IMG/VR virus record: IMGVR_UViG_3300035438_000194
Span: 32,001-96,000 of that record
Reading direction: 5' to 3' (one strand)
DNA: 64,000 nt
DNA from: a virus
The notes under the pieces were generated by a model, which did not search any database, had not been told where the DNA came from, and saw only the letters and a list, made by a program, of their open reading frames with translations. This document shows, piece by piece, positions 1 through 64,000 of the stretch. A program made the translations under genes and the position numbers. Positions within the stretch are counted from its first letter, which is position 1, and every line of letters starts with the position of its first letter.

Positions 1-1
1 A

Positions 2-877
2 TCTGTAACTAGTCTTGAGACTATGGTTTCACGCATGGGTAAGGACTATGTTAAGCGTGCTGTAAACAACGGTTCATTATCTCGTACTTTCTTAACTGCA
101 ATGGAAGCAGCTCACTTGACTAAAGTAGCTACTGACATCGAGACCTACTTAATGTGGGGACAAGGTGGACGTGTACGTCAAGACGGTCCGGATGACTTGC
201 GTTTATCTGTGGGTCTTTGGAAGCAATTGGATAACTCATTCAAGCGCATCTATAACAAGTCTAACTTCAACTTGGATTTGTTCCGTTCAGAGATTTATAA
301 CTTCTACGCTGGTAAGGTTGACTTCCAAGGACCAGATCCTAAGCGTCAGTTGATTGTACAAACTGGAATGGGTGGTATGCGTATGGTTAACGAAGCAATC
401 AAGCGTGAAGCAATGTCTTCTGGATTGTTGATCCAAGCTGCTGACATCGGAGCAATCACTGGTAAAGGTATGGACTTGAACTTTGGATTTGCTTACACTT
501 CTTATGTTATCCCATTCTTGGCTAACGTTAAGTTTGTGTTGAACCCAGCGTTTGATAACTTACATACTAACGACATTGAAAACCCAATCATTGATGGTTT
601 CCCATTGTCTTCTTACTCATTCATTATCTTTGATATCACAGATAACACTAATGACAACATCTTCTTGTTGAAGTTATCTTGGGATAATCAATTGAAGTGG
701 TGGTACCAAAACGGAACTATGGATTACATGGGACGTACCCAAGGTTTCCAAAGCTCTGGTCAATTCAACGGATACCGTGTATTCATGACACAAACAATGC
801 CTGCGATCTGGGTTAAAGACCCAACCAAAGTATTGAAGATTGTTATGCGTAACCCGGTTACTGGCGGATCATTCTAA
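2..877 (+). CDS. Major capsid protein, C-terminal part (5'-truncated by the window edge)
   Basis: Frame is open from position 2 (no stop upstream of ATG 23); codon usage looks high-expression (cgt, ttc, aac); followed by a strong terminator; position at the head of a crAss-like structural module. Confidence 0.75.
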   Translation, partial: SVTSLETMVSRMGKDYVKRAVNNGSLSRTFLTAMEAAHLTKVATDIETYLMWGQGGRVRQDGPDDLRLSVGLWKQLDNSFKRIYNKSNFNLDLFRSEIYNFYAGKVDFQGPDPKRQLIVQTGMGGMRMVNEAIKREAMSSGLLIQAADIGAITGKGMDLNFGFAYTSYVIPFLANVKFVLNPAFDNLHTNDIENPIIDGFPLSSYSFIIFDITDNTNDNIFLLKLSWDNQLKWWYQNGTMDYMGRTQGFQSSGQFNGYRVFMTQTMPAIWVKDPTKVLKIVMRNPVTGGSF

Positions 878-895
878 TCAAACTATATGTAAAAC

Positions 896-922
896 GGGGG
901 AGAGTCAAATCTCCCCTTTTTT
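896..922 (+). terminator. Rho-independent terminator after the capsid gene
   Basis: GGGGAGA-gtcaaa-TCTCCCC followed by T6. Confidence 0.85.
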
Positions 923-961
923 ACTACCTTTACAAAAACCAATAAAATAAAACCAACTATT

Positions 962-1975
962 ATGAGCTTTACACTTGTAGAAACTAAGTCCAGTACTAAG
1001 CGTAGTCCTGTGGCTGTTAAACCTTACTTTGACGGAAATTTATCAAACATGGGTCTAGAGAAATACGGACTATCATTGTTTGAAGGAGTAACCCACTATG
1101 AACAACTAGCATGCCTTGAGAACAATGGTATCAAGCGTTATGTTACAGGTCTTAATGAGTTTGCACCGGATGTTAGAAACATTCCAGATCCTGAGAAGCG
1201 TGAGGCAAAGATTAGAGAGATTAGATCAGCTGTTGCTGAACTAGAAAAGATTCTAGCTGCTAATACAGTAGACATAGATGACAAAGACTTCTGGCACAAA
1301 GTTGAATTGTTAAAACCTAACAATGATGAATTTTGGGGCAAGATTGAAATGAAGTGTGGTAATGATCCTATATTCTTAGATCCTACAGATCCTTATGATT
1401 TGATTAAGATCTACGCAATTAATGCTGGAGGATTCAGCATCATTGCAAAGAGCTATGAGGATGCACGCTCACGTCAGAAGGCACCTAAGTTCTTTTTAGA
1501 TAGATTTGAAGACACTGTATCTACTAAGACTGAAAGTAAGAAATTACGTAACAAAGCACTTGCTGAGTTACAGAAGATATTTGATAAGAATACAAACAAA
1601 CTACTTTTTGTAGCTAAGGTTGTAGACATTGCTGGAGCACAATATAAGAAAGCTACTTCTAATGATGTTGTTTATGATAACATGGATAGCTTTATTAATG
1701 GAGAGGGAAGTGAGAAGAATCTAAACAGAGCGGCCCAAATGTTTTTGGATACCTGCAATTTGGATATGGAGACGTTGAAGTTACGTGCTATGGTTAAGGA
1801 TGCTACTTACTACAAGATCATCATTACAAAAGCAGATGGATTTATCTACCACAAAGATAACGCAGCGTTATTAGGTAGAAACCAAGCGGATGTAGTTGAG
1901 TATCTTAAGAACCCGTTGAATGATGAAATTCTTCAGGATATTACAAAAAAAGTAGAGAAGTTTTGGAATTCTTAA
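962..1975 (+). CDS. Conserved phage protein downstream of the capsid gene (337 aa), function unknown
   Basis: Long ORF with A-rich start region; position typical of the crAss-like capsid block. Confidence 0.7.
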   Translation: MSFTLVETKSSTKRSPVAVKPYFDGNLSNMGLEKYGLSLFEGVTHYEQLACLENNGIKRYVTGLNEFAPDVRNIPDPEKREAKIREIRSAVAELEKILAANTVDIDDKDFWHKVELLKPNNDEFWGKIEMKCGNDPIFLDPTDPYDLIKIYAINAGGFSIIAKSYEDARSRQKAPKFFLDRFEDTVSTKTESKKLRNKALAELQKIFDKNTNKLLFVAKVVDIAGAQYKKATSNDVVYDNMDSFINGEGSEKNLNRAAQMFLDTCNLDMETLKLRAMVKDATYYKIIITKADGFIYHKDNAALLGRNQADVVEYLKNPLNDEILQDITKKVEKFWNS

Positions 1976-2008
1976 TTAACTTAGTATAAACTATATATAT
2001 TAAATACA

Positions 2009-2842
2009 ATGCCAAAAAATCCAGTAAGAGCGGCCCGTCAAGCATCTAGACAGGCAATCCGCACTGCAAAAACTGCAAATCGTCAAGATGCACGTACTTT
2101 AAAGACTACTGCTAAAGTAGAAAAGATTGCTAATAAAACAGCTAGCAAGATAGCTAAGATCAAAGCTGCTGCACCTAAGAGAGCTGCTGAAGCTCCAATG
2201 GAGAAAATAGAAGCTAAAGGAATGACTAAGATTAGTTCACCTAAATCTTCAGGACCAGTTAAGTCTACTCCACGTTCTATGACTGAAGTAGCTAAAGGAA
2301 TGAAGCCTAAGAAGTCTGCTTCTAGGTCAGGTTCTAGATCTGGTTCAGGTGGCGGTGGTGGAAGACCAGCTCCAGCAAGAACTACTCCTGTTTCAGAAAC
2401 TATTAAAAAGTCTGCTGAAAAAATGGGATGGGATCTTAATAAGAAGAACACACCGAAAGGTAAGGGTATTTATGATGGCATGAGCAAAGATGCTATGGAC
2501 TATTCTGCTCGTGATATTATTAGAGGTGGAAAGAATACCGTAAAAGAGACTGGAAGACAGATCAAGATGTACGGTGAGGCTAAAGGGCGTCAAGCTAATG
2601 ACAGTTATGAAGGTGCGAAACAAGCTGTAAAACGCGGTCTTGATATGATCAATCCTTTCAGCACTAAGAAAAAAGGTGGATCTGTTAAGAAATATCAAAC
2701 TGGCGGTAAGGTAGATCCTTATACAACTAAGCCTACAGCTACATCACCTATGTACAAAAGATCAGGTGTTACTTTAAAAAAGAATCCTGATGGTACATAT
2801 ACTAAAGCTAAAGTAGGTGGAATGGTTAAACGTAAAAAATAA
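2009..2842 (+). CDS. Lys/Ala/Arg-rich basic low-complexity protein (histone H1-like composition) with xxGG motifs
   Basis: Composition; KKKGG, YQTGG and AKVGG motifs. Confidence 0.7.
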   Translation: MPKNPVRAARQASRQAIRTAKTANRQDARTLKTTAKVEKIANKTASKIAKIKAAAPKRAAEAPMEKIEAKGMTKISSPKSSGPVKSTPRSMTEVAKGMKPKKSASRSGSRSGSGGGGGRPAPARTTPVSETIKKSAEKMGWDLNKKNTPKGKGIYDGMSKDAMDYSARDIIRGGKNTVKETGRQIKMYGEAKGRQANDSYEGAKQAVKRGLDMINPFSTKKKGGSVKKYQTGGKVDPYTTKPTATSPMYKRSGVTLKKNPDGTYTKAKVGGMVKRKK

Positions 2843-2848
2843 TATATT

Positions 2849-3064
2849 ATGAAAGCTTCAGGAAAAGGGATTGGTGGAAAATCCAACCCAAACAACAAAT
2901 CAGTATTTAACTATACTCCTACATCATTAGGTAAGTCATCAGGTCATGTTAACGCATCACCAAAGGCTACTAAGATTTCTGCTGGTAAATCTTCAGGTCA
3001 TGTGAACAAACCAGTTCCTATGCCTAAGAGAAGTGGTGCTACACAAATGCGTAGAGGATACTAA
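2849..3064 (+). CDS. Small basic protein with a duplicated GKSSGHVN motif
   Basis: ORF track; internal repeat. Confidence 0.65.
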   Translation: MKASGKGIGGKSNPNNKSVFNYTPTSLGKSSGHVNASPKATKISAGKSSGHVNKPVPMPKRSGATQMRRGY

Positions 3065-3065
3065 G

Positions 3066-3197
3066 ATGAATACTATACTAGATAAAAAAGAGGCTAGTAA
3101 ATTAATTGGTGCTTCAAAGTCCCCAGCCTATAAAAAGGGCGGGGCTTTGACATCTATCTACCCTACTAAAAAAGATGGCTGCGGCTGCAAGAAGTAA
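3066..3197 (+). CDS. 43-aa basic peptide MNTILDKKEASKLIGASKSPAYKKGGALTSIYPTKKDGCGCKK (not in ORF track)
   Basis: Fills the gap between genes; stop overlaps the next ATG (TAATG); carries YKKGG and CGC motifs. Confidence 0.7.
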   Translation: MNTILDKKEASKLIGASKSPAYKKGGALTSIYPTKKDGCGCKK

Positions 3198-3535
3198 TGC
3201 CTAAAGATGCTTGCTATAGTAAAGTAAAAGCACAGTATGCTGTGTTCCCCTCAGCGAGGGCTTCTCAGGCTATTGCTAAATGTAGAAAAGGATCTGGTAC
3301 AGTTAGAAAAACTAAAGCAGGTTCTGATCTAAAAAGATGGCAAGCTGAAAAGTGGCAAGATACTAAGAGTGGTAAAGCTTGTGGTGCAGGTGGTAAGAAT
3401 GAATATTGCAGACCCACCAAGAAAATATCTAAGGATACGCCTAAAACAAAATATCAACTTACTCCATCTAAACTAGCTGCTAAGAAAGCAGAAAAGTCTA
3501 GAGTGGGTATGGGTAACAGAGTTAAAAAAGCATAA
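3197..3535 (+). CDS. Small basic Cys-containing viral protein (DUF5872-like)
   Basis: KDACYSKVKAQY.VFPSA and LKRWQAEKW...CG...CRP..KISKDTPKT motifs resemble a widespread viral family. Confidence 0.6.
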   Translation: MPKDACYSKVKAQYAVFPSARASQAIAKCRKGSGTVRKTKAGSDLKRWQAEKWQDTKSGKACGAGGKNEYCRPTKKISKDTPKTKYQLTPSKLAAKKAEKSRVGMGNRVKKA

Positions 3536-3536
3536 T

Positions 3537-3809
3537 ATGGCAAAGACACCAGCTTGGACCCGCAAGGAAGGTAAAGACCCAAAAGGAGGTCTTAATAAAA
3601 AAGGTGTAGCATCTTATAGAGCTGCTAACCCGGGAAGCAAGTTACAGACCGCTGTAACTACTAAACCTTCCAAGTTAAAACCTGGAAGTAAAGATGCTAA
3701 CAGAAGAAAGAGCTTCTGTGCTAGAATGTCTGGTATGCCCGGACCTATGAAAGATGAGAAAGGCAAACCTACAAGGAAAGCCTTATCACTTAGAAAATGG
3801 AATTGTTAA
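3537..3809 (+). CDS. Small basic phage protein (DUF6321-like)
   Basis: AWTRKEGK.PKGGLN.KG.ASY...RRKSFCARM.G...LRKWNC motif. Confidence 0.6.
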   Translation: MAKTPAWTRKEGKDPKGGLNKKGVASYRAANPGSKLQTAVTTKPSKLKPGSKDANRRKSFCARMSGMPGPMKDEKGKPTRKALSLRKWNC

Positions 3810-3828
3810 ATATTAAAACTTATATACA

Positions 3829-4488
3829 ATGAGAAACGCAGCTAAAGCAGGTGGTCCTGTTACTAAAAAGAAAAAATATAATACAGGTGGTGGTTTTATC
3901 ATGGGAGATCCCAAAAAAGCTATCAGAATAGATAATAGAATGGAGCGTTTGGGTGAAAGAAGTCAAAGACTTCAGAGTAAAGCAAATAATTCTAGTACCA
4001 TGAGCCAAAAAAGAGATGATAGGCTTATGGATAAAGTTCAAAAGATACAAGAAAAAAAAGGAGCATTACGTAAAGAACGCAATGCTTTAACTAATTATAC
4101 TGAAGGTTATATGGCAAAAGGTGGTGTGGTTAAAAAGAAAATGGCCAGTGGTGGTGCTGTTATAGCATCTCCTATTCAAACACGTCTAGGTAATAAACCA
4201 GTTGCTGGTGGTAACATGGCTAAAGGTGGATCTACATCTTTTGGTATGCTCTCTGTAAAAAAAGGAGTAGACAATAATCCTGCTCCCACAAAAGCTGATC
4301 AAATTGCAGGAGCTACTATGAAAAAAGGCGGTGGTGTAAAACACCCTGGATTCAAAGCAGTTCAAGCAAAGATTGCTGCTAAATCTGGTGTATCTAAAAA
4401 AGCTGCTGGAGCTATCTTAGCTGCTAGCACGCGTAAGGCTTCTGCTAAAGCAAAGGCTGCTAACCCAAGACTAAAGAGAGTTAAATAA
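3829..4488 (+). CDS. Modular basic protein with six or more xxGG motifs
   Basis: AKAGG, YNTGG, MAKGG x2, MASGG and MKKGG separate short basic modules. Confidence 0.7.
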   Translation: MRNAAKAGGPVTKKKKYNTGGGFIMGDPKKAIRIDNRMERLGERSQRLQSKANNSSTMSQKRDDRLMDKVQKIQEKKGALRKERNALTNYTEGYMAKGGVVKKKMASGGAVIASPIQTRLGNKPVAGGNMAKGGSTSFGMLSVKKGVDNNPAPTKADQIAGATMKKGGGVKHPGFKAVQAKIAAKSGVSKKAAGAILAASTRKASAKAKAANPRLKRVK

Positions 4489-4490
4489 GA

Positions 4491-5198
4491 ATGAACAACA
4501 CAACCCTACAGCTTAAAATTAAGCAGAGACTTAACAAGCTTGATAGCCAAGACTATGACAACATTGAATGTTGGCAAATGGTTGAGGCTTTCAATAAGGG
4601 TCAGGTTGAATGGGTGAGACGTCAGATCCAAGGCTTGAACATTACCAAAACTGGTGATGAGCAAACTACCATGCGTGTAGATGACTTACAAAGACTTCTT
4701 ACAGAGGAAAGATTAGATATGACTTCTAGAGATAGTTTCTATGAGTCAGACCTACTACCTTCTAATTATATGTATTATAAGAGAGTTAATATCCATGCTC
4801 ACAAAGATTGTTGTGAGACCAGAAAGGATATGACTGTTACTTATCTTGCAGAAGAAGAGAACGTATCCTTACTTCTAGGTGATTCTTTAAAGAAGCCTAG
4901 TTTTGAATGGGGTGAAACATTCTGCACATTTGTGGGTAACCATCTTAGAGTTTATACAGGTAATGATTTTGAAGTAGCAACAGCTATCTTAATGTACTAT
5001 AGATTCCCGGTTAATGTTCAGTTTGCTGGATGCGTGGATCCTTATACATTACAAGCATCTGCAACAGATGTAGAGTGCGAGTTCAAAGATGATATTGCTG
5101 AAATCTTAGTTGATGAAGCAGTACAGATTCTTGCAGGAGACATGGAGTCAATTACTCAGTATCAGATAGCCCAGTCTACATCACAAAGCAATACATAA
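4491..5198 (+). CDS. Putative head-tail connector/ring protein
   Basis: N-terminal helical connector-like segment (KQRLNKLDSQ...EAFNKGQVEWV); size and synteny in crAss-like structural block. Confidence 0.5.
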   Translation: MNNTTLQLKIKQRLNKLDSQDYDNIECWQMVEAFNKGQVEWVRRQIQGLNITKTGDEQTTMRVDDLQRLLTEERLDMTSRDSFYESDLLPSNYMYYKRVNIHAHKDCCETRKDMTVTYLAEEENVSLLLGDSLKKPSFEWGETFCTFVGNHLRVYTGNDFEVATAILMYYRFPVNVQFAGCVDPYTLQASATDVECEFKDDIAEILVDEAVQILAGDMESITQYQIAQSTSQSNT

Positions 5199-5209
5199 AA
5201 TTATATATC

Positions 5210-5731
5210 ATGGCGGAAGCACCTAGAAATTTATTAAAGAGAGATTCAGAACCGGTTAAGAAAATTAGCAGACCTGTTGCTACAGTAACACAACCTAAAG
5301 AAGAATCTGCTAAACCTGAGCCTACTCCAGATGCTGGTGTTGGTGGTAGTTCATTAGATACTATGACTGCAGCTTGTGCAACAGAAATGATGAACGCTGC
5401 AGTAAGTTTTCATAGACTGCATCTCAAAGTAAAAGGTGATGGTTCATATGCCGCTCATAAAGCGTTGGGTGGATTCTATGAAGGATTGCACGGTTATGCT
5501 GATACACTTATAGAAGGTTATCAAGGTGTAGCTGAAAAGCTTTTAAGTTATAAAGATATGCCTATCCGTACACTAGATACTACAGCAGATGCGGTAGCTT
5601 ATCTTAGAGATATGTATAACTCTATCAATAAACTTCAAGGTATGATGCCTTACTCTGAGATAGTTAATAACTTAGATTTAGTTAAGGATTCTATTAACTC
5701 AACTAAATACAAACTACTTTTCTTGAAATAA
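5210..5731 (+). CDS. Dps/ferritin-like four-helix-bundle protein (DUF5856-like)
   Basis: H..H....SYAAHKAL..FYE.L...D.LIE.YQG motif. Confidence 0.75.
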   Translation: MAEAPRNLLKRDSEPVKKISRPVATVTQPKEESAKPEPTPDAGVGGSSLDTMTAACATEMMNAAVSFHRLHLKVKGDGSYAAHKALGGFYEGLHGYADTLIEGYQGVAEKLLSYKDMPIRTLDTTADAVAYLRDMYNSINKLQGMMPYSEIVNNLDLVKDSINSTKYKLLFLK

Positions 5732-5796
5732 TTTGGAGAATCTAAAAGTTCTTCTTATATTGAATATATATTTATAACCCTTAAAAAAACAAAAAC

Positions 5797-7095
5797 ATGG
5801 CTTATTTTAATCATGCCTTTCAAAAGATGTTTGTTGGAACCAGTGGTTTCCGAACAGCTGCTGGACAGTCTACGACTAGCCTTGATTTAGGAGAATTCAC
5901 TTTTGTGGATCCTAAAACTTGGTTAACTCCAGACTTAATTCCTGCTACTACTGTTAAGTGCCCATTGGTGCTTGTATCAGGTTCAATTCACGAAGGAAAA
6001 GACAAGATTGGTCCTTACCACGGTGGATATGCTGAGACTGTAAAGTCTAAGACTATCAATCCTAAGTATGTATCAGCTTTCTATCGCGTTGATCCATGTC
6101 CTGCACAACAAGCTCAACTTACAGTTGGTGCTACAGAGACTAGCTTTGAGACTGCTTCTTGCACAAAAGATTTCTTGTGTGGAGAAACTTACAACCTACG
6201 TGTTGACATCAAAGGTTCACCAGTATTGCGTACGTTAACTCGTAACACTTACTATACTGCTGCAGCTTATACAGGATGTTGCGCTGAGGATGCAATTGCT
6301 CCAGTAGCAGTTAATCCTTTGATTGTATACGTACAATGGGCTTACCAATTGTTGAACTCACCTTTGATCAATCCGTTCATTCAAGTAGGTATCACTTACA
6401 CTACTGATAGCGGTACAAGCTGGTCTGAACTTGGAGATGGTACTTCTTCAAAATCTAACTTAGATGAGTTGTTAGGATATATCCAAGATCCAACTTCTCT
6501 TCCTACAGTTGACCCTACTGCTGCTACAGATGGAGCTGGTTTGATTGTTACTGGCGCTTACGTTGATACACGCTTTAGCAACTGTACTTTCTACCCAAAT
6601 GATTCTATCATTGCTTTCTTAGAGCCAGTTAAGCTTTATGCTTCTGAAGTAGATCTTAATGGTGATCCATGTGCATTTAACGGTATCTGTGTAAATCAAG
6701 GTTGTCCTGGTTATCAGTTGAAAGGGTCAGGAGAGAATATCATCCGTGATCTTATCTTGACTGAAGGTTACATGCAACAACCTTTCTATACTGGATCTGA
6801 CTTGCGTATCCGCGAGATCACTAACGGTACAGATGTGTATGATGCAATTGATCGTTTCTCTACATACACTCGTTACTACTTGCAACACAGTGTACCACGC
6901 TTTAACAACCCTTCTGGAACATTTGATAATGACCAGTACTTGTTAGAGATTGTTACTGATGGTGATGATGCTGCTTTTGAAGCATTTGTTGCAGCATGGT
7001 TGACTAACGCTGGTTCTGATTGTGTAATATCTGACCCATATGGTTGTCCAGATGAGTGTGTTTACACTGAGCCTGCTATATTTCCGGTAGTCTAA
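5797..7095 (+). CDS. Abundant virion structural protein (auxiliary capsid/decoration-like), Cys-rich
   Basis: Capsid-gene-like codon bias; own promoter-like box upstream and terminator downstream; beta-rich sequence. Confidence 0.55.
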   Translation: MAYFNHAFQKMFVGTSGFRTAAGQSTTSLDLGEFTFVDPKTWLTPDLIPATTVKCPLVLVSGSIHEGKDKIGPYHGGYAETVKSKTINPKYVSAFYRVDPCPAQQAQLTVGATETSFETASCTKDFLCGETYNLRVDIKGSPVLRTLTRNTYYTAAAYTGCCAEDAIAPVAVNPLIVYVQWAYQLLNSPLINPFIQVGITYTTDSGTSWSELGDGTSSKSNLDELLGYIQDPTSLPTVDPTAATDGAGLIVTGAYVDTRFSNCTFYPNDSIIAFLEPVKLYASEVDLNGDPCAFNGICVNQGCPGYQLKGSGENIIRDLILTEGYMQQPFYTGSDLRIREITNGTDVYDAIDRFSTYTRYYLQHSVPRFNNPSGTFDNDQYLLEIVTDGDDAAFEAFVAAWLTNAGSDCVISDPYGCPDECVYTEPAIFPVV

Positions 7096-7111
7096 TCTTA
7101 ACTAAACTTAT

Positions 7112-7143
7112 AAAAAGGGAGGGAGCAAATCCCTCCCTTTTTT
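7112..7143 (+). terminator. Rho-independent (probably bidirectional) terminator
   Basis: AAAAAGGGAGGGA-gcaaa-TCCCTCCCTTTTT. Confidence 0.9.
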
Positions 7144-7148
7144 ATATA

Positions 7149-7472
7149 ATGAAAACCTGTGAATATAGAAATTGTAGTAACGTCTTTAAAGAAAGAGGTC
7201 CTAAAAAGTTTTGTTCTAGAAACTGTAAGCAGTATAATAAACACGTTAACTGTGAAAAAAGAAAACTGATTAAGAAAATTAAGAAAAGACCCTATATTGT
7301 TTATAGAAAAAATTACTGCGAGAACTGTAAATTTGTAGCCTTACACAAGTGTCAACTTGATGTGGATCATATAGATGGTAACCATAAGAATAATGATCCA
7401 AGTAATCTTCAGACACTGTGTGCAAACTGCCACAGATTAAAAACTTACTTGAATAAGGATTGGATTCCATAA
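7149..7472 (+). CDS. HNH endonuclease with N-terminal Zn-finger (free-standing homing endonuclease-like)
   Basis: C..C...LDVDHIDGNHKNNDPSNLQTLCANCHRLKT motif; more AT-rich than neighbours. Confidence 0.9.
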   Translation: MKTCEYRNCSNVFKERGPKKFCSRNCKQYNKHVNCEKRKLIKKIKKRPYIVYRKNYCENCKFVALHKCQLDVDHIDGNHKNNDPSNLQTLCANCHRLKTYLNKDWIP

Positions 7473-7504
7473 AAAAACTCCTTCCCTTTTTATTTTTTAC
7501 CTTA

Positions 7505-7512
7505 TATCTTTG
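7505..7512 (+). promoter_or_regulatory. Bacteroidota-type -7 promoter box TATCTTTG
   Basis: Exact TAnnTTTG match 12 nt upstream of ATG 7525; no clear -33 TTTG. Confidence 0.45.
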
Positions 7513-7524
7513 TAACTTAGTACT

Positions 7525-8079
7525 ATGGCACAACACGCACTCTCAATAGAAATTCCAGATGTTCTTACTACATGTATCTTTAGAGTTATTGATACAAGTA
7601 CATATAATGAGAACGTACCGCTGGAATGCCCTAAGCTGCAAATAACAGCTCCGGGATTTACCACTGCAACTGAGTTGCAACCAGGTACAGACTTCTCAGT
7701 TAATTACACAGCTTGTGATTTAGGTCTACAGCTAACTAACTGTGCGACAACTAGAAATGCAATACCTGACGGTGTGTATGTTGTTAGATATAGTGTAGCT
7801 CCCAATGAGACTGTTTATGTAGAGTATAACCACTTGCGTATTACTCAGGCATTGAACCAGATCAATGAGTTACTTTGTTGTCTTGATGTTCCTAGTTGCG
7901 AGCCTCAGGGACCAATTAAAACTAAATTACAAGAAGTGCAACTTCTTTGGACCATGTTGCAAGCTGCTAAAGCACGTGTAGAGTATTGTCACAATCCTTC
8001 TGAAGGTATGGCAATGTATACATATGTTATAGGTAAGCTTAGAAAGCTAGCTTGTGGATGCGGGTGCGGATCATGTTAA
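7525..8079 (+). CDS. Cys-rich putative tail/fibre-attachment protein ending in CGCGCGSC
   Basis: ORF; position ahead of the fibre genes. Confidence 0.55.
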   Translation: MAQHALSIEIPDVLTTCIFRVIDTSTYNENVPLECPKLQITAPGFTTATELQPGTDFSVNYTACDLGLQLTNCATTRNAIPDGVYVVRYSVAPNETVYVEYNHLRITQALNQINELLCCLDVPSCEPQGPIKTKLQEVQLLWTMLQAAKARVEYCHNPSEGMAMYTYVIGKLRKLACGCGCGSC

Positions 8080-8100
8080 TAATTTAAAAACCAACATATT

Positions 8101-8232
8101 ATGAAATGTCCAAATTGTGGTGCAACGTTTACTTGCGGTTGTCAGAAGAGAGCAACTGCTGATGGAAAACAAGGATGTACAAAATGTATAGCTACCTTAA
8201 AGAAAGATAAGGTAGCATCAAAAATTAAATAA
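8101..8232 (+). CDS. 43-aa Cys-rich peptide MKCPNCGATFTCGCQKRATADGKQGCTKCIATLKKDKVASKIK (not in ORF track)
   Basis: Fills the gap; AAACCAACA leader; CxxC, CGC and CxxC motifs. Confidence 0.7.
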   Translation: MKCPNCGATFTCGCQKRATADGKQGCTKCIATLKKDKVASKIK

Positions 8233-8238
8233 AACAAA

Positions 8239-9012
8239 ATGGCAGTAGCAACCTGTTCTTTTATAGATTGTAAGGGTGAGTTACCCGATATGCGTACAAC
8301 GGTGGCACTGACTCCTGCGCTATCAACTTTTCCTGCAAATCTTAATAACGTAATAGTTTATCTTGCTGAGTATCCTGACACTTGTTGGAGAGCTTTAAAA
8401 ACGGGAGACCCTGCGTTGCAATTGCCATACAATGTATTAAACGTATATACAGAATGCGCTGCTTGTATAGATGCTATACCCGTACCAGCTATAGTTAATG
8501 TTTATATTCTAGAAGACTGTTTAGAAGTTGAAGATCCTATATATTCTTTCTCATCAGCTCTTGAAGATGCTGTAGGTAAGGTTATAAAGATTGAAGGATC
8601 AGAACTTTGTTGGGGTGTATCAACAGTATTATTTGATGATCAAACTATTACTAATGTTGTAATAGCTACTAATAAAGCTGATGTTCCTCAGATATTTGCA
8701 GACTGTGAGTGCTGTCTTCCTACACCGGAACCAGCTCCTATTAAGTATACTAGAGTTATACCTAAGCCTGATAGAAAGTTTTATCAGATTAAGCAGAGCC
8801 AGTGTGATATAAAAGCTAACATACGATTTGCAGATGGATACTATAGACTATTCAAGCAATTAAAGTACGGTATAGATAGTCAATGTGATAATGTTAATCT
8901 AGAAAGATTGTGGATAAAAAAGAATCTATCTGATCTAGCGGTGATTAATGATCCTACAGCTTGTATTATAACTACTCCTGTTACTCCAGTTATTTGTCCA
9001 GAACCTAGTTAA
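8239..9012 (+). CDS. Cys-rich putative tail/fibre-associated protein
   Basis: Internal repeat (..DC...G.VI.....CW.......C..C); structural context. Confidence 0.55.
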   Translation: MAVATCSFIDCKGELPDMRTTVALTPALSTFPANLNNVIVYLAEYPDTCWRALKTGDPALQLPYNVLNVYTECAACIDAIPVPAIVNVYILEDCLEVEDPIYSFSSALEDAVGKVIKIEGSELCWGVSTVLFDDQTITNVVIATNKADVPQIFADCECCLPTPEPAPIKYTRVIPKPDRKFYQIKQSQCDIKANIRFADGYYRLFKQLKYGIDSQCDNVNLERLWIKKNLSDLAVINDPTACIITTPVTPVICPEPS

Positions 9013-9020
9013 TTAGATAA

Positions 9021-9037
9021 AAATTTTGTAAATTATA
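9021..9037 (+). promoter_or_regulatory. Putative late promoter motif AAATTTTGTAAATTATA (copy 1)
   Basis: Identical 17-mer at 11174-11190; both are intergenic and just upstream of starts. Confidence 0.55.
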
Positions 9038-9040
9038 TAT

Positions 9041-10507
9041 ATGGCACTTCCAATTCAACCTTCAGATACACAAGCAGGATGCAATCCTGTTTCTAGTAAC
9101 TGCGTAATCTGGCAAGGGCCAGATATTCCATGCATTACATTATGCAGAGGGGATAGCATTTCTGATGTTACTTATAAGGTAGCAACAGAGCTTTGCACAT
9201 TAGTTAATCAACTTGATATTGTTAATTTTAACGTATCGTGTTTTCCTCCTATTTGTCCTAAGCCTGAAAATATTAATGATCTAATTCAATTTATATTAGA
9301 TCAACTTTGTCTATTACAGGGCGATGTAGCTACTACTAAATCTAATACAGGTTTTGATTGCACTGATGCTTTAAACTGTCAAATATCAATCGCGCCTTGT
9401 TTCCAATACACTAATGCATTTGGTGACTTAGTTACTCAAATGTCTTTGAGCGATTATGCTACAGCTATTGCTACTAAAGTATGTGATATTGTAGATGATA
9501 TTACAACTATCAATGCTACACTTGTAACTATTGATGGACGCTTAGATGTACTTGAGGCATGTGTACTTCCATGCACACCTCCTGTATTTAATGTAACCAT
9601 TCCTACTAGCTGCTTATCAGCTGAAACAGATATTCCACTTGAGACATTTGTAGAAGATCTTGAGGCTGCTTTCTGCGCATTGCAAACAGCAACTGGTAAT
9701 CCTACTGAAATTGCAGGTGCTATTGCTCAGCAATGCATTAACTTAGATACTACTCCAACTATTAATAATGCAGCTGTTACTTACAATGCATTACCAGGTT
9801 GGGTAAATGCTGGTTCATATAATACAATGGCGGATGCTATTAACAATATGTGGATTACAATCTGTGATATCAGAACTGCTGTGCAAAGTGTTGTAACTAA
9901 CTGTTGCAATCCAACATGTGCTGATGTGGATATTACAATGACCTCTAGCTTTACTAGCCCTAACTTATCACTTGTATTTAATGGTACAGCACCCGGTTTC
10001 TCAGATTGTTATCCTGCAGGTATGTATGTAACAATTACAGATGCTTATGGAGTATCTTATATAGAACAGGTTTCAGTTATTCCTAACTTAGGCGCTGGTG
10101 CTCAAATTATTGATCTTACATTATCAGGATTGAACTTATTTACAAACTTCACAGTTCAGTTAAATGTTTGTGCTGATAGTGCTGGTCTTAAGTGTAATGA
10201 TACTATTATTCAAACTGTTGAGAATACAGCGCTTTGTCCAGCTATGACTTATGCAGCTGAAACAACCTATATTGACTATACATTTACTAACCCATTGTCC
10301 AGTCCTGTAACATACATTATTGAATGTTGGAACTCAGGTCTTACTGCAATCATTGCATCGAGCACTGAAGTGAATCCTGCAGCTGGTGCTGTAACAGGAT
10401 CTATTACAGGTCTTGTAGCAGCAACTACATATAAATTACGTTTAAGAACAATCATTGGTTCTACAATCAGAGACTGCTCTTATACATCAGTAACTACTAA
10501 ACCCTAA
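9041..10507 (+). CDS. Cys-rich tail fibre-like protein with C-terminal FN3-like domain
   Basis: 27 Cys counted by eye; repeated short amphipathic helices ending in Cys; C-terminal ITGL...TTYKLRLRT FN3 signature. Confidence 0.65.
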   Translation: MALPIQPSDTQAGCNPVSSNCVIWQGPDIPCITLCRGDSISDVTYKVATELCTLVNQLDIVNFNVSCFPPICPKPENINDLIQFILDQLCLLQGDVATTKSNTGFDCTDALNCQISIAPCFQYTNAFGDLVTQMSLSDYATAIATKVCDIVDDITTINATLVTIDGRLDVLEACVLPCTPPVFNVTIPTSCLSAETDIPLETFVEDLEAAFCALQTATGNPTEIAGAIAQQCINLDTTPTINNAAVTYNALPGWVNAGSYNTMADAINNMWITICDIRTAVQSVVTNCCNPTCADVDITMTSSFTSPNLSLVFNGTAPGFSDCYPAGMYVTITDAYGVSYIEQVSVIPNLGAGAQIIDLTLSGLNLFTNFTVQLNVCADSAGLKCNDTIIQTVENTALCPAMTYAAETTYIDYTFTNPLSSPVTYIIECWNSGLTAIIASSTEVNPAAGAVTGSITGLVAATTYKLRLRTIIGSTIRDCSYTSVTTKP

Positions 10508-10511
10508 TTAA

Positions 10512-11060
10512 ATGGCTTGCTCAAATTGTAATTGTAATAATAACACATGTGGTTGTAAGGATACTCCCCTTACAACTGCACCTGTATATACATGCCCTCC
10601 CGATATAACTTGCCCGGATCCAACTCCGTGCTATGAGACTATCCAGGACACTTGTGTAAAACACAGTTCTCTATACTCTATATATCAGTTTGGTATTGGT
10701 ATAGCTAATAATGATTATTATCCGGTACTATCTGCAGGTGCATCTTTAGAAAATGCATATCAAGCATTATCAGTTGGAACTCTAAATACAGACTGTCTTC
10801 CTCCTATTAATGTGCATCCTAGTTACGTGGGTACAACAGCTATTATACTTAACTGGGAAGATACTGGTGCAGATAGTTACACTGTAGATTATGGTACAGT
10901 ACCAGGTGTGTATACAACTACACCTAGCTTAACAACTCCTACATTTACACTTACTCTTTTAAATTCTAATACCAACTATTATTTTAGAGTAAGAACAGAT
11001 TGTGATGGCGATAGTTCTATTAGCGCAACCATTATAGTAAAGACATTACCCGTATTATAG
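10512..11060 (+). CDS. Cys-rich fibre-associated protein with FN3 domain
   Basis: TTAIILNW...SYTVDY...LTLL.SNTNYYFRVRT.C FN3 signature. Confidence 0.7.
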   Translation: MACSNCNCNNNTCGCKDTPLTTAPVYTCPPDITCPDPTPCYETIQDTCVKHSSLYSIYQFGIGIANNDYYPVLSAGASLENAYQALSVGTLNTDCLPPINVHPSYVGTTAIILNWEDTGADSYTVDYGTVPGVYTTTPSLTTPTFTLTLLNSNTNYYFRVRTDCDGDSSISATIIVKTLPVL

Positions 11061-11090
11061 TCCACGTTTGTTGGTTTAGCGTGACTAAAC
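11058..11090 (+). ncRNA. Candidate structured RNA element: hairpin with UGUUGGUUU loop and an alternative fold
   Basis: TAGT-c-CACGTT pairs with AGCGTG-ACTA; alternative stem GTTTAG/CTAAAC. Confidence 0.35.
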
Positions 11091-11096
11091 AGGAGG

Positions 11097-11123
11097 ACCC
11101 CTGGGCGAAGGCTCGGGGGTTTT
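11097..11123 (+). terminator. Rho-independent terminator after the fibre genes
   Basis: ACCCCTGGGC-gaag-GCTCGGGGGT (with G-U pairs) followed by a short T tract. Confidence 0.75.
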
Positions 11124-11173
11124 CTACTATATTTGTTTAGTAATCAGTAATGTATTACTTTTAAAGCTGCGAG

Positions 11174-11190
11174 AAATTTTGTAAATTATA
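11174..11190 (+). promoter_or_regulatory. Putative late promoter motif AAATTTTGTAAATTATA (copy 2)
   Basis: Identical to 9021-9037; lies directly after a terminator. Confidence 0.55.
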
Positions 11191-11199
11191 GTAGGGGAT

Positions 11200-11790
11200 A
11201 TGGAAACTTTTGAAAAAGTAGATCTTAGTTTACCTAGATATAGGGCTAAGGCACATGAGGTGGACGGTAAAGACTTCTTTAAGGCTTTATGTAAGAAGAT
11301 GCCAAAGGCTAAAGAGCTGGGTCATTCTAAAGTAAAGAAACTTATAAAGGCATTCAATGAGAGCATCACTGATGTTGTTATTGAAAACCGAGATGGAGTT
11401 GAACTATTAGAAGGCATAGGATACATCTTTATACTTAGTTGTAACATTAAGGTTAAAGAGAATGTAGACTACGCCAAGTCTAAGAAGTATGGTGTAAAGG
11501 TTTTGCATAAGAACTGGGAGACAGAAGGTAAAGTTGGTAAAATAGCTTACACTAACTGTAAGGTAAAATATAAGATCAAAGACAGCAATGTGTGGTTGTT
11601 TAGACCATGCAGAAGATTTAAGAAAGCTGTCTCCAAAGCTTATGTTGAAGACTGGACAAAATATATTGAACTAGCTAGAAATGAAAAGGTTTCTGCTCTG
11701 ATAGACAGACAGGTTAAACAAAGAGACTATGGTAGGAAACTAACGTCACAAAAGCTAGAGACTTATAATGAATTTGATTTAAACGATTAA
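11200..11790 (+). CDS. IHF/HU-like DNA-binding protein of the crAss-like tail block
   Basis: Basic; helix KKLIKAFNESITDVV followed by GVEL..GIG.I strand; typical position before tail ring genes. Confidence 0.65.
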   Translation: METFEKVDLSLPRYRAKAHEVDGKDFFKALCKKMPKAKELGHSKVKKLIKAFNESITDVVIENRDGVELLEGIGYIFILSCNIKVKENVDYAKSKKYGVKVLHKNWETEGKVGKIAYTNCKVKYKIKDSNVWLFRPCRRFKKAVSKAYVEDWTKYIELARNEKVSALIDRQVKQRDYGRKLTSQKLETYNEFDLND

Positions 11791-11791
11791 C

Positions 11792-12457
11792 ATGAATACA
11801 ATAGGAGAAGCAATATCAAGGGTTAGAAACGGTATCAAAGCTGTTGATACTGATTCCTTCATCACTGATAGATTGATATACAGTAACATTATTAAGTATG
11901 CTAAGATGTATATCAAACAACAAACAGCTCAAAGCAGTCAGACTAGATTTAATAGTCTTTATGTTAAGCTTCCTTGTGTGGATCTTATTGAAGTAGACAA
12001 AGTAGAAGCATGCTGTGAGGTTAAGTCTGGTGTTCTTATTAAGAGAACAAAAGACAAACTACCGGGTGTACTAGAGGGTGGTCAGGGTTTATTACTTAGA
12101 ACCGTGGCATCAGTAGATAACTCTATTGAAGCTTACAGAAGCACACCACAGTTTTATACTGCTCAACAGAAAACATCTGGAGCACGTTACAACAAAACAA
12201 AATATTACTGGTATCTTAATGGGTATTTATATCTACCTAATGTAGACTGGGATGCAATCACTATAGAAGGAATCTTTGAGAATAAGTTAATGCCTACATG
12301 TGATGATCCTTGTGCACCTATTCAAGACCAGTTTCTCAATATACCTGCAGAGTTGTTTGCTCAAGTAGAGCAGCAAGTTATTAATGACTTTATCAGAATG
12401 TCTCAGATTAATACTGATCCAGCTATTGCGGATAAACAATCACAACTTAGATCATAA
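11792..12457 (+). CDS. Putative tail ring/tubular protein
   Basis: Synteny; YYWYLNGYLY..N......I.GIFE motif of crAss-like ring proteins. Confidence 0.55.
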   Translation: MNTIGEAISRVRNGIKAVDTDSFITDRLIYSNIIKYAKMYIKQQTAQSSQTRFNSLYVKLPCVDLIEVDKVEACCEVKSGVLIKRTKDKLPGVLEGGQGLLLRTVASVDNSIEAYRSTPQFYTAQQKTSGARYNKTKYYWYLNGYLYLPNVDWDAITIEGIFENKLMPTCDDPCAPIQDQFLNIPAELFAQVEQQVINDFIRMSQINTDPAIADKQSQLRS

Positions 12458-13359
12458 TGAACTACAACTACACACTTAAATATAGAACCTTTACTTCATT
12501 ACTTGAAGATGTAAGAACAGACTTGAAGAGTCTAACTACTGATGGTGTAATTGATCCTTCTCAATTGATCAAAGTTGCTATGAGAGTTAACTATGATCTT
12601 GGTCTTAGAATCTACATGACTAAGGAAAGAGTATTAACTATTGAGAAAGGTAGAGTTAGATTACCAGATGACTTCTATGTAATGAACTTTGCTATGCTAT
12701 GCGGTGAGCAAACGGTTAGTACTGTTAGCCCGCAAGGTACTAATATTCAAGAAGTTGTACCAGAGTACAGACCTTGGATTGATGAGCTACCTTGTACTAA
12801 TGATATAAATCTTGGAGAGAAAGCGTGTCTTACCAAATGCGGTAACAGCTATGAACTTATCCAAGTTATTGGTACTCAGGAGAGAACATACAAGTTAATG
12901 GAGCCTGTATCTTTTAAGAACTCTCAGTATGTAGATTGTGACTGCCCTAACTTAAGTTACAGAAGTCATAATGCTGCTTATATAAAAGATGGATGGATCT
13001 ACATAAACCTTGAAGACGGTAAGATGTATCTTAACTACCAAGGTACTCTTGAGGATGATGAAGGTGACTTGATGGTACCAGATCATCCAATGATCAATGA
13101 GTACTATGAATATGCCCTTAAGAAACGTATACTAGAGAACTTAATTATGGACGGTGCTAATGTAACTAACCAATTACAATTAGTTATGCAAGAGTACAGA
13201 ACCGCTAGAAACTATGCACTCTCTATTGTTAATACTCCTAACTTCTCTGAGATGGAAAAAGTATGGGCTATGAACCGTAAAGCAATGTACGCTAAGTACT
13301 ACGATATGTTCAAGTCTTACTTTATACCAACTAAGTTTAATATAAATAACGCTGTATAA
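12457..13359 (+). CDS. Putative tail tubular/ring protein (P22 gp4-like)
   Basis: GRVRLPDDF...YLNYQG..DDEG.LMVPD motifs; directly precedes the stabilisation protein. Confidence 0.6.
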   Translation: MNYNYTLKYRTFTSLLEDVRTDLKSLTTDGVIDPSQLIKVAMRVNYDLGLRIYMTKERVLTIEKGRVRLPDDFYVMNFAMLCGEQTVSTVSPQGTNIQEVVPEYRPWIDELPCTNDINLGEKACLTKCGNSYELIQVIGTQERTYKLMEPVSFKNSQYVDCDCPNLSYRSHNAAYIKDGWIYINLEDGKMYLNYQGTLEDDEGDLMVPDHPMINEYYEYALKKRILENLIMDGANVTNQLQLVMQEYRTARNYALSIVNTPNFSEMEKVWAMNRKAMYAKYYDMFKSYFIPTKFNINNAV

Positions 13360-13361
13360 GT

Positions 13362-16300
13362 ATGGCTAAAAATATGCAAGGCGGCATCAGCGCTGAAACA
13401 GATGTTTTTAATAAAGGTCTGGTTAAAGATTTTGATGATGTTTATAATCCTGAAGGAGCGTGGTCTCATGCCCGCAATGCTGTTAACAATAGTGTAACGG
13501 GTAAGATTGGTGTGCTTGGTAATGAACCTGCAAATGGTTTCTGCACACAAGCCCCCTACACGGTAATTGGTGCAATCAACCTAACATTAGATAAGTGGAT
13601 TATATATTCTACTGATGATACTAATAGTGAGATTGGATACTTTGAAGAAGATGCTTGTGCATATACAACTATAGTAAATGATCCTTGCTTAGGTTTTAAA
13701 AAGACCAACTTAATTAGTGGTATTTCAAAGGAGAACTTTGATTGCTCTTGGCAAGTATACTGGGCAGATGGTTTGAATCCAGATAGAACTCTTAATGTAG
13801 GAAACTATCTTAATGCTCCTTTCACACAACCTTGGCCAGGTGTACCCTATGTATGTAGAGATACTTTAAGCGGACCGTGTGAGAACTGTGAGCCTATCTT
13901 ACCATTACAGTTAGACTGTGATAAGATAAGACTATCTAAGTTAATGAGCACACCTTGTGTGACTGTAAGTAAAGGTTCTTCAGGTGGTACACTTCAGAAT
14001 GGATCCTATTATGCAATTATTGCATATTCCGTTAACCAGCAAAAGGTAACTGATTACTTTACACCTAGTAACGTACAAGCGTTATTTGAGCATGATAACT
14101 TATCAGGATCTTTATTGATCACTGTTACAAATGCGGAAACTGAAGTATTTGATGAGTTTGAATTGACTATAGTAAGAACTATTAATCAACAAACTAGTGC
14201 TAAGAAGATTGGGTACTACAATACTAATGGTGTTGTAGAGATCCCGTTAGATTATATTAATGAGGCACTTGTAACAGTTCCTATTGAGACTATTCCTATC
14301 AGAACTCCTGAGTATGAAAAGTCTGAGGCTATTTATAGAAATGGAACATATGCATTGCGTGTGGCTCCTACTAGTAAGTTTGACTTTAACTACCAACCAT
14401 TAGCTAATCAGATTGAAGCTGAATGGGTTATGGTAGAACAACCATATAACTACTATGCAAAAGGTGGTAATGAAACAGGGTACATGCGTGATGAACAGTA
14501 TGCATTCTGGATCAGATGGGTCTATAATACAGGAGAGAAATCTAGCTCTTACCATATCCCAGGTAGGCCTAAGCAAGTAGGACTTGAGATTGATAACGCA
14601 GGATTGGATCTACCAACTCCTGGTTTGGGTTCTGCAGACAATATTGAACTAGCTCAGTTTAATGATGAGGGTGGTGTGTATCAGGCCCCTAAGTTATGGG
14701 AGATGATAAATACTGCTTATGCAACAACATCTAACTTACCTACTGATGCTGCACCTGTAGTTTCAGGTCAAGTTGTAGCACGCGGTAAAATGGGTTACTG
14801 GGAATCAACAGAAACATATCCTGCTGATAATCATGAAGTATGGGATGCAAGTGCTCACACTTGGTCTAATACTGGTATGAGTTATCATGACTTATGCGGT
14901 AAGCCTATCAGACATCATAAGATGCCAGCTGACATAGTTAATACTACATCTAACAGTGATGGTAGTGTATCTAACTACTCGCGCGTGCGTACAGACGGAG
15001 CTGTTCCAAAAGCAATTAGAATACTAGGAACATCCTTTAGTAATATCAGACCTCCTGTAGATAACAACGGTGTGTTGATACCAGGTATTGTGGGATATGA
15101 AATACTTAGAAGTTCTCGTGAGGGAAACAAATCTGTAGTAGCAAAAGGTATTATTAATAACATGCGTTCTTATCAGAATGCGGATAATGATAAAATATAC
15201 TACCAGAACTATCCATATAATCCACTAGGTACTGACTACAGTTTAACAACAAAACCTTGGACGGATACTGATGGTTGGAATGATGATAAGAACTTACTTA
15301 AGTCTTATAGTAAATCATTATTTACTTTTCACTCGCCTGATACTCAGTTTAAGAATCCGTTCTTATCTGCACAAGAGTTAAGACTCTATGGTGAGGTTGG
15401 ATCTGAGAATAATGTTAGTGGTAACTTTCAAAAGGTTAATGAGCATCCTAAAGAAAAGCTACCAACTAATATTGCGTTTGCCGTATCAATGGCTGTAGGT
15501 ATAGCCCTTGCTGGTAAAGCTGTGCAAGGTAAAGAAACAAGAGCTATTGAATTACCTAGAATTTTTAATGCTGGTGTTAATGGTACAGCTGGAGTTTCTA
15601 CAGGTAGTGCTGTAATAGTAAATCCTATTACAGGTTCAAATACATCTGAGGCTACTTATCAAGAAACAGCTTCATCCACTATTAATACAGCAGCCGTTGC
15701 TGTTGGATTACCTAGTGCAATAAATGTTTTAAATGCAAGTGCAGAAACTATGAACGCTACGCTTGTGGGCGTTCCTACAGTAGGTGGCGGTATAGGTGGT
15801 GCAAAAAATAATACTATTGAGAAAAGTGATACTGAGTATATGCCTGCCGGTGTAAAAATCTTTGGTGGTATTATAACTTATGCTCAGTATATGGTGCAAG
15901 GAGCTGATGCTACTTTGGATATTATAAGAGGTTTTTCTAAGTACCAGCAGTTTGCAGTATCTTATATATCACATGGTGATATGCATAAGCACAACATAGG
16001 TAACGCTAAACATACTACAGGTACTTCTAGACGTTATATAAGAAACTCTAATTATTTAGATAATCAGTTACAACAGTTTGGTGAACTTACAATTAATAAC
16101 GCATACAGAGGTAGAGCTGTTGTTGTAGATTTAGTTAAAGCAAACGGTGGTGGTATAATAGAAGGTGATATTAATAACCCTTCTCAAACAGATAACACTG
16201 CACAAATTATAAGTACTGCTATGACCAGCGGATTGCTTACTTATAATCCAAACAAACCAATGGATGGTGATAATAATGCTCAACATCACTTTGATACATT

Positions 16301-18506
16301 TAATACAACAGCAATTTCCTACTATGCTGGTATGAAGATTAGACTTCGTAACCAGTATGGTCAGTTAGATTCTATTAGACAGCTTACAACTGGTTGTTAC
16401 AATCCTGTAAGAAATGTAACATTAGGATCAAGATTTACATCAGCTGTTACATTTGGTGGAGATGTTTATATAGGAAGATATACTGAGAAAAATACTTTCT
16501 TTTATTTCTATGACTGGATGGTAAATCAACCTGATGGGACTGAGTTTGATTATAGACTTAGATCAATGATTAACAATCCTAGATTCTGGGCTGACTTTAC
16601 TAAGTTTGACACCAACCAGTTTATACAGAATGTAATAGGAAGTATTATAAGTTTACCACCACAACTAGGAAACTTAATATCAGATGGTATTCCATCAGCC
16701 CTTAGCAATCTTGATTTAACCATTGGTACAAATACTATTAATGGAGGAGGTATTTCTTTTGGGGATATGGCTCAATCAATTGCTGCTTTCTTCAGGTTAA
16801 TGAAGAAGAACTGTTACTTCTACTTATTCCAATCAGGTGTAAGAGACTTCTTTGTTGAGTCTGAAATAAATGTAGATCTAAGAGACTGGGGAACACAACC
16901 AAGTGAATGGCACTATGATCCATACAGAAGAACAGACCTTCAACAATTATTTAATATTGATATTATTAAGTCTGGTAACTACTTTAAGTATGACCTTTCA
17001 TTAAGTGTATCTAGAATATTTAACAACTTCATTTCATGGGGTAACATGCAGCCTAGATATTATAATCCGTATATTGCTGAGACATGTTATACACATTATA
17101 AGAATAGAATTGTATATTCATTACCGCAAACACAAGATGCTATAAGAGACTCATGGAAAGTTTATCTAGCTAATAACTATAAAGATTTTACATCACGAGT
17201 TACTGCAGTTAAACCTATTGGTAAGACCGGAGCTTTAATATTATTTGATAGAGACTCTCCTGTGCAATTCTTAAGTAGTGAATCAATGGAGTTAGACTTG
17301 GGAACTAAGATAACTATTGGTGACGGTAGTTTATTCTCTCAAGCAATGCAGAACTTATCTAACTCTGATCCTGAATACCAACATGGTTCTTGTCAGAATA
17401 GATTATCTGTAATTAATACCCCAGCTGGTATATACTTTATGAGTCAGTCCCAGGGTAAGATCTTTGCTGTTACGGGAGAAGGTTTGCAAGAAATATCAGC
17501 AGCAGGAATGCGTTGGTGGTTTAATAAGTATTTACCATATACTTTATTAGAAGACTATCCTAACTTTGAGTTAGTGGATAACCCGGTTGTAGGTATTGGT
17601 TGTCAGTCTACATTTGATAATACTAATATCTTATTGTATTTCTGTAAGAAAGACTATAGAGTTAGACCGGAGTATAAAGATAGAATCACATACGGTAGAG
17701 CAAAGGACCCACGTTACTTTACTTTAGACGGTCTTCACAATATCATATTAGGTGATCCTATATATTTTGAGGATACATCTTGGACTATTAGTTATGACCC
17801 TAAAGCGCAAGCATGGATATCATTCCATGACTGGCACCCAGAGTTAGCTATTGCAAGTAAAACAAACTTCTTAACTACTCAGACCGGCCTTCTTGGGGAA
17901 GGTAAGATATGGAGACATAACCAAAGAACTGATGCATTTGCAAACTACTATGGTCAAGACTACCCATTTGAAATTGAGTTTATTAGTAATACAGGACAAC
18001 AGGTAAACACACTTAAGAGTATTGAGTACCAGTTAGAGTGTTACACATACCGCACAGATGGGTTAGATACATACCATGTGCTCGATCACAACTTTGATCA
18101 TGCTGTAATATCCAACACTGAACAAGTTTCTGGTTTACTTAACTTGAATATTATGCCTAAGAACAATGCACCAGCATTGGTAAACTATCCTGTAGTAAAC
18201 TTAGGTAGCATTGATATTCTTTATAGTAAAGTAGAACAGAAATATAGATTCAATCAATTCTGGGATATTACTAGAGACCGTGGTGAGTATACTTACCCTA
18301 ACGTTCAACAACCTATTTGGAATACAGAACTAAATGGTTATATTAGAACACTGAATCCTAACAACTTGAACTATCAGAAACCTGCATTCCAGCATAAGAA
18401 GTTTAGACACTACACATCTTATGTACTGTTATACAGAAATGTATCAGGACCTGTGAAAATGTTGTTCAGGTTATCTACTAATAAGAATCTTAACTCACCT
18501 AGATAA
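13362..18506 (+). CDS. Tail stabilisation/muzzle protein (P22 gp10-like, crAss-type)
   Basis: 1714 aa; N-terminal FNKGL.KD...ARNA; GYMRDEQYAF.I; C-terminal WTISYDP...WISFHDW.P beta-propeller motifs. Confidence 0.75.
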   Translation: MAKNMQGGISAETDVFNKGLVKDFDDVYNPEGAWSHARNAVNNSVTGKIGVLGNEPANGFCTQAPYTVIGAINLTLDKWIIYSTDDTNSEIGYFEEDACAYTTIVNDPCLGFKKTNLISGISKENFDCSWQVYWADGLNPDRTLNVGNYLNAPFTQPWPGVPYVCRDTLSGPCENCEPILPLQLDCDKIRLSKLMSTPCVTVSKGSSGGTLQNGSYYAIIAYSVNQQKVTDYFTPSNVQALFEHDNLSGSLLITVTNAETEVFDEFELTIVRTINQQTSAKKIGYYNTNGVVEIPLDYINEALVTVPIETIPIRTPEYEKSEAIYRNGTYALRVAPTSKFDFNYQPLANQIEAEWVMVEQPYNYYAKGGNETGYMRDEQYAFWIRWVYNTGEKSSSYHIPGRPKQVGLEIDNAGLDLPTPGLGSADNIELAQFNDEGGVYQAPKLWEMINTAYATTSNLPTDAAPVVSGQVVARGKMGYWESTETYPADNHEVWDASAHTWSNTGMSYHDLCGKPIRHHKMPADIVNTTSNSDGSVSNYSRVRTDGAVPKAIRILGTSFSNIRPPVDNNGVLIPGIVGYEILRSSREGNKSVVAKGIINNMRSYQNADNDKIYYQNYPYNPLGTDYSLTTKPWTDTDGWNDDKNLLKSYSKSLFTFHSPDTQFKNPFLSAQELRLYGEVGSENNVSGNFQKVNEHPKEKLPTNIAFAVSMAVGIALAGKAVQGKETRAIELPRIFNAGVNGTAGVSTGSAVIVNPITGSNTSEATYQETASSTINTAAVAVGLPSAINVLNASAETMNATLVGVPTVGGGIGGAKNNTIEKSDTEYMPAGVKIFGGIITYAQYMVQGADATLDIIRGFSKYQQFAVSYISHGDMHKHNIGNAKHTTGTSRRYIRNSNYLDNQLQQFGELTINNAYRGRAVVVDLVKANGGGIIEGDINNPSQTDNTAQIISTAMTSGLLTYNPNKPMDGDNNAQHHFDTFNTTAISYYAGMKIRLRNQYGQLDSIRQLTTGCYNPVRNVTLGSRFTSAVTFGGDVYIGRYTEKNTFFYFYDWMVNQPDGTEFDYRLRSMINNPRFWADFTKFDTNQFIQNVIGSIISLPPQLGNLISDGIPSALSNLDLTIGTNTINGGGISFGDMAQSIAAFFRLMKKNCYFYLFQSGVRDFFVESEINVDLRDWGTQPSEWHYDPYRRTDLQQLFNIDIIKSGNYFKYDLSLSVSRIFNNFISWGNMQPRYYNPYIAETCYTHYKNRIVYSLPQTQDAIRDSWKVYLANNYKDFTSRVTAVKPIGKTGALILFDRDSPVQFLSSESMELDLGTKITIGDGSLFSQAMQNLSNSDPEYQHGSCQNRLSVINTPAGIYFMSQSQGKIFAVTGEGLQEISAAGMRWWFNKYLPYTLLEDYPNFELVDNPVVGIGCQSTFDNTNILLYFCKKDYRVRPEYKDRITYGRAKDPRYFTLDGLHNIILGDPIYFEDTSWTISYDPKAQAWISFHDWHPELAIASKTNFLTTQTGLLGEGKIWRHNQRTDAFANYYGQDYPFEIEFISNTGQQVNTLKSIEYQLECYTYRTDGLDTYHVLDHNFDHAVISNTEQVSGLLNLNIMPKNNAPALVNYPVVNLGSIDILYSKVEQKYRFNQFWDITRDRGEYTYPNVQQPIWNTELNGYIRTLNPNNLNYQKPAFQHKKFRHYTSYVLLYRNVSGPVKMLFRLSTNKNLNSPR

Positions 18507-19699
18507 TGAAAGGTAACGTTACCAAAACAGGATACTGGCCAGATAGTCCAGACAGAAATAATGACTTTAATATCATACCCTCCAATGAAATAACAATGGA
18601 GGGTATGGACATGCCTTTAATGGGTGTAAGTAATACAGGTGATAAGAAGCTTATGCTTCCCGGTAAAAATTATAAATTCAAAGGTGAATCAGTTATGGAG
18701 ACTCCTCTAGACAAAGGTATATTCCTAGGTGCTTACAAACAAGTTGGTGGTCAACTAGTACCACATGATATATCAGTACCTAATCTTAGTAGACAGCAAG
18801 GTGGTTCTAATTTTAAAACTAAATTGAATCCTCAAGAGGAACAACAGTTTAAACAGTTTTACCAAACACTTCCTGGTAACCTAAGAGAGGATGATGCTAG
18901 CTATGATACACGTGGTTATTGGGATGCATCAGGAAGACCTTCAGAGTTTGATTACTCACAGCCTACAGATGAAGATGGTTATTACCATGCGTTTAGTAGA
19001 CATCCTGAAACCGGTAAGATATTAAAGTCACCAGGACATCCTACATTCAAGTATGCTGTAGATAAGACACCTATTGATGGTAACACTTATATACCTACCG
19101 TAGGAGTTGACGGTAATGTTTATATGAGAGATCTTAATCAAGATGCTGAAAGTCTACAAAGACAGAAGGGAGGTCCTGCTAAAAGATTTAATACAAATCT
19201 TAGGGGTGCTGAACTTGAAGCATTTAATCAACATGCTCAACAATTTCCATCATTAACAACAGATACTGGAGATTACGATACACAAGGTTTTTATAAAGAA
19301 GTTTATAATAAGAACAATGGTGACATGAATGCAATTACTGCAGCATTAACCCCGGGTTCTCCAACAGCGCATGTTGGTAATGATAGGTATAAGAAACCTA
19401 ATCATCCTACTTTCTCTAAAGAATCAAAGTATCATATACCTGTCTTAAGACCTGCTGGTGAATGGGGACATAATGAAGAGGGTGATTATGATTACTTCAA
19501 TGCCTCTAGACGTAATATTAAAAACATGACTAAGTCTGATGGGTCTCCTTTAGATTATTTTAAAAGAGCGGAAGATTATAATCAAGATGGTACACCCGAT
19601 GTCAAGTTGTTTTATAAAGGACAACCCGTGTTTAAAGAAGGAGGATCAGTAAAGAAGGTTAAGATAAAGTCACTACCTAAGAATTGGAAAACCCAGTAA
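18506..19699 (+). CDS. Putative virion cargo protein with two tandem YD.RG...H...K.P.HPTF domains
   Basis: Internal duplication; xxGG linkers; C-terminal KKVKIKSLPK. Confidence 0.6.
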   Translation: MKGNVTKTGYWPDSPDRNNDFNIIPSNEITMEGMDMPLMGVSNTGDKKLMLPGKNYKFKGESVMETPLDKGIFLGAYKQVGGQLVPHDISVPNLSRQQGGSNFKTKLNPQEEQQFKQFYQTLPGNLREDDASYDTRGYWDASGRPSEFDYSQPTDEDGYYHAFSRHPETGKILKSPGHPTFKYAVDKTPIDGNTYIPTVGVDGNVYMRDLNQDAESLQRQKGGPAKRFNTNLRGAELEAFNQHAQQFPSLTTDTGDYDTQGFYKEVYNKNNGDMNAITAALTPGSPTAHVGNDRYKKPNHPTFSKESKYHIPVLRPAGEWGHNEEGDYDYFNASRRNIKNMTKSDGSPLDYFKRAEDYNQDGTPDVKLFYKGQPVFKEGGSVKKVKIKSLPKNWKTQ

Positions 19700-19718
19700 A
19701 AATCAGTATCTTATAAAT

Positions 19719-19734
19719 AATTAGTATATTAGCA
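19719..19734 (+). promoter_or_regulatory. Putative late promoter motif AATTAGTATATTAGCA
   Basis: 15/16 identical to 54408-54423; intergenic, 4 nt before the ATG. Confidence 0.5.
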
Positions 19735-19738
19735 AATT

Positions 19739-22294
19739 ATGGATAATAACTATCTTTTTTTAGCAATGCAAACCGGAGGTCAGTTATCTCCTGAGCAATT
19801 GCAACGTGCCCAACAGATGGGTCAATTACCCCAAATGAATATGGGTGCAGGTCTTAATGATATTCAGAAAAAGAATATGGCAGAGGCTCAACATTACAAT
19901 ATGTTTAGAAAGGGCGGTGTACCTAAGAGGTATGCTGAAGGTGGAGAACAAGAAGAGATTGATCAGCAATATATGTCTCCATATACACAATATAATCAGC
20001 GTGTATCTGATTTCTTACAGAATCTTAGAGCTACATCAATGAATGCATTGCAAGATGAGATGGTTGGTGTTAATGATGAGTATGCTGAAGAAGCTGATCA
20101 GATTGAGATGGAACAAGCTCAGTATGGTAGACAAGTATCACAATCTACAGTAAACCCTCAGGGTATGGCTGCGGTTAATGCTTGGACTCAAGCTGCTCAA
20201 AATACAAAAGATTTAACTAAACCTCTTGCTCAAACAGCAGGACTAATGTCTGGTCTTAAAGGATACTTTGGAGATAAAGCGTCTTATGAGGCTAACCCTT
20301 ATAATGCTGCATGGAATCCTACAAGACTTACTATGACTAATGTAGGCACCGGTGAGAAGACTGTGACCCGTGCTGGACGTGATGGATTCTTTTCACAACC
20401 TGCACCAACAGGTACTCAAGCACCTGCAAATACAAATACTGAAGAATGTACCCCAGGTATGAATTGTTTTGAATATGGTGGACAATACTTTCAAATAGGT
20501 GGTTCAAACTGGGAACAACAATTGTTTCAAGGTACACCTATGGCTCCACAACAAGCTCAACCACAACGTGGAACAGGTGACATGTTAAGAGTGCAGCCAC
20601 AAGGATCTCAGTATAGTGCAGAAGCTATAGCAAATGCAAGAGCTATGGGATGGGGTGATGATGTAGCTGGTTATGCTAATTCTGGATGGGGAGTGAATCC
20701 GGCAAGTCTACCAAAAACTACTAAAAAGAAATCGGGTACTAAAACTACTCCTGCGGCTACTACAACTACAACTGCACCAGCTGCAACTACAGACGCTACT
20801 AAAAAAGCTGAAGAGGAAAAGAAAAAAGCTGATGAAGCTAAAAAGGCTGAAGAAGATAAGAAGGCTAAAGAAGAAGGTAAGACTACAACTACTGAAGAAA
20901 AGCCTAAGGAGGAACAAAAGAAAACAGGTGAAGTAGATTACTTAGCAATGTTAGCAGATCCAACTGGTCAGAATGCTGGGGGAGTGTATAGAACTGATAA
21001 GAATGGTAATCCTGTTCCTATGGCTTTCTATGATCCAAACATGCGTTTGACAGGAATGGATGCTACATATAGAAACAATGCTGCGTCATGGTTTAGAAAG
21101 AATAAGAAACCTGGGCAGATGAAGTCTGTATCATTTGACTTTGCATCAGGAACACCTTATACAGTTCCTGGTACACAAACTCCTGCTGCAAATACAACAG
21201 CACCAACTGTTGCAAATAATGCAACAACTCCACAACCTGGAACTACAACAACTCCAGCTAGTAATCAATCAGCACCAGCTGCTCAACCAGTACCTAACCA
21301 AACTAGTAGATTTTTCCCACAGGCTCCACAGCCTACAACAACATATCCAGGAGGACCATTTCCTGCTGGTAATGTAAGTGATGCTAACTTTATAGATGAG
21401 CAATGGAAAGAAGCTGCTGCTAACTGGCGTCCTGGTATGCAATGGAATGGTCCGCAAAATATGCTACCGTCATCTATTAGACAGACTCCAAAAGTAGCAC
21501 CAGGATCAGCAACTCAAAGTATGATTGCTCCTAGTATTACACCAGGTATGCAGAATGTATTTCCTTACGCTCCTGCAACAGGTCCTGTACAACCTCAAGT
21601 TCAACCACAAGCTCCTGCTCCTCTTTCAGGAAGAGAACAAAGACAGCAAATAAGACAAACTGGTAGAGAGAACAGACGCAACTCAATTGAAGAAGCTAAT
21701 AGAAGAGCAGCTGAAGAAATTCAAAAAGCTATACAAGGTTATGCTTATGGAGGTCAGTACTTTCAAATAGGTGGTGAAGAAGAAGGTATTGGAGTTTTAG
21801 CAAATCCTGTAGCACCAGAAACTAATACCAATTTCTTTGAGACTGGTTTATTACCTAAAGCAGAAGAATCAAACTATATGTCTCCAGCTTTACCAGGTGA
21901 AACTGTTATAGAACAAGACAAGATGTTTAGAGCCACTTATGATAAGAATAAGAAGAGTAATCCATTCTTTGCTCCAGCTATGTTAGCTGGTCTTAATCTA
22001 GTAGCAGGTGCTGCTGAAAATATGGATGCTAAAAAGAAAGAAAAAGAAGCAAGAGGTAAGTTTTCATATGATCAAATCTATACTGCTAACCCTGAGACAT
22101 CAGGTAGCAGAGGTGACTGGACAGTCAATGAAGGTTACAAGAGACCTAATGATACGGTAGCAACTCAGTTTACTGGAGCTGGTAGACAAATGCAATGGGG
22201 TGGAGCTTATGCTGAAGGTGATGAACTATACTTAGATGAAGATGCAATCCAAGCATTCTTAGCAGCAGGTGGTCAGTTAGATTATTTAGATTAA
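19739..22294 (+). CDS. Low-complexity (Q/P/T/A-rich) putative cargo/ejection protein
   Basis: Many xxGG motifs; duplicated YGGQYFQIGG; C-terminal hydrophobic helix. Confidence 0.6.
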   Translation: MDNNYLFLAMQTGGQLSPEQLQRAQQMGQLPQMNMGAGLNDIQKKNMAEAQHYNMFRKGGVPKRYAEGGEQEEIDQQYMSPYTQYNQRVSDFLQNLRATSMNALQDEMVGVNDEYAEEADQIEMEQAQYGRQVSQSTVNPQGMAAVNAWTQAAQNTKDLTKPLAQTAGLMSGLKGYFGDKASYEANPYNAAWNPTRLTMTNVGTGEKTVTRAGRDGFFSQPAPTGTQAPANTNTEECTPGMNCFEYGGQYFQIGGSNWEQQLFQGTPMAPQQAQPQRGTGDMLRVQPQGSQYSAEAIANARAMGWGDDVAGYANSGWGVNPASLPKTTKKKSGTKTTPAATTTTTAPAATTDATKKAEEEKKKADEAKKAEEDKKAKEEGKTTTTEEKPKEEQKKTGEVDYLAMLADPTGQNAGGVYRTDKNGNPVPMAFYDPNMRLTGMDATYRNNAASWFRKNKKPGQMKSVSFDFASGTPYTVPGTQTPAANTTAPTVANNATTPQPGTTTTPASNQSAPAAQPVPNQTSRFFPQAPQPTTTYPGGPFPAGNVSDANFIDEQWKEAAANWRPGMQWNGPQNMLPSSIRQTPKVAPGSATQSMIAPSITPGMQNVFPYAPATGPVQPQVQPQAPAPLSGREQRQQIRQTGRENRRNSIEEANRRAAEEIQKAIQGYAYGGQYFQIGGEEEGIGVLANPVAPETNTNFFETGLLPKAEESNYMSPALPGETVIEQDKMFRATYDKNKKSNPFFAPAMLAGLNLVAGAAENMDAKKKEKEARGKFSYDQIYTANPETSGSRGDWTVNEGYKRPNDTVATQFTGAGRQMQWGGAYAEGDELYLDEDAIQAFLAAGGQLDYLD

Positions 22295-22297
22295 GCT

Positions 22298-24976
22298 ATG
22301 AGAAAAGTAAAAATTACAGGTTTACCAAAAAATGCCAAAGGCGGTACAGCTCCAACAAGTTTGTACAAACAGATAGCGCCTAGCTATATGGCTGACTCTT
22401 TATCTACTAAAGAGTTAAAAAAGAAAACTACCTTAGGACCTGTACCTGAGGGTATGGCTAATCTTGAGGCGGAGAAGGGTGAAACAGCACTTGTTCCAGA
22501 TGTTGATGGTTTACCAGCTCACTACCAGATTGGTGGTAAGCGTCACTCACAAGGTGGTACTCCATTAAACTTACCAGAGAACTCATTTATCTTTAGTGAT
22601 ACATCTTCTATGAAGATTAAAGATCCTAAAGTTCTTGAGGAGTTTGGTATGCCTAAGAAGAAAGGTGGTTATACTCCAGCTGATGTAGCTAAAAGATATG
22701 ATATCAATAAGTACCGCGAGATACTTTCTGATACAACTACAGACAAGATGGCTAAGGAGACAGCTGAGAAGATGATCTCTAACTATAACGTTAAGTTAGC
22801 TAAGCTTGCTTTATATCAAGAATCTAAGAAAGGTTTTCCTGATGGTATTCCTACAGTAGCATTACCATACTTAGCAATGAATGCTGTTCAACCTCAGGAT
22901 ATATTACCTCTAAAAGAGGCTCAGACTCCCGCAATGCAAGGAGCTGAAGCTGAAGTTGAAGCTGCAAGTAATCCTACTGAGGCACAATTTGAAGCACAGC
23001 AAACTGAACCAATGGCTCGCTATGGTGGTGTTGCTAATAAGATTAAAGGTAACCCTTTGCTTAAGAAAGTATACGCTAAGTTAGGTGGATCTAAAAACAG
23101 ATTCAAACCTGAGACTGGTATATATATGACTATGGCTGAAGGGGGTCCTGTATTTACTGATGGTAATGGTGTACAGTATTCTAAGAATACAAGTGACATT
23201 GATATTCCAGCTATGTTTGGATATGGTGGTCAAGCAATGTATCAGAAAGGTGGTGATGTACCAAACACTCCTGTAGATGCTTCTAAACCAGCTGATAATA
23301 AAATACCAGAGGGTAAGATTAAAAAGATTGATGATCCTTCACTAGCTGTAGGTGATTACTATAAAGATGCTGAAGGTAAAGTTAGAAAGGTAACTAAGAT
23401 TAAGGCTACTGATAAAGTAGTAAACAAGTCTGTATCTGGTAAAGAGAACTACAAGCCTAAGTATGGTTCTGTAGAAGAAGATGTAAAGAAAGCTGAAGAG
23501 ATCATGAAAGGTCTTGAAGCTAAAGGTTACGCTAAGAAAGGTGATACAGGATGGATTGTATATAGAGGTGCTGCTAAAGCATTGAACCTACAAGATAAAG
23601 ACTTCTTAACTGGACTATCTTCTTATAACAAAGGAGAAGACGGTAAGTCACTTGGTGCCCCAGGATTTAAAATTGCTAAGCAATCCTCATATGAGGACAA
23701 GACTATGAAGAAAAGAGTTAGTGATGGCTTCTATGGCTATGCTGACCCAAGCATGGTTGAGTTACGTTACTGGCAGGCAAGAAATCCAAATGCTCCTATA
23801 GAAGAGTTTGATAAACTTGATGATAAAGCTAAGGTTCAGAACCGTAAGGAAATGCTTAAGTTTTATAACTACTCAGATGATGAGATTAACAAACTAGGTG
23901 ATGCTATCAATGACCCTGCTAAGTTATATACCAAAGACTTTGTATCTAATAAAGAAAAAGGTTTAGTAAAGAGAAACCAACAGAAGTTTGAGACTTCAGG
24001 TTATCGTTCTCAATTAGGAGATGACTTTATGTTTGGTCTTGAGCATATGGACAAGTACAATATGGAGATGGCTCCAGAAGGTGATCTTGCTGATGCAGAA
24101 GTTACTAAAGAAAAGGATAACAAAGAGATACCAAAAAATGAATCAGAAGATCCAGCAGCTAAGCCTCAGATGGGTCCTGAGTGGTGGTTACAAGATGTAA
24201 TCAAAACTGCAGGAGCTGCTGGTGATATGGCTCGTGTGCAAAAACGTTTACCTTGGGCACCTAAGTTAAACCCTGTATTAATGGATCCTACATTCTATGA
24301 TCCAACTAGAGAGTTAGCTGCTACACAAGAACAGTATAACATAGGTATGCAAGGAGCAACTGCTTATGCACCATCTCAAGCTTTGAATTCTCGTCAGTCT
24401 CAAATGGCTGGTCAAGGAGCTAAAGCTGCAGCAGATATACTAGGTAGATACAACAATATGAATGTAGGTCAAGCTAATCAGTTCTCAGCAACTAAAGCAC
24501 AAGTCCTAAATCAGGCTAATGCAAGCAATGCTGAGATTACTAAAGGATTGTTTGATGCTACTACTATTGCTAATCAGCAGTATGACAACGCTAAGAACCA
24601 AGCTCGCCAAGAATTACGTCAGTCTTACATTGATGCAATTACTAATAAGGAACAAGCATATGCGTTGAACCAACTGTACCCTAACTATCAGATTGATCCT
24701 TCTCAAGGAGGTAGACTTATATTTTCAGGCGGTGATGATCTTACTGGTCAAACTACTGGAGATAACGCTAGTGTTGCAGCATTTAAGAAACTTAAGGATG
24801 ATCCAGCTATGCAAGGTATAGATGATAACACATTGCTTCAGTTGGTTACAGGTAAGGGTTATACTCAACAACCTAAGTCTGAAAGTGACTCATGGTTGGC
24901 AGCAATGCAGAATATAGCTCCGGGTGGTGCAGGATTAGGACCTTACTACCAACAAGGACCAGAGGATCAAGGATAA
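22298..24976 (+). CDS. Putative cargo/ejection protein
   Basis: ANLEAEKGET...G.RHSQGG...IFSD...TPA..AK motif; Q/A/N-rich coiled-coil C-terminus. Confidence 0.6.
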   Translation: MRKVKITGLPKNAKGGTAPTSLYKQIAPSYMADSLSTKELKKKTTLGPVPEGMANLEAEKGETALVPDVDGLPAHYQIGGKRHSQGGTPLNLPENSFIFSDTSSMKIKDPKVLEEFGMPKKKGGYTPADVAKRYDINKYREILSDTTTDKMAKETAEKMISNYNVKLAKLALYQESKKGFPDGIPTVALPYLAMNAVQPQDILPLKEAQTPAMQGAEAEVEAASNPTEAQFEAQQTEPMARYGGVANKIKGNPLLKKVYAKLGGSKNRFKPETGIYMTMAEGGPVFTDGNGVQYSKNTSDIDIPAMFGYGGQAMYQKGGDVPNTPVDASKPADNKIPEGKIKKIDDPSLAVGDYYKDAEGKVRKVTKIKATDKVVNKSVSGKENYKPKYGSVEEDVKKAEEIMKGLEAKGYAKKGDTGWIVYRGAAKALNLQDKDFLTGLSSYNKGEDGKSLGAPGFKIAKQSSYEDKTMKKRVSDGFYGYADPSMVELRYWQARNPNAPIEEFDKLDDKAKVQNRKEMLKFYNYSDDEINKLGDAINDPAKLYTKDFVSNKEKGLVKRNQQKFETSGYRSQLGDDFMFGLEHMDKYNMEMAPEGDLADAEVTKEKDNKEIPKNESEDPAAKPQMGPEWWLQDVIKTAGAAGDMARVQKRLPWAPKLNPVLMDPTFYDPTRELAATQEQYNIGMQGATAYAPSQALNSRQSQMAGQGAKAAADILGRYNNMNVGQANQFSATKAQVLNQANASNAEITKGLFDATTIANQQYDNAKNQARQELRQSYIDAITNKEQAYALNQLYPNYQIDPSQGGRLIFSGGDDLTGQTTGDNASVAAFKKLKDDPAMQGIDDNTLLQLVTGKGYTQQPKSESDSWLAAMQNIAPGGAGLGPYYQQGPEDQG

Positions 24977-25024
24977 CTCTTAAAAGTTTAAACTTAAATC
25001 ATTTAATAAACTTCTAAGATTTTA

Positions 25025-25038
25025 TTTGTATATTTACA
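25025..25038 (+). promoter_or_regulatory. Putative promoter box TTTGTATATTTACA, preceded by the 12-bp palindrome AAGTTTAAACTT (24984-24995)
   Basis: Matches the TTWGTAWATTW consensus; intergenic. Confidence 0.45.
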
Positions 25039-25047
25039 ATATAAACT

Positions 25048-27879
25048 ATGGCAACGTACTTACAAGGTGTAACCGATTATATCCCACAGATTCAACCCTT
25101 CAAACCGGACTTGAATTTCTATCAGGGAGTGCTTGAAACTAAACAGGCACAATACAAGGCTGGCTATGACCAGCTTAACAACATTTATGGAACTATGCTT
25201 AACTCAGAGTTGTCTCGTACAGATAACAATGAGAGAAGAGATGAGTTCTTTAATAAGATTCAGACAGACATTCAGAAGATATCTGGTTTAGATCTTTCTC
25301 GCAATGAGAATGTTGAGGCGGCACAAAAAGTATTCCAACCTATTATTGATGATAAGTACATCCTTAAAGACATGTCTTTTACCAAATCTTACAGAAGAGA
25401 ACAAGGTAAGGCTGATGCTTTTATGAATTGTACAGATGAAAAGAAGTGTGGTGGTAAGTATTGGGAAGGTGGTGTAAGAGCTTTAGATTATCAGAGACAA
25501 GACTTTATGGATGCTGATATTGACCAATCACTTGGTTATCAGAATCCAACGTATACTCCTTATGTTAACGTGTATAAGAAAGCTATGGACTTTGCTAAGG
25601 ACATGGGCTTTGATACTAAAACTGTAAGCTGGAGTCCAGACGGTAGATATATTATTACTACCAAGAACGGTCCTCAGATGGTTACAGGATTAACTGATGC
25701 TTTTGTAAATGCATTTGCTGGTGACCCTACGGTTACAGGTATGTATAAAACACAAGCGTACTTAGATAGAAAAGATTATACATCAGCAAACGCTGAAAGA
25801 TTTGGTGGTGATAAAGTAGCTGCTGAAAAAGAATACCTTGTTGCAGAATCTAATAAGATTAACGAGTACATGCGTAACCTTCAAGCTCAAGCTGAAAAGG
25901 ACAAAGAACAAGTTAAAGTAACTAAGGCTGCTGCACAAGAATCTGTAGAGAAGACTCCAATCAATCCTGATCTTGACCAAGGCTTTGCTGCTATGATCAA
26001 TGGTTTGGATGCAGATGAGCAAAATGCTAATACAGTAGCTACTGTAGCAACAGAAAGTTTAGATGCAACAAATGGTATAGACTACAATAAGATGAGTCTA
26101 GAAGCATTGCGTTACAGAGTTGATACAGCTAAAGCTAATCAGTTATTATACTCTGATATGGCTGGCGCTGCTGAGAACTATGCAATGAATACTATGGAAC
26201 AAGAAGTAGAGGTAGACAAGTATGCCTTTGCTAACTTTGAACATGGTCTTAGAATGTCTGAGATTGCTTATAAGGATTCTCTTGAGCAAGCAAAAAAGAA
26301 AAAGGAAGATGAAGAGGAAGCTGCACTAGAAGCTGAGTATACCTTAAATGGTGAAATGGGAACTCCTGTAGATACTGGTGCTGACAGCGGTCTAGTAGAC
26401 ATGCAGAAACTTATTACAGATGCTCAGAATGAATCTGTTAGTGAAGTTACTGGTGCAACTGATAAGAAGTCATTGTATGTATATGAAAAGTTAAATACAA
26501 TTGCTAACGGTTCTGGATACACAGATGCACAAAGAGCATCAGCTAAAGCGTCAATGCAAAATATCTTTGGTGGATTAGGTAGTACAGATGCTGAAATACG
26601 CGAGGCATTATCTACTGGTGGTCAAGGTGGTCTAGCTGAAATGTGGGGAACATTTAAAAAAGCAGTAAGAGGTAAAGACCTTAACGCTAAACTTGACGCA
26701 TTTACTTCAACAGGAGGTAACGGTTTATTTAGAGAGGATGCTGCATTCTCTGCAGATATGGCTAGATTTGATGCTCAGTTGGAACCAGCTAAGATGAAAG
26801 CTGAAGCTATTACTCAGGCTACTAAAGAAAACAATAAGGCTGTTAGACAGCAAATGATAGCTGAAGGTATGGATCCTACTAAAGCAGATATGTTCATTGA
26901 TGCTTCAGGAAATCTACGTGGAGTTAGTGAATTCAAGAAACGTTGGAACGGTAAGTATGGTGATAACTATATGATCAATGACTGGGAGGACGGTTTAGAT
27001 GATTTACAAGAAAGATATAAGAAAATATATAATGGTGGTAAAGTTCCTATCAAATCTCACTTACAAGGTATGGATGAAGTAGGAGCAAGTGGTTTGCATG
27101 CTATGGCTACTATGTTTAGCATGGACCCTGCACAACTTGGAGGAATGCGTACTAAAGCTAAGGAATTATATCAATCTGATATTATGCCAGCTATGATGGA
27201 TCCTGCTAAAGGTAACGCACGTTTCTTTACTGGAGATATTATTGGCAAAGATGCAGATGATATTGCTGATCTAGAAGTAGATGGTGAAGACGCTGTATTA
27301 GCTAAGAACATGCTTAATGACATTATGCGTTCTGCATTCACTACTAAGTGGAAAGGTGAGAAAGCTGAAAGACCTACAATGGATATCACAAGACACTCTC
27401 TAGTAGGGGGTGATCCTAATAAAGTAGGTGTTACATTTACCATTAACCAAAACTATATTGACGGGTTCAAAGGTTCTGCAAAAGAAAAAGGACTGTTAAA
27501 TAGTATGTTTGGAGCAGCTGGTAACAATAAGATATCAGTTGTAATGGATAAGAAAGCTGCTAACTCAACGTTCTTTAGAGAGCTTGAGCCAACACCAGTA
27601 GAATATGTATTCAACAGTAAGGGTAGCATAGCAGTTAATGCGTTCGCTAACACAGCAGGGGCTGCTACTATTTCTAAAACACCAAGTGGATTTATTTCTA
27701 TTACGGGTAATATGAAGGTGTTTGATCCAGACTCAGGAAGACTTGTAGACATGCCTAATGCGTGGAACGGTTTACTTGAGAATGATGCAAATATTAATGA
27801 TGCATACGCAATGGTTACCCAAGCTTTACATGAACAAGCTCAAGACAACATAGCTCAGTCTAGAGGCTTAATAAAATAA
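25048..27879 (+). CDS. Putative ejection protein (943 aa)
   Basis: N-terminal DYIPQIQPF.PD.NFY..VL..KQ..Y; helical; directly precedes the giant virion proteins. Confidence 0.6.
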   Translation: MATYLQGVTDYIPQIQPFKPDLNFYQGVLETKQAQYKAGYDQLNNIYGTMLNSELSRTDNNERRDEFFNKIQTDIQKISGLDLSRNENVEAAQKVFQPIIDDKYILKDMSFTKSYRREQGKADAFMNCTDEKKCGGKYWEGGVRALDYQRQDFMDADIDQSLGYQNPTYTPYVNVYKKAMDFAKDMGFDTKTVSWSPDGRYIITTKNGPQMVTGLTDAFVNAFAGDPTVTGMYKTQAYLDRKDYTSANAERFGGDKVAAEKEYLVAESNKINEYMRNLQAQAEKDKEQVKVTKAAAQESVEKTPINPDLDQGFAAMINGLDADEQNANTVATVATESLDATNGIDYNKMSLEALRYRVDTAKANQLLYSDMAGAAENYAMNTMEQEVEVDKYAFANFEHGLRMSEIAYKDSLEQAKKKKEDEEEAALEAEYTLNGEMGTPVDTGADSGLVDMQKLITDAQNESVSEVTGATDKKSLYVYEKLNTIANGSGYTDAQRASAKASMQNIFGGLGSTDAEIREALSTGGQGGLAEMWGTFKKAVRGKDLNAKLDAFTSTGGNGLFREDAAFSADMARFDAQLEPAKMKAEAITQATKENNKAVRQQMIAEGMDPTKADMFIDASGNLRGVSEFKKRWNGKYGDNYMINDWEDGLDDLQERYKKIYNGGKVPIKSHLQGMDEVGASGLHAMATMFSMDPAQLGGMRTKAKELYQSDIMPAMMDPAKGNARFFTGDIIGKDADDIADLEVDGEDAVLAKNMLNDIMRSAFTTKWKGEKAERPTMDITRHSLVGGDPNKVGVTFTINQNYIDGFKGSAKEKGLLNSMFGAAGNNKISVVMDKKAANSTFFRELEPTPVEYVFNSKGSIAVNAFANTAGAATISKTPSGFISITGNMKVFDPDSGRLVDMPNAWNGLLENDANINDAYAMVTQALHEQAQDNIAQSRGLIK

Positions 27880-27883
27880 TTTT

Positions 27884-30800
27884 ATGGCGGAACAAAATAC
27901 TCCTGAGAAAGGTGCGCTTGTCACACCTGCTACTTTAAAATTGCAAAATGCACAAGGTGCTAAGTCACCTGTTAGTGGTGCTCCAGTAACTGGAGATATA
28001 AAAAGGGCAGCTGGTACTTCAGCAGGACCGCCTAATAAGCAGCCTGCTAACATGTCTAATCAGGAGAGGGCATTAGCACGTATGAACGGAGCTATGCTTA
28101 ATGCATATACTCCAGATACAAATAAGTATAATAAGATTACTACCTATAATGCAACGCATCATGGTAGAAACTTTGAAAGATACTATGCTCACCCTAAGTT
28201 TAAAGAGTTAGGCTTTAGTCCGTTTAGAGATAACGAGGCTCACTATAATAAGAACTCTTCTCTATGGGATGATGCACAAAGAGGTATTGTAACCGCTGGT
28301 AAGCTATTTGGTGGAGCATTTGTTGGGGCAGCTAAGAACTGGTCTAACCCGTTTTCAATGGAGCCTGATACAGAAGCTAGTGATGAAATGGAAAGACTTA
28401 TGTCTATTGGTTCCTCAAATAGAGGAGGCTTTGGCTCAAGTGTAATCAACTTTGGAGTTAACTCAGCTTACGGTTTTGGTGTAATGGGTGAGGTACTTGC
28501 TGAAGAAGCAGCGCTTGCATTAGGTACAGCTTTTTCTGGTGGTGCGTTAGGAGGGATGGCAGGTTTAAGAACCGCTTTAAATGCTAAGAAACTAGCAGGA
28601 GCATTTAGTTTAGGTAAAGCTGCAAAGTCTTTTACTAGTGCATTTAAAAATGTGACTAAGATAAATGAAGCACGTCAACTATGGGGTGCTGCAAAAGGAA
28701 TTGGTAAAGCAGCTGATTATCTTACACCGTTTAGTCAAACAAGATCTTTACTTACTCAAGCAGGTAGAGCTGAAGCTAAATGGGATAGTCTCGATAACAT
28801 GGCTAAAGTATCTAAAGGCTTTGGTTCATTCTACAGAGACTTACGTGAGATTAATGCTGTTACATATGAATCTAAATTAGAAGGTGGTGGAGTTCAGACT
28901 GAGGTTATTAACAACTTGATGTCTGACTTTAGAAAGAAGAACGGTAGAGACCCTAATGACCAAGAGGCACAGCTTATGTACCAACAAGGTCATAAAGCTG
29001 GGTACTTAAATGCTCAGATGAATGCTGTTGGTATTTATATATCTAACAAGATTGTATTAGACAAAGCATTAAAGGGTATACCGGGAATGGCTCAAGCTGA
29101 TAATGTAGCTAGAAGAACCATGAAAGGTACATTACTAAAGGTTCAGGACTGGGCTAAGAAAGGAGTTAATCCTTGGGAAGTTGCGTCTGGTATTAAGAAG
29201 TATGGTAAAGCTGCTTTCTACAAACAAACATTCAATCCAAAGAACTTAGCTAAAGGTGGTTTAGGTTACCTGTCTGCTAACTTAATGGAAGGTACTCAAG
29301 AGGTATACCAAGAAGCAATTGCTAATGGTATTACTAGTTATTATATGGACTCATTTAATAATCCATCTCGTGTAGGTGGAGCAGAGTTCCAAGCTAAGAT
29401 GTTAGGTGGTTTAAAGTCACAGATGAGTGGACAAGGTATGGAAACATTCTTATCTGGATTCTTGATGGCTGGACCAATGACTGCAGCTCAGTCAGCATTC
29501 TTTAAAGGAATGGACATGACTAGAAGAGCTAAGTTAAAGATGCAAGATAAAGCTTTTAAAGCTGATCCTGCTAATGCTGGTAAGGCAAGTCCATTTGAAG
29601 AACAACTCAATGCAGAGAAAGACTACGACAACAAAGTTGTAGATGCGTTGAATGATATGACAATGGATCCTAAGAAGTACTTCTCTGCTATTGAGCAGAA
29701 CGCAAGAACTCAGGCTGACTTAGAAAGATTAGGAGAACAAGCCGCAGCTGATGGAGACATGCATGCTGCTAAAAATATTAAGGATGAATCATTGACCAAC
29801 CACATTATTACAATGTTGGAGTCTGGTCACTTTGAAATATTCCAAGACCAACTTAAAGGTCTTAAAGAGTTAGATACTCAAGAGTTACAAGAAGCTTTTG
29901 ATGAGCCTGGTGATGCTAAGAAAACTGTAGCACAAAGAATTGATGCTGTACTTAAAAGAACAGAACAAATCAAAGCTACTTATCAAAAGTATCAAGAGAA
30001 AACAAATCCATTCTCAATGCGTGAAGACCCATTGAGCTATATGGCATTTGAACAAGCTAGAAATATTGCTATTAGAAATGATGTGACCTACCAGCGTACT
30101 GGTGAGCGTATGACTGATATCTTAAATCAGTTTAATAGTAATATGCCTTTCACAAATGCTGATGCTACAGACTTTACTAATTTGTTTGTAGTAGGAGGTA
30201 TGACTGAAGGCGGTAGTCCTAGAATAGGTTTAGGTAGTGAAATCAACTTATTGGATCAACAAATCCAAGGTTTAGATCCAGACATCCCAGAACAAAAAGC
30301 TGAGATGGACCGCCTTACTGAGAAGAGAGATAATCTTAAAAGTCTTAGCGGAACCTTACAAGCTTTTGCGTCTGCTTATAAAACAACACAGTCTGCTGCT
30401 CAAACTGAAGAGAAACATGCTACTAACATGGATACCTTCATTGAGACTGAGAAAGTATTCAAAGAAGCTTATGCTACTTATGTAAGAGGATTGGCTAAAG
30501 CTTCTGGTCAAACTGTTCTTGATTCAGCAATAGATGAAGGTTTCCAACAACTAGCTGACTTCTGGAAACTTAATGCAGATAGACAAGATGTAGCTAATGC
30601 TGTTAACATGATGCAGAATCCTGACATGTACAGAAACGCTACGGAAAAGATAAGAGATGCAATGGATAAAGCATTTGCAGCTCGTAAAGAAAGTTTAAAG
30701 AAAGCACTAGATGGCTATAAGAAAAAGCATTTAGTTAACGCTTTCTTTAATGACTTATTTGAAAAGTATAATGCGTTTGTAGAACCAGAGGAAGCTAATG

Positions 30801-33800
30801 GTTATATAGATAAGAATATAGTACCTGAAACATTCTATGATGCTGATACCCTAGAAGAAATTGAACCGGGGTCAGAAAAGTATAAAGGTATCATGGCACT
30901 GATTGATCAGTATGATGAAATTTACTTTGAAGAAACTGGTGAGCGTCTTATAAGAACAGAGTTACCAGAGAACATGCAAAGACTTGCAGGTTACAACACT
31001 GAGACTAAAGAAGCTATTTACCAAGAGTTCACACCTAGAGATCCTAAAGATAAGAGAAGTATTGCAGCTCTTGCAAAGGAGTTTGGGTTTAACAACATAG
31101 ACACTGAGTCACCTGTTGAGGCCCTGGAGGTACTTAAAGCAATTGCTAGAAGCAAACATGGTTATGTACCAAGAGCGCAAAAGAAACTGGCTCAAGCCTT
31201 ACTAGGATTTATTAAACCAGGTACATTAATCAGATTTAAGAATGGTCACCGTACAAATAGTACGTTTGATCCTGTTAATGGTATTATTGTAGATGCTAAC
31301 TTCAGTGCAGAAGGTTTTCAAAATGCTAACATTCCTATTGAGTTCTCTATCTTAAATGCAGTAATGCAACAAGTAGCTTCTGAGTCATTAGCTGACCCGG
31401 ACTTCAATAACAGAATAACAGCTCTTAGAGAACAGTTCAATGAGTCATTAGAAGCAAACGATAGAAACTACTTTAAGTATGCTTTAGCAAATAACCAACA
31501 GTTTGTTGCAGAGGCGATGACCAATGCAGACTTACAAGCTGAGATGGGTAAGAAGCCATTTGAGGGAGAGATGACTGAACAAACCGCAGAGGCTAAGACC
31601 ATGTGGGAATCATTCATGGACTCCATCTATGAGGCACTTGAGAAGATATTTGGTGTTACAAGAGGTAAGAGCCTTTACCAAGAGGCTATGAATGTTATCA
31701 CAAACAAGCTTGCTCAACCTGGCGTTGCTGGTCCTTCAGCTGTACCTAGTGTATTAGCTGAAGATGAGGTCATTGAAGATGATATTGATATTGAGGAAGA
31801 TGAACCAGAGTTGGATCAAATGCTTCGTGCTAAATTCAACGAGATAGTAAATGCAATGCCTGCTGCAGACAAAGTAGGTATGAACTTTGAAACTTGGAAG
31901 CAAAGTGACTCAGTAGCTATCAGCATGCGTAATAAGTATAATGCTGATAAGATTAAGAAAAAAACTGGCACCCCTGGTGGAGCTACAGTAATGACTGAGG
32001 CTGAGCAAGTTAGACGTTTAACATCTTTAGGTTATCAGATCTCTGAGATCAATAACATGAAGAAGGACGGTAAACAGGATGATATTGATAACATTATTAA
32101 GAATGATATCAAGAAGAAGATTCAGATACGTAGCGTTGACTCTAAGGGTAATGTAACTTACATCGAAGCAGACTATGATCAACCTATAACTGCACGACCT
32201 AATGTTATAGCAGCAATCAACAAAGCTGTTAAGACACTTGAAGACGCTAATGTTGGTTTGACAGCTGATGAAGAAAACTATATACAACGCGTACAAGTTG
32301 GTGTTGATGAAAAAACAGGAGAACCTATCTACAAGCAAAAAGAAGGTACACCTCTTTATGAGCGTACTTCACATGTTGTAAAAGATAAGTTTGAAGGTAC
32401 TAATAAAGAAGCAACTGACCGTGGTAACATTATTGACTTACTACTAAGAGACTTCCTTAAAGGGGACATCTTAGATATCAGACAGTTTAGAAATGCTTAC
32501 GCTAAATATCAAAAGAAGCATAGCTCTGCAGTATTTAGTGAAGAGATGTTGAATGACTTATTTGATAAATTTAGAAGTGTGCAAATACTTTTAAAGTCAA
32601 ACGGACTTACAGTAATCTCTAACTTACCGGGTCTTTATGGTAAAATTGGTAAGAGATACACAGCAGGTGCAGTTGACCTTATTGCATATGATGCTGCTGG
32701 TAGAGTTTATATCATTGACCTTAAGACATCAACACAAGACAGAAGAGCTCAGTATAAACTAGAGACTGATCTTGAGAATGAATTTGGTGCTAGATACTCT
32801 GAAATCAAAGAAGCTATCAAAGGTGGACGTGAAAAGAAGAAGTCTTTAAGCGAGACCCTCAACAGTACTCGTATATCTGAGGAGGATAAGAAGAGAATCA
32901 TGAAGGTGGCTGAAGCAAACCCTACTGAAGATGCTATCTACTTTTTCAAGGACCAGGATGCTAAGCAACAAAATGCCTATAAAGAGTTACTAAGACAATC
33001 AACAGGTTTGGTTGCTGATATGTTAACTATCTTCCCATTACTTACTTCTAAGACCGGTAAGATCTTTACTAAGGTAGAGTTCCAGAAAGAAGGAAAGGAT
33101 CACTCTATGAGAGTAGAGACTTATGACATCCATGATAAACTTGGATTGGTAAATGAGGCTACTTACCCAGAGAACCCTATTGACAGAGCTGCTAAAGAAA
33201 CTCCTATAACCAAAGAACCTGCTGAGGAACCTATTACTGAAGTACCTAACTTTTTTACTTTAGGAGATGTTAACTACTCTGAGAATGGAATTGACACTAA
33301 GTATTATATTGCCGTTCCTCAAAGTTCAACCCTATCTTGGGATGAAATAGTAGAAAAAAATAGCATAACCCGAGAAGAATATATTAAGGCTTATGCTGAA
33401 AGTTTAAAAGAAAAAGAAGCTATAAGAAAAAGAGAAGAGAAAGAAAGAGAGGTTGCTGAAGAAAAAAGAAAAAAAGAAGAAGCTTATTGGGGAAATAATA
33501 CTAACAACCTAGTAGGTAAAACACTTCAATTTGATGTTGGAGAAAATGAGAAAGGAGAGCCCTTTAGAAAAAGTGTTAAGATAGAAAAAGTTCACTTACT
33601 AGAGAATGGTAATTACAGAATCATTGCATCAAGCAGGGGTGGAAGATTATATGATGTAACTACTGATGAAAATGGAAATATACTTTCTTATACGAGAGAT
33701 GGTAAAACATTTAGTGGTAACATCACAGATGAAATATTTTTTCCATCTGACTCTTTTGTAAAACCGCTAGAAAGTACTGTAGAAGAACAACCTACTCAAG

Positions 33801-36643
33801 AGAATGAGGGGCCTGTGTTTGAAGTTTTTGGTAATGATGTGGTTTATACTGTAGATGGTTCTATAGCACAGGAGTATGATTCACCTGAAGCTGCTAGAGA
33901 AGGTCTTAAGGAATGGTTAGCCGTACAACAGAAAAATATTGATAAAGCTTTAATTGAGGCAGACAGAAGAAAAGCTCTAAGAGAAAACAAAGATGTACTT
34001 AACAATCAGTATGTTATTGGAAGCCCTGAAACAGTTGAGGAAAGAATCAACAAGATATATGATCAAAAGTTAAGAGATGCTGGTATAACTCCTCCTACTC
34101 GAACTAAAGGTAGAGTTAAAGTTAAAGCATTTAGAACCACAGGTACCTTCTCATCTAAAGTACAGTATGCTCAACGTGGTGCTGGAGAGTACTATGCATT
34201 GGACAAACCTTTCCAAGACTCTGCAGTACCTGGTGAAGTAACTGAAGTAGAAGTTGAGTATGATACCAACAAAACTTTAGATGCAACAACTGTAGCTGGT
34301 CAACAAGAGTTTATGGCTATTAAGATGAGTGCTATCAACGGTAAGAAGTTTAGCTCTCAAGATGAAATGAATGAGGCTGTGAGAACAGCAATGTTGGAAG
34401 CAGGCTATGAGTCACTTATAGGAAGAATCGATGAGGATGTTCCTTCTGCAGGTAGAGAACTTGTTCTTTACACTAGAATGCCTAATCAAGGTAGTGAGAC
34501 CAGAGATAAGCAGGAGATGGAGGAAGAGTTTGAAGAACCGATTCCTGAAGAGAGAGAACCTGTTAGAGAGAAGACTAATCATGAGATAAACTTTGAGACC
34601 AGTCCTTTCCAATACAGACCTACTGCAACTACCCTTGGTTACTGGAATAACATTGAAGGTAGAATTGTATACTTCAGTAAGAAAACCGGAGAAGAAATTC
34701 TTAATCCAAATAGAATTAGGAAAGCTGCGCAAAAAACATTTGATCCTAACAACAAGAAGACACACGCTAACTTTAAGTTCTGGTGGAATAATCTTCTTAA
34801 TGATAGACAACGTTATGCTCTCAGAGAAGGTTTGAGGAGTGAGCTTTGGACAGCTGCAGGTAATGGTGATGACATGTATAGTGATGAGTATCGCATAATG
34901 TCAAGACTAAGATACATGAAGTTTAAACCCACTAAATTTAATAAAGCTGAGTTTACAGATGTTAGTCAAAAAGTATGGTTCTCTGATAAAGGAGCAGCCT
35001 TAGATTTGTTTGTGCTGGAAGATCTTATAGGTAATGTTAATAACGGTTTTCCTGAAGATACTGATCAGCAGTACTTACAAGATATGGTCATTGATCTAAT
35101 CAAGCAGTATCCTAACGGTATAACTAATTATGACCTAAAGCAAATCCTAAGAAGAGATAGCTTCCAAGTTCAATTTGAAGAACTTATGGATGGCTTTACA
35201 ACAAGCTATGGTGTTGACTTAAACAGTCTAGCTGCTTTGATGGATATGTATGTAGATACACTAAAACCAGTTAAATCAATACAAGAAATAAATGAACAAG
35301 AAGACCGTGAAAGTCAAGGACCATCCACAGATCAAGAGGGCGATGGCGAGCAGAGAACTCCTACTGAAGTTGCTCCGAGGTTCCAAGGAAAAGTAATTGT
35401 TACAAACTTTAGTAGCGATACTCCCCTTGTAAAAGACATTCCGGGTGTTACTTATGGTACAGATCTTTATGCAGAAGCGTTACCTAAGTTCTTCACTCCA
35501 GAAGTACTTGCTATAATGGCTAATGCTAGCATATCAGGTGAGAATCAATTAGTAAACTCAATATGGGAAGCTGCTAAATTCTTATCAGAAGGTAAAGAAC
35601 TCACAGCTGAAGATGTTAAAAAAATAAACTCTATACTGGGTCTTTCTGTATATGTGAAGAATAAGTTTCTTTCAGATCCTAAATTCCCATATAGTGATCG
35701 TCCTAAAAACGCACAATTAACACTTGACACCTTAACTAGACTTAAGGAAGCTGTTGATAATCAAGTAGTTAAAGATGCTAGAGTTATTGCTGAAAATGGT
35801 GGTACTGTTGTATTTGATAACAACTCATTGATTACACACCCTGGTGTAGATGAAGTGTTAATCAGCAAAAGTTCTGATGACTACCAGAAAAAGGCACCAA
35901 CCTCTGAATCAAGAAGAAACTTTGACGCCCTTATTAGCAATGTTAGTTACACAGACATCTCAGGTAAAGACCTTGTAGATTATCTTAAGGGTACTGAAAC
36001 ACTGCGGTATACGCTAGATCCTAAACTTAAGAATATAAGAGAGGCTCTTTCTAAAGCAGAAGACCGTTTGGCAGTAGCAAAAATCATAACGGATACAGGG
36101 ATTTTAAACGACATAGGTGTGTTGGATCAAATACTTAAAGAACAGAACTTAACTAGAGATGAACTTCGTGAACTGAGTTCTAATGCTAAGGCTAGATTCA
36201 AGGGTACTCTTGCTTTTGCTGATATTGCGCAACGTATTAAACCAGGGTTACCAATTGAAGAACGTATTATCCAATACACTGATAAAGATGGTAATGTTAA
36301 GACTGGTGTAATTATGGAAGTTATAGGCTTTGTTGATAACGTAGAAGTTGCTCCATATACTGGTAAAGAAAGTATGTCAGATTTGCAAGATCAGTCAAAG
36401 TGGGTTACCTTTACAGTAGGTGAAATACCTTATAAACTATTTGATGTTAAAACAACACCGCCAGTGACTGCAACTCCAGATATAACTCAACAATCAGATG
36501 ATTTACTTAAGGCTGAGCAAGCTAATAAAGCTGCTGCAGTAGAAGCATTTAAGAATAAAATCAATGATGATGACTTTAAAAATGAATCTGTTGATGATGC
36601 TGAGGATGATTTGTTTGACGGACTTCAAGAATGCCCCTTTTAA
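27884..36643 (+). CDS. Giant polyvalent ejection protein (2919 aa): N-terminal Gly/Ala membrane-like helices, degenerate zincin, PD-(D/E)XK nuclease, ART-like domain
   Basis: AGAVDLIAYD..G.VYIIDLKT...QQNAY nuclease motif (~32350-33050); FVAEAMTN; AFRT...GAGEYY...AGYESL...RELVLY. Confidence 0.75.
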   Translation: MAEQNTPEKGALVTPATLKLQNAQGAKSPVSGAPVTGDIKRAAGTSAGPPNKQPANMSNQERALARMNGAMLNAYTPDTNKYNKITTYNATHHGRNFERYYAHPKFKELGFSPFRDNEAHYNKNSSLWDDAQRGIVTAGKLFGGAFVGAAKNWSNPFSMEPDTEASDEMERLMSIGSSNRGGFGSSVINFGVNSAYGFGVMGEVLAEEAALALGTAFSGGALGGMAGLRTALNAKKLAGAFSLGKAAKSFTSAFKNVTKINEARQLWGAAKGIGKAADYLTPFSQTRSLLTQAGRAEAKWDSLDNMAKVSKGFGSFYRDLREINAVTYESKLEGGGVQTEVINNLMSDFRKKNGRDPNDQEAQLMYQQGHKAGYLNAQMNAVGIYISNKIVLDKALKGIPGMAQADNVARRTMKGTLLKVQDWAKKGVNPWEVASGIKKYGKAAFYKQTFNPKNLAKGGLGYLSANLMEGTQEVYQEAIANGITSYYMDSFNNPSRVGGAEFQAKMLGGLKSQMSGQGMETFLSGFLMAGPMTAAQSAFFKGMDMTRRAKLKMQDKAFKADPANAGKASPFEEQLNAEKDYDNKVVDALNDMTMDPKKYFSAIEQNARTQADLERLGEQAAADGDMHAAKNIKDESLTNHIITMLESGHFEIFQDQLKGLKELDTQELQEAFDEPGDAKKTVAQRIDAVLKRTEQIKATYQKYQEKTNPFSMREDPLSYMAFEQARNIAIRNDVTYQRTGERMTDILNQFNSNMPFTNADATDFTNLFVVGGMTEGGSPRIGLGSEINLLDQQIQGLDPDIPEQKAEMDRLTEKRDNLKSLSGTLQAFASAYKTTQSAAQTEEKHATNMDTFIETEKVFKEAYATYVRGLAKASGQTVLDSAIDEGFQQLADFWKLNADRQDVANAVNMMQNPDMYRNATEKIRDAMDKAFAARKESLKKALDGYKKKHLVNAFFNDLFEKYNAFVEPEEANGYIDKNIVPETFYDADTLEEIEPGSEKYKGIMALIDQYDEIYFEETGERLIRTELPENMQRLAGYNTETKEAIYQEFTPRDPKDKRSIAALAKEFGFNNIDTESPVEALEVLKAIARSKHGYVPRAQKKLAQALLGFIKPGTLIRFKNGHRTNSTFDPVNGIIVDANFSAEGFQNANIPIEFSILNAVMQQVASESLADPDFNNRITALREQFNESLEANDRNYFKYALANNQQFVAEAMTNADLQAEMGKKPFEGEMTEQTAEAKTMWESFMDSIYEALEKIFGVTRGKSLYQEAMNVITNKLAQPGVAGPSAVPSVLAEDEVIEDDIDIEEDEPELDQMLRAKFNEIVNAMPAADKVGMNFETWKQSDSVAISMRNKYNADKIKKKTGTPGGATVMTEAEQVRRLTSLGYQISEINNMKKDGKQDDIDNIIKNDIKKKIQIRSVDSKGNVTYIEADYDQPITARPNVIAAINKAVKTLEDANVGLTADEENYIQRVQVGVDEKTGEPIYKQKEGTPLYERTSHVVKDKFEGTNKEATDRGNIIDLLLRDFLKGDILDIRQFRNAYAKYQKKHSSAVFSEEMLNDLFDKFRSVQILLKSNGLTVISNLPGLYGKIGKRYTAGAVDLIAYDAAGRVYIIDLKTSTQDRRAQYKLETDLENEFGARYSEIKEAIKGGREKKKSLSETLNSTRISEEDKKRIMKVAEANPTEDAIYFFKDQDAKQQNAYKELLRQSTGLVADMLTIFPLLTSKTGKIFTKVEFQKEGKDHSMRVETYDIHDKLGLVNEATYPENPIDRAAKETPITKEPAEEPITEVPNFFTLGDVNYSENGIDTKYYIAVPQSSTLSWDEIVEKNSITREEYIKAYAESLKEKEAIRKREEKEREVAEEKRKKEEAYWGNNTNNLVGKTLQFDVGENEKGEPFRKSVKIEKVHLLENGNYRIIASSRGGRLYDVTTDENGNILSYTRDGKTFSGNITDEIFFPSDSFVKPLESTVEEQPTQENEGPVFEVFGNDVVYTVDGSIAQEYDSPEAAREGLKEWLAVQQKNIDKALIEADRRKALRENKDVLNNQYVIGSPETVEERINKIYDQKLRDAGITPPTRTKGRVKVKAFRTTGTFSSKVQYAQRGAGEYYALDKPFQDSAVPGEVTEVEVEYDTNKTLDATTVAGQQEFMAIKMSAINGKKFSSQDEMNEAVRTAMLEAGYESLIGRIDEDVPSAGRELVLYTRMPNQGSETRDKQEMEEEFEEPIPEEREPVREKTNHEINFETSPFQYRPTATTLGYWNNIEGRIVYFSKKTGEEILNPNRIRKAAQKTFDPNNKKTHANFKFWWNNLLNDRQRYALREGLRSELWTAAGNGDDMYSDEYRIMSRLRYMKFKPTKFNKAEFTDVSQKVWFSDKGAALDLFVLEDLIGNVNNGFPEDTDQQYLQDMVIDLIKQYPNGITNYDLKQILRRDSFQVQFEELMDGFTTSYGVDLNSLAALMDMYVDTLKPVKSIQEINEQEDRESQGPSTDQEGDGEQRTPTEVAPRFQGKVIVTNFSSDTPLVKDIPGVTYGTDLYAEALPKFFTPEVLAIMANASISGENQLVNSIWEAAKFLSEGKELTAEDVKKINSILGLSVYVKNKFLSDPKFPYSDRPKNAQLTLDTLTRLKEAVDNQVVKDARVIAENGGTVVFDNNSLITHPGVDEVLISKSSDDYQKKAPTSESRRNFDALISNVSYTDISGKDLVDYLKGTETLRYTLDPKLKNIREALSKAEDRLAVAKIITDTGILNDIGVLDQILKEQNLTRDELRELSSNAKARFKGTLAFADIAQRIKPGLPIEERIIQYTDKDGNVKTGVIMEVIGFVDNVEVAPYTGKESMSDLQDQSKWVTFTVGEIPYKLFDVKTTPPVTATPDITQQSDDLLKAEQANKAAAVEAFKNKINDDDFKNESVDDAEDDLFDGLQECPF

Positions 36644-36663
36644 TAATTTTAAAAAATTGAGTA

Positions 36664-39600
36664 ATGATTTGTAAACCTGACGGAACATACGAGATAGAAC
36701 AATCTGATATTGATAAAGTTAATAAATGGGTATATAAGCTTCTTAGCACTAGAGCTACTAGCGGTACCCGTACTTTTGACCTTAATGCTTTTGTTAAGTA
36801 TGTATATACCAGAAGTTTAGAAAAAACAAATGATGCTCAAAAGGCATTAACAATTGCTAGACAGGTTCCAATTGCTATTGATCTTGTTATCAGCGCTGAT
36901 CCTGATCTTAGAAAAGGATTAGCTGCTTTACAAGGTTACTCAAGAGATGCAGTTGATGCTATGGGAGATTCTTTCTTAGAGTCTATGACTGCTGTATCTG
37001 ATTTGGTTAATACAGACCCTACTAAGAAGGATCTTGCTAATACCTTAGCAGCAACTGCAAATGTAGAATTGTTACAACCTGTAACTCCTACAATACAAGC
37101 AGGTGCATTAGAGACTGGTAGAGAACTTGTAAGTGATTTGCCTTATACACCTCTCAGTACAACTGGTAATGAAGATATACCAGGTAGAGAATGGTACTAT
37201 GGTTTTATAAAGAATATTAGCAATCAAGATCTTGGATTAAGTAATACTGGTACTGCATCATACTTTGGTGTTAAAGATGGTATCCGCATTGCTATGGTGC
37301 TTGGTAGTCAGATTCCTGTAGATCAGTTATACTTGGATGTACAGAATCAAACTGACATTGAAGACATAAAAAAGAATCAGTTGTTTACTGTAGTTACAGA
37401 TAATGCTGGAAACTTTGTATACTTTAATGAGAACTATGAGGTAACTGATGCTGAGAATGGTAAACTAGTATACTTCCCTACAAGAACTATCCCTTCTATG
37501 AAGGTAGTAGATGGACGCAAGGTGTTTAATCTAGGTGAGCAATCTGACCGTACTGTACAAAGTATTAAGGATAAAGTGCGTAAAATAATGGCTGACGCTC
37601 CTTTGCTTAAAGAGAAAGATGCAAGAGAGCAAGTAGAAGTAGAGTTCCAAGGAGCCTACAGTCTACTTAGTGATATAGCAGATCATTTACAAAATAATCC
37701 TTCAGATAAGGTATTACTAAACTTGACTGGTATCAATAAGGGTACATTGCGCTATGACCAAGATACGGTTACTCCGCTATCCTCTATCAAGAACTTAGGC
37801 GCACTGAATCTTAGGATTAGAACAACTGGCGTTAGTTCTGAAGGAACCAAACAAGAATTTGAAACAAGAAGATATCTTGCTATTGATGGTGTATCAGACA
37901 AGATAGGATTCTCTATGAACAGCTTTAGTACAGCAATGGCCTCTAAAGTAGCTGACTTATTAGTCAATGATGTTTATACAGAAGATGGCACTCGTTTGTC
38001 TACAGATGACAAATACAAGATGATAAGAACCTTTGTACCATTGGGTACTACAGGTCTTACTATAGTTACGGCAAATAATGAAATCAAGATTGGTGGTAAT
38101 ACAGTAGACTTATCAGATAAAGCTGCAGCAAAAGCAGCTATAGTAGAATTCCTTACAAGAACCATTAAAGTAAATGATTCAAAAGGGAACGAGATAGAGA
38201 TTAAAAACCAACTGCGATTTGACGGAAAGACTTACGAGGCTTCTAACGGAGTCATTGATGATTTTACTATTACACCAGCATCAGATGGAACATACACAGT
38301 TGCTAGCAATTTAGTTGACTACAAGACTTGGCTTAAGGATAATGCTTATATCAAAATACAACTTGACTCTAACGGTAACGTTACACAAGTTAATGGTTAC
38401 TTTGAATTCAATGCAAGTCCTGAGACAAGAAAAACTATAGCAAGTAGACAAGTTGAGCAGATGGCTGTACCTAAGAAAGGTGGAGATCTTTCTTTGAACG
38501 GTTTGACTGCACCAACAGTTGAGGATAAAGAAAACGCATTAGCTAAAATTAGAGAAAGAGCAAAGGGTAGAAACAACAAACCTTTGTTCTCAATGCGTCA
38601 TGATTCATTAGCTGCAAACAAGGCTCAGATTAGACGAGGTAAGAAGTGGTTTGATACTACTGAAATTAAGTTTAAAGATGCAGACGGAAAAGTTGTAACT
38701 AAGAAACTATCAGAGATTGTACCTTATGAGGTTATGTTTAACGTGATCAACAGCAATGGTGATATACGTGCTACATGGACCCGTAATGGTATTACCCTTT
38801 TCAATGGATCAGACTATACAGACCTTTACCATGAAGCATGGCATGGCTTTACTCAGTTGTTCTTAACTGCTGATCAGAAGACTGCTTTGTATAATGAGGT
38901 AAAGAGTCTTAAAGAAGACATTAAGTACTATGATCATAAGGCTGGAGAATGGAAGACCATGAACTCCAAAGACTTAGATTTTAGCGACAGAAATCATATT
39001 ATATATGCTGAAGAATATCTAGCAGACAAGTTTAGAAAATATTCAATGGACAGATCTGCACCAAGTGCTAAAGTTAAGTCCATCTTCAGAAAGATATGGG
39101 ATGCTATTAAAGCATTGTTTAGCAGAAGCACTAAAGAATCTGCGGCTAACCCATATAACAACACATTAATAAATCAAGCATTTGACCAGTTATATACTGG
39201 TAACTTAGTTGACTATACATTTGATCAAGCTAACATTCAGTTTGGTCAGTTAAACTATGGTATAACAGCCATTGATAAAGATTTAAACGGTATAGAAGGT
39301 CTTAGTGTTGAAGACTCTCTTGCTATATCAGAAGGTATAAACCACTACATAGCTGAGTATATTGATATGGCGGTAGCTGGTCTAGTATACGGTGATGCTA
39401 ATCCTGCATATAGTTCTTTGATCCTAACGGACGCTGAGTACAAAAAGGAAGCATTATTTTACGCTAAGGATATGTTACAGGTTCAGCTTGATAAACTTTT
39501 AGCTGAGTATGGTACAAAGGTTTCCTACGAGAAGCAAATAGCTGAGAGACAAATCAAAACATTAACATTTGCTATTGATCAGTTTGGTGATCTAGATGAT

Positions 39601-42600
39601 TTACGTAATAATAAGAAAGGTACATTAGCATTCTTTAATAAGAAGACCGGTTACTTAGATCTTACTACGTATAAGACTGATGATAATACAGATGATGCTA
39701 CTGAGGAGGATGACGATGATTCTGGAAGACCAACAAAGTCAAAGGACAGAACTGGTATGTATGCTGGTAACGGTACGGAACTTTCTGGTCTTGAGAGAAT
39801 GGACTCAATATTAAAGTTTGCATTCTCAAACATAACAGAGATAGGACCTGATGGGATAAAGCGTAATCAGATGGGTCTTCCTGTAATGGCTTCTTCAAAA
39901 ACAATCTTCAATATGGTTTCTTCCCTTACGGAGAATCTTAATGATAGAGAGGAAATGTATAGAGCCATTTGGAATAAGTCAGAGGAGAAAGAAAGAAATG
40001 GTGAGCCTACACCTATGGCTCAAATGCTCAAGCAGTTCCTAAGCAAAGTAGGAGAGCCTAAGGATGCTACAAGCGGTATTGCGCAATTGTTTTGGAATAA
40101 AGTATTCCATGGTTTACGTACAGACCGTTTAACGAGCATACAAGTAAACATTAATAAGACAAAATACGGTCACGAAGTTATAGTTGGTGAGACTGACTCT
40201 TCTGATAAAGCTATCTTAAGAGGTTGGCAAGATGCCTTTGTGTTTAATAATAAGTCTGATTATCTTATTGTAGATCCTAAGACTAATGAGAAGTACTTAG
40301 ACCTGAAAGCATTGAATGCAAAGTATGGTAATATTGGTCCGGGTCAGCCTATTGAAAGTATTGACCAAATCAATCCTTATCAATTCTTTAAAGATTTTGG
40401 TATTCTCATAACACCAACTAATAAGAATCTTAAGGCTATAAGAGATCAAGATATTATAAGAACTCTACTTAGATTTAGGCTTGCCCCTTTAATGAGGATT
40501 CCTGATTTAAAAGTAACTAGCTATAATAGTCTTTTTATGGAGAACCATCCTTACATTGATGCTAAGGGTGAGAAGTCGGTATTACAAGAACAAGGTGGTG
40601 TAATGAATAAATTACTAGCACTTGAGTCAAAAGCCAATCCAAAGTATTCTGACTACATGCGTTTGTTTGGTGCTGATGCAAGAAGTGAGAGATCAAATCC
40701 AAGCGGTCCAGGTAATACACTCATTGCTTTAAATAAAGCAGGTAACTTCAATAATATAATATCAAGACCTGAGCTTAGTCAATATAACCCTAAGAAGAAT
40801 CCTGCAGTTAAGACATCTGTTATTTTTAATAAGATGTTCCCTAGTTTAGGGGCAAGAGATCAAAGATACAGTCTTGACTACCAAGCAATGTTAGGTACTC
40901 AGTATATTGATAAGAGAGCGGGTATTGATACATTAGTAACTAGTCTAGCATCAGCAGAATCAGATGAGCAAGTAGCATATCTACGTGACTTCTTCTCTTT
41001 CTCATTGCATGGTGCAGCTGAAGCGTTCAAGCATGCTGATAAGAACATGGCTTATATCGTACAGCTACTTGGTCCACAAATGTTCTATATACCCATAGCA
41101 GACTTTGCAAAAGGTACTGGAGAAGGTAACACAGGAAAACAAGCTGCAAACAAAATTATAACTGGTTACATAGCTGCTGAGTTAGAAAGAATCAAGAAGG
41201 TACTAGCTAGTAAAGAACTTACATCTGGTGAGAAAGCATCAGACATTATATTATATACAGATTCAGAGGCAACTGTAAAAGATGAGGATGGTTTAATCAG
41301 AGAAGTAAAGTATAAAACACTAGCTGATGTTGGTGTTGAGTTTACCGTGTTTGATGACATCCTATCAGATGATTTAAAGGCTAGACTTATAAATGATAAG
41401 AGTATTCAGACAGTTGAAGACTTCCTAAAGTTATTATCTGGTGATAAAGCCTTAGAACAAAGCATTCACAGAGAGTTAAATACTTACTTTGCTAAGCTGG
41501 TAAAAGAAGATAGAGACCAACTTGAGTCTTTTGAGTTCTTTAAAGGCGCTAATAAAGCTAAGTCACTTAGTACTATTAAAAACAGATCGTTTAAAAATAG
41601 TAGTCTTAGTACTGATGAAATCTTTGATGCATCAGTGTTACACTATGTGTATGCATCATTCATCCACAAGATGGAGATGAGCACCTTGTTCTATGGGGAT
41701 GCTGTTATGTTCCAGCATGATAAGGATGAGCATATGAAAAGGATTCCTACATTCTTTGCTACAGGAAAGATTCCAGTGTTTGATGACACTATGGAAAACT
41801 GGTTGTTATCATCAGCAGGAGGTTACTATAAATCTGAGTTCTTTAAAAACTCTGGGTTGACTCAACCTACTAGTAATCAATTAGTTACAAGACAATTGAA
41901 TACTGCTATCCTTGAGGATGCCATAGAAAGTATATCAAAAGAAGCCTTTGACCAAATGGTGGAGGCGTACCTAAAAAATAATCCAGGAGCTACAGAAGCT
42001 GAAGCTAAAGCTAAGTACAAGTCATATAGGAATATGAAGTCAGCGGATGCTCAAGGATGGATTTCCTTTGATGCTTACCGTGCTTTAGAAATACGCTTAG
42101 ACAACTGGAGCCCTGCTAAAGAAGTAGTATACCAAGAGGTGTTAAAAGGAGAGATCAGTGACCCTGAAATACTTGAGACATTCTTCCCTGTTAAGAAGAT
42201 GCAGTATGCTGGACCTATGGGTACTGAGAACTTTGCGGCTAATGCTGTACACAAGTACTCATTGATGCCTTTGATTCCTACTATTATTAAAGATACAGAG
42301 CTCGAGAAACTACACAATAAGATGGTTTCTCAGAACATTGCTTACTCTGTAATGCACAGTGGTTCTAAGGTTGCTAGTATAGGTAATGGTAATAAGTTAA
42401 GTAAGTTCTACACTGAACCGAACGGTAACCGCACATTGGCATTTACTGCTCCTGATTACCAGTTCTCTTCTAGTGTTATCTACTTAGATTACTTTAAAGA
42501 GCAGCTCGTAACACATGATACTGCAAAGGGTAAAGTAAAGTTCCCAACACAGAAACGTGCATTGGTTACATCTGGCCTTGATGAGTTTGGTGTACCTACA

Positions 42601-45600
42601 GACTTTGAAGTAGGTAGCACTGATGATGAAAGATTAACTGCTTGGAATGCGCTGCCTGATGAGAAAGCTAGACTAAAAGCATCTAAAGCATATACCCTTA
42701 AGAGAAACTATCAAAAGGCATTTAAAGAACTATTTGATACAGCTAAAGACAAGTTGAAGATGGAACTTGGTTACAAGGATCCTAAATCAACTTCAAAAAC
42801 AGAAGGTCTTAACTTAGAGAAACTTATGGCTTTTGTAGAGGAGCAACTCCTTAACAGAGAGACCTTGTCTGAGTATGAGTTAGACTTTTTGCAAATGAGC
42901 CCTAGCGGTCAGTTGATTTATCCGCAAGACTTTGGTTCAGATCCATCACAGATTGAAAAACTTATATCATCATTGGTCAATAAGAGAATTACTGACCAGA
43001 TGTCTAGAGGTGAGTCTTTCATCCAAGTGTCTAGTGTTGGTTTTAGAAAAGCTGATTTGGCAGCAGATTCTAGTTTATTATTCTACCGTATAGGACCTGA
43101 TGGTAAAACGTTACCAATGCAGGTTAAGATACCATTGATGGGTGACTTTAAAAACCTATTGAACCATGTGGACAATGATGGTAAAAAGATTGGTACCCTG
43201 GCTCGTTTAAATGAGTTGATCAAGGATGAGAAGTGGATGAATGAGAACCGTGAAATGCTTACTATGGGCGGTGACCGTATTCCAATTCAGGGTCACAACT
43301 CTATGGAGGTTATGGAAGTAGCTGAGTTCTTTGATCCTGCTGGTGGTAACATGATGGTATTACCATTAGAGATTGTTGCTAAGACCGGTGGTGACTTTGA
43401 CATTGATAAGCTTATCTGCTTGATCCCTGTTATCAAAAACAACATGGGTGTAGTAGAACTATCTAAACCCACTAAGACCCGTAAGGTACTTAAGACTATT
43501 GTTAAGGAGAAGAGTGACTTGTATAATGAACTTAAGGCTTTAAGAAAACAATATATTAAAGAAGAACTTACACCAGAGTTTAGAGAAGAAATTAGTAAAC
43601 TTGAAGATGAGCAAAGAGCAGCTCAGCAAGAGTTTAATGAAAATTATATTAATGATTACTATGTAGGCGGATCATTAGATAAGTATATGAACCGTATCAA
43701 CAGTGCTCAACAAACTATTGATGCTATATATGATCAACTCTTTGAAGACAGGAAAGAAGTATTCCAAGGTGAATTTGATCAGTATATTGATGAGGCTCAA
43801 CCTATACTTAATAAGTTACGTGAGTTAAACAGACAAGAAGATACATTCAGTCCCGATGCCTATCAGAATAATCTGATGCAAGCAATGAATGATATATTAC
43901 TAAGAGGTGAAAACTTTACTAACCTTACACTTCCTAATGATACAGAGACCTATACAGCTAAGGGTGGTATTGTTGATGAATTTACAAGTGTAAACAGACC
44001 TTATCAAAGAAGTAATAATAAGACTAATAACAGAAGAAAGAAAATGTCTCCTACCCGTATCATGGAGAATCGTTACAACAATGTTAAAGCATTTGCAATG
44101 AGTGCGGGTAAGAGCGGTGTAAGTTTGGGTGCTAAGACTAACAAGATCTTTATAAAATATAAAGAGGTTGGTTTGTACTTTGAACCTACTTATACAGCTA
44201 TTAAAGGAAACAAGCAGTACCCTATTAAGCAAAGATTACTAGTAGATCATAAGACTGTTTTAGTTAATGGTAAACGAGCAATCTCTATGGGGCATGGTAA
44301 GGATGTGAATGGTAAAGATATTTCAGATCAGATCTCTCAGTTGATGAATGGTTACTTAGACGTAGCTAAAGAAGACTGGGTATTTGATATCAATGCTGTA
44401 AAAGAATTAGAACCTGAGTTCTTATTATTGTTACAGGCGGGTGTTGGTCCTAGAATGGCAACAGCTTTAATATCACAACCTTTAGTTAAGAAGTATGTAG
44501 AAGCTATCCGTAAGAGAAGTAATGCATTCTCATTAGCTGTTAGTGATAAAGAAACTTCTTTAAGCTTTGCTAAGTATGAAGCCTTGTTAGAAATATTGGA
44601 CAAAAACATGCCTGATATATTCAACTATGCTGATGCACCTGTAAATCAGGAAACTGGAAATATTATAACTCCATCAAATGAAAAGTTATTGTTTGATGCG
44701 CAAAGGTTTTTAGGTAATCGCGGAAACTTTAATATTGATGATCTTATAGCTAATGCTAAGAAGGGTCCTGATTCTGGAGTCACTGGATATGATATAGAGG
44801 CATTTGCTCACTTCATGGAGATCATGGATCTTACTAAAGGAGACAAAGAACTTAAGCAAAGCATAGATATTGACACTAAGAAGCAATTGACTGCGTTAGA
44901 TGCGACTAAGAAAATTAATGCGCTTAAAGACCTATCTGGTAGATTCCCTAAGAGTAAGATTAAAAGTCTTCTGGATGACACATATTTATCTAACTTTAAG
45001 ACTCAGGGTCTTCTGCTTGAAGCTATTTCAAAAGTGTTACCATTACGAGGTTTAAAATCTTTAAATGACTTTGCATACGATCTTAGTAAGAATAAAAAGT
45101 TTGATGATCAGAAAGCAAGAGAGAACTATGAAAAGAACTTGATTGCTGACTTTCCTTCTTACATTGCAGCTAATGCTAGACCACGTGTAACTAGTAATGA
45201 TGCAAGTTATAGAGGTGTTGAAATTGAACAAACTATACCAATCAATAAGCAAACATTACTTAAGTTTGGAGCTATCTATATGGATGGTGCTCTTCAAGTA
45301 GACCAGACTCAGATTGACATTGACTTTGATAACAGAGCTTATACTAAAGATGGTTATGGAGACGGTCTTCTTGCTAAACTACCACCTACCGTATTCTCAG
45401 AATATGATAAAGGTAAAAAGACTGCTAGAAACTTATACAGAGCATTTGTATTTGAAAGAGAGATAGCACGTGCAGCATTCCCTTATACTGAGATAGAAGG
45501 CACTGATGATCAGTTTGAGTTATTTAGAGCAGAGTTTCAAATGTATCAAGTAATGCGTATGAACACCCCTGGTGGTGCAAAGCTTGACCTAGTGGATCAG

Positions 45601-48600
45601 TATGAAGAGTTTATCAGAAACAAAGCATTATATAATGCAGGAATTGATGCTGGTAGATTTATGTCTATGCCTAGCATGGGTATCTTTAGTATGTATGATA
45701 CTTTCTCAGCTATACTTAACCAGGCAAATATTCAAGGTGTAAATCTAAAAGAACAGTTCCCTGTATTAGAAAGCCTTAGACAAACTGAAGTAGAAGGTAA
45801 GAAGTTTAACTTTATTACTTTAGCTAGAAAGGTTAAAGATGTAGATGATCGTACATCATTTACAGCACAGTTGCTTAGCTTGATGAATCCTAATGTCCGT
45901 AAGGTTGGTAATGAAGGTTTCAATCTTGCTATCAGTTCTTTCTTTGCTAAGTTCCCAGAGATGGCATTTGCCCAAGCTGGTAACAACAGTGCAAGTGGGT
46001 TATACATTGGTTCAATCGTAGACGCTAAGTCTATAGCAGTTGCCCAAGCGGACAACTTAAATGAGTACATTGAAGCCCTTAAGGATCCTGAAACAGCTAA
46101 AAACATCTTAAATGACTACGCTAGAAAGTTTGAGCAAAAAGCTCCTTACAAAAACAAAGCAGCTTATTTTAACTATAACAGTAACAAGGATATCACTGAT
46201 TATATTCCTGAGGCGCTACCAGAAGATGCATTATCAATTGCAGAATCAGAAGTAAAGAAAGAGCCACACTGGAGAAAGGATGAGGCTATGGCCAATGCTT
46301 CAACAAAGGCAATTGCTAAAGCTACACAGCCAAAAGATGTTACTTATAGAAGTTCAACCAAAGCTTATCTAGAAGCCCTTGGCGGAGCATCTACAGACTT
46401 TACAAGTTCTGATGCTGTATGGATATTTGGAGCAGGTGCTTGGAGTGCTACAGCAAAGAATATCAAAGAAGACTTTGATAATTACTATGTACCTATGATC
46501 AATAGAGCCTTAGAATCAGGTGTCACTACCTTCAATATAGGTACAGCATCTGGTATTGATACTATGGCAACAGACTACTTAAAGAGTAAAGGCTTTACTG
46601 TAGAGTCACAGGGTGAGTGGAATAAACTTACTGGTGGACCGGTAACAGCTGTTGAAACAGCTAGAACCATCTATGATAAAATTAATAAAGATCAAACAAC
46701 GCAGTCAGAAAATGTAGTATTACCTAAAGATTTAGAAGACAATAAAATATATTCAGGTAAGGAATTCTGGAATAAAATTGTACCAGAAGCGAGGGATATG
46801 TTTGATGATAAGGTAAATCCAAAAACAGGTCAGACAAGACCAATGATTGTTGCGTATAGAGGTAGTCATAAAAAAACGTTTTTGCAGAACTACAAAGATG
46901 GCCTTACTGTAGGTAATCCTTTTGATTGGCAAGTTGAAACAGGCACTGGGGATGAGAAAGGTATAAAGTCTACTAAACGATTTATACATTGGATGATTAC
47001 CGGAGATAACATGGGGACAGCTGCAGCTACTCCAGAGTACAGACAAGCTATCATAGATGATATTAAGTCAGGTAAGATAAAAGGCAGTCCTATTCTTTAC
47101 TATGCAGAGAAGAACTATGCTACTCACGCAACAGCTTTAGACTATCTGATCAATAAGCATGACTGGGATGCTCAAGCTCCCGGTGCTCGTAAAACTTATA
47201 CTGGGAAAATAACTAGTTTGCAACCTAATCAAATATTTGTATTTGGTTCCAATGAAGGAAGTTCTAAAGGAGGTAAACCTACACATGGATCAGGTTCTGC
47301 TAAAGATGCTAAAGACAAATTTGGAGCTATTCAAGGTCAAAGCAGAGGAGCTCAAGGACAGTCTTATGCAATTGTAACTAAGAAGTTCTACGATGTAAAA
47401 AAGTCTAGCACTCCTCAAGAAATCATAGAAGAGATCAAAGGTTTATATGCATATGCTGAACAAAACTCTGATAAAGATTTCTTAGTATCTGACTACTCTG
47501 AGAGTAACCTTAATGGTTATACCGGGCAAGAGATGGCAGATATGTTTAATGCTGCTGGATCTATACCTTCTAACATTGTGTTTAATCAAAACTTTGATAA
47601 GCTATTACCTAGTACTCAAGCTCCTAGAGCTACTGTAAAAGGACCCGGTCCAGAGACTAAGATGAATATTTATGCCGGTACAGGAGAGAATGCTGAATTA
47701 AGTAACTTTGCTAATAGACCTTTTTTCCCTACAACTAATGGATTGGCACAAGCTAGATTTAATAATGTAGAAAGTGCATATCAAGCAGCTAAGATTCTAT
47801 TCTATACAGATAAAAGTGATAAGGCTACACTTGAATATAATGCATCTCTATATAACCAACTTAAAAATACCAATGGTTCTCAAGCTAAATCTATAGGTAA
47901 AAATATTAGATCTTTAAACATTCAAGATTGGGATGCTAATTCTTCTAGAATAATGAAGGAACTGTTAAAACAGTCCTTTGAACAAAATCCAGATGCTCTT
48001 GCTAAACTTCTTGCTACAGGTAATGCTACTCTTACACATACACAAGATAGAGGTAAGTGGGCTACAGAGTTTCCAAGATTGCTTATGGAGGTAAGAGAAG
48101 AGCTAAGTCCTTCTCAACCACAAGCAGCAGCTGGACCAACTGTACAAGCTGCCCAAGCTGCACCAGGTCTTATCATTGACATAAGAGGTCCTAAGGAACT
48201 AGTTGATTATGAGACTGGTGATTTGATACCTGTAGCTAAAGTATACAAGCAGACTCAGTTCATTACAAAAAATGGAGACGGAGTGGAGATTGCTTATACT
48301 CTTCCTGAACAACTTGCTAAACAAATAATGGATGAGAATCCAAACAATGTATTTGTATTTGATTGGTTCCGTCCTCACAGTACTGGTAAAGAAAACACTG
48401 CTGCAAGAAACAATACTAGACAAGCTTGGAGATCAGGTTTAGCAACTGGACAAAGTTTTGGTATCACTACTAGAACCTTTGAAGGAAAAACACCAAGTGA
48501 TGTACAGTTTGAAGGTGTTAAAAAAGTTATTGATGAGCAGATTGAACAACTTGTACAACTCCGTGACTCAGGTAAGATCATTACCTTCCCTTCAGATGGT

Positions 48601-48855
48601 ATAGGTCAGAACTTTAAAGGCTCAGGTGCTGATCGAATCTTTGTATATTTGTCTAAGAAGCTTCTTGAGAATTTTGGTTACAGAAATCCAGCGTTTGATA
48701 ACATAAGCTTAGTACTTGGACCTTTAGAAGTAACAGGTACAGACTATACGCAAGACTTCTATAAGAAGATGGCGGATGCTGAGTCTGGAGAAAAGGCTCA
48801 GACAGTTACAGACAATGAAGTTAGAGAACATATTAAAACGTGTAAAATAAAGTAA
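36664..48855 (+). CDS. Giant virion RNA polymerase (crAss-type, DFDID) with N-terminal zincin and C-terminal accessory domains including NADAR
   Basis: RIPIQG (43276) and GGDFDIDK (DFDID at 43393-43407); ADAQGW; KYSLMPL; HEAWH at 38830-38844. Confidence 0.9.
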   Translation: MICKPDGTYEIEQSDIDKVNKWVYKLLSTRATSGTRTFDLNAFVKYVYTRSLEKTNDAQKALTIARQVPIAIDLVISADPDLRKGLAALQGYSRDAVDAMGDSFLESMTAVSDLVNTDPTKKDLANTLAATANVELLQPVTPTIQAGALETGRELVSDLPYTPLSTTGNEDIPGREWYYGFIKNISNQDLGLSNTGTASYFGVKDGIRIAMVLGSQIPVDQLYLDVQNQTDIEDIKKNQLFTVVTDNAGNFVYFNENYEVTDAENGKLVYFPTRTIPSMKVVDGRKVFNLGEQSDRTVQSIKDKVRKIMADAPLLKEKDAREQVEVEFQGAYSLLSDIADHLQNNPSDKVLLNLTGINKGTLRYDQDTVTPLSSIKNLGALNLRIRTTGVSSEGTKQEFETRRYLAIDGVSDKIGFSMNSFSTAMASKVADLLVNDVYTEDGTRLSTDDKYKMIRTFVPLGTTGLTIVTANNEIKIGGNTVDLSDKAAAKAAIVEFLTRTIKVNDSKGNEIEIKNQLRFDGKTYEASNGVIDDFTITPASDGTYTVASNLVDYKTWLKDNAYIKIQLDSNGNVTQVNGYFEFNASPETRKTIASRQVEQMAVPKKGGDLSLNGLTAPTVEDKENALAKIRERAKGRNNKPLFSMRHDSLAANKAQIRRGKKWFDTTEIKFKDADGKVVTKKLSEIVPYEVMFNVINSNGDIRATWTRNGITLFNGSDYTDLYHEAWHGFTQLFLTADQKTALYNEVKSLKEDIKYYDHKAGEWKTMNSKDLDFSDRNHIIYAEEYLADKFRKYSMDRSAPSAKVKSIFRKIWDAIKALFSRSTKESAANPYNNTLINQAFDQLYTGNLVDYTFDQANIQFGQLNYGITAIDKDLNGIEGLSVEDSLAISEGINHYIAEYIDMAVAGLVYGDANPAYSSLILTDAEYKKEALFYAKDMLQVQLDKLLAEYGTKVSYEKQIAERQIKTLTFAIDQFGDLDDLRNNKKGTLAFFNKKTGYLDLTTYKTDDNTDDATEEDDDDSGRPTKSKDRTGMYAGNGTELSGLERMDSILKFAFSNITEIGPDGIKRNQMGLPVMASSKTIFNMVSSLTENLNDREEMYRAIWNKSEEKERNGEPTPMAQMLKQFLSKVGEPKDATSGIAQLFWNKVFHGLRTDRLTSIQVNINKTKYGHEVIVGETDSSDKAILRGWQDAFVFNNKSDYLIVDPKTNEKYLDLKALNAKYGNIGPGQPIESIDQINPYQFFKDFGILITPTNKNLKAIRDQDIIRTLLRFRLAPLMRIPDLKVTSYNSLFMENHPYIDAKGEKSVLQEQGGVMNKLLALESKANPKYSDYMRLFGADARSERSNPSGPGNTLIALNKAGNFNNIISRPELSQYNPKKNPAVKTSVIFNKMFPSLGARDQRYSLDYQAMLGTQYIDKRAGIDTLVTSLASAESDEQVAYLRDFFSFSLHGAAEAFKHADKNMAYIVQLLGPQMFYIPIADFAKGTGEGNTGKQAANKIITGYIAAELERIKKVLASKELTSGEKASDIILYTDSEATVKDEDGLIREVKYKTLADVGVEFTVFDDILSDDLKARLINDKSIQTVEDFLKLLSGDKALEQSIHRELNTYFAKLVKEDRDQLESFEFFKGANKAKSLSTIKNRSFKNSSLSTDEIFDASVLHYVYASFIHKMEMSTLFYGDAVMFQHDKDEHMKRIPTFFATGKIPVFDDTMENWLLSSAGGYYKSEFFKNSGLTQPTSNQLVTRQLNTAILEDAIESISKEAFDQMVEAYLKNNPGATEAEAKAKYKSYRNMKSADAQGWISFDAYRALEIRLDNWSPAKEVVYQEVLKGEISDPEILETFFPVKKMQYAGPMGTENFAANAVHKYSLMPLIPTIIKDTELEKLHNKMVSQNIAYSVMHSGSKVASIGNGNKLSKFYTEPNGNRTLAFTAPDYQFSSSVIYLDYFKEQLVTHDTAKGKVKFPTQKRALVTSGLDEFGVPTDFEVGSTDDERLTAWNALPDEKARLKASKAYTLKRNYQKAFKELFDTAKDKLKMELGYKDPKSTSKTEGLNLEKLMAFVEEQLLNRETLSEYELDFLQMSPSGQLIYPQDFGSDPSQIEKLISSLVNKRITDQMSRGESFIQVSSVGFRKADLAADSSLLFYRIGPDGKTLPMQVKIPLMGDFKNLLNHVDNDGKKIGTLARLNELIKDEKWMNENREMLTMGGDRIPIQGHNSMEVMEVAEFFDPAGGNMMVLPLEIVAKTGGDFDIDKLICLIPVIKNNMGVVELSKPTKTRKVLKTIVKEKSDLYNELKALRKQYIKEELTPEFREEISKLEDEQRAAQQEFNENYINDYYVGGSLDKYMNRINSAQQTIDAIYDQLFEDRKEVFQGEFDQYIDEAQPILNKLRELNRQEDTFSPDAYQNNLMQAMNDILLRGENFTNLTLPNDTETYTAKGGIVDEFTSVNRPYQRSNNKTNNRRKKMSPTRIMENRYNNVKAFAMSAGKSGVSLGAKTNKIFIKYKEVGLYFEPTYTAIKGNKQYPIKQRLLVDHKTVLVNGKRAISMGHGKDVNGKDISDQISQLMNGYLDVAKEDWVFDINAVKELEPEFLLLLQAGVGPRMATALISQPLVKKYVEAIRKRSNAFSLAVSDKETSLSFAKYEALLEILDKNMPDIFNYADAPVNQETGNIITPSNEKLLFDAQRFLGNRGNFNIDDLIANAKKGPDSGVTGYDIEAFAHFMEIMDLTKGDKELKQSIDIDTKKQLTALDATKKINALKDLSGRFPKSKIKSLLDDTYLSNFKTQGLLLEAISKVLPLRGLKSLNDFAYDLSKNKKFDDQKARENYEKNLIADFPSYIAANARPRVTSNDASYRGVEIEQTIPINKQTLLKFGAIYMDGALQVDQTQIDIDFDNRAYTKDGYGDGLLAKLPPTVFSEYDKGKKTARNLYRAFVFEREIARAAFPYTEIEGTDDQFELFRAEFQMYQVMRMNTPGGAKLDLVDQYEEFIRNKALYNAGIDAGRFMSMPSMGIFSMYDTFSAILNQANIQGVNLKEQFPVLESLRQTEVEGKKFNFITLARKVKDVDDRTSFTAQLLSLMNPNVRKVGNEGFNLAISSFFAKFPEMAFAQAGNNSASGLYIGSIVDAKSIAVAQADNLNEYIEALKDPETAKNILNDYARKFEQKAPYKNKAAYFNYNSNKDITDYIPEALPEDALSIAESEVKKEPHWRKDEAMANASTKAIAKATQPKDVTYRSSTKAYLEALGGASTDFTSSDAVWIFGAGAWSATAKNIKEDFDNYYVPMINRALESGVTTFNIGTASGIDTMATDYLKSKGFTVESQGEWNKLTGGPVTAVETARTIYDKINKDQTTQSENVVLPKDLEDNKIYSGKEFWNKIVPEARDMFDDKVNPKTGQTRPMIVAYRGSHKKTFLQNYKDGLTVGNPFDWQVETGTGDEKGIKSTKRFIHWMITGDNMGTAAATPEYRQAIIDDIKSGKIKGSPILYYAEKNYATHATALDYLINKHDWDAQAPGARKTYTGKITSLQPNQIFVFGSNEGSSKGGKPTHGSGSAKDAKDKFGAIQGQSRGAQGQSYAIVTKKFYDVKKSSTPQEIIEEIKGLYAYAEQNSDKDFLVSDYSESNLNGYTGQEMADMFNAAGSIPSNIVFNQNFDKLLPSTQAPRATVKGPGPETKMNIYAGTGENAELSNFANRPFFPTTNGLAQARFNNVESAYQAAKILFYTDKSDKATLEYNASLYNQLKNTNGSQAKSIGKNIRSLNIQDWDANSSRIMKELLKQSFEQNPDALAKLLATGNATLTHTQDRGKWATEFPRLLMEVREELSPSQPQAAAGPTVQAAQAAPGLIIDIRGPKELVDYETGDLIPVAKVYKQTQFITKNGDGVEIAYTLPEQLAKQIMDENPNNVFVFDWFRPHSTGKENTAARNNTRQAWRSGLATGQSFGITTRTFEGKTPSDVQFEGVKKVIDEQIEQLVQLRDSGKIITFPSDGIGQNFKGSGADRIFVYLSKKLLENFGYRNPAFDNISLVLGPLEVTGTDYTQDFYKKMADAESGEKAQTVTDNEVREHIKTCKIK

Positions 48856-48856
48856 A

Positions 48857-51800
48857 ATGGCAAATAGTTGTGCATTTGGTAAGGATTGGGATGAGCTCGT
48901 AGAAGCGGTAGGTTTATTCCAAGCAAGTAAGGATTATATTGAGAACAATGGAGAGGTTCGTACCCCTGATGAAGTAATAGCTAAGCTAGAAGCTAGAGGG
49001 GAATGGGCTGAAGAATCTACTCAGGACTTTACCAGACCAATGCTAAGAGGAACTGAGATGGACATGTTAGCTGAAATGGCTAACACTATCCCTGGTTTCT
49101 CTACTATATTTAATCCAATACACCTATCAAAGGCTGCTACAGACATGCGTAAAGGAAACTCTACGCTAGACTTTACTATAGGCAACCTAAGTTCACGTCT
49201 TGGTATACCATACCAGATGGTTGATGAGGTAGAAGCACAAACTATATTGGATAACTCAGGTACTCCTTATACAGGAGAAGCTGGTTTCTATGTAGGTGGT
49301 GTTGTATACTTTATCAAAGACAAGGTAAATACAGAGGTGGCATTCCACGAGTTTGCTCACCCATTTGTAAGAGCTATTGCAAAAGAGAACAACGTGTTGT
49401 TTGAAAAGCTGCATGCAGACTTACTTCTAACACCTGAAGGCAGACTCTTAGAGAAACTAATGAGCAACCTTCACCCAGAATTAGAAGCGGGTGCAGAACT
49501 ATACAAAGAGGAAATGTTGGTACGAGCTTTAACAAAAGCATCTGTTGACAAGAAGAATAATAAGAAACCATCTTCTGGCTTTGTTAAGTTCCTTAAAGAC
49601 CTATTGTATGCAATCAAACAGGTTTTTAGAAAGTATGTAGGTAAATCAGTTGCAATCTCTGAGCTTACACAAGACACAACTCTAGATGAGTTAGCTGATA
49701 TTTATACAGAAGCTAATATAAACTTTGATATAGAGTTAGTTAACCAGAAGGATGTTGTTGCATTTATTAGAGAGACCCGTACTCAAGTTGATGATATAGT
49801 TAATATACTTAATACAGATGAGGGTGCTCAAGTTATCAAGAAGGGTCTAGATAACATCAATCAAGTAGTTAATGAGCATACTGACCGTCTTATAAAGAAT
49901 AAGAACTTAGATGAAATGTTAGCTATTCTAGAGACAGGATTTGACCAAGCTGACTTACAAATTATACGTTCTAATATAACTCAGTACAGTAATCTTATAA
50001 ATGCAAAGTTTACTACTCTTGCAGAAGAGAACAATCGTGTTCAACAGCAATCAGCAGCTTTTGTAAATACTGTTTTCCAGATCAAAGCAATGGCTGATAA
50101 GATGATTCTGCATATGCAGGAGTTATCTAAAAGAGAAACTGATCCTAGTAAGGTAAAGAAGTTCTACTACTATGAGCAATTGACTAATGACTGGAAGAGA
50201 ACAATGGCTCAGATCCGTATTGACATGAGTAATGCTGGTATCCTAGAAGGGCCAATGCTTGATGTTATAGGATCTATTGAGACTAAGTTACAAACAGCTG
50301 ATACAATTGCAGGACGTGTGCATCTTGAGGGCTCATCTGAATTACTTGAGAGTGTACTAGAACCACTATCTAAAGAAGTAGATAGATACTATAAAGAAAT
50401 TATTGAAGAGTTAGAAAAGAAAGGTGCTCCTGATAGAATCTTGAACCGTTACAAAGCGGAGTATGATAGCGCTAAACTTGACAAAGCTACACTTAAGAGC
50501 TGGTTATCAGGTGAGCAGGGAGACACAAACGTAATCAGTGCATGGATGGAGTCATTCATGAACATACAAGACCCGGTTATATTTGGTCTTGCATCTTACG
50601 TAAACAACAATATGATGGATGTTATGACTACTGTACAACAGAAGTATAACAGACAGTCACAAGATATTAAAGAACTTCTTGATTCAGTTGGTTACAATCC
50701 TAATAACCCAAAAGGGATATTAGATCTTGTAGGTTATACTGAGAAAGAAGGTACATATGGTAAGGACGGTAAGTTTGTAGAGAAAGAAAGAAAAGCTTTC
50801 ATTCACCACGTTAAAGGGTATGACATAGAGATCACTCGTAAGAATGATCAGATTAAACAAGCTGAGCTAGAGTTCAAGAAGACTGGAGACAGTACTGACC
50901 TAGACAGATTATATATTGAACGTGAAAACTTACTTAAAGATTTTCACAGGGAATATTCAGAGGAAGTTTATGCTAAGGATGATCTTCTTAGCAAAGATGA
51001 GATAGGTAAAAAGGCCTATCTTGAACGCTTTAAGATTCTTAGTAAGATACAGAACTTAAATGCTACACTTGAAAGTGCGGCAGACAGACATGATCCAGAC
51101 TACCAGATGTCATTAGCTACATACTGGCAAGAGTATAAGCAATTATATTCTTTATCATATGCTGATGGTACTCAAAAGAAAGGTGATGATCTTGATGTTT
51201 CTGTAAGACTTAGAGAACATAGAGAAGCAACTAGAAAGTTCTATGAGTGGGTACCAAGAAAAGGTATGTTCCAAGGGGCTCTGAAGGCTTATGAGCAACA
51301 GATCCTTGATACTAATCCTAGTATTAAATACGGTGGCCCTGAGTTTAACAGACTACGTGAAGAGTGGCTTAACAATAATACAGTTGTTGCAATTAAACCA
51401 GAGTTCTTTAGAGACCGTCAAGTTATCTTAGATAGAATTAATGAACTGAAGGCTAAGTTACCACAGTCTGTACAAGACCAGCTAAAGTTAGATGAGATCC
51501 TTAAGGAGATGAATGACCAAATCTCTGCTTACAGAGATGACAGCGGTCAGCCTGAAGGTACTGCAATGAGTGATACAAAACTTGCTCGATTGAAGGAACT
51601 ACAAGAGCAGTTTGAATTGTATAAAGATGACCTTCTAACAGTACAAGGTGTAACTAAAGCTGATATTGCGTTTAAGAAACAGATTGATGCAGCTATAGTT
51701 GAGTATACACTTAGAGGTAAAGGAGAACATCCGTTAAGTGATCCTGATGTAGCACTACGCTATGCTGATATTATCAATGATATGAATGACTTTGGTTTAT

Positions 51801-54406
51801 CTGAAGAAGATGCAGCAGAGTTAACAGAGCTATATCAGAAGTTGTTTAGCATCTCAGATAAAGAAGCTACAGATGACTATATAAATGTTGTCAATGCTTT
51901 AATGCAACCAGGTAATGACCCAGATGATTCAATTGACGGTTCTTATTTGTATGATACATTTAACTTAACATCATTTGATAAGAATACTATTGATGAAGTA
52001 TTGACTGAAGAAGTAGCTAATACTTTAATGGGTCAGAGTTCTGCATTTAAGAAGTGGTTCTTAGCTAATCATATCAAGACCGTGTTTGTAACAAACAGAG
52101 GTGACGAGATTGTAAAGTATAAAAGAACAGCAGCTTGGAGCGTAACCAGACCGGTTGATGTAAAGTACTATGAGACTACAGATATCCTAGATGAAGTTGG
52201 TAATGTAGTTGAAACTATACAGCGTAAACCAAAGATTGATTACTTCAGAAGAAGGGTTAAAGAGGAGTATAGAACCAAGCGTGTTACAATGCTTGAAGCT
52301 TTGGAACAAGGAGACTTAAGCTTAGCTAATGTTGATCACAATGGTAACTGGTTACCTAAAGCAGATAGTAAGTACCGTAATGAAGAGTACTACAATCTTA
52401 GAAACAGAGGTGGTAATGAGTTTAAGCTATTGACTACACTGCTTACGTATCACTTGGAAAATCAACAAGGTCTTAATAGAAACTCTAGACTGGGTGTATT
52501 CATTCCAAGATACCGTAAAGAAAATAGAGAACTTTTAGTAGAAAGAGGAGGAGCTCAGAGTAAGTTATCAAGCTGGGCTAGCAATGTTAAAGCTAGCTTT
52601 AGTAGAGCTAAAGATGACATGGAAGATGGTTACAATCCAGAGATTGACACAACCTTCATTAACTTAGACTTGTTTGATAACGAGATTACAGGTATTCCTA
52701 TTTCTGGTAAGTATGACTTAGAACTAGATGAGACTTCAAATGATGTTCTTATGGGTATAATGCGTTATATGCAGAGTGCTGAAAGACACAAGAAGTTAAT
52801 TGAAATCAGTCCTGAAGTGCGTGCAATTCAGAAAGTTGTTAATGGTTCTGAAGGAGCTATTAAAGATATGACTAAGGCTAGTAAGTCTGACTTTATTGAA
52901 CGTAACTTAATGCGTTATGCAACTAGAAAAGGAACATCAGTAAGAGCCCAGACTGTTAATGCTTTTATAGAAAGAGAGTTTGAGGGTAAGACACAAGCTG
53001 GTGCATTAGCAGATCTAACAGGTCTTAATAAGACAGTAAACAATTTACTAGGTCTTTCTTCTATGGCCTTCTTTGCATTGGATATACCATCAGCATTGAA
53101 GAACTCATTAGGAGCAAGATTCCAGTCCATCATACACGCAGCTGGTGGTAAAGACATCAGTGCTATGAGTTTAGGTAAAGGTACCCTATGGGGTAATATT
53201 ACTTCAGCAGAGGTAAGCTTCCAGATTTACAGATATGGACCTAAGAGTCTTAATGTACAGTTGTATGAAGTGTTTGACCCGGACCAAAAGTTTGCGGACA
53301 AAGAAGGTAAGTTTGCAGAAGGTATGTCTAGAACATTCTCTAAGGACGTTATGTCTGGTAGCTGGTTAACCAATACCAGAGAATGGACTCAGATGAATGC
53401 ATCCCTAGGTTTATTTGGTGGGCTTATGTATCACCAAATGGTAGATCAAACTATTGATGGCGTAACTAAACAGATTCCATACATAGAAGCATGGGAAGTT
53501 AAAGACGGTCAACTTACAGTTAAGGAAGGTATTGATAAGGATTGGGATCTTGGGGGTAAGAACTTTAAGATGATGCGCGCTAAGGTACAAGGTGTAAACC
53601 GTAAACTTAACGGAGCATACTCCAAGTTTGATAAGACACAAGGTGAAAGATACTTACTAGTAAGATTAATATCATTCTTAAAGCGTCACTTTACAAGAAT
53701 GTTCTTGAACAGATGGGGCTACAGAGGAAACTTCCTTGAGCCAAAGGCTAGATGGGATGTAGGTTCAAATGAAATGGAGATAGGTTACTATACACAATCA
53801 ATAGCCTCTATTGTAAATGGTTTTAAGTCTGGAGGTAGAGACTTCAAGTATATGACCCAGAGAGAGAAGGTAGCATTCAAGAAGTTTGCTACTGAATTAG
53901 TTCTTGTATTAGCTGCAGGTATGCTTGTTAAACTTATCTTTAGCTATGATGAGGATGACGAGGATCGTTTTGAGAAGTTGAGACAGAAGTCAGGACCGTT
54001 ACCAATGCCTTGGGCAACTGAATCACCATACAAGTTTAACTTTAGTGGGTATATGTCTAACCAAGCGCTGTTCTTATCTAAGGCTACACTTAATGAGAAC
54101 TCAGCATTCTTACCGTTTCCTAGTATGGGACTAGATGACTATAGAGCAATCTTAGACTTTAACTCTATTGCGTTTGGTAATACTCTATCTAACTACGTTA
54201 AGATAGTAGATAACTTAGCAGGTATGATAACAGGTGATGAAGGTGCCTACTATAAGAAAGATGTAGGTCCTTATAGCTGGCAGGATGAAGGTTCTGCTAA
54301 AGTATGGAACTATCTAGGTAAGAGTATTGGTTTATCCGGTTCTCAAGTTGACCCAGCATTACGTCTTAAGAATTTAGAATCAATACAAAACAGATTAAAA
54401 GGTTAA
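48857..54406 (+). CDS. Giant virion/ejection protein (1849 aa) with N-terminal zincin-like HEFAH motif
   Basis: HEFAH at 49346-49360 with downstream EE; helical body; hydrophobic C-terminal helix; third gene of the RNAP triad. Confidence 0.7.
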   Translation: MANSCAFGKDWDELVEAVGLFQASKDYIENNGEVRTPDEVIAKLEARGEWAEESTQDFTRPMLRGTEMDMLAEMANTIPGFSTIFNPIHLSKAATDMRKGNSTLDFTIGNLSSRLGIPYQMVDEVEAQTILDNSGTPYTGEAGFYVGGVVYFIKDKVNTEVAFHEFAHPFVRAIAKENNVLFEKLHADLLLTPEGRLLEKLMSNLHPELEAGAELYKEEMLVRALTKASVDKKNNKKPSSGFVKFLKDLLYAIKQVFRKYVGKSVAISELTQDTTLDELADIYTEANINFDIELVNQKDVVAFIRETRTQVDDIVNILNTDEGAQVIKKGLDNINQVVNEHTDRLIKNKNLDEMLAILETGFDQADLQIIRSNITQYSNLINAKFTTLAEENNRVQQQSAAFVNTVFQIKAMADKMILHMQELSKRETDPSKVKKFYYYEQLTNDWKRTMAQIRIDMSNAGILEGPMLDVIGSIETKLQTADTIAGRVHLEGSSELLESVLEPLSKEVDRYYKEIIEELEKKGAPDRILNRYKAEYDSAKLDKATLKSWLSGEQGDTNVISAWMESFMNIQDPVIFGLASYVNNNMMDVMTTVQQKYNRQSQDIKELLDSVGYNPNNPKGILDLVGYTEKEGTYGKDGKFVEKERKAFIHHVKGYDIEITRKNDQIKQAELEFKKTGDSTDLDRLYIERENLLKDFHREYSEEVYAKDDLLSKDEIGKKAYLERFKILSKIQNLNATLESAADRHDPDYQMSLATYWQEYKQLYSLSYADGTQKKGDDLDVSVRLREHREATRKFYEWVPRKGMFQGALKAYEQQILDTNPSIKYGGPEFNRLREEWLNNNTVVAIKPEFFRDRQVILDRINELKAKLPQSVQDQLKLDEILKEMNDQISAYRDDSGQPEGTAMSDTKLARLKELQEQFELYKDDLLTVQGVTKADIAFKKQIDAAIVEYTLRGKGEHPLSDPDVALRYADIINDMNDFGLSEEDAAELTELYQKLFSISDKEATDDYINVVNALMQPGNDPDDSIDGSYLYDTFNLTSFDKNTIDEVLTEEVANTLMGQSSAFKKWFLANHIKTVFVTNRGDEIVKYKRTAAWSVTRPVDVKYYETTDILDEVGNVVETIQRKPKIDYFRRRVKEEYRTKRVTMLEALEQGDLSLANVDHNGNWLPKADSKYRNEEYYNLRNRGGNEFKLLTTLLTYHLENQQGLNRNSRLGVFIPRYRKENRELLVERGGAQSKLSSWASNVKASFSRAKDDMEDGYNPEIDTTFINLDLFDNEITGIPISGKYDLELDETSNDVLMGIMRYMQSAERHKKLIEISPEVRAIQKVVNGSEGAIKDMTKASKSDFIERNLMRYATRKGTSVRAQTVNAFIEREFEGKTQAGALADLTGLNKTVNNLLGLSSMAFFALDIPSALKNSLGARFQSIIHAAGGKDISAMSLGKGTLWGNITSAEVSFQIYRYGPKSLNVQLYEVFDPDQKFADKEGKFAEGMSRTFSKDVMSGSWLTNTREWTQMNASLGLFGGLMYHQMVDQTIDGVTKQIPYIEAWEVKDGQLTVKEGIDKDWDLGGKNFKMMRAKVQGVNRKLNGAYSKFDKTQGERYLLVRLISFLKRHFTRMFLNRWGYRGNFLEPKARWDVGSNEMEIGYYTQSIASIVNGFKSGGRDFKYMTQREKVAFKKFATELVLVLAAGMLVKLIFSYDEDDEDRFEKLRQKSGPLPMPWATESPYKFNFSGYMSNQALFLSKATLNENSAFLPFPSMGLDDYRAILDFNSIAFGNTLSNYVKIVDNLAGMITGDEGAYYKKDVGPYSWQDEGSAKVWNYLGKSIGLSGSQVDPALRLKNLESIQNRLKG

Positions 54407-54407
54407 A

Positions 54408-54423
54408 AATTAATATATTAGCA
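54408..54423 (+). promoter_or_regulatory. Putative late promoter motif AATTAATATATTAGCA before the lysis cassette
   Basis: Near-identical to 19719-19734. Confidence 0.45.
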
Positions 54424-54425
54424 GC

Positions 54426-54971
54426 ATGAAAAAGTATAGTTACACAGAACTAGAAGCAAAGTTTGCTGAACTAGGTTACCAGTGGCCAACTCTTCACATT
54501 GTAGGAGTAAGGTCTGCAGCTAATGAGAAGAACAAGTTTGATGATCACATCTACTTGATCAATGGTCCAATGATGCATGTATTTACAGGAACAACTAACC
54601 CTGGTACACACTGGCTAAAGAACCTGTTGAACCCAAAAGGTACAGCGGTATTGAAACCCGGACAATATGTAGACAGTTGGAAGTTAGGTTTACACCAAGG
54701 TAAGTACAAAGCTTTAGTACAAGCTAAGCCTATTACTGTGTATCGTGATGGTGATAAGGATGATGTTGCTGAAGAAACAAAAGTAGAGCAAACCGGTTTA
54801 TTTGGTATTAACATACACCGTGCTAATGCATCAGCTATAAGTTCTATTATAGATAAGTGGTCAGCAGGATGTCAAGTGTTAAACAATCCCGAACAGTTCA
54901 ATACATTGCTTGCAGCTTGTGAAAGATCTGGTAAAAAGACATTTACTTACACCTTGTTAAGAGAGTTCTAA
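54426..54971 (+). CDS. Putative endolysin, L,D-transpeptidase/YkuD-like Cys peptidase
   Basis: GINIH...WSAGCQV (H-x14-S-x-G-C); adjacent to holin- and spanin-like genes. Confidence 0.65.
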   Translation: MKKYSYTELEAKFAELGYQWPTLHIVGVRSAANEKNKFDDHIYLINGPMMHVFTGTTNPGTHWLKNLLNPKGTAVLKPGQYVDSWKLGLHQGKYKALVQAKPITVYRDGDKDDVAEETKVEQTGLFGINIHRANASAISSIIDKWSAGCQVLNNPEQFNTLLAACERSGKKTFTYTLLREF

Positions 54972-55249
54972 TGAAGAAGTGGATACTATCTATACTAAGT
55001 AAAGACGGAGACCAGAGTTCTAAAAGACTTGTGGGTCTTTACTGTATCCTAACAGGATCAGCCTTAGCGTGGATTGCCACATTTTCAGATTATAAAACCC
55101 CTGAGTATATGTATAACACCATCATGTTTATAGGTGGTGGTGTATTTGTGGGAACTATGATAGAGGGGGTGTTTACTCAGAAGATGAATGTACCATTTAA
55201 ACCTAAAGAAGATGCCAATGACACCCCGCCAACTGAAGAAACTGTATAG
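54971..55249 (+). CDS. Putative holin (2 TM segments)
   Basis: SSKR followed by two hydrophobic helices. Confidence 0.65.
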   Translation: MKKWILSILSKDGDQSSKRLVGLYCILTGSALAWIATFSDYKTPEYMYNTIMFIGGGVFVGTMIEGVFTQKMNVPFKPKEDANDTPPTEETV

Positions 55250-55583
55250 TGACATAGCTGTAGCAGTAGTATTAGTAGCAATTGTAGCCTTTATCGCAAT
55301 ATTGCAATATAAGAATAAGGTAAAAGATCTTAAGATAGAAGACCTTAAGCGTCAGGCTTATGCTGGTGATATCAGAGATAGTATTGTTATTGACTCTTTA
55401 AAGTTTAAGATACTGCAGGACAGTTTACATATTGTTGATATTCAAAGAGTTAACCATATAAACACTATAAACAAACAAGATGACAAAGATAAAGGTAACA
55501 GGGATATTGTTATTGCTATTATCCCTAACGCAACTGATGAACAGCGGGACCGTATATGGGCAACTTACACCCCAAAGAATTAA
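55218..55583 (+). CDS. Putative inner-membrane spanin-like protein (start uncertain: 55188/55212/55218)
   Basis: N-terminal TM IAVAVVLVAIVAFIAIL followed by coiled coil. Confidence 0.5.
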   Translation: MTPRQLKKLYSDIAVAVVLVAIVAFIAILQYKNKVKDLKIEDLKRQAYAGDIRDSIVIDSLKFKILQDSLHIVDIQRVNHINTINKQDDKDKGNRDIVIAIIPNATDEQRDRIWATYTPKN

Positions 55584-55944
55584 CTGGAATGGTAACAAAG
55601 GTATCTTCTTCACAGATAAACAAGAGGAGGTCTTGCTTAAATCTATTGTGGACTATGACTACCTGCAGAAAAGCATTGCAGGTAAAAACGAGATTATTCA
55701 GACCCAAGAACTCCGCATTCTTGATAAGGAGTATGAGATCAAAAAGATGGCTGGATACCTGGATGCAGCAAACCAGAGAACAACAGAGTGCCTTGATAGA
55801 AACTTTGTTTTACAATCAGACCTGGTGGGAGCAAGAGACTCACTACAAACATCACAAGAAAACCTAGGAGTATCTAGAAGAAACAATTGGATCTTTGGAG
55901 GAATTTCCGTATTTTTATTAAGTATACTTATAATAACAAATTAA
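55480..55944 (+). CDS. Spanin-like membrane protein: signal peptide, coiled coil, C-terminal TM
   Basis: Overlaps the previous gene by 104 nt (Rz/Rz1-like layout). Confidence 0.5.
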   Translation: MTKIKVTGILLLLLSLTQLMNSGTVYGQLTPQRINWNGNKGIFFTDKQEEVLLKSIVDYDYLQKSIAGKNEIIQTQELRILDKEYEIKKMAGYLDAANQRTTECLDRNFVLQSDLVGARDSLQTSQENLGVSRRNNWIFGGISVFLLSILIITN

Positions 55945-55945
55945 T

Positions 55946-56089
55946 ATGAAAGCTAACGCAAAGCTTGGTAACAAGTTAGAAGCAAGAACTGGTCAGAAAC
56001 CAGTGGACATGCTGACCGGTAAATCAGTAGTGAACAAACCAGGAACGGTTGTACCTACTAGTTTAAAGTATGGAGGTAAATCTTGTTAA
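55946..56089 (+). CDS. 47-aa basic peptide ending LKYGGKSC (not in ORF track)
   Basis: Fills the gap; xxGG motif. Confidence 0.6.
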   Translation: MKANAKLGNKLEARTGQKPVDMLTGKSVVNKPGTVVPTSLKYGGKSC

Positions 56090-56090
56090 T

Positions 56091-56252
56091 ATGAGTGACA
56101 ACCAGTACAACTTTCTAAAGGCACAGGTGAAAGCATTCCATCCTAACTGGTCAGAGGAACAGGTAGATGCAGAATGCAAGAAGATAATAGAGAAAGGTGA
56201 TAGTAACTCATCCCCTGAAGAAGACACAGACTGCTTATACTGCGGATCATGA
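56091..56252 (+). CDS. 53-aa protein ending in an acidic CxxC tail (EEDTDCLYCGS)
   Basis: ATG 56091 follows the previous stop; the ORF track start at 56070 is probably too far upstream. Confidence 0.6.
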   Translation: MSDNQYNFLKAQVKAFHPNWSEEQVDAECKKIIEKGDSNSSPEEDTDCLYCGS

Positions 56253-56356
56253 TGAAGAACCCTAATAAGAAAGCTGGTAACTGGGGTGCGTTAAAGAACA
56301 AACCTCAAAACCTAGTACCGTTTAAAAAAGGTGGAACAATTAAAAAGAAAAAATAA
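56249..56356 (+). CDS. 35-aa basic peptide ending PFKKGGTIKKKK (not in ORF track)
   Basis: ATGA and TAATG coupling on both sides; xxGG motif. Confidence 0.6.
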   Translation: MMKNPNKKAGNWGALKNKPQNLVPFKKGGTIKKKK

Positions 56357-56646
56357 TGAAAGACGATATCAGATTACTAATGATAAACATGCCTACTGTA
56401 ATGGCATTGATGACGGAACTTAATACTCTAGTGAACAACTTACCTAAGGAAGCTCCTACTGATCTTACTATTACGGCAGGTAAGTCTACATTTAAACTTA
56501 ATAAAGAAAGAGACAAAGACCTTTATGTAAAGTTCTTAGAGACTATTAATAACACATCTACTGAGAAGATTTATAACCTTAGAGATAAGATTGATTCTTT
56601 ATTATACAATTCAGAAGAAGCATTAACTAAAGCACTACCAGCATAA
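56356..56646 (+). CDS. Hypothetical protein (96 aa)
   Basis: ORF with TAATG coupling at both ends. Confidence 0.6.
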   Translation: MKDDIRLLMINMPTVMALMTELNTLVNNLPKEAPTDLTITAGKSTFKLNKERDKDLYVKFLETINNTSTEKIYNLRDKIDSLLYNSEEALTKALPA

Positions 56647-56789
56647 TGGCAAAAGTAAACGTAGCAAAAAGTAGCTATGCTCCAAAGGCAACTAAGGTTA
56701 GCCGCCCTGGAGTAATAGCAAAATCTAAGACTAGTAAATTAAAGTCTAGCAAGAACTATAAGAAAGCCTATCGCGGACAAGGACGTTAA
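56646..56789 (+). CDS. 47-aa very basic peptide ending YKKAYRGQGR (not in ORF track)
   Basis: TAATG coupling; C-terminus resembles a widespread small phage protein ending YRGQG[RK]. Confidence 0.7.
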   Translation: MAKVNVAKSSYAPKATKVSRPGVIAKSKTSKLKSSKNYKKAYRGQGR

Positions 56790-57169
56790 ACTCCTAGTAT
56801 CTTACTGATATTAGGTTTAAAGTAATTCTTACCCTTAAGGATCTTCCCATCTTCTCTGAGGATGGGTTTTCCATTTTCATCTAGTTTGCTCATGTTAGAT
56901 CTGTGGATCTCTGTGAAGACTTCCTCAATCCTGTCTTGTAAGCCATGCTTAAGTATAGTCCCGTAAATGATATAAAGCTGGTCACCAAGAGCATCAGCAA
57001 TACCCACCAAGTCATCATGACCGCAAGCTTCAAGGTACTCGTTGTTCTCTTCTTCCAAGAGCCTGTGACGTAACTCATATTGTTCTGGGGTTAACTGTTT
57101 GTAATCTTGTGGGTCAGGCATATTAAACGCGGTATGGAACTCCGCTACCATATTGATATACTTCTTCAT
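56786..57169 (-). CDS. MazG-like/all-alpha NTP pyrophosphohydrolase
   Basis: LLEEENNEY...IADALGDQLY...EIHRSNMSKL...GKILKG motifs. Confidence 0.85.
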   Translation of the reverse strand: MKKYINMVAEFHTAFNMPDPQDYKQLTPEQYELRHRLLEEENNEYLEACGHDDLVGIADALGDQLYIIYGTILKHGLQDRIEEVFTEIHRSNMSKLDENGKPILREDGKILKGKNYFKPNISKILGV

Positions 57170-57672
57170 TAATATCCTTTATCTCCGTTAGTATTATAAT
57201 TGATCTTGTCTATATCATGATCACTACCATTCTTAGCCATACTGACCAAGCCTAGCATGTCCGTGTTCTTAGTGTAGTCACTAGTCCACATGGATAATCT
57301 GTCTACAGACTTATTATATTGTTTAGCTTTAGCATATGCTTCTTTAAGCTTACAATGTCTTTCAGCTTTTTGATTCAGCATTGCCTCTAGTAAGATAAGA
57401 TAGTTAATCACATCTCCAATCTTCTCAGATACTACAGCTGTATCAGCTGATTTATTCTCAGCTACAATATCTTTAATAGAAACAAGATGCTTAGTCATGT
57501 AGCTCCAGAGAACTTCAGCTGATGTGCTGTGGAGGGAAAATCCCCCCGCAGCTTCATCAAAGTTTCTGAATACATTATCATCTTTAGCGTACTCTTTATG
57601 CTTAGTAAGTAAAGTTTGACGTACTAAATCAATACGTTTCTCTACTCTTTTACTAAATTCTTCTCTTGTCAT
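57169..57672 (-). CDS. Nucleotide-modification-associated (Nmad1/DUF1599-like) all-alpha protein
   Basis: K..EYA..D.FRNF...KH..SI...EKIGD.INYLILL motif. Confidence 0.6.
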   Translation of the reverse strand: MTREEFSKRVEKRIDLVRQTLLTKHKEYAKDDNVFRNFDEAAGGFSLHSTSAEVLWSYMTKHLVSIKDIVAENKSADTAVVSEKIGDVINYLILLEAMLNQKAERHCKLKEAYAKAKQYNKSVDRLSMWTSDYTKNTDMLGLVSMAKNGSDHDIDKINYNTNGDKGY

Positions 57673-58694
57673 AAGTCTGGTAATTCAAATGTGGGTAAGT
57701 CTGAGTCACCAAAGTTAAAGAATTCTTCATCAGGATCAGCAATACCTTCAGCAGTTTTTTGCTCTAAGCTATTATCAATAGCCATTTGCTCTTGAACTTC
57801 TACAGGTACTTCCATTAAAAGACTTAAGTCATCTTCTATAACATCAGTAGGACCAGTGAGTACTGGTCTAGTTGCTTCAGCTATTGCCTCAAACAAATCC
57901 AGTTGGTTAGCGGGTTGTACGTCCTCCTGTACAGAATTCTGTACAAGTTCAATAGGAAGATCTATTTGCGTAAGTGCGGCTAACGCAAAGTAACTGTTAA
58001 TAAACTTATGGGTATTTGCTTGATCCTCAAACCAACATTTAGGATGAGACATACGTAAAGCTGTAGCCACAGAGTTGTAAAAGTTCCAGGCATTGTCCCA
58101 CGTTACGTTATCTAATAAGATAACTTTGTTCATTATATTATCAGCTATAGAAGTCATTTGGTAAGTACTGATAATCTTCTCATCAATATACATACGGCCA
58201 ACCAACTCTGAATAAGTTTTAGCAGTAGCTGTTTGATTAATAAGAATATCTCTTGATGCAAGTAAGTCAGCATAGTGTACGTTAGCCATGTTAAGCTGAG
58301 TCTGAATCATTTGGATAGCTTCTTCATCAGCCTTACCTGTATGCTTTCTACCATAGCTAGATAGGTTACCAGCAAAGATATAGTTACCAGTTTTTGGTAT
58401 ATATACACCAACACCACACTTAAACCTCATAGACTTATCATATGAGTTACCCCATACAAACATCATCTTCATATCAGGATCTGTACCCTGATCTAAAACA
58501 TACATTCCGTTTGCAATATCACCGCCTCTAGTAGCACGGTATAATTCTGTTTCTACATTAAAGCCACGCTTAGCAAGTTCTTCATGAACTTTATCTATAA
58601 TTGATTTGTGGCTTATAGGTGTATAACGCCCCCCGTGATTGGGGAGCGCTATACTTTCTAAATAACTTCTAGTACTACTTGTAATCTTACTCAT
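57669..58694 (-). CDS. DUF932-like protein with acidic C-terminal tail
   Basis: YTPISH...NSYDKS...G...H.G...AW.FYN..T..L motifs. Confidence 0.6.
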   Translation of the reverse strand: MSKITSSTRSYLESIALPNHGGRYTPISHKSIIDKVHEELAKRGFNVETELYRATRGGDIANGMYVLDQGTDPDMKMMFVWGNSYDKSMRFKCGVGVYIPKTGNYIFAGNLSSYGRKHTGKADEEAIQMIQTQLNMANVHYADLLASRDILINQTATAKTYSELVGRMYIDEKIISTYQMTSIADNIMNKVILLDNVTWDNAWNFYNSVATALRMSHPKCWFEDQANTHKFINSYFALAALTQIDLPIELVQNSVQEDVQPANQLDLFEAIAEATRPVLTGPTDVIEDDLSLLMEVPVEVQEQMAIDNSLEQKTAEGIADPDEEFFNFGDSDLPTFELPDL

Positions 58695-60697
58695 TAGAAT
58701 AAACTTAGTTGTGATTTCTCTTTCTTCTTACTGATCTTCTCAATTTCCTTATATACCTGATCCAGGTAGTAGTCATCGTTCACATCATATAAGTTCCAGG
58801 TTTTATTTTCATACAGATTAAACTCGGTCTGCATCCACTTACCTGCCTCTACTTGTACCTCTCTTCCGTCTGCAGAATTCACCTTGATGATCTTACAGCC
58901 TTTGTTAGAAATATAGTAACGCACAATACCTTGGAGCTCCTTGTTGAATCGTTGACCTTTAGCAAAACAGGTCTCTAGGAAAAACCAATCACCTTTTCTT
59001 TTAACACCTTTACAATAGTCAAAGATGCTGCGGTTCTCTTGAATGAACTTCTCAGGAACCACATCTTTTACAAAATAATTATAAATAGCTTTGGGTACTA
59101 TAAGGGCGGACTTATTCTTGTGTAAAGCTAAATCGCTGAACTCAAATCTGCCTTTACACTTGGTAGCATTGTAATAATACTTACCATCCTTCATTGTGTA
59201 AACATAGTGAGGAGTCTTCTTCTTCATAGCCTCATAGTCCTCATAGCTTACCTCTTTAGATTTAAGTACAGCGATATAGTTATTCACATCACCAATGATC
59301 ATCTTCTCATACTCATCATGCTCTAACTGTAACATGGTCATATCTTCCCACTTCTTGCACGTATCAAGATATACATCTCTCATGTGTGCAGGAATCATCA
59401 TCTCAAGACCATCAGTATTTTGCATGAGTGGTATGCTACCAGGGATAGCATCTGACAACATCTCATAGAGCATTGCCAAACTCAGCTGACCATTAATAGT
59501 AATACGCATAGTAAACTCTGGATCATACAGAAAACTATTCTCATCATTACTTAAACCATAAGTACTGTTAAGAATAATCTTGTATACGTAGTTCTTTGGA
59601 TCCTTCTTAGGTATCTTCTTTCTCTCATCAAAGAACCACTCGTACTGCTCACAGAATTCTTTCTGCGGGATATGTTCAGGTGACCACTTGTTTCTGATAG
59701 CAAGGTTAGGATAGAAACTAGTAACGTCAGACGTCATTATTATCATACCATCCTTAGCCTCATACACACCAGCTTTAGTAGCCCCATGCACACCACCCAG
59801 ACCAAAATCGGTTTTTACACCTTTATGAGTAATTGAATACTTAAATCCACCCTTTGTCTCACCAGTATTTATAATCAGAGATTTAAACTTCTCATGAATA
59901 TTTATAAACTCTTTACGTTTAAACGTGATATATGGTAGTATGATATCAGCTACCACAATCTGTTCCCTAGGAGTTCTCATCTGCTTAAGATCAAACTTAC
60001 TTATACAAGTCTTCTTACTCAAGAAATAAAGGAATAACTCCTTAGATATCTTAGGCTCGGAAGCACTCATTAAGTTAATCTTGTACTCAGCTGTTAACGT
60101 TTTCCTCAACATGATCTGCTCCTGACTAAGCTCCATAATACGCTTAGTAGCAGCAACGTCATTCACACAATAGTTAACAATAGTATCAATCTCTTGCATG
60201 GTTTGGACATACGTGCTATGATGTATAGGCATATCACGTACATTGTCCCAATCCATAGAGAACTCAATCCACTTAAGACTAGACCGTTTAGCGGGATTAT
60301 CCCAGTGATTCAACCTGAAGACATCAAGCTGTGGAATCTGTAGAGCCCTTTCAGGAAACTCTGGAAACTCCCCAGCATTAGATAGTTCTATAACATGTTG
60401 AGCCTGTAGATAAATAGTGTGAGCAATCCTCTCAGGTTCCATCTCACTTAGCTCATCACCTTCCCGCAAAAGAAACTCAGTTATCTGAGCATCAAAGTTT
60501 AAACCGTTGTATGATATATGATACTCACCCACATAGTCATCATGAGACTTATGCTCATGTATAAATCTAAGGAATGCATCATAATCATTACGGAGACTAT
60601 GAACTACAAATACTTTGGTTTCTCCAGTCTTATACTCAGTAAATACGGCAGTAAAGCAATTGATTAAGGTTTCATAATCCATTACCCAATGGGCCAT
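58694..60697 (-). CDS. Family B DNA polymerase with 3'-5' exonuclease domain
   Basis: DYET, YNGLNFD and YCVNDV exonuclease motifs; DVTSFYP, KIILNSTYG and NTDG polymerase motifs. Confidence 0.92.
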   Translation of the reverse strand: MAHWVMDYETLINCFTAVFTEYKTGETKVFVVHSLRNDYDAFLRFIHEHKSHDDYVGEYHISYNGLNFDAQITEFLLREGDELSEMEPERIAHTIYLQAQHVIELSNAGEFPEFPERALQIPQLDVFRLNHWDNPAKRSSLKWIEFSMDWDNVRDMPIHHSTYVQTMQEIDTIVNYCVNDVAATKRIMELSQEQIMLRKTLTAEYKINLMSASEPKISKELFLYFLSKKTCISKFDLKQMRTPREQIVVADIILPYITFKRKEFINIHEKFKSLIINTGETKGGFKYSITHKGVKTDFGLGGVHGATKAGVYEAKDGMIIMTSDVTSFYPNLAIRNKWSPEHIPQKEFCEQYEWFFDERKKIPKKDPKNYVYKIILNSTYGLSNDENSFLYDPEFTMRITINGQLSLAMLYEMLSDAIPGSIPLMQNTDGLEMMIPAHMRDVYLDTCKKWEDMTMLQLEHDEYEKMIIGDVNNYIAVLKSKEVSYEDYEAMKKKTPHYVYTMKDGKYYYNATKCKGRFEFSDLALHKNKSALIVPKAIYNYFVKDVVPEKFIQENRSIFDYCKGVKRKGDWFFLETCFAKGQRFNKELQGIVRYYISNKGCKIIKVNSADGREVQVEAGKWMQTEFNLYENKTWNLYDVNDDYYLDQVYKEIEKISKKKEKSQLSLF

Positions 60698-60698
60698 A

Positions 60699-61112
60699 TT
60701 ACTTTACGATATTAAGTTCACTAGGAAATTCTGATGTTGGTTCTTCTGCAGGTACCATATCCAAGTAAGTCTTGAAGTCATAAGTATCAGCATTACCAGC
60801 AAAGTGTTTGATGAAAGCTTCAATATCAGAACGCTCTTCCAAATAGTATTCTTGGAATGTTTCAATAGTTCTACGCTCTTGTTTAATTGGAGAACCATCA
60901 CGTCCTGGAGTCTTACGCATTTCTGCGTCACCGTTAGGATCTAGCTTAGGCATCATATGGAAAATGTCCTTCTTTACTGCACCGATAGCAGCTAATACTT
61001 TCATATCAGTATCATAGATAGCCTCAACATATGGGCAGTCTGCAGTTGTTGGGATCAATTTAAAAGTCTTACCATTCTTCCAGGTAGACGTAATTAACAT
61101 CATGTTATTCAT
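60699..61112 (-). CDS. Hypothetical protein (137 aa)
   Basis: ORF with AAAACCAAT leader and a TATATTTG box upstream (61133-61140, - strand). Confidence 0.7.
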   Translation of the reverse strand: MNNMMLITSTWKNGKTFKLIPTTADCPYVEAIYDTDMKVLAAIGAVKKDIFHMMPKLDPNGDAEMRKTPGRDGSPIKQERRTIETFQEYYLEERSDIEAFIKHFAGNADTYDFKTYLDMVPAEEPTSEFPSELNIVK

Positions 61113-61131
61113 ATTGGTTTTTTTAATGTGG

Positions 61132-61692
61132 TCAAATATAGTCTAAAAACTGAATCTGCTTTACCTCACTTAACAGATTTTCTTTATTGAAATCTGGAGG
61201 AGAACATAACTGTCCTACTTCTTTAAGTACCTCTACAGGTACAGCAAGATGGTTGGCATATGTTTCATAATACTTCTCAGGATATAGGTAGCTTGTGATA
61301 AGGTTATGATTACTTATGTTACCTTCAAAGAATTTGAGAATTGTCTTCTTCTTATCATCAGGAAACTTAGCATACTTACCTTTTGCAAACAAATCCCATA
61401 CAGCTCCTTCATTAGTATAATCAAACAAGTAAGCGCCCTTGTTATCAGGAAGCTCATAGAAGCTAGAGAACTTAGGATTACCCAGCAGTTTGGTTCTTTC
61501 AAACAACTTAAAGTCATCCTCTTCACTTAGCTCATATACGCAGATTAACTTCTTATCCTGTACTTCAGATATACCTGTCCAAGATACATAGCTCTCTATT
61601 GGCGTGATGCTAACACCGCGCCTGATACCTAGGAATGGATAGAGAAACATTCTAGATTTTTGTGTGTACTTAGTATACAAGGATTTTATCAT
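61132..61692 (-). CDS. Hypothetical protein (186 aa)
   Basis: ORF within the replication operon. Confidence 0.7.
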   Translation of the reverse strand: MIKSLYTKYTQKSRMFLYPFLGIRRGVSITPIESYVSWTGISEVQDKKLICVYELSEEDDFKLFERTKLLGNPKFSSFYELPDNKGAYLFDYTNEGAVWDLFAKGKYAKFPDDKKKTILKFFEGNISNHNLITSYLYPEKYYETYANHLAVPVEVLKEVGQLCSPPDFNKENLLSEVKQIQFLDYI

Positions 61693-61699
61693 AAGATTT

Positions 61700-62668
61700 T
61701 TACAGTATTACATTACCTACCTCATACTCATAAGGTAAGTTATATTTTCTATTTGTGTAATGATAGTCTGCAATTTTCATTACCTCATCAAGCTTATCCA
61801 TCCAGCTATTAAGAGTTACAGTACTAACTTCAAATGCATAACACTGGGTGAGTTTGTCAACCACTATGAAATGAAACTTAATCTTGTAATTACTTAAGCT
61901 ATAGTTAGCTCTTACTAATCTACAGTACACTGCAGCTTGCAACCAATACTTGTAATACTCTATAGTCTCTGGGAAATCTTGTAGCAGTTTTCCGCTGGTC
62001 TTGAGATCATTAATATAAATCACTTTGGCGTCATGATCAATGTTAATGTTATCTACAAAACCTCTAAGACCAAAGCCATACTGTGTATCCATTACAAGTG
62101 GCACCTCACTCTGACTATAGGGACCCCCTATATTGAGTAAGCTTGTAATCTTCTCATTAGATCTAACGATCTCAGCATAACCTTTTACTTTATTCAGGGT
62201 GTCTTCATCTATAACAGCTTTGTCACCCTTTGTAGTCAAGAAGTTATAGTAACTTATACTTGCGTCAGTAACTACCTTCTCAACTCTTTGTGCATCAGTC
62301 TTGAGACTCTGATACAGATTGATCTCCTTTAATATATCAAGGATCTCAAACTCATTCTGCTCCAAAGATAAATCAAGATTGTTATTTACCAAAGCCCTTA
62401 CAAAGACTTTATCAACAACATTCTTAATGCTGTCACCCGGTAAGTTAACCGGGGACACCACATACTTATCATGAAACTTATCTTCCTCTAGGAGAAGACA
62501 GTGAAGCAGGCTACCTTCAATCAGGTGCTGCTCCATCTTGTCCTCTCTTTGGTTTAAGATGTAATGCTTATAGAAAGCACTTGGGGCAAACAATAACTTG
62601 TTAAACCCGGAATAACTAAAGTGAAACTTCTTCTTGTAGAAGTTCTCCTCCGCTTGGAAATCTATCAT
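61700..62668 (-). CDS. PD-(D/E)XK exonuclease (RecB/RecE/Cas4-like)
   Basis: SYS....L, GSLLH, SEV...RG.VD...DLKT...YWLQAAVY motifs. Confidence 0.85.
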   Translation of the reverse strand: MIDFQAEENFYKKKFHFSYSGFNKLLFAPSAFYKHYILNQREDKMEQHLIEGSLLHCLLLEEDKFHDKYVVSPVNLPGDSIKNVVDKVFVRALVNNNLDLSLEQNEFEILDILKEINLYQSLKTDAQRVEKVVTDASISYYNFLTTKGDKAVIDEDTLNKVKGYAEIVRSNEKITSLLNIGGPYSQSEVPLVMDTQYGFGLRGFVDNINIDHDAKVIYINDLKTSGKLLQDFPETIEYYKYWLQAAVYCRLVRANYSLSNYKIKFHFIVVDKLTQCYAFEVSTVTLNSWMDKLDEVMKIADYHYTNRKYNLPYEYEVGNVIL

Positions 62669-63749
62669 CTTGCTTGTTTAAAAGTTTATCTACCTTGACT
62701 TGAACCTCAGCGGTTAATCTAACATCTACAACCTCATAGTTACTACTAAAAGTTCTAGACTCTTCTAATATACTAGCCTTAATAGTATCCAATAGTTCTT
62801 GGGTCAGTAACCCCTTCTCTATAGATACATCTAAGATAGCATCCTTATCCCAGCGGTACTTGCTATAACCAAGCCAGTTGAGTAAAGACTTAAAGGCTAC
62901 ACTTGTTCTATACTTCTGATTATAAATAGTGTTGCTACCAAATTCCTCAAGTAGTAATGCCAAGTATACAAAGCTTTTCTCATAGTTACATCCGGCCATA
63001 ATGGTCATAGCAACTAAGTGATTATCCTTGTCCATACTTTTAAGCATGGTTCGGATAGAATCAAATGCATCCCTATCAATAACGGTATCACCAATTAAGT
63101 TATTAAACTCTTCTTGTGAATAAACATTACTGAAGTTCTTAGCGTCTAAGAAGTAATCATCTGTTACTGTTGATATCCAACTACCAGACATATTGCCACT
63201 ATAAAATGACATACTACTTAGAATAGATCTGTTATTATAACCACTAGTCTTAGCAGGATTGTTATGGTTATTTATATAAAAAGATTCTACAAGAGCCTTA
63301 TTTATAATAACATAGTTACCTTTATAGTTATTAATAATATCAGTAAGATGTTGCTTATCAGCACCTCTTAGAAACCCATTAATAAAAGGTATCATATCAC
63401 TTGTTTCTACATAATACATATGATCTTTGCGTATACCTGACTCTACAGAATCAGTACATGCAATAATAACATCTGCAGTAGCTCTATCCCTAACAGTTTT
63501 AATCTTTCTCTCCTCCAAGAAAGGCTTGGCCTTATCTCTAGGAATACTGCACTTAGGTGCAAAGTATATTGTTTTTACATTAGTAAGATCTAATTTCTTA
63601 CCCTCAACACTTTGTTTAAAAGGTTTAAGATAATTAGTATCATTCCAGCGGTGATAAGTAAATGTACCATCAGGGTCTATTAATACATTGCTGGTTACAA
63701 GTTCTAACTGATTATTAATAACCGTTAGCGTTAGTTGTTCTTTTATCAT
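62616..63749 (-). CDS. Hypothetical protein (377 aa), possible BRCT-like N-terminal segment
   Basis: IYF.P.C.IPR.K.......IK.VRD...AD.II pattern. Confidence 0.6.
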   Translation of the reverse strand: MIKEQLTLTVINNQLELVTSNVLIDPDGTFTYHRWNDTNYLKPFKQSVEGKKLDLTNVKTIYFAPKCSIPRDKAKPFLEERKIKTVRDRATADVIIACTDSVESGIRKDHMYYVETSDMIPFINGFLRGADKQHLTDIINNYKGNYVIINKALVESFYINNHNNPAKTSGYNNRSILSSMSFYSGNMSGSWISTVTDDYFLDAKNFSNVYSQEEFNNLIGDTVIDRDAFDSIRTMLKSMDKDNHLVAMTIMAGCNYEKSFVYLALLLEEFGSNTIYNQKYRTSVAFKSLLNWLGYSKYRWDKDAILDVSIEKGLLTQELLDTIKASILEESRTFSSNYEVVDVRLTAEVQVKVDKLLNKQDDRFPSGGELLQEEVSL

Positions 63750-63751
63750 AA

Positions 63752-64000
63752 TTAAAAAGGTAATGGAGCTTCAGGTTTAGGCTCTTCTTTAGGAGCCCTC
63801 TCCTGTAAATACTCAGTGTATGTCTTAATACAAAATGCTTCTATCCTAAAGAACTTTTGATCATCTCTAGCAAGACCTGCATTTAGATCATGAAGTTTAT
63901 CATTCACCATGCGGTCATAGTTATCCTCGGTAAGATAACCGTGATCATAGAAATGCTTAATGTCTTTAGGAAACTCTAGTTGTTTAATTCTATATGAATC
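63752..64000 (-). CDS. C-terminal part of a hypothetical protein (truncated by the window edge), ending EPKPEAPLPF
   Basis: 83-codon open frame running to the window end. Confidence 0.6.
   Translation of the reverse strand, partial: DSYRIKQLEFPKDIKHFYDHGYLTEDNYDRMVNDKLHDLNAGLARDDQKFFRIEAFCIKTYTEYLQERAPKEEPKPEAPLPF

Follow-up and report, generated by a model that had tools for sequence, protein, structure and literature searches.

Results

Four of the five cysteines of three giant proteins lie at the ends that face each other

Three consecutive giant proteins, B, C and D, are encoded in the window (the whole 64,000-nt stretch of DNA analyzed, positions 32,001 to 96,000 of IMG/VR virus record IMGVR_UViG_3300035438_000194). 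They are almost free of cysteine, and four of their five cysteines lie within a few residues of the ends at which neighboring proteins face each other. This terminal-cysteine rule is real and conserved across the relatives. Our analysis suggests that B, C and D are probably joined head-to-tail by terminal disulfides, in the linear order B-S-S-C-S-S-D.

The genes occupy positions 27884..36643 (B, 2919 aa, the first member of the proposed chain), 36664..48855 (C, 4063 aa) and 48857..54406 (D, 1849 aa, the last member), all on the + strand, as are the features given below, with intergenic gaps of 20 nt (B/C) and 1 nt (C/D). In the called ORF, the single cysteine of B, C2917 (codon 36632..36634), is the third residue from the C-terminus (...GLQECPF). 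The translation of C begins with MICKP, so that Cys3 (36670..36672) faces B, and ends with ...KTCKIK, where Cys4060 (48841..48843) is the fourth residue from the C-terminus. The single cysteine of D is C5 (MANSCAF, codon 48869..48871). The junction-facing residues of B, C, C and D are at −3, 3, −4 and 5, respectively, and both TGT and TGC codons are in use. The outer ends (MAEQNTPEKG... at the start of B and ...IQNRLKG at the end of D) carry no cysteine. The only internal cysteine of the three proteins is Cys2252 of C (DFDIDKLIC, codon 43417..43419).

Counted on the ORF translations, the three proteins contain 5 cysteines in 8831 aa. The remaining 31 ORFs of the window contain 162 in 11,460 aa (1.41%), a rate at which ∼125 would be expected in B, C and D together, and terminal cysteines among these other ORFs are confined to one cysteine-rich gene cluster. 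The chance that at least four of five randomly placed cysteines fall into the 20 junction-facing positions is 1.3e-10. The initial annotation, made by eye, had listed five cysteines in 8831 residues, four of them at the facing ends, none at the two outer ends and one beside the polymerase active site. Our computational count agreed in every respect: no cysteine had been overlooked, all coordinates and the total length were correct, the outer ends of the translated B and D were free of cysteine, and the fifth cysteine, C2252, stands 10 residues past the start of GGDFDID.

Protein C is a crAss-type polymerase and protein D a putative metallopeptidase

On the evidence of its sequence, C is a crAss-type virion RNA polymerase (RNAP) of the phi14:2 gp66 family with a long C-terminal extension; packaging and early-gene activity are known for phi14:2 only. 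It matched phi14:2 g066 in tblastn (E 8e-9) and gp66 in blastp (E 8.6e-22 over 1179 columns). A single-sequence search with C against PDB sequences found nothing, and a profile of the RNAP-family alignment A1 matched PDB 6VR4 (6vr4_A; E 9.7e-22), the phi14:2 gp66 entry. The catalytic DFDID motif (aa 2244-2248, 43393..43407) corresponds to D444-D448, which are invariant in alignment A1. Cys2252 is not conserved: it is present in 3 of 77 unique relatives, the usual residue being M, I, T or V. Genes for a major head protein (PHROG) and for the crassvirus muzzle protein (PF25731, E 3.2e-28) lie upstream of C on the same strand.

The C-terminal extension contains a predicted NADAR domain (aa 3675-3796, 47686..48051; Pfam PF08719, E 7e-13, 49.6 bits vs. 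a gathering score of 35.1). Behind it come a conserved α/β domain, a linker of low confidence, a terminal helix and Cys4060 (48253..48852). AlphaFold2 modeled this C-terminal domain with a mean pLDDT of 77 and the tail with 53-61. The domain gave a weak match to DUF7831 in Pfam, and a fold search with it yielded no match at E ≤ 0.001.

Protein B corresponds to crAss001 gp47 in position and, in part, in sequence (blastp E 6.6e-8), and single-sequence searches with B returned no match in Pfam, PHROG or PDB sequences. Similar searches with D were also without a match in PHROGs, Pfam or PDB sequences, and a profile of the D N-terminus matched neither phi14:2 gp65 nor crAss001 gp49. Near its N-terminus D has a HEFAH motif (aa 164-168, 49346..49360; H164, E165 and H168 invariant in alignment A3) within a zincin-like domain. 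The predicted fold of this domain resembles M34/PPEP-type zincins (1yqy_A, Z 8.2, rmsd 4.3 over 160 residues; Pro-Pro endopeptidases, Z 6.3 for 6fpc_A and 5.9), although such Z values are common for unrelated chains, and we consider D a putative metallopeptidase.

In the initial annotation the chain was led by a membrane-inserting protein, and we found no support for this. In a Kyte-Doolittle scan B had no hydrophobic 19-mer, and the only strong hydrophobic segment in the three proteins is close to the C-terminus of D (aa 1676-1699, 53882..53953; 19-mer maximum 2.13), where it is a possible membrane helix.

The terminal-cysteine rule holds among relatives and in cultured crassviruses

The rule was examined in 81 non-redundant IMG/VR loci of relatives. 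In these unique loci, junction-facing cysteines made up 240 of 293, and the internal cysteine frequency was 0.011%. Among ORFs of at least 600 aa, a cysteine was found within 10 residues on both sides of 116 of 122 junctions (96 of 102 unique ones); the six exceptional junctions were outer boundaries, a broken ORF, or cases with cysteines at −19/−21. At the unique junctions the N-terminal cysteine stands at position 3-6 and the C-terminal one at an offset of 1-9, and both were kept from 45% to about 22% identity. The Cys4060 column is nearly invariant in alignment A2, and Cys5 of D is invariant in A3. The C-terminal cysteine of the protein upstream of the RNAP is kept in all relatives with separate genes, while the surrounding C-terminal region of B is conserved in sequence in the closest relative only, so that the B/C junction gives no sign of a specific docking surface.

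The outer ends behave differently. None of 28 first chain members has an N-terminal cysteine, and a C-terminal cysteine is present in 4 of 48 last members, all four in chains interrupted by another gene. In some relatives B and C are fused into proteins of 4100-4800 aa, recognized by homology (E to 1e-35); these lack a cysteine at the fusion point and at the N-terminus and retain the D-facing C-terminal one. The RNAP gene is followed by D homologues in relatives. Where small link proteins of 169-754 aa are inserted into the chain, each has exactly two cysteines, one per end, and one of them carries an ART-PolyVal domain. Chains with 2, 6 or 8 terminal cysteines occur, which rules out one Zn(Cys)4 knot tying all four ends together. 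A CaaX-like or lipobox-like motif is likewise ruled out, the cysteine offsets being 1 to 9 and a signal peptide being absent.

The same rule is found in cultured crassviruses. In phi14:2, gp67 has C1797 of 1797, gp66 has C3 and C2179 of 2180, and gp65 has C3; in crAss001, gp47 has C2339 of 2341, gp50 has C5 and C2404 of 2412, and gp49 has C5. In p-crAssphage LMMB the cysteine is C1956 of 1957 and the next protein starts MSC.... Thus, the conservation of terminal cysteines in homologous triads, on which the initial annotation had staked its reading, extends through the 81 relatives to phi14:2, crAss001 and p-crAssphage. The phi14:2 gp67-gp66-gp65 and crAss001 gp47/gp50/gp49 sets share with the window a homologous RNAP, and in cultured crassviruses the cargo block likewise follows the muzzle protein gene. 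In contrast, the window proteins are far larger than those of phi14:2 (2919/4063/1849 vs. 1797/2180/1421 aa) and have extra domains, NADAR among them, and D is not linkable by sequence to phi14:2 gp65 or crAss001 gp49. [quoted passage not shown]

The gene arrangement around the cysteines varies. Chain genes are spaced by −4 to 68 nt, and by up to 1.3 kb where other genes are inserted; in some loci C and D are separated by endonuclease-like genes, and the cysteines are retained there. The crAss001 gp47 gene is on the strand opposite to gp50/gp49, and its terminal cysteine is still present. These variable gaps, the tolerance of intervening genes and the strand of gp47 indicate that the rule acts at the protein and not at the DNA level.

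That the pattern arose from signals for DNA or translation at the junctions (coupling, read-through, frameshifting), or by plain chance, is hardly credible despite the tightly packed genes and the 20- and 1-nt gaps of the window, given a chance probability of about 1e-10, variable cysteine offsets and gaps, the use of both cysteine codons and the persistence of the gp47 cysteine on the other strand, which together, on the sequence evidence, rule out a DNA-level junction signal.

Modeling of the C/D junction

Both cysteines of the C/D junction are in predicted flexible tips beside short helices, that of D in a tip with pLDDT <50 that precedes a small helical module. When the last 200 aa of C and the first 400 aa of D were co-folded using our own alignments, the score was 0.46 vs. 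0.00 for the best of 3 controls. Of 80 solved complexes, 58 reached the mark used, as did 2 of 110 mismatched pairs; at scores ≤0.60, however, it was reached by only 7 of the 80 and by both of the passing mismatched pairs. The C/D runs agreed in at least 38% of contacts, and the partner pLDDT was at least 56. Co-folding of adjacent termini, a check proposed in the initial annotation, therefore lends weak support to docking of the C and D ends.

A disulfide at an ejection-protein junction is known in cyanopodophage A4

In the cryo-EM structure of cyanopodophage A4, a disulfide links Cys1715 of gp27 to Cys5 of gp26, and the gp27 C-terminal helix docks on gp26 (PMC12002296). The bond stabilizes the pentameric pre-ejectosome, a ring above the portal in which gp27 and gp26 alternate (PNAS 2025, PMC12002296). 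In the record of Anabaena phage A-4L, gp27 (1717 aa) and gp26 (1114 aa) have one cysteine each, the bonded ones. As in the window, the two are products of consecutive ejection-protein genes with a lone cysteine at −3 upstream and at position 5 downstream. A4 differs in that it has a single such junction, lacks an RNA polymerase and belongs to another phage family (Saffermanviridae) with another host, and its bond is described as a ring staple rather than a chain. No blastp match at E 0.01 was found between B, C or D and A-4L gp26-28; hence, A4 is an analogy of mechanism and not of family.

The initial annotation knew of no description of such a linkage. This stands for Crassvirales, where our literature search for terminal cysteines of cargo proteins found none and the structural papers on phi14:2 gp66 (preprint) and crAss001 (PMC10172136) leave these residues unmentioned, but one junction of this type has been described, in A4 (PMC12002296).

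Two other groups of injected proteins bear comparison. The ejection operon of Schitoviridae (N4-like phages) encodes a giant virion RNAP (gp50/gp71) with gp51/72 and gp52/73, and cysteine is strongly suppressed in these proteins, which the authors explain by transit of the oxidizing periplasm (PMC11445570). As in the crAss set, a giant virion RNAP is ejected with helper proteins; however, the Schitoviridae proteins are essentially free of cysteine, ends included, whereas the crAss set retains the junction-facing residues, and the window proteins, with four conserved terminal cysteines, depart from full cysteine absence. Polyvalent proteins of phages and conjugative elements, reportedly described by Iyer et al. 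in 2017, are said to be huge injected proteins with many effector domains strung together. The ART-PolyVal domain in a relative's link and the NADAR domain of the window RNAP recall them. Polyvalent proteins hold their domains together through the peptide backbone, whereas the members of the crAss set are separate products, apparently joined after translation.

Discussion

Ejected phage proteins are often poor in cysteine. Our preferred reading is that B, C and D would be capsid-packed cargo of a crAss-like phage, nearly cleared of cysteine, with one thiol retained within a few residues of each neighbor-facing end, in gene order. The C-terminal tail of each protein would dock on its successor's N-terminal tip, and the paired thiols would be oxidized to a disulfide after the particle has left the reducing cytoplasm. 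The product would be one linear chain of 8831 residues (∼1 MDa), nearly unbranched because the links are at the extreme termini. Linked in this way, the cargo would stay together with its order and number fixed, and each protein may pull the next into the narrow tail channel; on reaching the host cytoplasm the chain would come apart by reduction. In line with this reading, the tail and portal vertex of crAss001 virions do contain disulfides (PMC10172136). Passage of B-C-D through the tail as one thread is a tentative extension of this reading that we hold with less than even confidence, and reductive release and the timing of oxidation are likewise inferred. The interpretation of the initial annotation, which included linkage, threading and release, is on these sequence data partly supported: each of its sequence-level predictions that might have refuted it held.

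Against the disulfide chain, virion assembly takes place in a reducing cytoplasm, and the habitat of gut crassviruses is anoxic, so that in these phages oxidation would be late or absent. The phage studied here is present in metagenomes from lakes and fresh water (9 runs from 9 studies, with at least 64% of sampled words and possible sources excluded), and its thiols can plausibly oxidize in the outside water. No thioredoxin or thiol oxidase was matched in the 113,846-bp genome, with the Erv1/ALR search blank in all control genomes too and therefore uninformative.

The disulfides could be real and serve only to staple a static pre-ejectosome inside the capsid, without one-chain threading. We regard this as possible but somewhat doubtful. 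It has the A4 ring above the portal as its precedent (PMC12002296), and the models predict a folded C-terminal domain in C and a folded N-terminal part in D, which may dock. However, cysteines at the extreme ends, the linear order, the free outer ends and the free acceptance of small insertions are more simply explained by a thread. Such a staple differs from the head-to-tail chain in purpose, not in chemistry.

It is unlikely that the terminal cysteines bond elsewhere, in homodimers of the same protein or with a portal-proximal or capsid-lining protein, so that no chain exists. Many inter-subunit disulfides do connect other proteins of the crAss001 virion, and each cargo protein is presumed to be present in several copies (PMC10172136); moreover, other upstream virion proteins of p-crAssphage and crAss002 also have a lone C-terminal cysteine. 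Bonds to such partners would nevertheless leave unexplained why first members have no N-terminal cysteine (0/28) and true last members no C-terminal one, why both cysteines are lost together on fusion with the next junction intact, and why every inserted protein has one cysteine per end.

Less probable still, and in our view quite improbable, is a non-disulfide joint between neighbors, through a metal ion shared with nearby side chains or through a thioether or thioester. With a link of this kind one would expect conservation, joint gain and loss of the pairs and outer ends devoid of cysteine just as with a disulfide, and in the oxygen-free gut a metal bridge would be the easier of the two to form. 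The lysine-rich flanks of the C-terminal cysteines (21.8% vs. 9.1%) would suit a reactive thiolate under either chemistry. Yet no conserved His, Asp or second Cys stands beside the terminal cysteine, a Zn ion is poorly held by just two thiolates, and the one solved case of the signature, A4, is a disulfide.

The head-to-tail disulfide chain bears on a wider question. The phages most abundant in the human gut are crassviruses, and as podophages they have to pass a megadalton load of folded cargo, with a polymerase of 2000-4000 residues, through a tail channel narrower than the proteins and in the right order and number. A conserved end-to-end tether, if true, would (i) give a simple physical answer to cargo order, number and passage; (ii) explain how cargo genes can be freely split, fused or interrupted without loss of function; and (iii) provide a sequence rule by which injected cargo, including small effector enzymes, could be spotted in the genomes of uncultured phages. 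It is conceivable, though we would not yet count on it, that the terminal cysteine pair is a general coupling tag in Crassvirales, by which any protein encoded in the cargo block with one cysteine per end is spliced post-translationally into one thread, which is delivered ahead of the DNA and dissolved by reduction on arrival. If so, gene traffic into and out of the block would allow these phages to gain, lose or fuse injected effectors, and the links of 169-754 aa, one with an ADP-ribosyltransferase domain, would be candidates for such traffic.

Genomic Context and Identity of the Cargo Proteins

The source record is complete (113,846 bp, direct terminal repeats; IMG/VR), and most sampled words of this phage were found in lake-water and freshwater metagenome runs. 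The major head protein gene lies upstream of the cargo block on the same strand, and the gene of the crassvirus muzzle protein (13362–18506; PF25731, E 3.2e-28) also shares that strand. The cargo block comprises three giant plus-strand ORFs, here termed B (27884–36643, 2919 aa), C (36664–48855, 4063 aa) and D (48857–54406, 1849 aa). Four Cys-poor proteins of 397–943 aa are encoded between the muzzle gene and B on the same strand; two of them (19739–22294 and 25048–27879) contain two Cys each, spaced C-x5-C (C237/C243 and C128/C134, neither pair terminal), and the remaining two contain none. Consecutive genes at 5797–11060 encode proteins with 3–6.5% Cys, one with an fn3 domain and some with Cys-rich ends (…LACGCGCGSC, MACSNCNCNN…). 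Their probable role is as external fibres or in receptor binding, and they contrast sharply with the Cys-free cargo.

C belongs to the crAss-type virion RNA polymerases (RNAPs). The core is matched by phi14:2 g066 and by RNAP genes from ∼40 crassvirus records, a profile of the C family matched PDB 6VR4 (E 9.7e-22), and the DFDID motif is at aa 2244. A NADAR domain (aa 3675–3796, window 47686–48051; PF08719, E 7e-13) lies within the long C-terminal extension; it would be an ADP-ribose-processing activity injected together with the polymerase, possibly with a counter-defence role. By sequence comparison B is similar to crAss001 gp47. D contains a putative protease domain: its HEFxH motif is invariant and its predicted fold is zincin-like, most similar to Pro-Pro endopeptidases and M34 zincins, although Z scores of this size (6–8) are common between unrelated chains too. 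The D proteins of relatives mostly have P-x-P directly after the N-terminal Cys (MSACPLP, MNSCPIP; alignment A3 of the D N-terminal region; window 48857–48900).

Cysteines Lie Almost Only at Junction-Facing Ends

The initial annotation had read five Cys in B, C and D, four of them at ends that face each other in gene order, and every codon position was correct: B has one (2917 of 2919), C three (3, 2252 and 4060 of 4063) and D one (5). The probability that at least 4 of 5 Cys fall by chance within the 20 junction-facing positions is 1.3e-10. The Cys content of the 31 other ORFs of the window is 1.41%, with 17 Cys in the muzzle protein by itself. The fifth Cys of the three proteins, C2252, adjoins the RNAP active site and is not conserved among relatives.

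The cultured phages phi14:2, crAss001 and p-crAssphage LMMB all follow the terminal-Cys rule. In phi14:2, Cys is found in gp67 (upstream; C1797 of 1797), gp66 (RNAP; C3 and C2179 of 2180) and gp65 (downstream; C3), and in crAss001 in gp47 (upstream; C2339 of 2341), gp50 (RNAP; C5, C1334 and C2404 of 2412) and gp49 (downstream; C5). The upstream protein of p-crAssphage LMMB has C1956 of 1957 and its RNAP, a fusion protein that includes the downstream partner, starts MSC. In crAss002, gp32 has C2019 of 2020 and the annotated start of gp33 (L019:12194-12300; L numbers denote loci of relatives) places Cys at 35; an in-frame Met 32 codons inside that start gives MSCTPS, the usual N-terminal Cys3, and the true start may lie there rather than at the annotated position. 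Farther upstream, virion proteins of p-crAssphage LMMB (L020:89-3588; 264 aa, …YRCGGHKR, and 861 aa, …QSCR) and crAss002 gp30 (L019:1499-3172; …FRCGGKKKIA) end with a lone near-terminal Cys, and the protein that follows them lacks an N-terminal Cys.

Conservation was analyzed in 91 loci from two IMG/VR scans, with RNAPs at 24–45% identity. Among junctions between consecutive ORFs of at least 600 aa, 116 of 122 (96 of 102 unique) had Cys within 10 residues on both sides, the C-terminal Cys 1–9 residues from the end and the N-terminal Cys at positions 3–6. The exceptions were the outer A/B boundary (the window and L088), L065 with its RNAP ORF broken collinearly, two loci with the Cys of B at −19 or −21, and a boundary with an unrelated gene. 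At L065:4136-14508 and L010:3857-16211 the RNAP frame is split in two, and the break is free of Cys; both halves align collinearly with an unbroken gene, L015 being the unbroken twin of L010. Frameshifts or assembly errors are the probable cause, not true gene splitting. No overlooked wealth of internal Cys emerged: of the 293 Cys in the 81 loci left after removal of redundancy (466,610 aa), 240 were junction-facing and only 53 (0.011%) were elsewhere. The sequence rule is solid and order-wide.

Junction Cysteines Behave as Pairs

The crAss001 gp47 retains its C-terminal Cys with its gene on the strand opposite to gp50 and gp49, intergenic gaps at junctions lie between −4 and 68 nt, and some loci have GIY-YIG endonuclease-like genes between C and D and still retain the Cys. 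The rule therefore acts on the proteins rather than on DNA or translation. ORFs between the C and D genes are found at L054:12361-13041, L059:15682-16275 and L043:10024-10641; the start of two of them, …GSCIY(I/V)I, recalls GIY-YIG homing endonucleases, and the flanking terminal Cys are retained.

In a dozen loci B and C are fused into proteins of 4100–4800 aa, separate B proteins from elsewhere matching fusion residues ∼250–1000 (E to 1e-35). The fused proteins lack Cys both at the fusion point and at the N-terminus but retain the D-facing C-terminal Cys, which in several is the sole Cys. In the reverse case, p-crAssphage, the fusion joins C with D; the B/C pair is retained there and the C-terminal end has no Cys. 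Inserts between C and D (754, 583, 506, 396, 328, 190 and ∼170 aa) have exactly two Cys each, one per end. First chain members never have an N-terminal Cys (0 of 28, small ORFs counted), and where a last member does end with a Cys (4 of 48), another gene interrupts the chain.

The 328-aa link between RNAP and D at L073:14383-15366, with Cys only at 3 and 325, carries an ART-PolyVal ADP-ribosyltransferase domain (PF18760, 42.9 bits vs. a cut-off of 31.2) and is a candidate injected effector. Links of 169–190 aa (L048:14055-14567, L055:12603-13112, L057:14059-14568 and L080:7703-8275) likewise lie between RNAP and D; they have two Cys only, at position 3–4 and at the second- or third-last residue, and gave no Pfam match.

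Nature of the Proposed Link

In cyanopodophage A4, cryo-EM revealed a disulfide between gp27 Cys1715 and gp26 Cys5, which staples a static ring, the gp27 C-terminal helix docking onto gp26 (PMC12002296). The A-4L genes for gp27 (1717 aa) and gp26 (1114 aa) directly follow one another, and neither protein has a Cys besides that one; B, C and D carry the same terminal-Cys signature, although they lack sequence similarity to these proteins. In crAss001 virions, disulfides between subunits occur both in the tail and at the portal vertex (PMC10172136); cargo cysteines go unmentioned in that paper and in the gp66 preprint. Ejection proteins of N4-like phages are fully Cys-suppressed, which the authors attribute to passage via the oxidising periplasm (PMC11445570), whereas crassviruses retain precisely the junction thiols.

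The flanks of the C-terminal Cys are Lys-rich and the N-terminal Cys is often followed by Pro; no conserved His, Asp or second Cys was found near the terminal thiols in the flanks of relatives examined. On these grounds, a disulfide is the most economical reading of the terminal pairs; a metal or other link in its place is possible. Neither the joint gains and losses of Cys nor the Cys-free outer ends would be expected from pairing of B with D, closure of the RNAP on itself, homodimers or third partners.

The model predicted for C's final 200 residues shows an alpha/beta domain (pLDDT 77); behind it come a linker of low confidence and then a helix ending at Cys4060. Cys5 of D lies in a floppy tip ahead of a small three-helix module, followed by a ∼50-residue linker and the zincin-like domain. 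Co-folding of the last 200 aa of C with the first 400 aa of D, with alignments built in this analysis, lent weak support to the proposed contact: the score was 0.46 (best of three controls, 0.00). Of 80 solved complexes 58 reach the mark, as do 2 of 110 mismatched pairs, but at 0.60 or less only 7 of those 80 do so, together with both passing mismatches. Runs agreed in at least 38% of contacts, with partner pLDDT of at least 56.

The initial annotation had also proposed that a membrane-inserting protein leads the chain. B has no hydrophobic 19-mer, the sole one in the three proteins being near the D C-terminus, and such a leader is therefore unsupported. We consider a covalent chain of B, C and D, as read from the sequences, a well-founded hypothesis. 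The initial annotation further had this chain threaded as one and released by reduction, which may be so but goes further than the A4 case, where the bond holds together a static ring. A literature search found no description of a terminal-Cys rule for Crassvirales. A C-to-N disulfide between the A4 ejection proteins is already known; new here is the proposed multi-link, modular chain that would include the virion RNA polymerase.

Follow-up and report, generated by a model that had tools for sequence, protein, structure and literature searches.

The closest described counterparts of the protein analysed here include polyvalent proteins, crAss-like virion RNA polymerases and phage factors directed against ADP-ribosylation. 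Polyvalent proteins (Iyer, Burroughs, Anand, de Souza, Aravind 2017; PMC7824862, PMC9503650) are very large and virion-associated, carry many effector domains and differ in architecture between relatives; their injection and early action are predicted, and NAD/ADP-ribose domains are frequent in them. Both the injection of such proteins and the packaging of Macro, NADAR and SLOG domains into virions are predictions (PMC9503650, PMC7824862), and phage domains targeting ADP-ribose (ADPr) were considered to counter soluble NAD-derived signals more often than macromolecular marks (PMC9503650). Phage NADARs from several clades counteract DarT1, and every one assayed so far targets ADPr-guanine DNA (PMC11825919). 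The virion RNA polymerases of crAss-like phages carry a DFDxD motif; packaging in the virion and translocation into the host have been demonstrated for phi14:2 gp66 only, a zincin domain is reported in phi14:2 gp65, and cleavage of the crAss polymerase polyproteins is presumed (bioRxiv 10.1101/2020.03.07.982082).

Neither the polyvalent-protein idea nor phage anti-DarT factors of the NADAR and macro types are new to the literature. The protein described here resembles the polyvalent proteins in being a giant multidomain product of a virion gene block with several effectors and a variable architecture, but it differs from them in its carrier, a crAss-like two-barrel virion RNA polymerase, and in that its effectors are confined to a single defined variable slot, with the polymerase body on one side and a constant end domain on the other, and are linked by a repeated QAP joint. 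The treatment of polyvalent proteins and ADPr domains in PMC9503650 does not mention crAss phages, and a literature search of partial coverage returned no description of an array of ADP-ribose domains on a crAss polymerase.

Giant open reading frame and polymerase body

The window, i.e. the whole stretch of 64 kb that was analysed, contains one giant open reading frame (ORF) with the following features.

36664..48855, + strand: giant ORF of 4063 aa, with an N-terminal part carrying HExxH, a two-barrel RNA polymerase body, a variable cassette region and a constant end domain
38830..38844, + strand: zincin-like HExxH motif, here HEAWH, residue 723; N-terminal part of the giant ORF
43393..43407, + strand: DFDID metal-binding motif at residue 2244, in the polymerase body

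The earlier note on this DNA had taken the product for a virion RNA polymerase, and this identity was upheld because of the DFDID motif at residue 2244 and the match of residues ~1777-2617 to phi14:2 g066, the 'catalytic RNA polymerase subunit' (tblastn, E 4e-16, 21.5% identity). The two marks used for crAss-like virion RNA polymerases, the DFDxD motif and similarity to gp66, were both found, and the gene neighbourhood is a block with virion structural proteins. As judged from its sequence, ORF 36664-48855 encodes a crAss-like virion RNA polymerase in polyprotein form. With phi14:2 gp66 it also shares large flanking genes in the virion block; however, gp66 has 2180 residues and no add-on tail, whereas the giant ORF possesses an extra HExxH-bearing N-terminal part, similar to the crAss cr4_1 sequence upstream of the cr4_1 polymerase core, and ~860 residues of add-on domains.

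Domain architecture of the C-terminal tail

Module borders were determined with HMMs that were built on the sequences of relatives and run on the giant ORF. All five modules that had been proposed behind the polymerase core were recovered, so that the last ~860 residues consist of five independently conserved modules, M1 to M5.

46288..46629, + strand: M1, residues 3209-3322; relatives' HMM E 1e-39; G-rich loop and GTASGIDTMA (GxAxGxD)
46654..47166, + strand: M2 together with the conserved extension at its N-terminus; GNPF ... KSGK ... ILYY ... THATAL; no Cys
46837-47166, + strand: M2 core, residues 3392-3501; relatives' HMM E 3e-56
47171..47180, + strand: left-hand CTCAAGCTCC copy (10-nt joint encoding xQAP), at the M2/M3 border
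47188..47616, + strand: M3, residues 3509-3651; relatives' HMM E 5e-61; A1S_2505 / phrog_2072 family, predicted macrodomain fold
47615..47624, + strand: right copy of CTCAAGCTCC, at the M3/M4 border
47641..48120, + strand: M4, NADAR, residues 3660-3819; relatives' HMM E 3e-59; E3703, K3710 and H3792
48121..48195, + strand: A/P/Q-rich disordered linker at the M4/M5 border
48196..48846, + strand: M5, residues 3845-4061; relatives' HMM E 1e-93; constant C-terminal alpha/beta domain, DUF7831-like

The coordinates given previously for M1-M4 agreed with these borders within ~30 nt, but M5 is larger than had been claimed. The A/P/Q linkers said to separate the modules are present at M2/M3 (DAQAPGA), M3/M4 (STQAPRATVKGPGPE) and M4/M5 (SPSQPQAAAGPTVQAAQAAPG, pLDDT <50), but not between M1 and M2, where the spacer is poor in A/P/Q and belongs mostly to the M2 module, whose conserved N-terminal extension from 46654 always accompanies M2. 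The joint CTCAAGCTCC occurs in only 2 copies in the 64 kb, flanking M3, with 0.08 expected. Each of M1-M5 was found elsewhere singly or in a different order, so that they can be taken as genuine domains and do not reflect chance similarity. The effector array is organised as beads on a string between the conserved polymerase body and the conserved DUF7831-like end domain.

NADAR and macrodomain modules

M4 is securely a NADAR domain, as the earlier note had proposed, while its glycohydrolase activity is predicted. It reached 56.3 bits against Pfam NADAR (PF08719; cut-off 35.1) and 49.6 bits when the whole protein was scanned, and its profile matched YbiA with E 7.6e-20. The predicted fold is the helical one of YbiA (Foldseek E 2e-6); it superimposed on 8bau_A, a NADAR with ADP-ribose, with Z 16.7 and an rmsd of 2.1 A over 144 residues, on YbiA (2b3w) with Z 14.1 and on 8bat_A with Z 8.9. 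The Glu-x6-Lys motif is retained (VESAYQAAK; E3703-x6-K3710) and falls on the corresponding motif of YbiA and P. nicotianae in the alignment, and H3792 aligns to the YbiA Glu at the third catalytic site, where phage NADARs have His (PMC11543638). The fold, the motif residues and the third-site His are common to M4 and the AdfN phage anti-DarT1 factors (T4 gp30.3, Bas32, Bas60; PMC11825919); however, the latter are free-standing and made after infection, whereas M4 is built into the polymerase chain, and its activity and guanine specificity are predicted.

M3 belongs to an uncharacterised family, A1S_2505/phrog_2072, which was found in 216 phage records (NCBIfam NF049995, 87.8 bits, cut-off 45; phrog_2072, E 2.5e-28) and in which FVFGSN, HGxGxA, SYAIVTK and NLNGY are nearly invariant. 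No match to Pfam Macro (PF01661) was obtained at E <= 10 in M3 or across the 113.8-kb genome, and a profile search of the PDB with M3 returned no sequence relatives. The macro-like character proposed for M3 was nevertheless borne out by the predicted fold (pLDDT 85.5 for the model containing M3), with Z 10.6 to TARG1, 10.1 to T. aquaticus DarG and 9.9 to M. tuberculosis DarG, and Foldseek probabilities of 0.97-1.0. In the fold search 140 chains had a Z of at least 8, over model residues 130-279, and among the 50 best representative chains 45 were macrodomains or macro-fold domains. Structure prediction thus supports M3 as a macrodomain with TARG1/DarG as its nearest folds (PDB 2l8r, 4j5s, 5m3e, 5m3i; Z 10.1-10.6, 125-134 residues aligned, 14-16% identity), although alphavirus (nsP3) and other macrodomains tie with them to within 1 unit of Z.

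SLOG-like and DUF4326-like modules and the end domain

M1 and M2 are leads of lesser strength. For M1, proposed as SLOG-like, the G-rich loop and the GxAxGxD motif are in place, with G48, G85, G89 and D91 invariant in the family, and a language-model match of 0.88 points to YAcAr; on the other hand, Pfam YAcAr (PF10686) gave no match in M1, in 17 members of the M1 family or in the whole genome, and a profile search of the PDB with M1 returned no sequence relatives. By motif and language model, M1 is retained as a lead to a SLOG-like domain. Elsewhere, proteins of the M1 family are fused to DUF4326, NADAR-DarT1, DUF7831 and A1S_2505-like domains, and in P0271 a true DUF4326 is placed after the M1-family domain.

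[quoted passage not shown] The DUF4326-like assignment made for M2 stood as a weak lead only, by the GNPF motif and a weak BFVD match to a DUF4326 protein (probability 0.57). The Pfam model (PF14216) found no match in M2, in 11 M2 homologues or in the whole genome; in hhalign, M2 and P0271 aligned over only 13 columns with P 0.11, and hmmsearch was not significant. M2 was folded jointly with M3, and the fold matches listed for this model are those of M3. Combined MAFFT alignments of M1, M2 and M3 were dropped, since free-standing M3 sequences were placed on M2 columns and M1 rows on M2 and M3 columns.

M5 had been described as a second, diverged macro-like domain, and this description was not supported. 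Its best fold matches were Cys-phosphatase-like folds at Z 4-5, followed by macrodomains at only Z 3.7-3.9, and nothing exceeded Z 5.1; the search was made within a 408-residue model of M4 and M5, and the low Z is no evidence of a new fold. Against Pfam DUF7831 (PF25176) M5 reached 21.8 bits, below the cut-off of 27, while its homologues P0242 and P0243 (74-82% identity) carry a precomputed DUF7831 assignment. Throughout the lineage M5 is retained as the DUF7831-like terminal domain, with a conserved peptide at its C-terminal end, and it is not a cassette or an added effector. Some resemblance of M5 to M3 was noticed (a 16.9-bit A1S_2505 match, shared VFVF / GQSFGI motifs), and an origin of M5 as a diverged copy of M3 was considered but found no support (hhalign of M3 against M5, P 0.04, with a short though plausible alignment).

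Variation of the tail among relatives

A comparison of polymerase C-termini among relatives had been suggested as a check for domain shuffling, and it revealed that modules are swapped. More than 1000 giant proteins share portions of the tail in varied combinations, also with AlkB-like, ART-PolyVal and helicase domains, which is an arms-race signature. Close relatives vary in the presence, absence and order of M1-M4: P0002, with 93-97% core identity, is without M3 and has a different, shorter NADAR-like piece. Conversely, M3 is 85-87% identical between proteins whose cores are only ~41% identical, which points to exchange between lineages. The module families also exist as free-standing phage genes, and abundant human-gut crAss-like lineages carry a macro-NADAR pair on the polymerase too. 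Scans for single modules yielded few related loci, and one metagenome scan a single locus.

Proposed function and alternative explanations

On balance it appears likely that the protein is a virion RNA polymerase polyprotein with an exchangeable effector array, and that its tail is delivered with the DNA and removes ADP-ribose marks of the host. The array would here consist of a SLOG-like domain, a Cys-less DUF4326-like domain, an A1S_2505-family macrodomain and a His-type NADAR. Either the whole chain or pieces cut at the flexible linkers would be packed in the capsid and enter the cell together with the DNA, as in the case of phi14:2 gp66; the C-terminal 860 residues could be cleaved off. 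Inside the cell, the NADAR domain and the macrodomain would strip ADP-ribose from incoming DNA, nascent RNA or proteins that DarT-like ADP-ribosyltransferase defences of the host had marked, with the specific DarT1/DarT2 pairing as a candidate, while the remaining modules would process products derived from ADP-ribose. The add-on domains would thus probably enter along with the DNA as tools of counter-defence. Delivery with the polymerase and action before phage gene expression may reasonably be assumed because of the phi14:2 precedent (bioRxiv 10.1101/2020.03.07.982082) and the turnover of cassettes; packaging of the tail, its catalytic activity and its target are what we infer.

Instead of erasing marks on DNA, the modules could work together as a pathway for the breakdown of soluble immune signals derived from NAD, or of toxic derivatives of ADP-ribose such as cyclic ADPR isomers and ADPr-1''-phosphate. 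The SLOG domain would then have the task of binding or cleaving the nucleotide and NADAR that of cutting N-glycosidic bonds, and the removal of ribose-linked groups would fall to the macrodomain and the DUF4326-like domain. This corresponds to the view that Iyer et al. 2022 took from contextual analysis, with Macro, NADAR, SLOG and DUF4326 co-occurring and fused in DNA viruses (PMC9503650), and the fusions of the M1 family resemble such a pathway-type association. We regard it as rather unlikely here, given the ADPr-guanine DNA substrate common to the assayed phage NADARs (PMC11825919), the insecure assignments of M1 and M2, and the nature of TARG1 and DarG, the nearest folds of M3, as macromolecule de-ADP-ribosylases, though with the tie in Z to other macro classes mentioned above. 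Very unlikely is a service of the erasers to the phage's own chemistry, either as one half of a writer/eraser pair with a co-delivered phage ADP-ribosyltransferase or in cleaning ADP-ribose- or NAD-linked transcript ends. Tails of relatives do have ART-PolyVal (PF18760) adjoining M3, M4 or M5 (P0009, P0017, P0019, P0022, P0031), but the Pfam model detected no ART-PolyVal across the 113.8-kb genome, a Pfam scan of the two neighbouring giants was likewise negative, and so was tblastn with the ART-bearing segments of relatives.

The tail domains might also not be delivered effectors, but serve the polymerase in its assembly, packaging or regulation, or be catalytically dead binders, possibly proteolysed before or during packaging. 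A structural role would suit M5, which is constant, shows no enzyme fold that could be recognised and has its conserved terminal peptide, and the presumed cleavage of crAss polymerase polyproteins would agree with this reading (bioRxiv 10.1101/2020.03.07.982082). For the tail domains in general this reading is highly improbable, because the variable presence and order of M1-M4 in close relatives are unexpected for assembly parts, the NADAR motif residues are retained and the module families are also free-standing phage genes. Returning to delivered erasers, the tail might furthermore be a dedicated in-frame cassette site, an 'integron inside a protein', in which (T/A)QAP joints allow gain, loss and swap of domains by recombination, and polymerase-tethered erasers might clear ADP-ribose at the site of first transcription (transcription-coupled de-ADP-ribosylation of template or nascent RNA); we consider this combined proposal quite unlikely.

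Implications for crAss-like phages

Should the tail indeed enter with the DNA, crAss-like phages, among them the abundant human-gut lineages with the macro-NADAR pair, would be pre-armed against ADP-ribosylation-based immunity with no need for gene expression, at the stage before expression, which is the period when DarT-type systems act. The analysis would also give a fold and a likely ligand to the widespread A1S_2505/phrog_2072 family. The cassette slot with its repeated joint may serve as a naturally assembled collection of candidate domains for counter-defence and as a tractable example of in-frame domain exchange.

Polymerase gene and side features

The open reading frame (ORF) of the giant polymerase (36664-48855, + strand) codes for 4063 residues. 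The window that holds it is part of a virus record that is complete at 113.8 kb and has direct terminal repeats. The ORF is located downstream of genes matching virion structural protein families, and ORFs of 2919 and 1849 residues lie on either side of it on the same strand. By tblastn, residues ~1777-2617 match g066 ('catalytic RNA polymerase subunit') of the Cellulophaga phage phi14:2 with E 4e-16 and 21.5% identity; they also match proteins from the polymerase block in many Crassvirales. A DFDID motif is present at residue 2244. On this homology 'virion RNA polymerase' is a sound label, and we infer that the protein is packaged in the virion.

An HEAWH (HExxH) motif is found in the N-terminal part of the protein (residue 723, window 38830-38844), in a region matching crAss cr4_1 just upstream of the cr4_1 polymerase core. 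This region may be a zincin-like domain, located on the separate neighbour gp65 in phi14:2 and here fused to the polymerase. The protein has only three cysteines, at residues 3, 2252 and 4060 (window 36670, 43417 and 48841); Cys 2252 adjoins DFDID and Cys 4060 lies within a conserved C-terminal ...CK.. peptide.

C-terminal modules

The limits of the five C-terminal modules were set by HMMs built from relatives and agree closely with the coordinates proposed in the earlier note.

C-terminal modules of the 4063-residue protein (+ strand)
Residues 3209-3322: M1, possibly SLOG-like
Residues 3392-3501, with a conserved extension from about 3331: M2, DUF4326-like by motif
Residues 3509-3651: M3, predicted macrodomain
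Residues 3660-3819: M4, NADAR
Residues 3845-4061: M5, end domain

Of the A/P/Q linkers that had been claimed between modules, A/P/Q-rich borders were found at M2/M3, M3/M4 and M4/M5, the last being disordered in the AlphaFold model.

M4 is a NADAR domain, as first proposed. The evidence is the Pfam NADAR model (56.3 bits, cut-off 35.1), a profile of relatives matching E. coli YbiA (E 7.6e-20) and P. nicotianae NADAR (8.3e-12), and an AlphaFold model (residues 3656-4063, pLDDT 82.9), which matches the NADAR-ADP-ribose complex 8bau_A (Z 16.7, rmsd 2.1 Å, 144 residues) and YbiA (Z 14.1). The motif VESAYQAAK supplies the NADAR Glu and Lys, essential as E88/K95 in E. coli C7 NADAR (Schuller et al.). 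The YbiA Glu position is aligned to His3792; members of the YbiA family are reported to have Glu at this third site, NADARs associated with DarT1 have Asp, and those of phages have His (PMC11543638). Three clades of phage NADARs include members that neutralise DarT1, and their specificity is for ADP-ribose linked to guanine (PMC11825919); by analogy, these NADARs tested elsewhere support a guanine-DNA reading for M4.

By sequence, M3 scores 87.8 bits (cut-off 45) with the NCBIfam model 'A1S_2505 family phage non-structural protein' and also falls in phrog_2072; many members of this family are free-standing proteins of ~140 residues, and it occurs in 216 phage records. The Pfam Macro model did not match M3 and a profile search of PDB sequences found nothing; the earlier 'macro-like' call was instead borne out by the predicted fold. 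In a search with the model of residues 3375-3655 (pLDDT 85.5), 45 of the 50 top representative chains were macrodomain-fold matches spanning the whole domain, including TARG1 (Z 9.5) and, both at Z 9.9, alphavirus nsP3 and M. tuberculosis DarG (rmsd 3.2 over 128 residues for the latter). In a further search 140 chains reached Z >= 8, with TARG1 at Z 10.6 and T. aquaticus DarG at Z 10.1, and Foldseek returned probabilities of 0.97-1.0 with weak E-values (0.01-0.1). The predicted macrodomain fold is thus secure; the subclass is not, because the matches are tied within 1 Z unit. The near-invariant segments FVFGSN, HGxGxA, SYAIVTK and NLNGY are candidates for the ribose/phosphate loops and catalytic Lys, an assignment that would suit the TARG1 sequence.

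The family of M1 is small: of 1.84 billion representatives searched, 82 matched at E <= 1e-3, and in most of them the domain lies near residues 3300-3600 of a giant protein. A G-rich loop and a GxAxGxD motif, together SLOG-like, are made up of the residues that do not vary in the family, and a language-model search reached YAcAr clusters at 0.88. Pfam models matched none of 17 family members; the SLOG-like call stands as a lead. In short M1-family proteins the fusion partners are DUF4326 (1.2e-14), DUF7831, NADAR-DarT1, RNase H and A1S_2505-like domains, which puts M1 in the same domain network. M2 resembles DUF4326 by its GNPF motif and colinear motif pattern, without the DUF4326 cysteines, and has a weak BFVD match to a DUF4326 protein (probability 0.57). 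The Pfam DUF4326 model matched neither M2 nor 11 homologues and profile comparisons stayed below significance, which leaves the DUF4326-like assignment resting on motifs. A second, diverged macro-like domain had been proposed for M5 and was not upheld: no match in the fold searches exceeded Z 5.1, with macrodomains (Z 3.7-3.9) below Cys-phosphatase-like folds (Z 4-5). DUF7831 is present in close M5 homologues, M5 itself scoring 21.8 bits (cut-off 27).

Cassette turnover among relatives

Parts of the tail are common to >1000 proteins of 2.2-7.1 thousand residues, in which NADAR, AlkB-like 2OG oxygenase, ART-PolyVal, DUF7831 and PIF1-type helicase domains occur as partners. All five modules were found together only in the 4063-residue protein among 325 collected proteins.

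Tail architectures of relatives
M1-M2-M4'-M5
M2-AlkB-M4-M5
M1-M4-M5
M4-M5
M1-ART-M3-M5
M1-M4-M2-M5
M5 alone straight after the polymerase body (protein P0011; loci L019-L021)

Since the M1-M4 makeup varies and M5 stands alone in some relatives, M5 is the backbone, the constant end domain of the lineage, with M1-M4 as its cargo. Proteins with a core identity of only about 41% share 85-87% identity in M3, which fits exchange between lineages or a much stronger constraint on M3.

The joint is visible against the nearest relative, P0002 (93-97% core identity), which lacks M3 and reads ...DWDAQAP-VTVKPG..., the matching stretch here being ...DWDAQAP-(M3)-STQAP-RATVKGPG.... The 10-mer CTCAAGCTCC is present in the whole 64 kb as exactly two copies (0.08 expected), which start at 47171 and 47615 and lie either side of M3. 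QAP-type motifs lie <=15 residues from module borders in 21/35 cases versus about 7 expected, a rough count that ignores the relatedness of the proteins.

The same polymerase-plus-modules design is found in human-gut Crassvirales: in cr50_1 (Suoliviridae) both the polymerase core and modules resembling M2/M3 are part of a 4774-residue 'DNA helicase', and in Kolpuevirus and cr112_1 an A1S_2505 domain lies within the 'putative RNA polymerase' ORF, one near the C-terminus and the other near the N-terminus. Among gut crAss-type giants of nearly full length (P0036-P0121; about 4900-5070 aa, on contigs of 94-102 kb), >80 carry M3-M4 in tandem along with PIF1/AAA_30 helicase domains, and in that lineage the two modules seem to stay together stably. 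Straight upstream of M5, many relatives carry a ~90-residue piece (VEQAYQELK ... SSTHQP; HMM E 1e-6 to 2e-8; P0002 3543-3632, P0008 3494-3587, also P0013, P0014, P0022 and P0023) that appears to be a NADAR, diverged or cut short, in place of the full domain. The recoded relative L014 is one further cassette combination, with a DprA-like (SLOG) segment and an FxDNTDR...G..HYP domain flanking NADAR and M2-like modules (L014:1-400 and 880-1500). In related crAss-like contigs, in-frame TAG codons where homologues have Gln (GNPFDW*KYG, L014:1501-1782 and L016-L018:1501-1794; VEGAF*AAK of a NADAR motif, L014:397-876) indicate TAG=Q recoding in these phages, unlike the window, which reads cleanly under table 11.

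Possible function of the tail

Polyvalent injected proteins, virion-packaged Macro/NADAR/SLOG/Nudix domains and DUF4326 fusions (PMC7824862, PMC9503650), anti-DarT1 NADARs (PMC11825919) and a phage DarG2-like factor (PMC13309987) have already been published. A crAss polymerase as carrier of effector modules, one variable slot marked by a repeated joint and a macrodomain fold for the A1S_2505 family were not found in the searchable literature.

The main rival to removal of ADP-ribose from DNA is that the modules degrade soluble NAD-derived signals, as favoured by Iyer et al. for phage versions (PMC9503650). A writer/eraser pair with a phage ART is possible in relatives carrying ART-PolyVal; this reading lacks support in the present phage because no ART was found, either by Pfam scan of the whole upstream 2919-aa protein (27884-36643, including 34112-34480; E <= 0.1), by the ART-PolyVal model over the genome, or by tblastn with the ART-bearing segments of relatives.

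DarT1 marks guanine and DarT2 marks thymine. The chain is most likely a polyvalent virion protein, in which flexible linkers connect a polymerase to a customisable effector set. With delivery like that of phi14:2 gp66, NADAR and macrodomain would be in the cell as soon as infection starts and could remove ADP-ribose from phage DNA, or from other targets.
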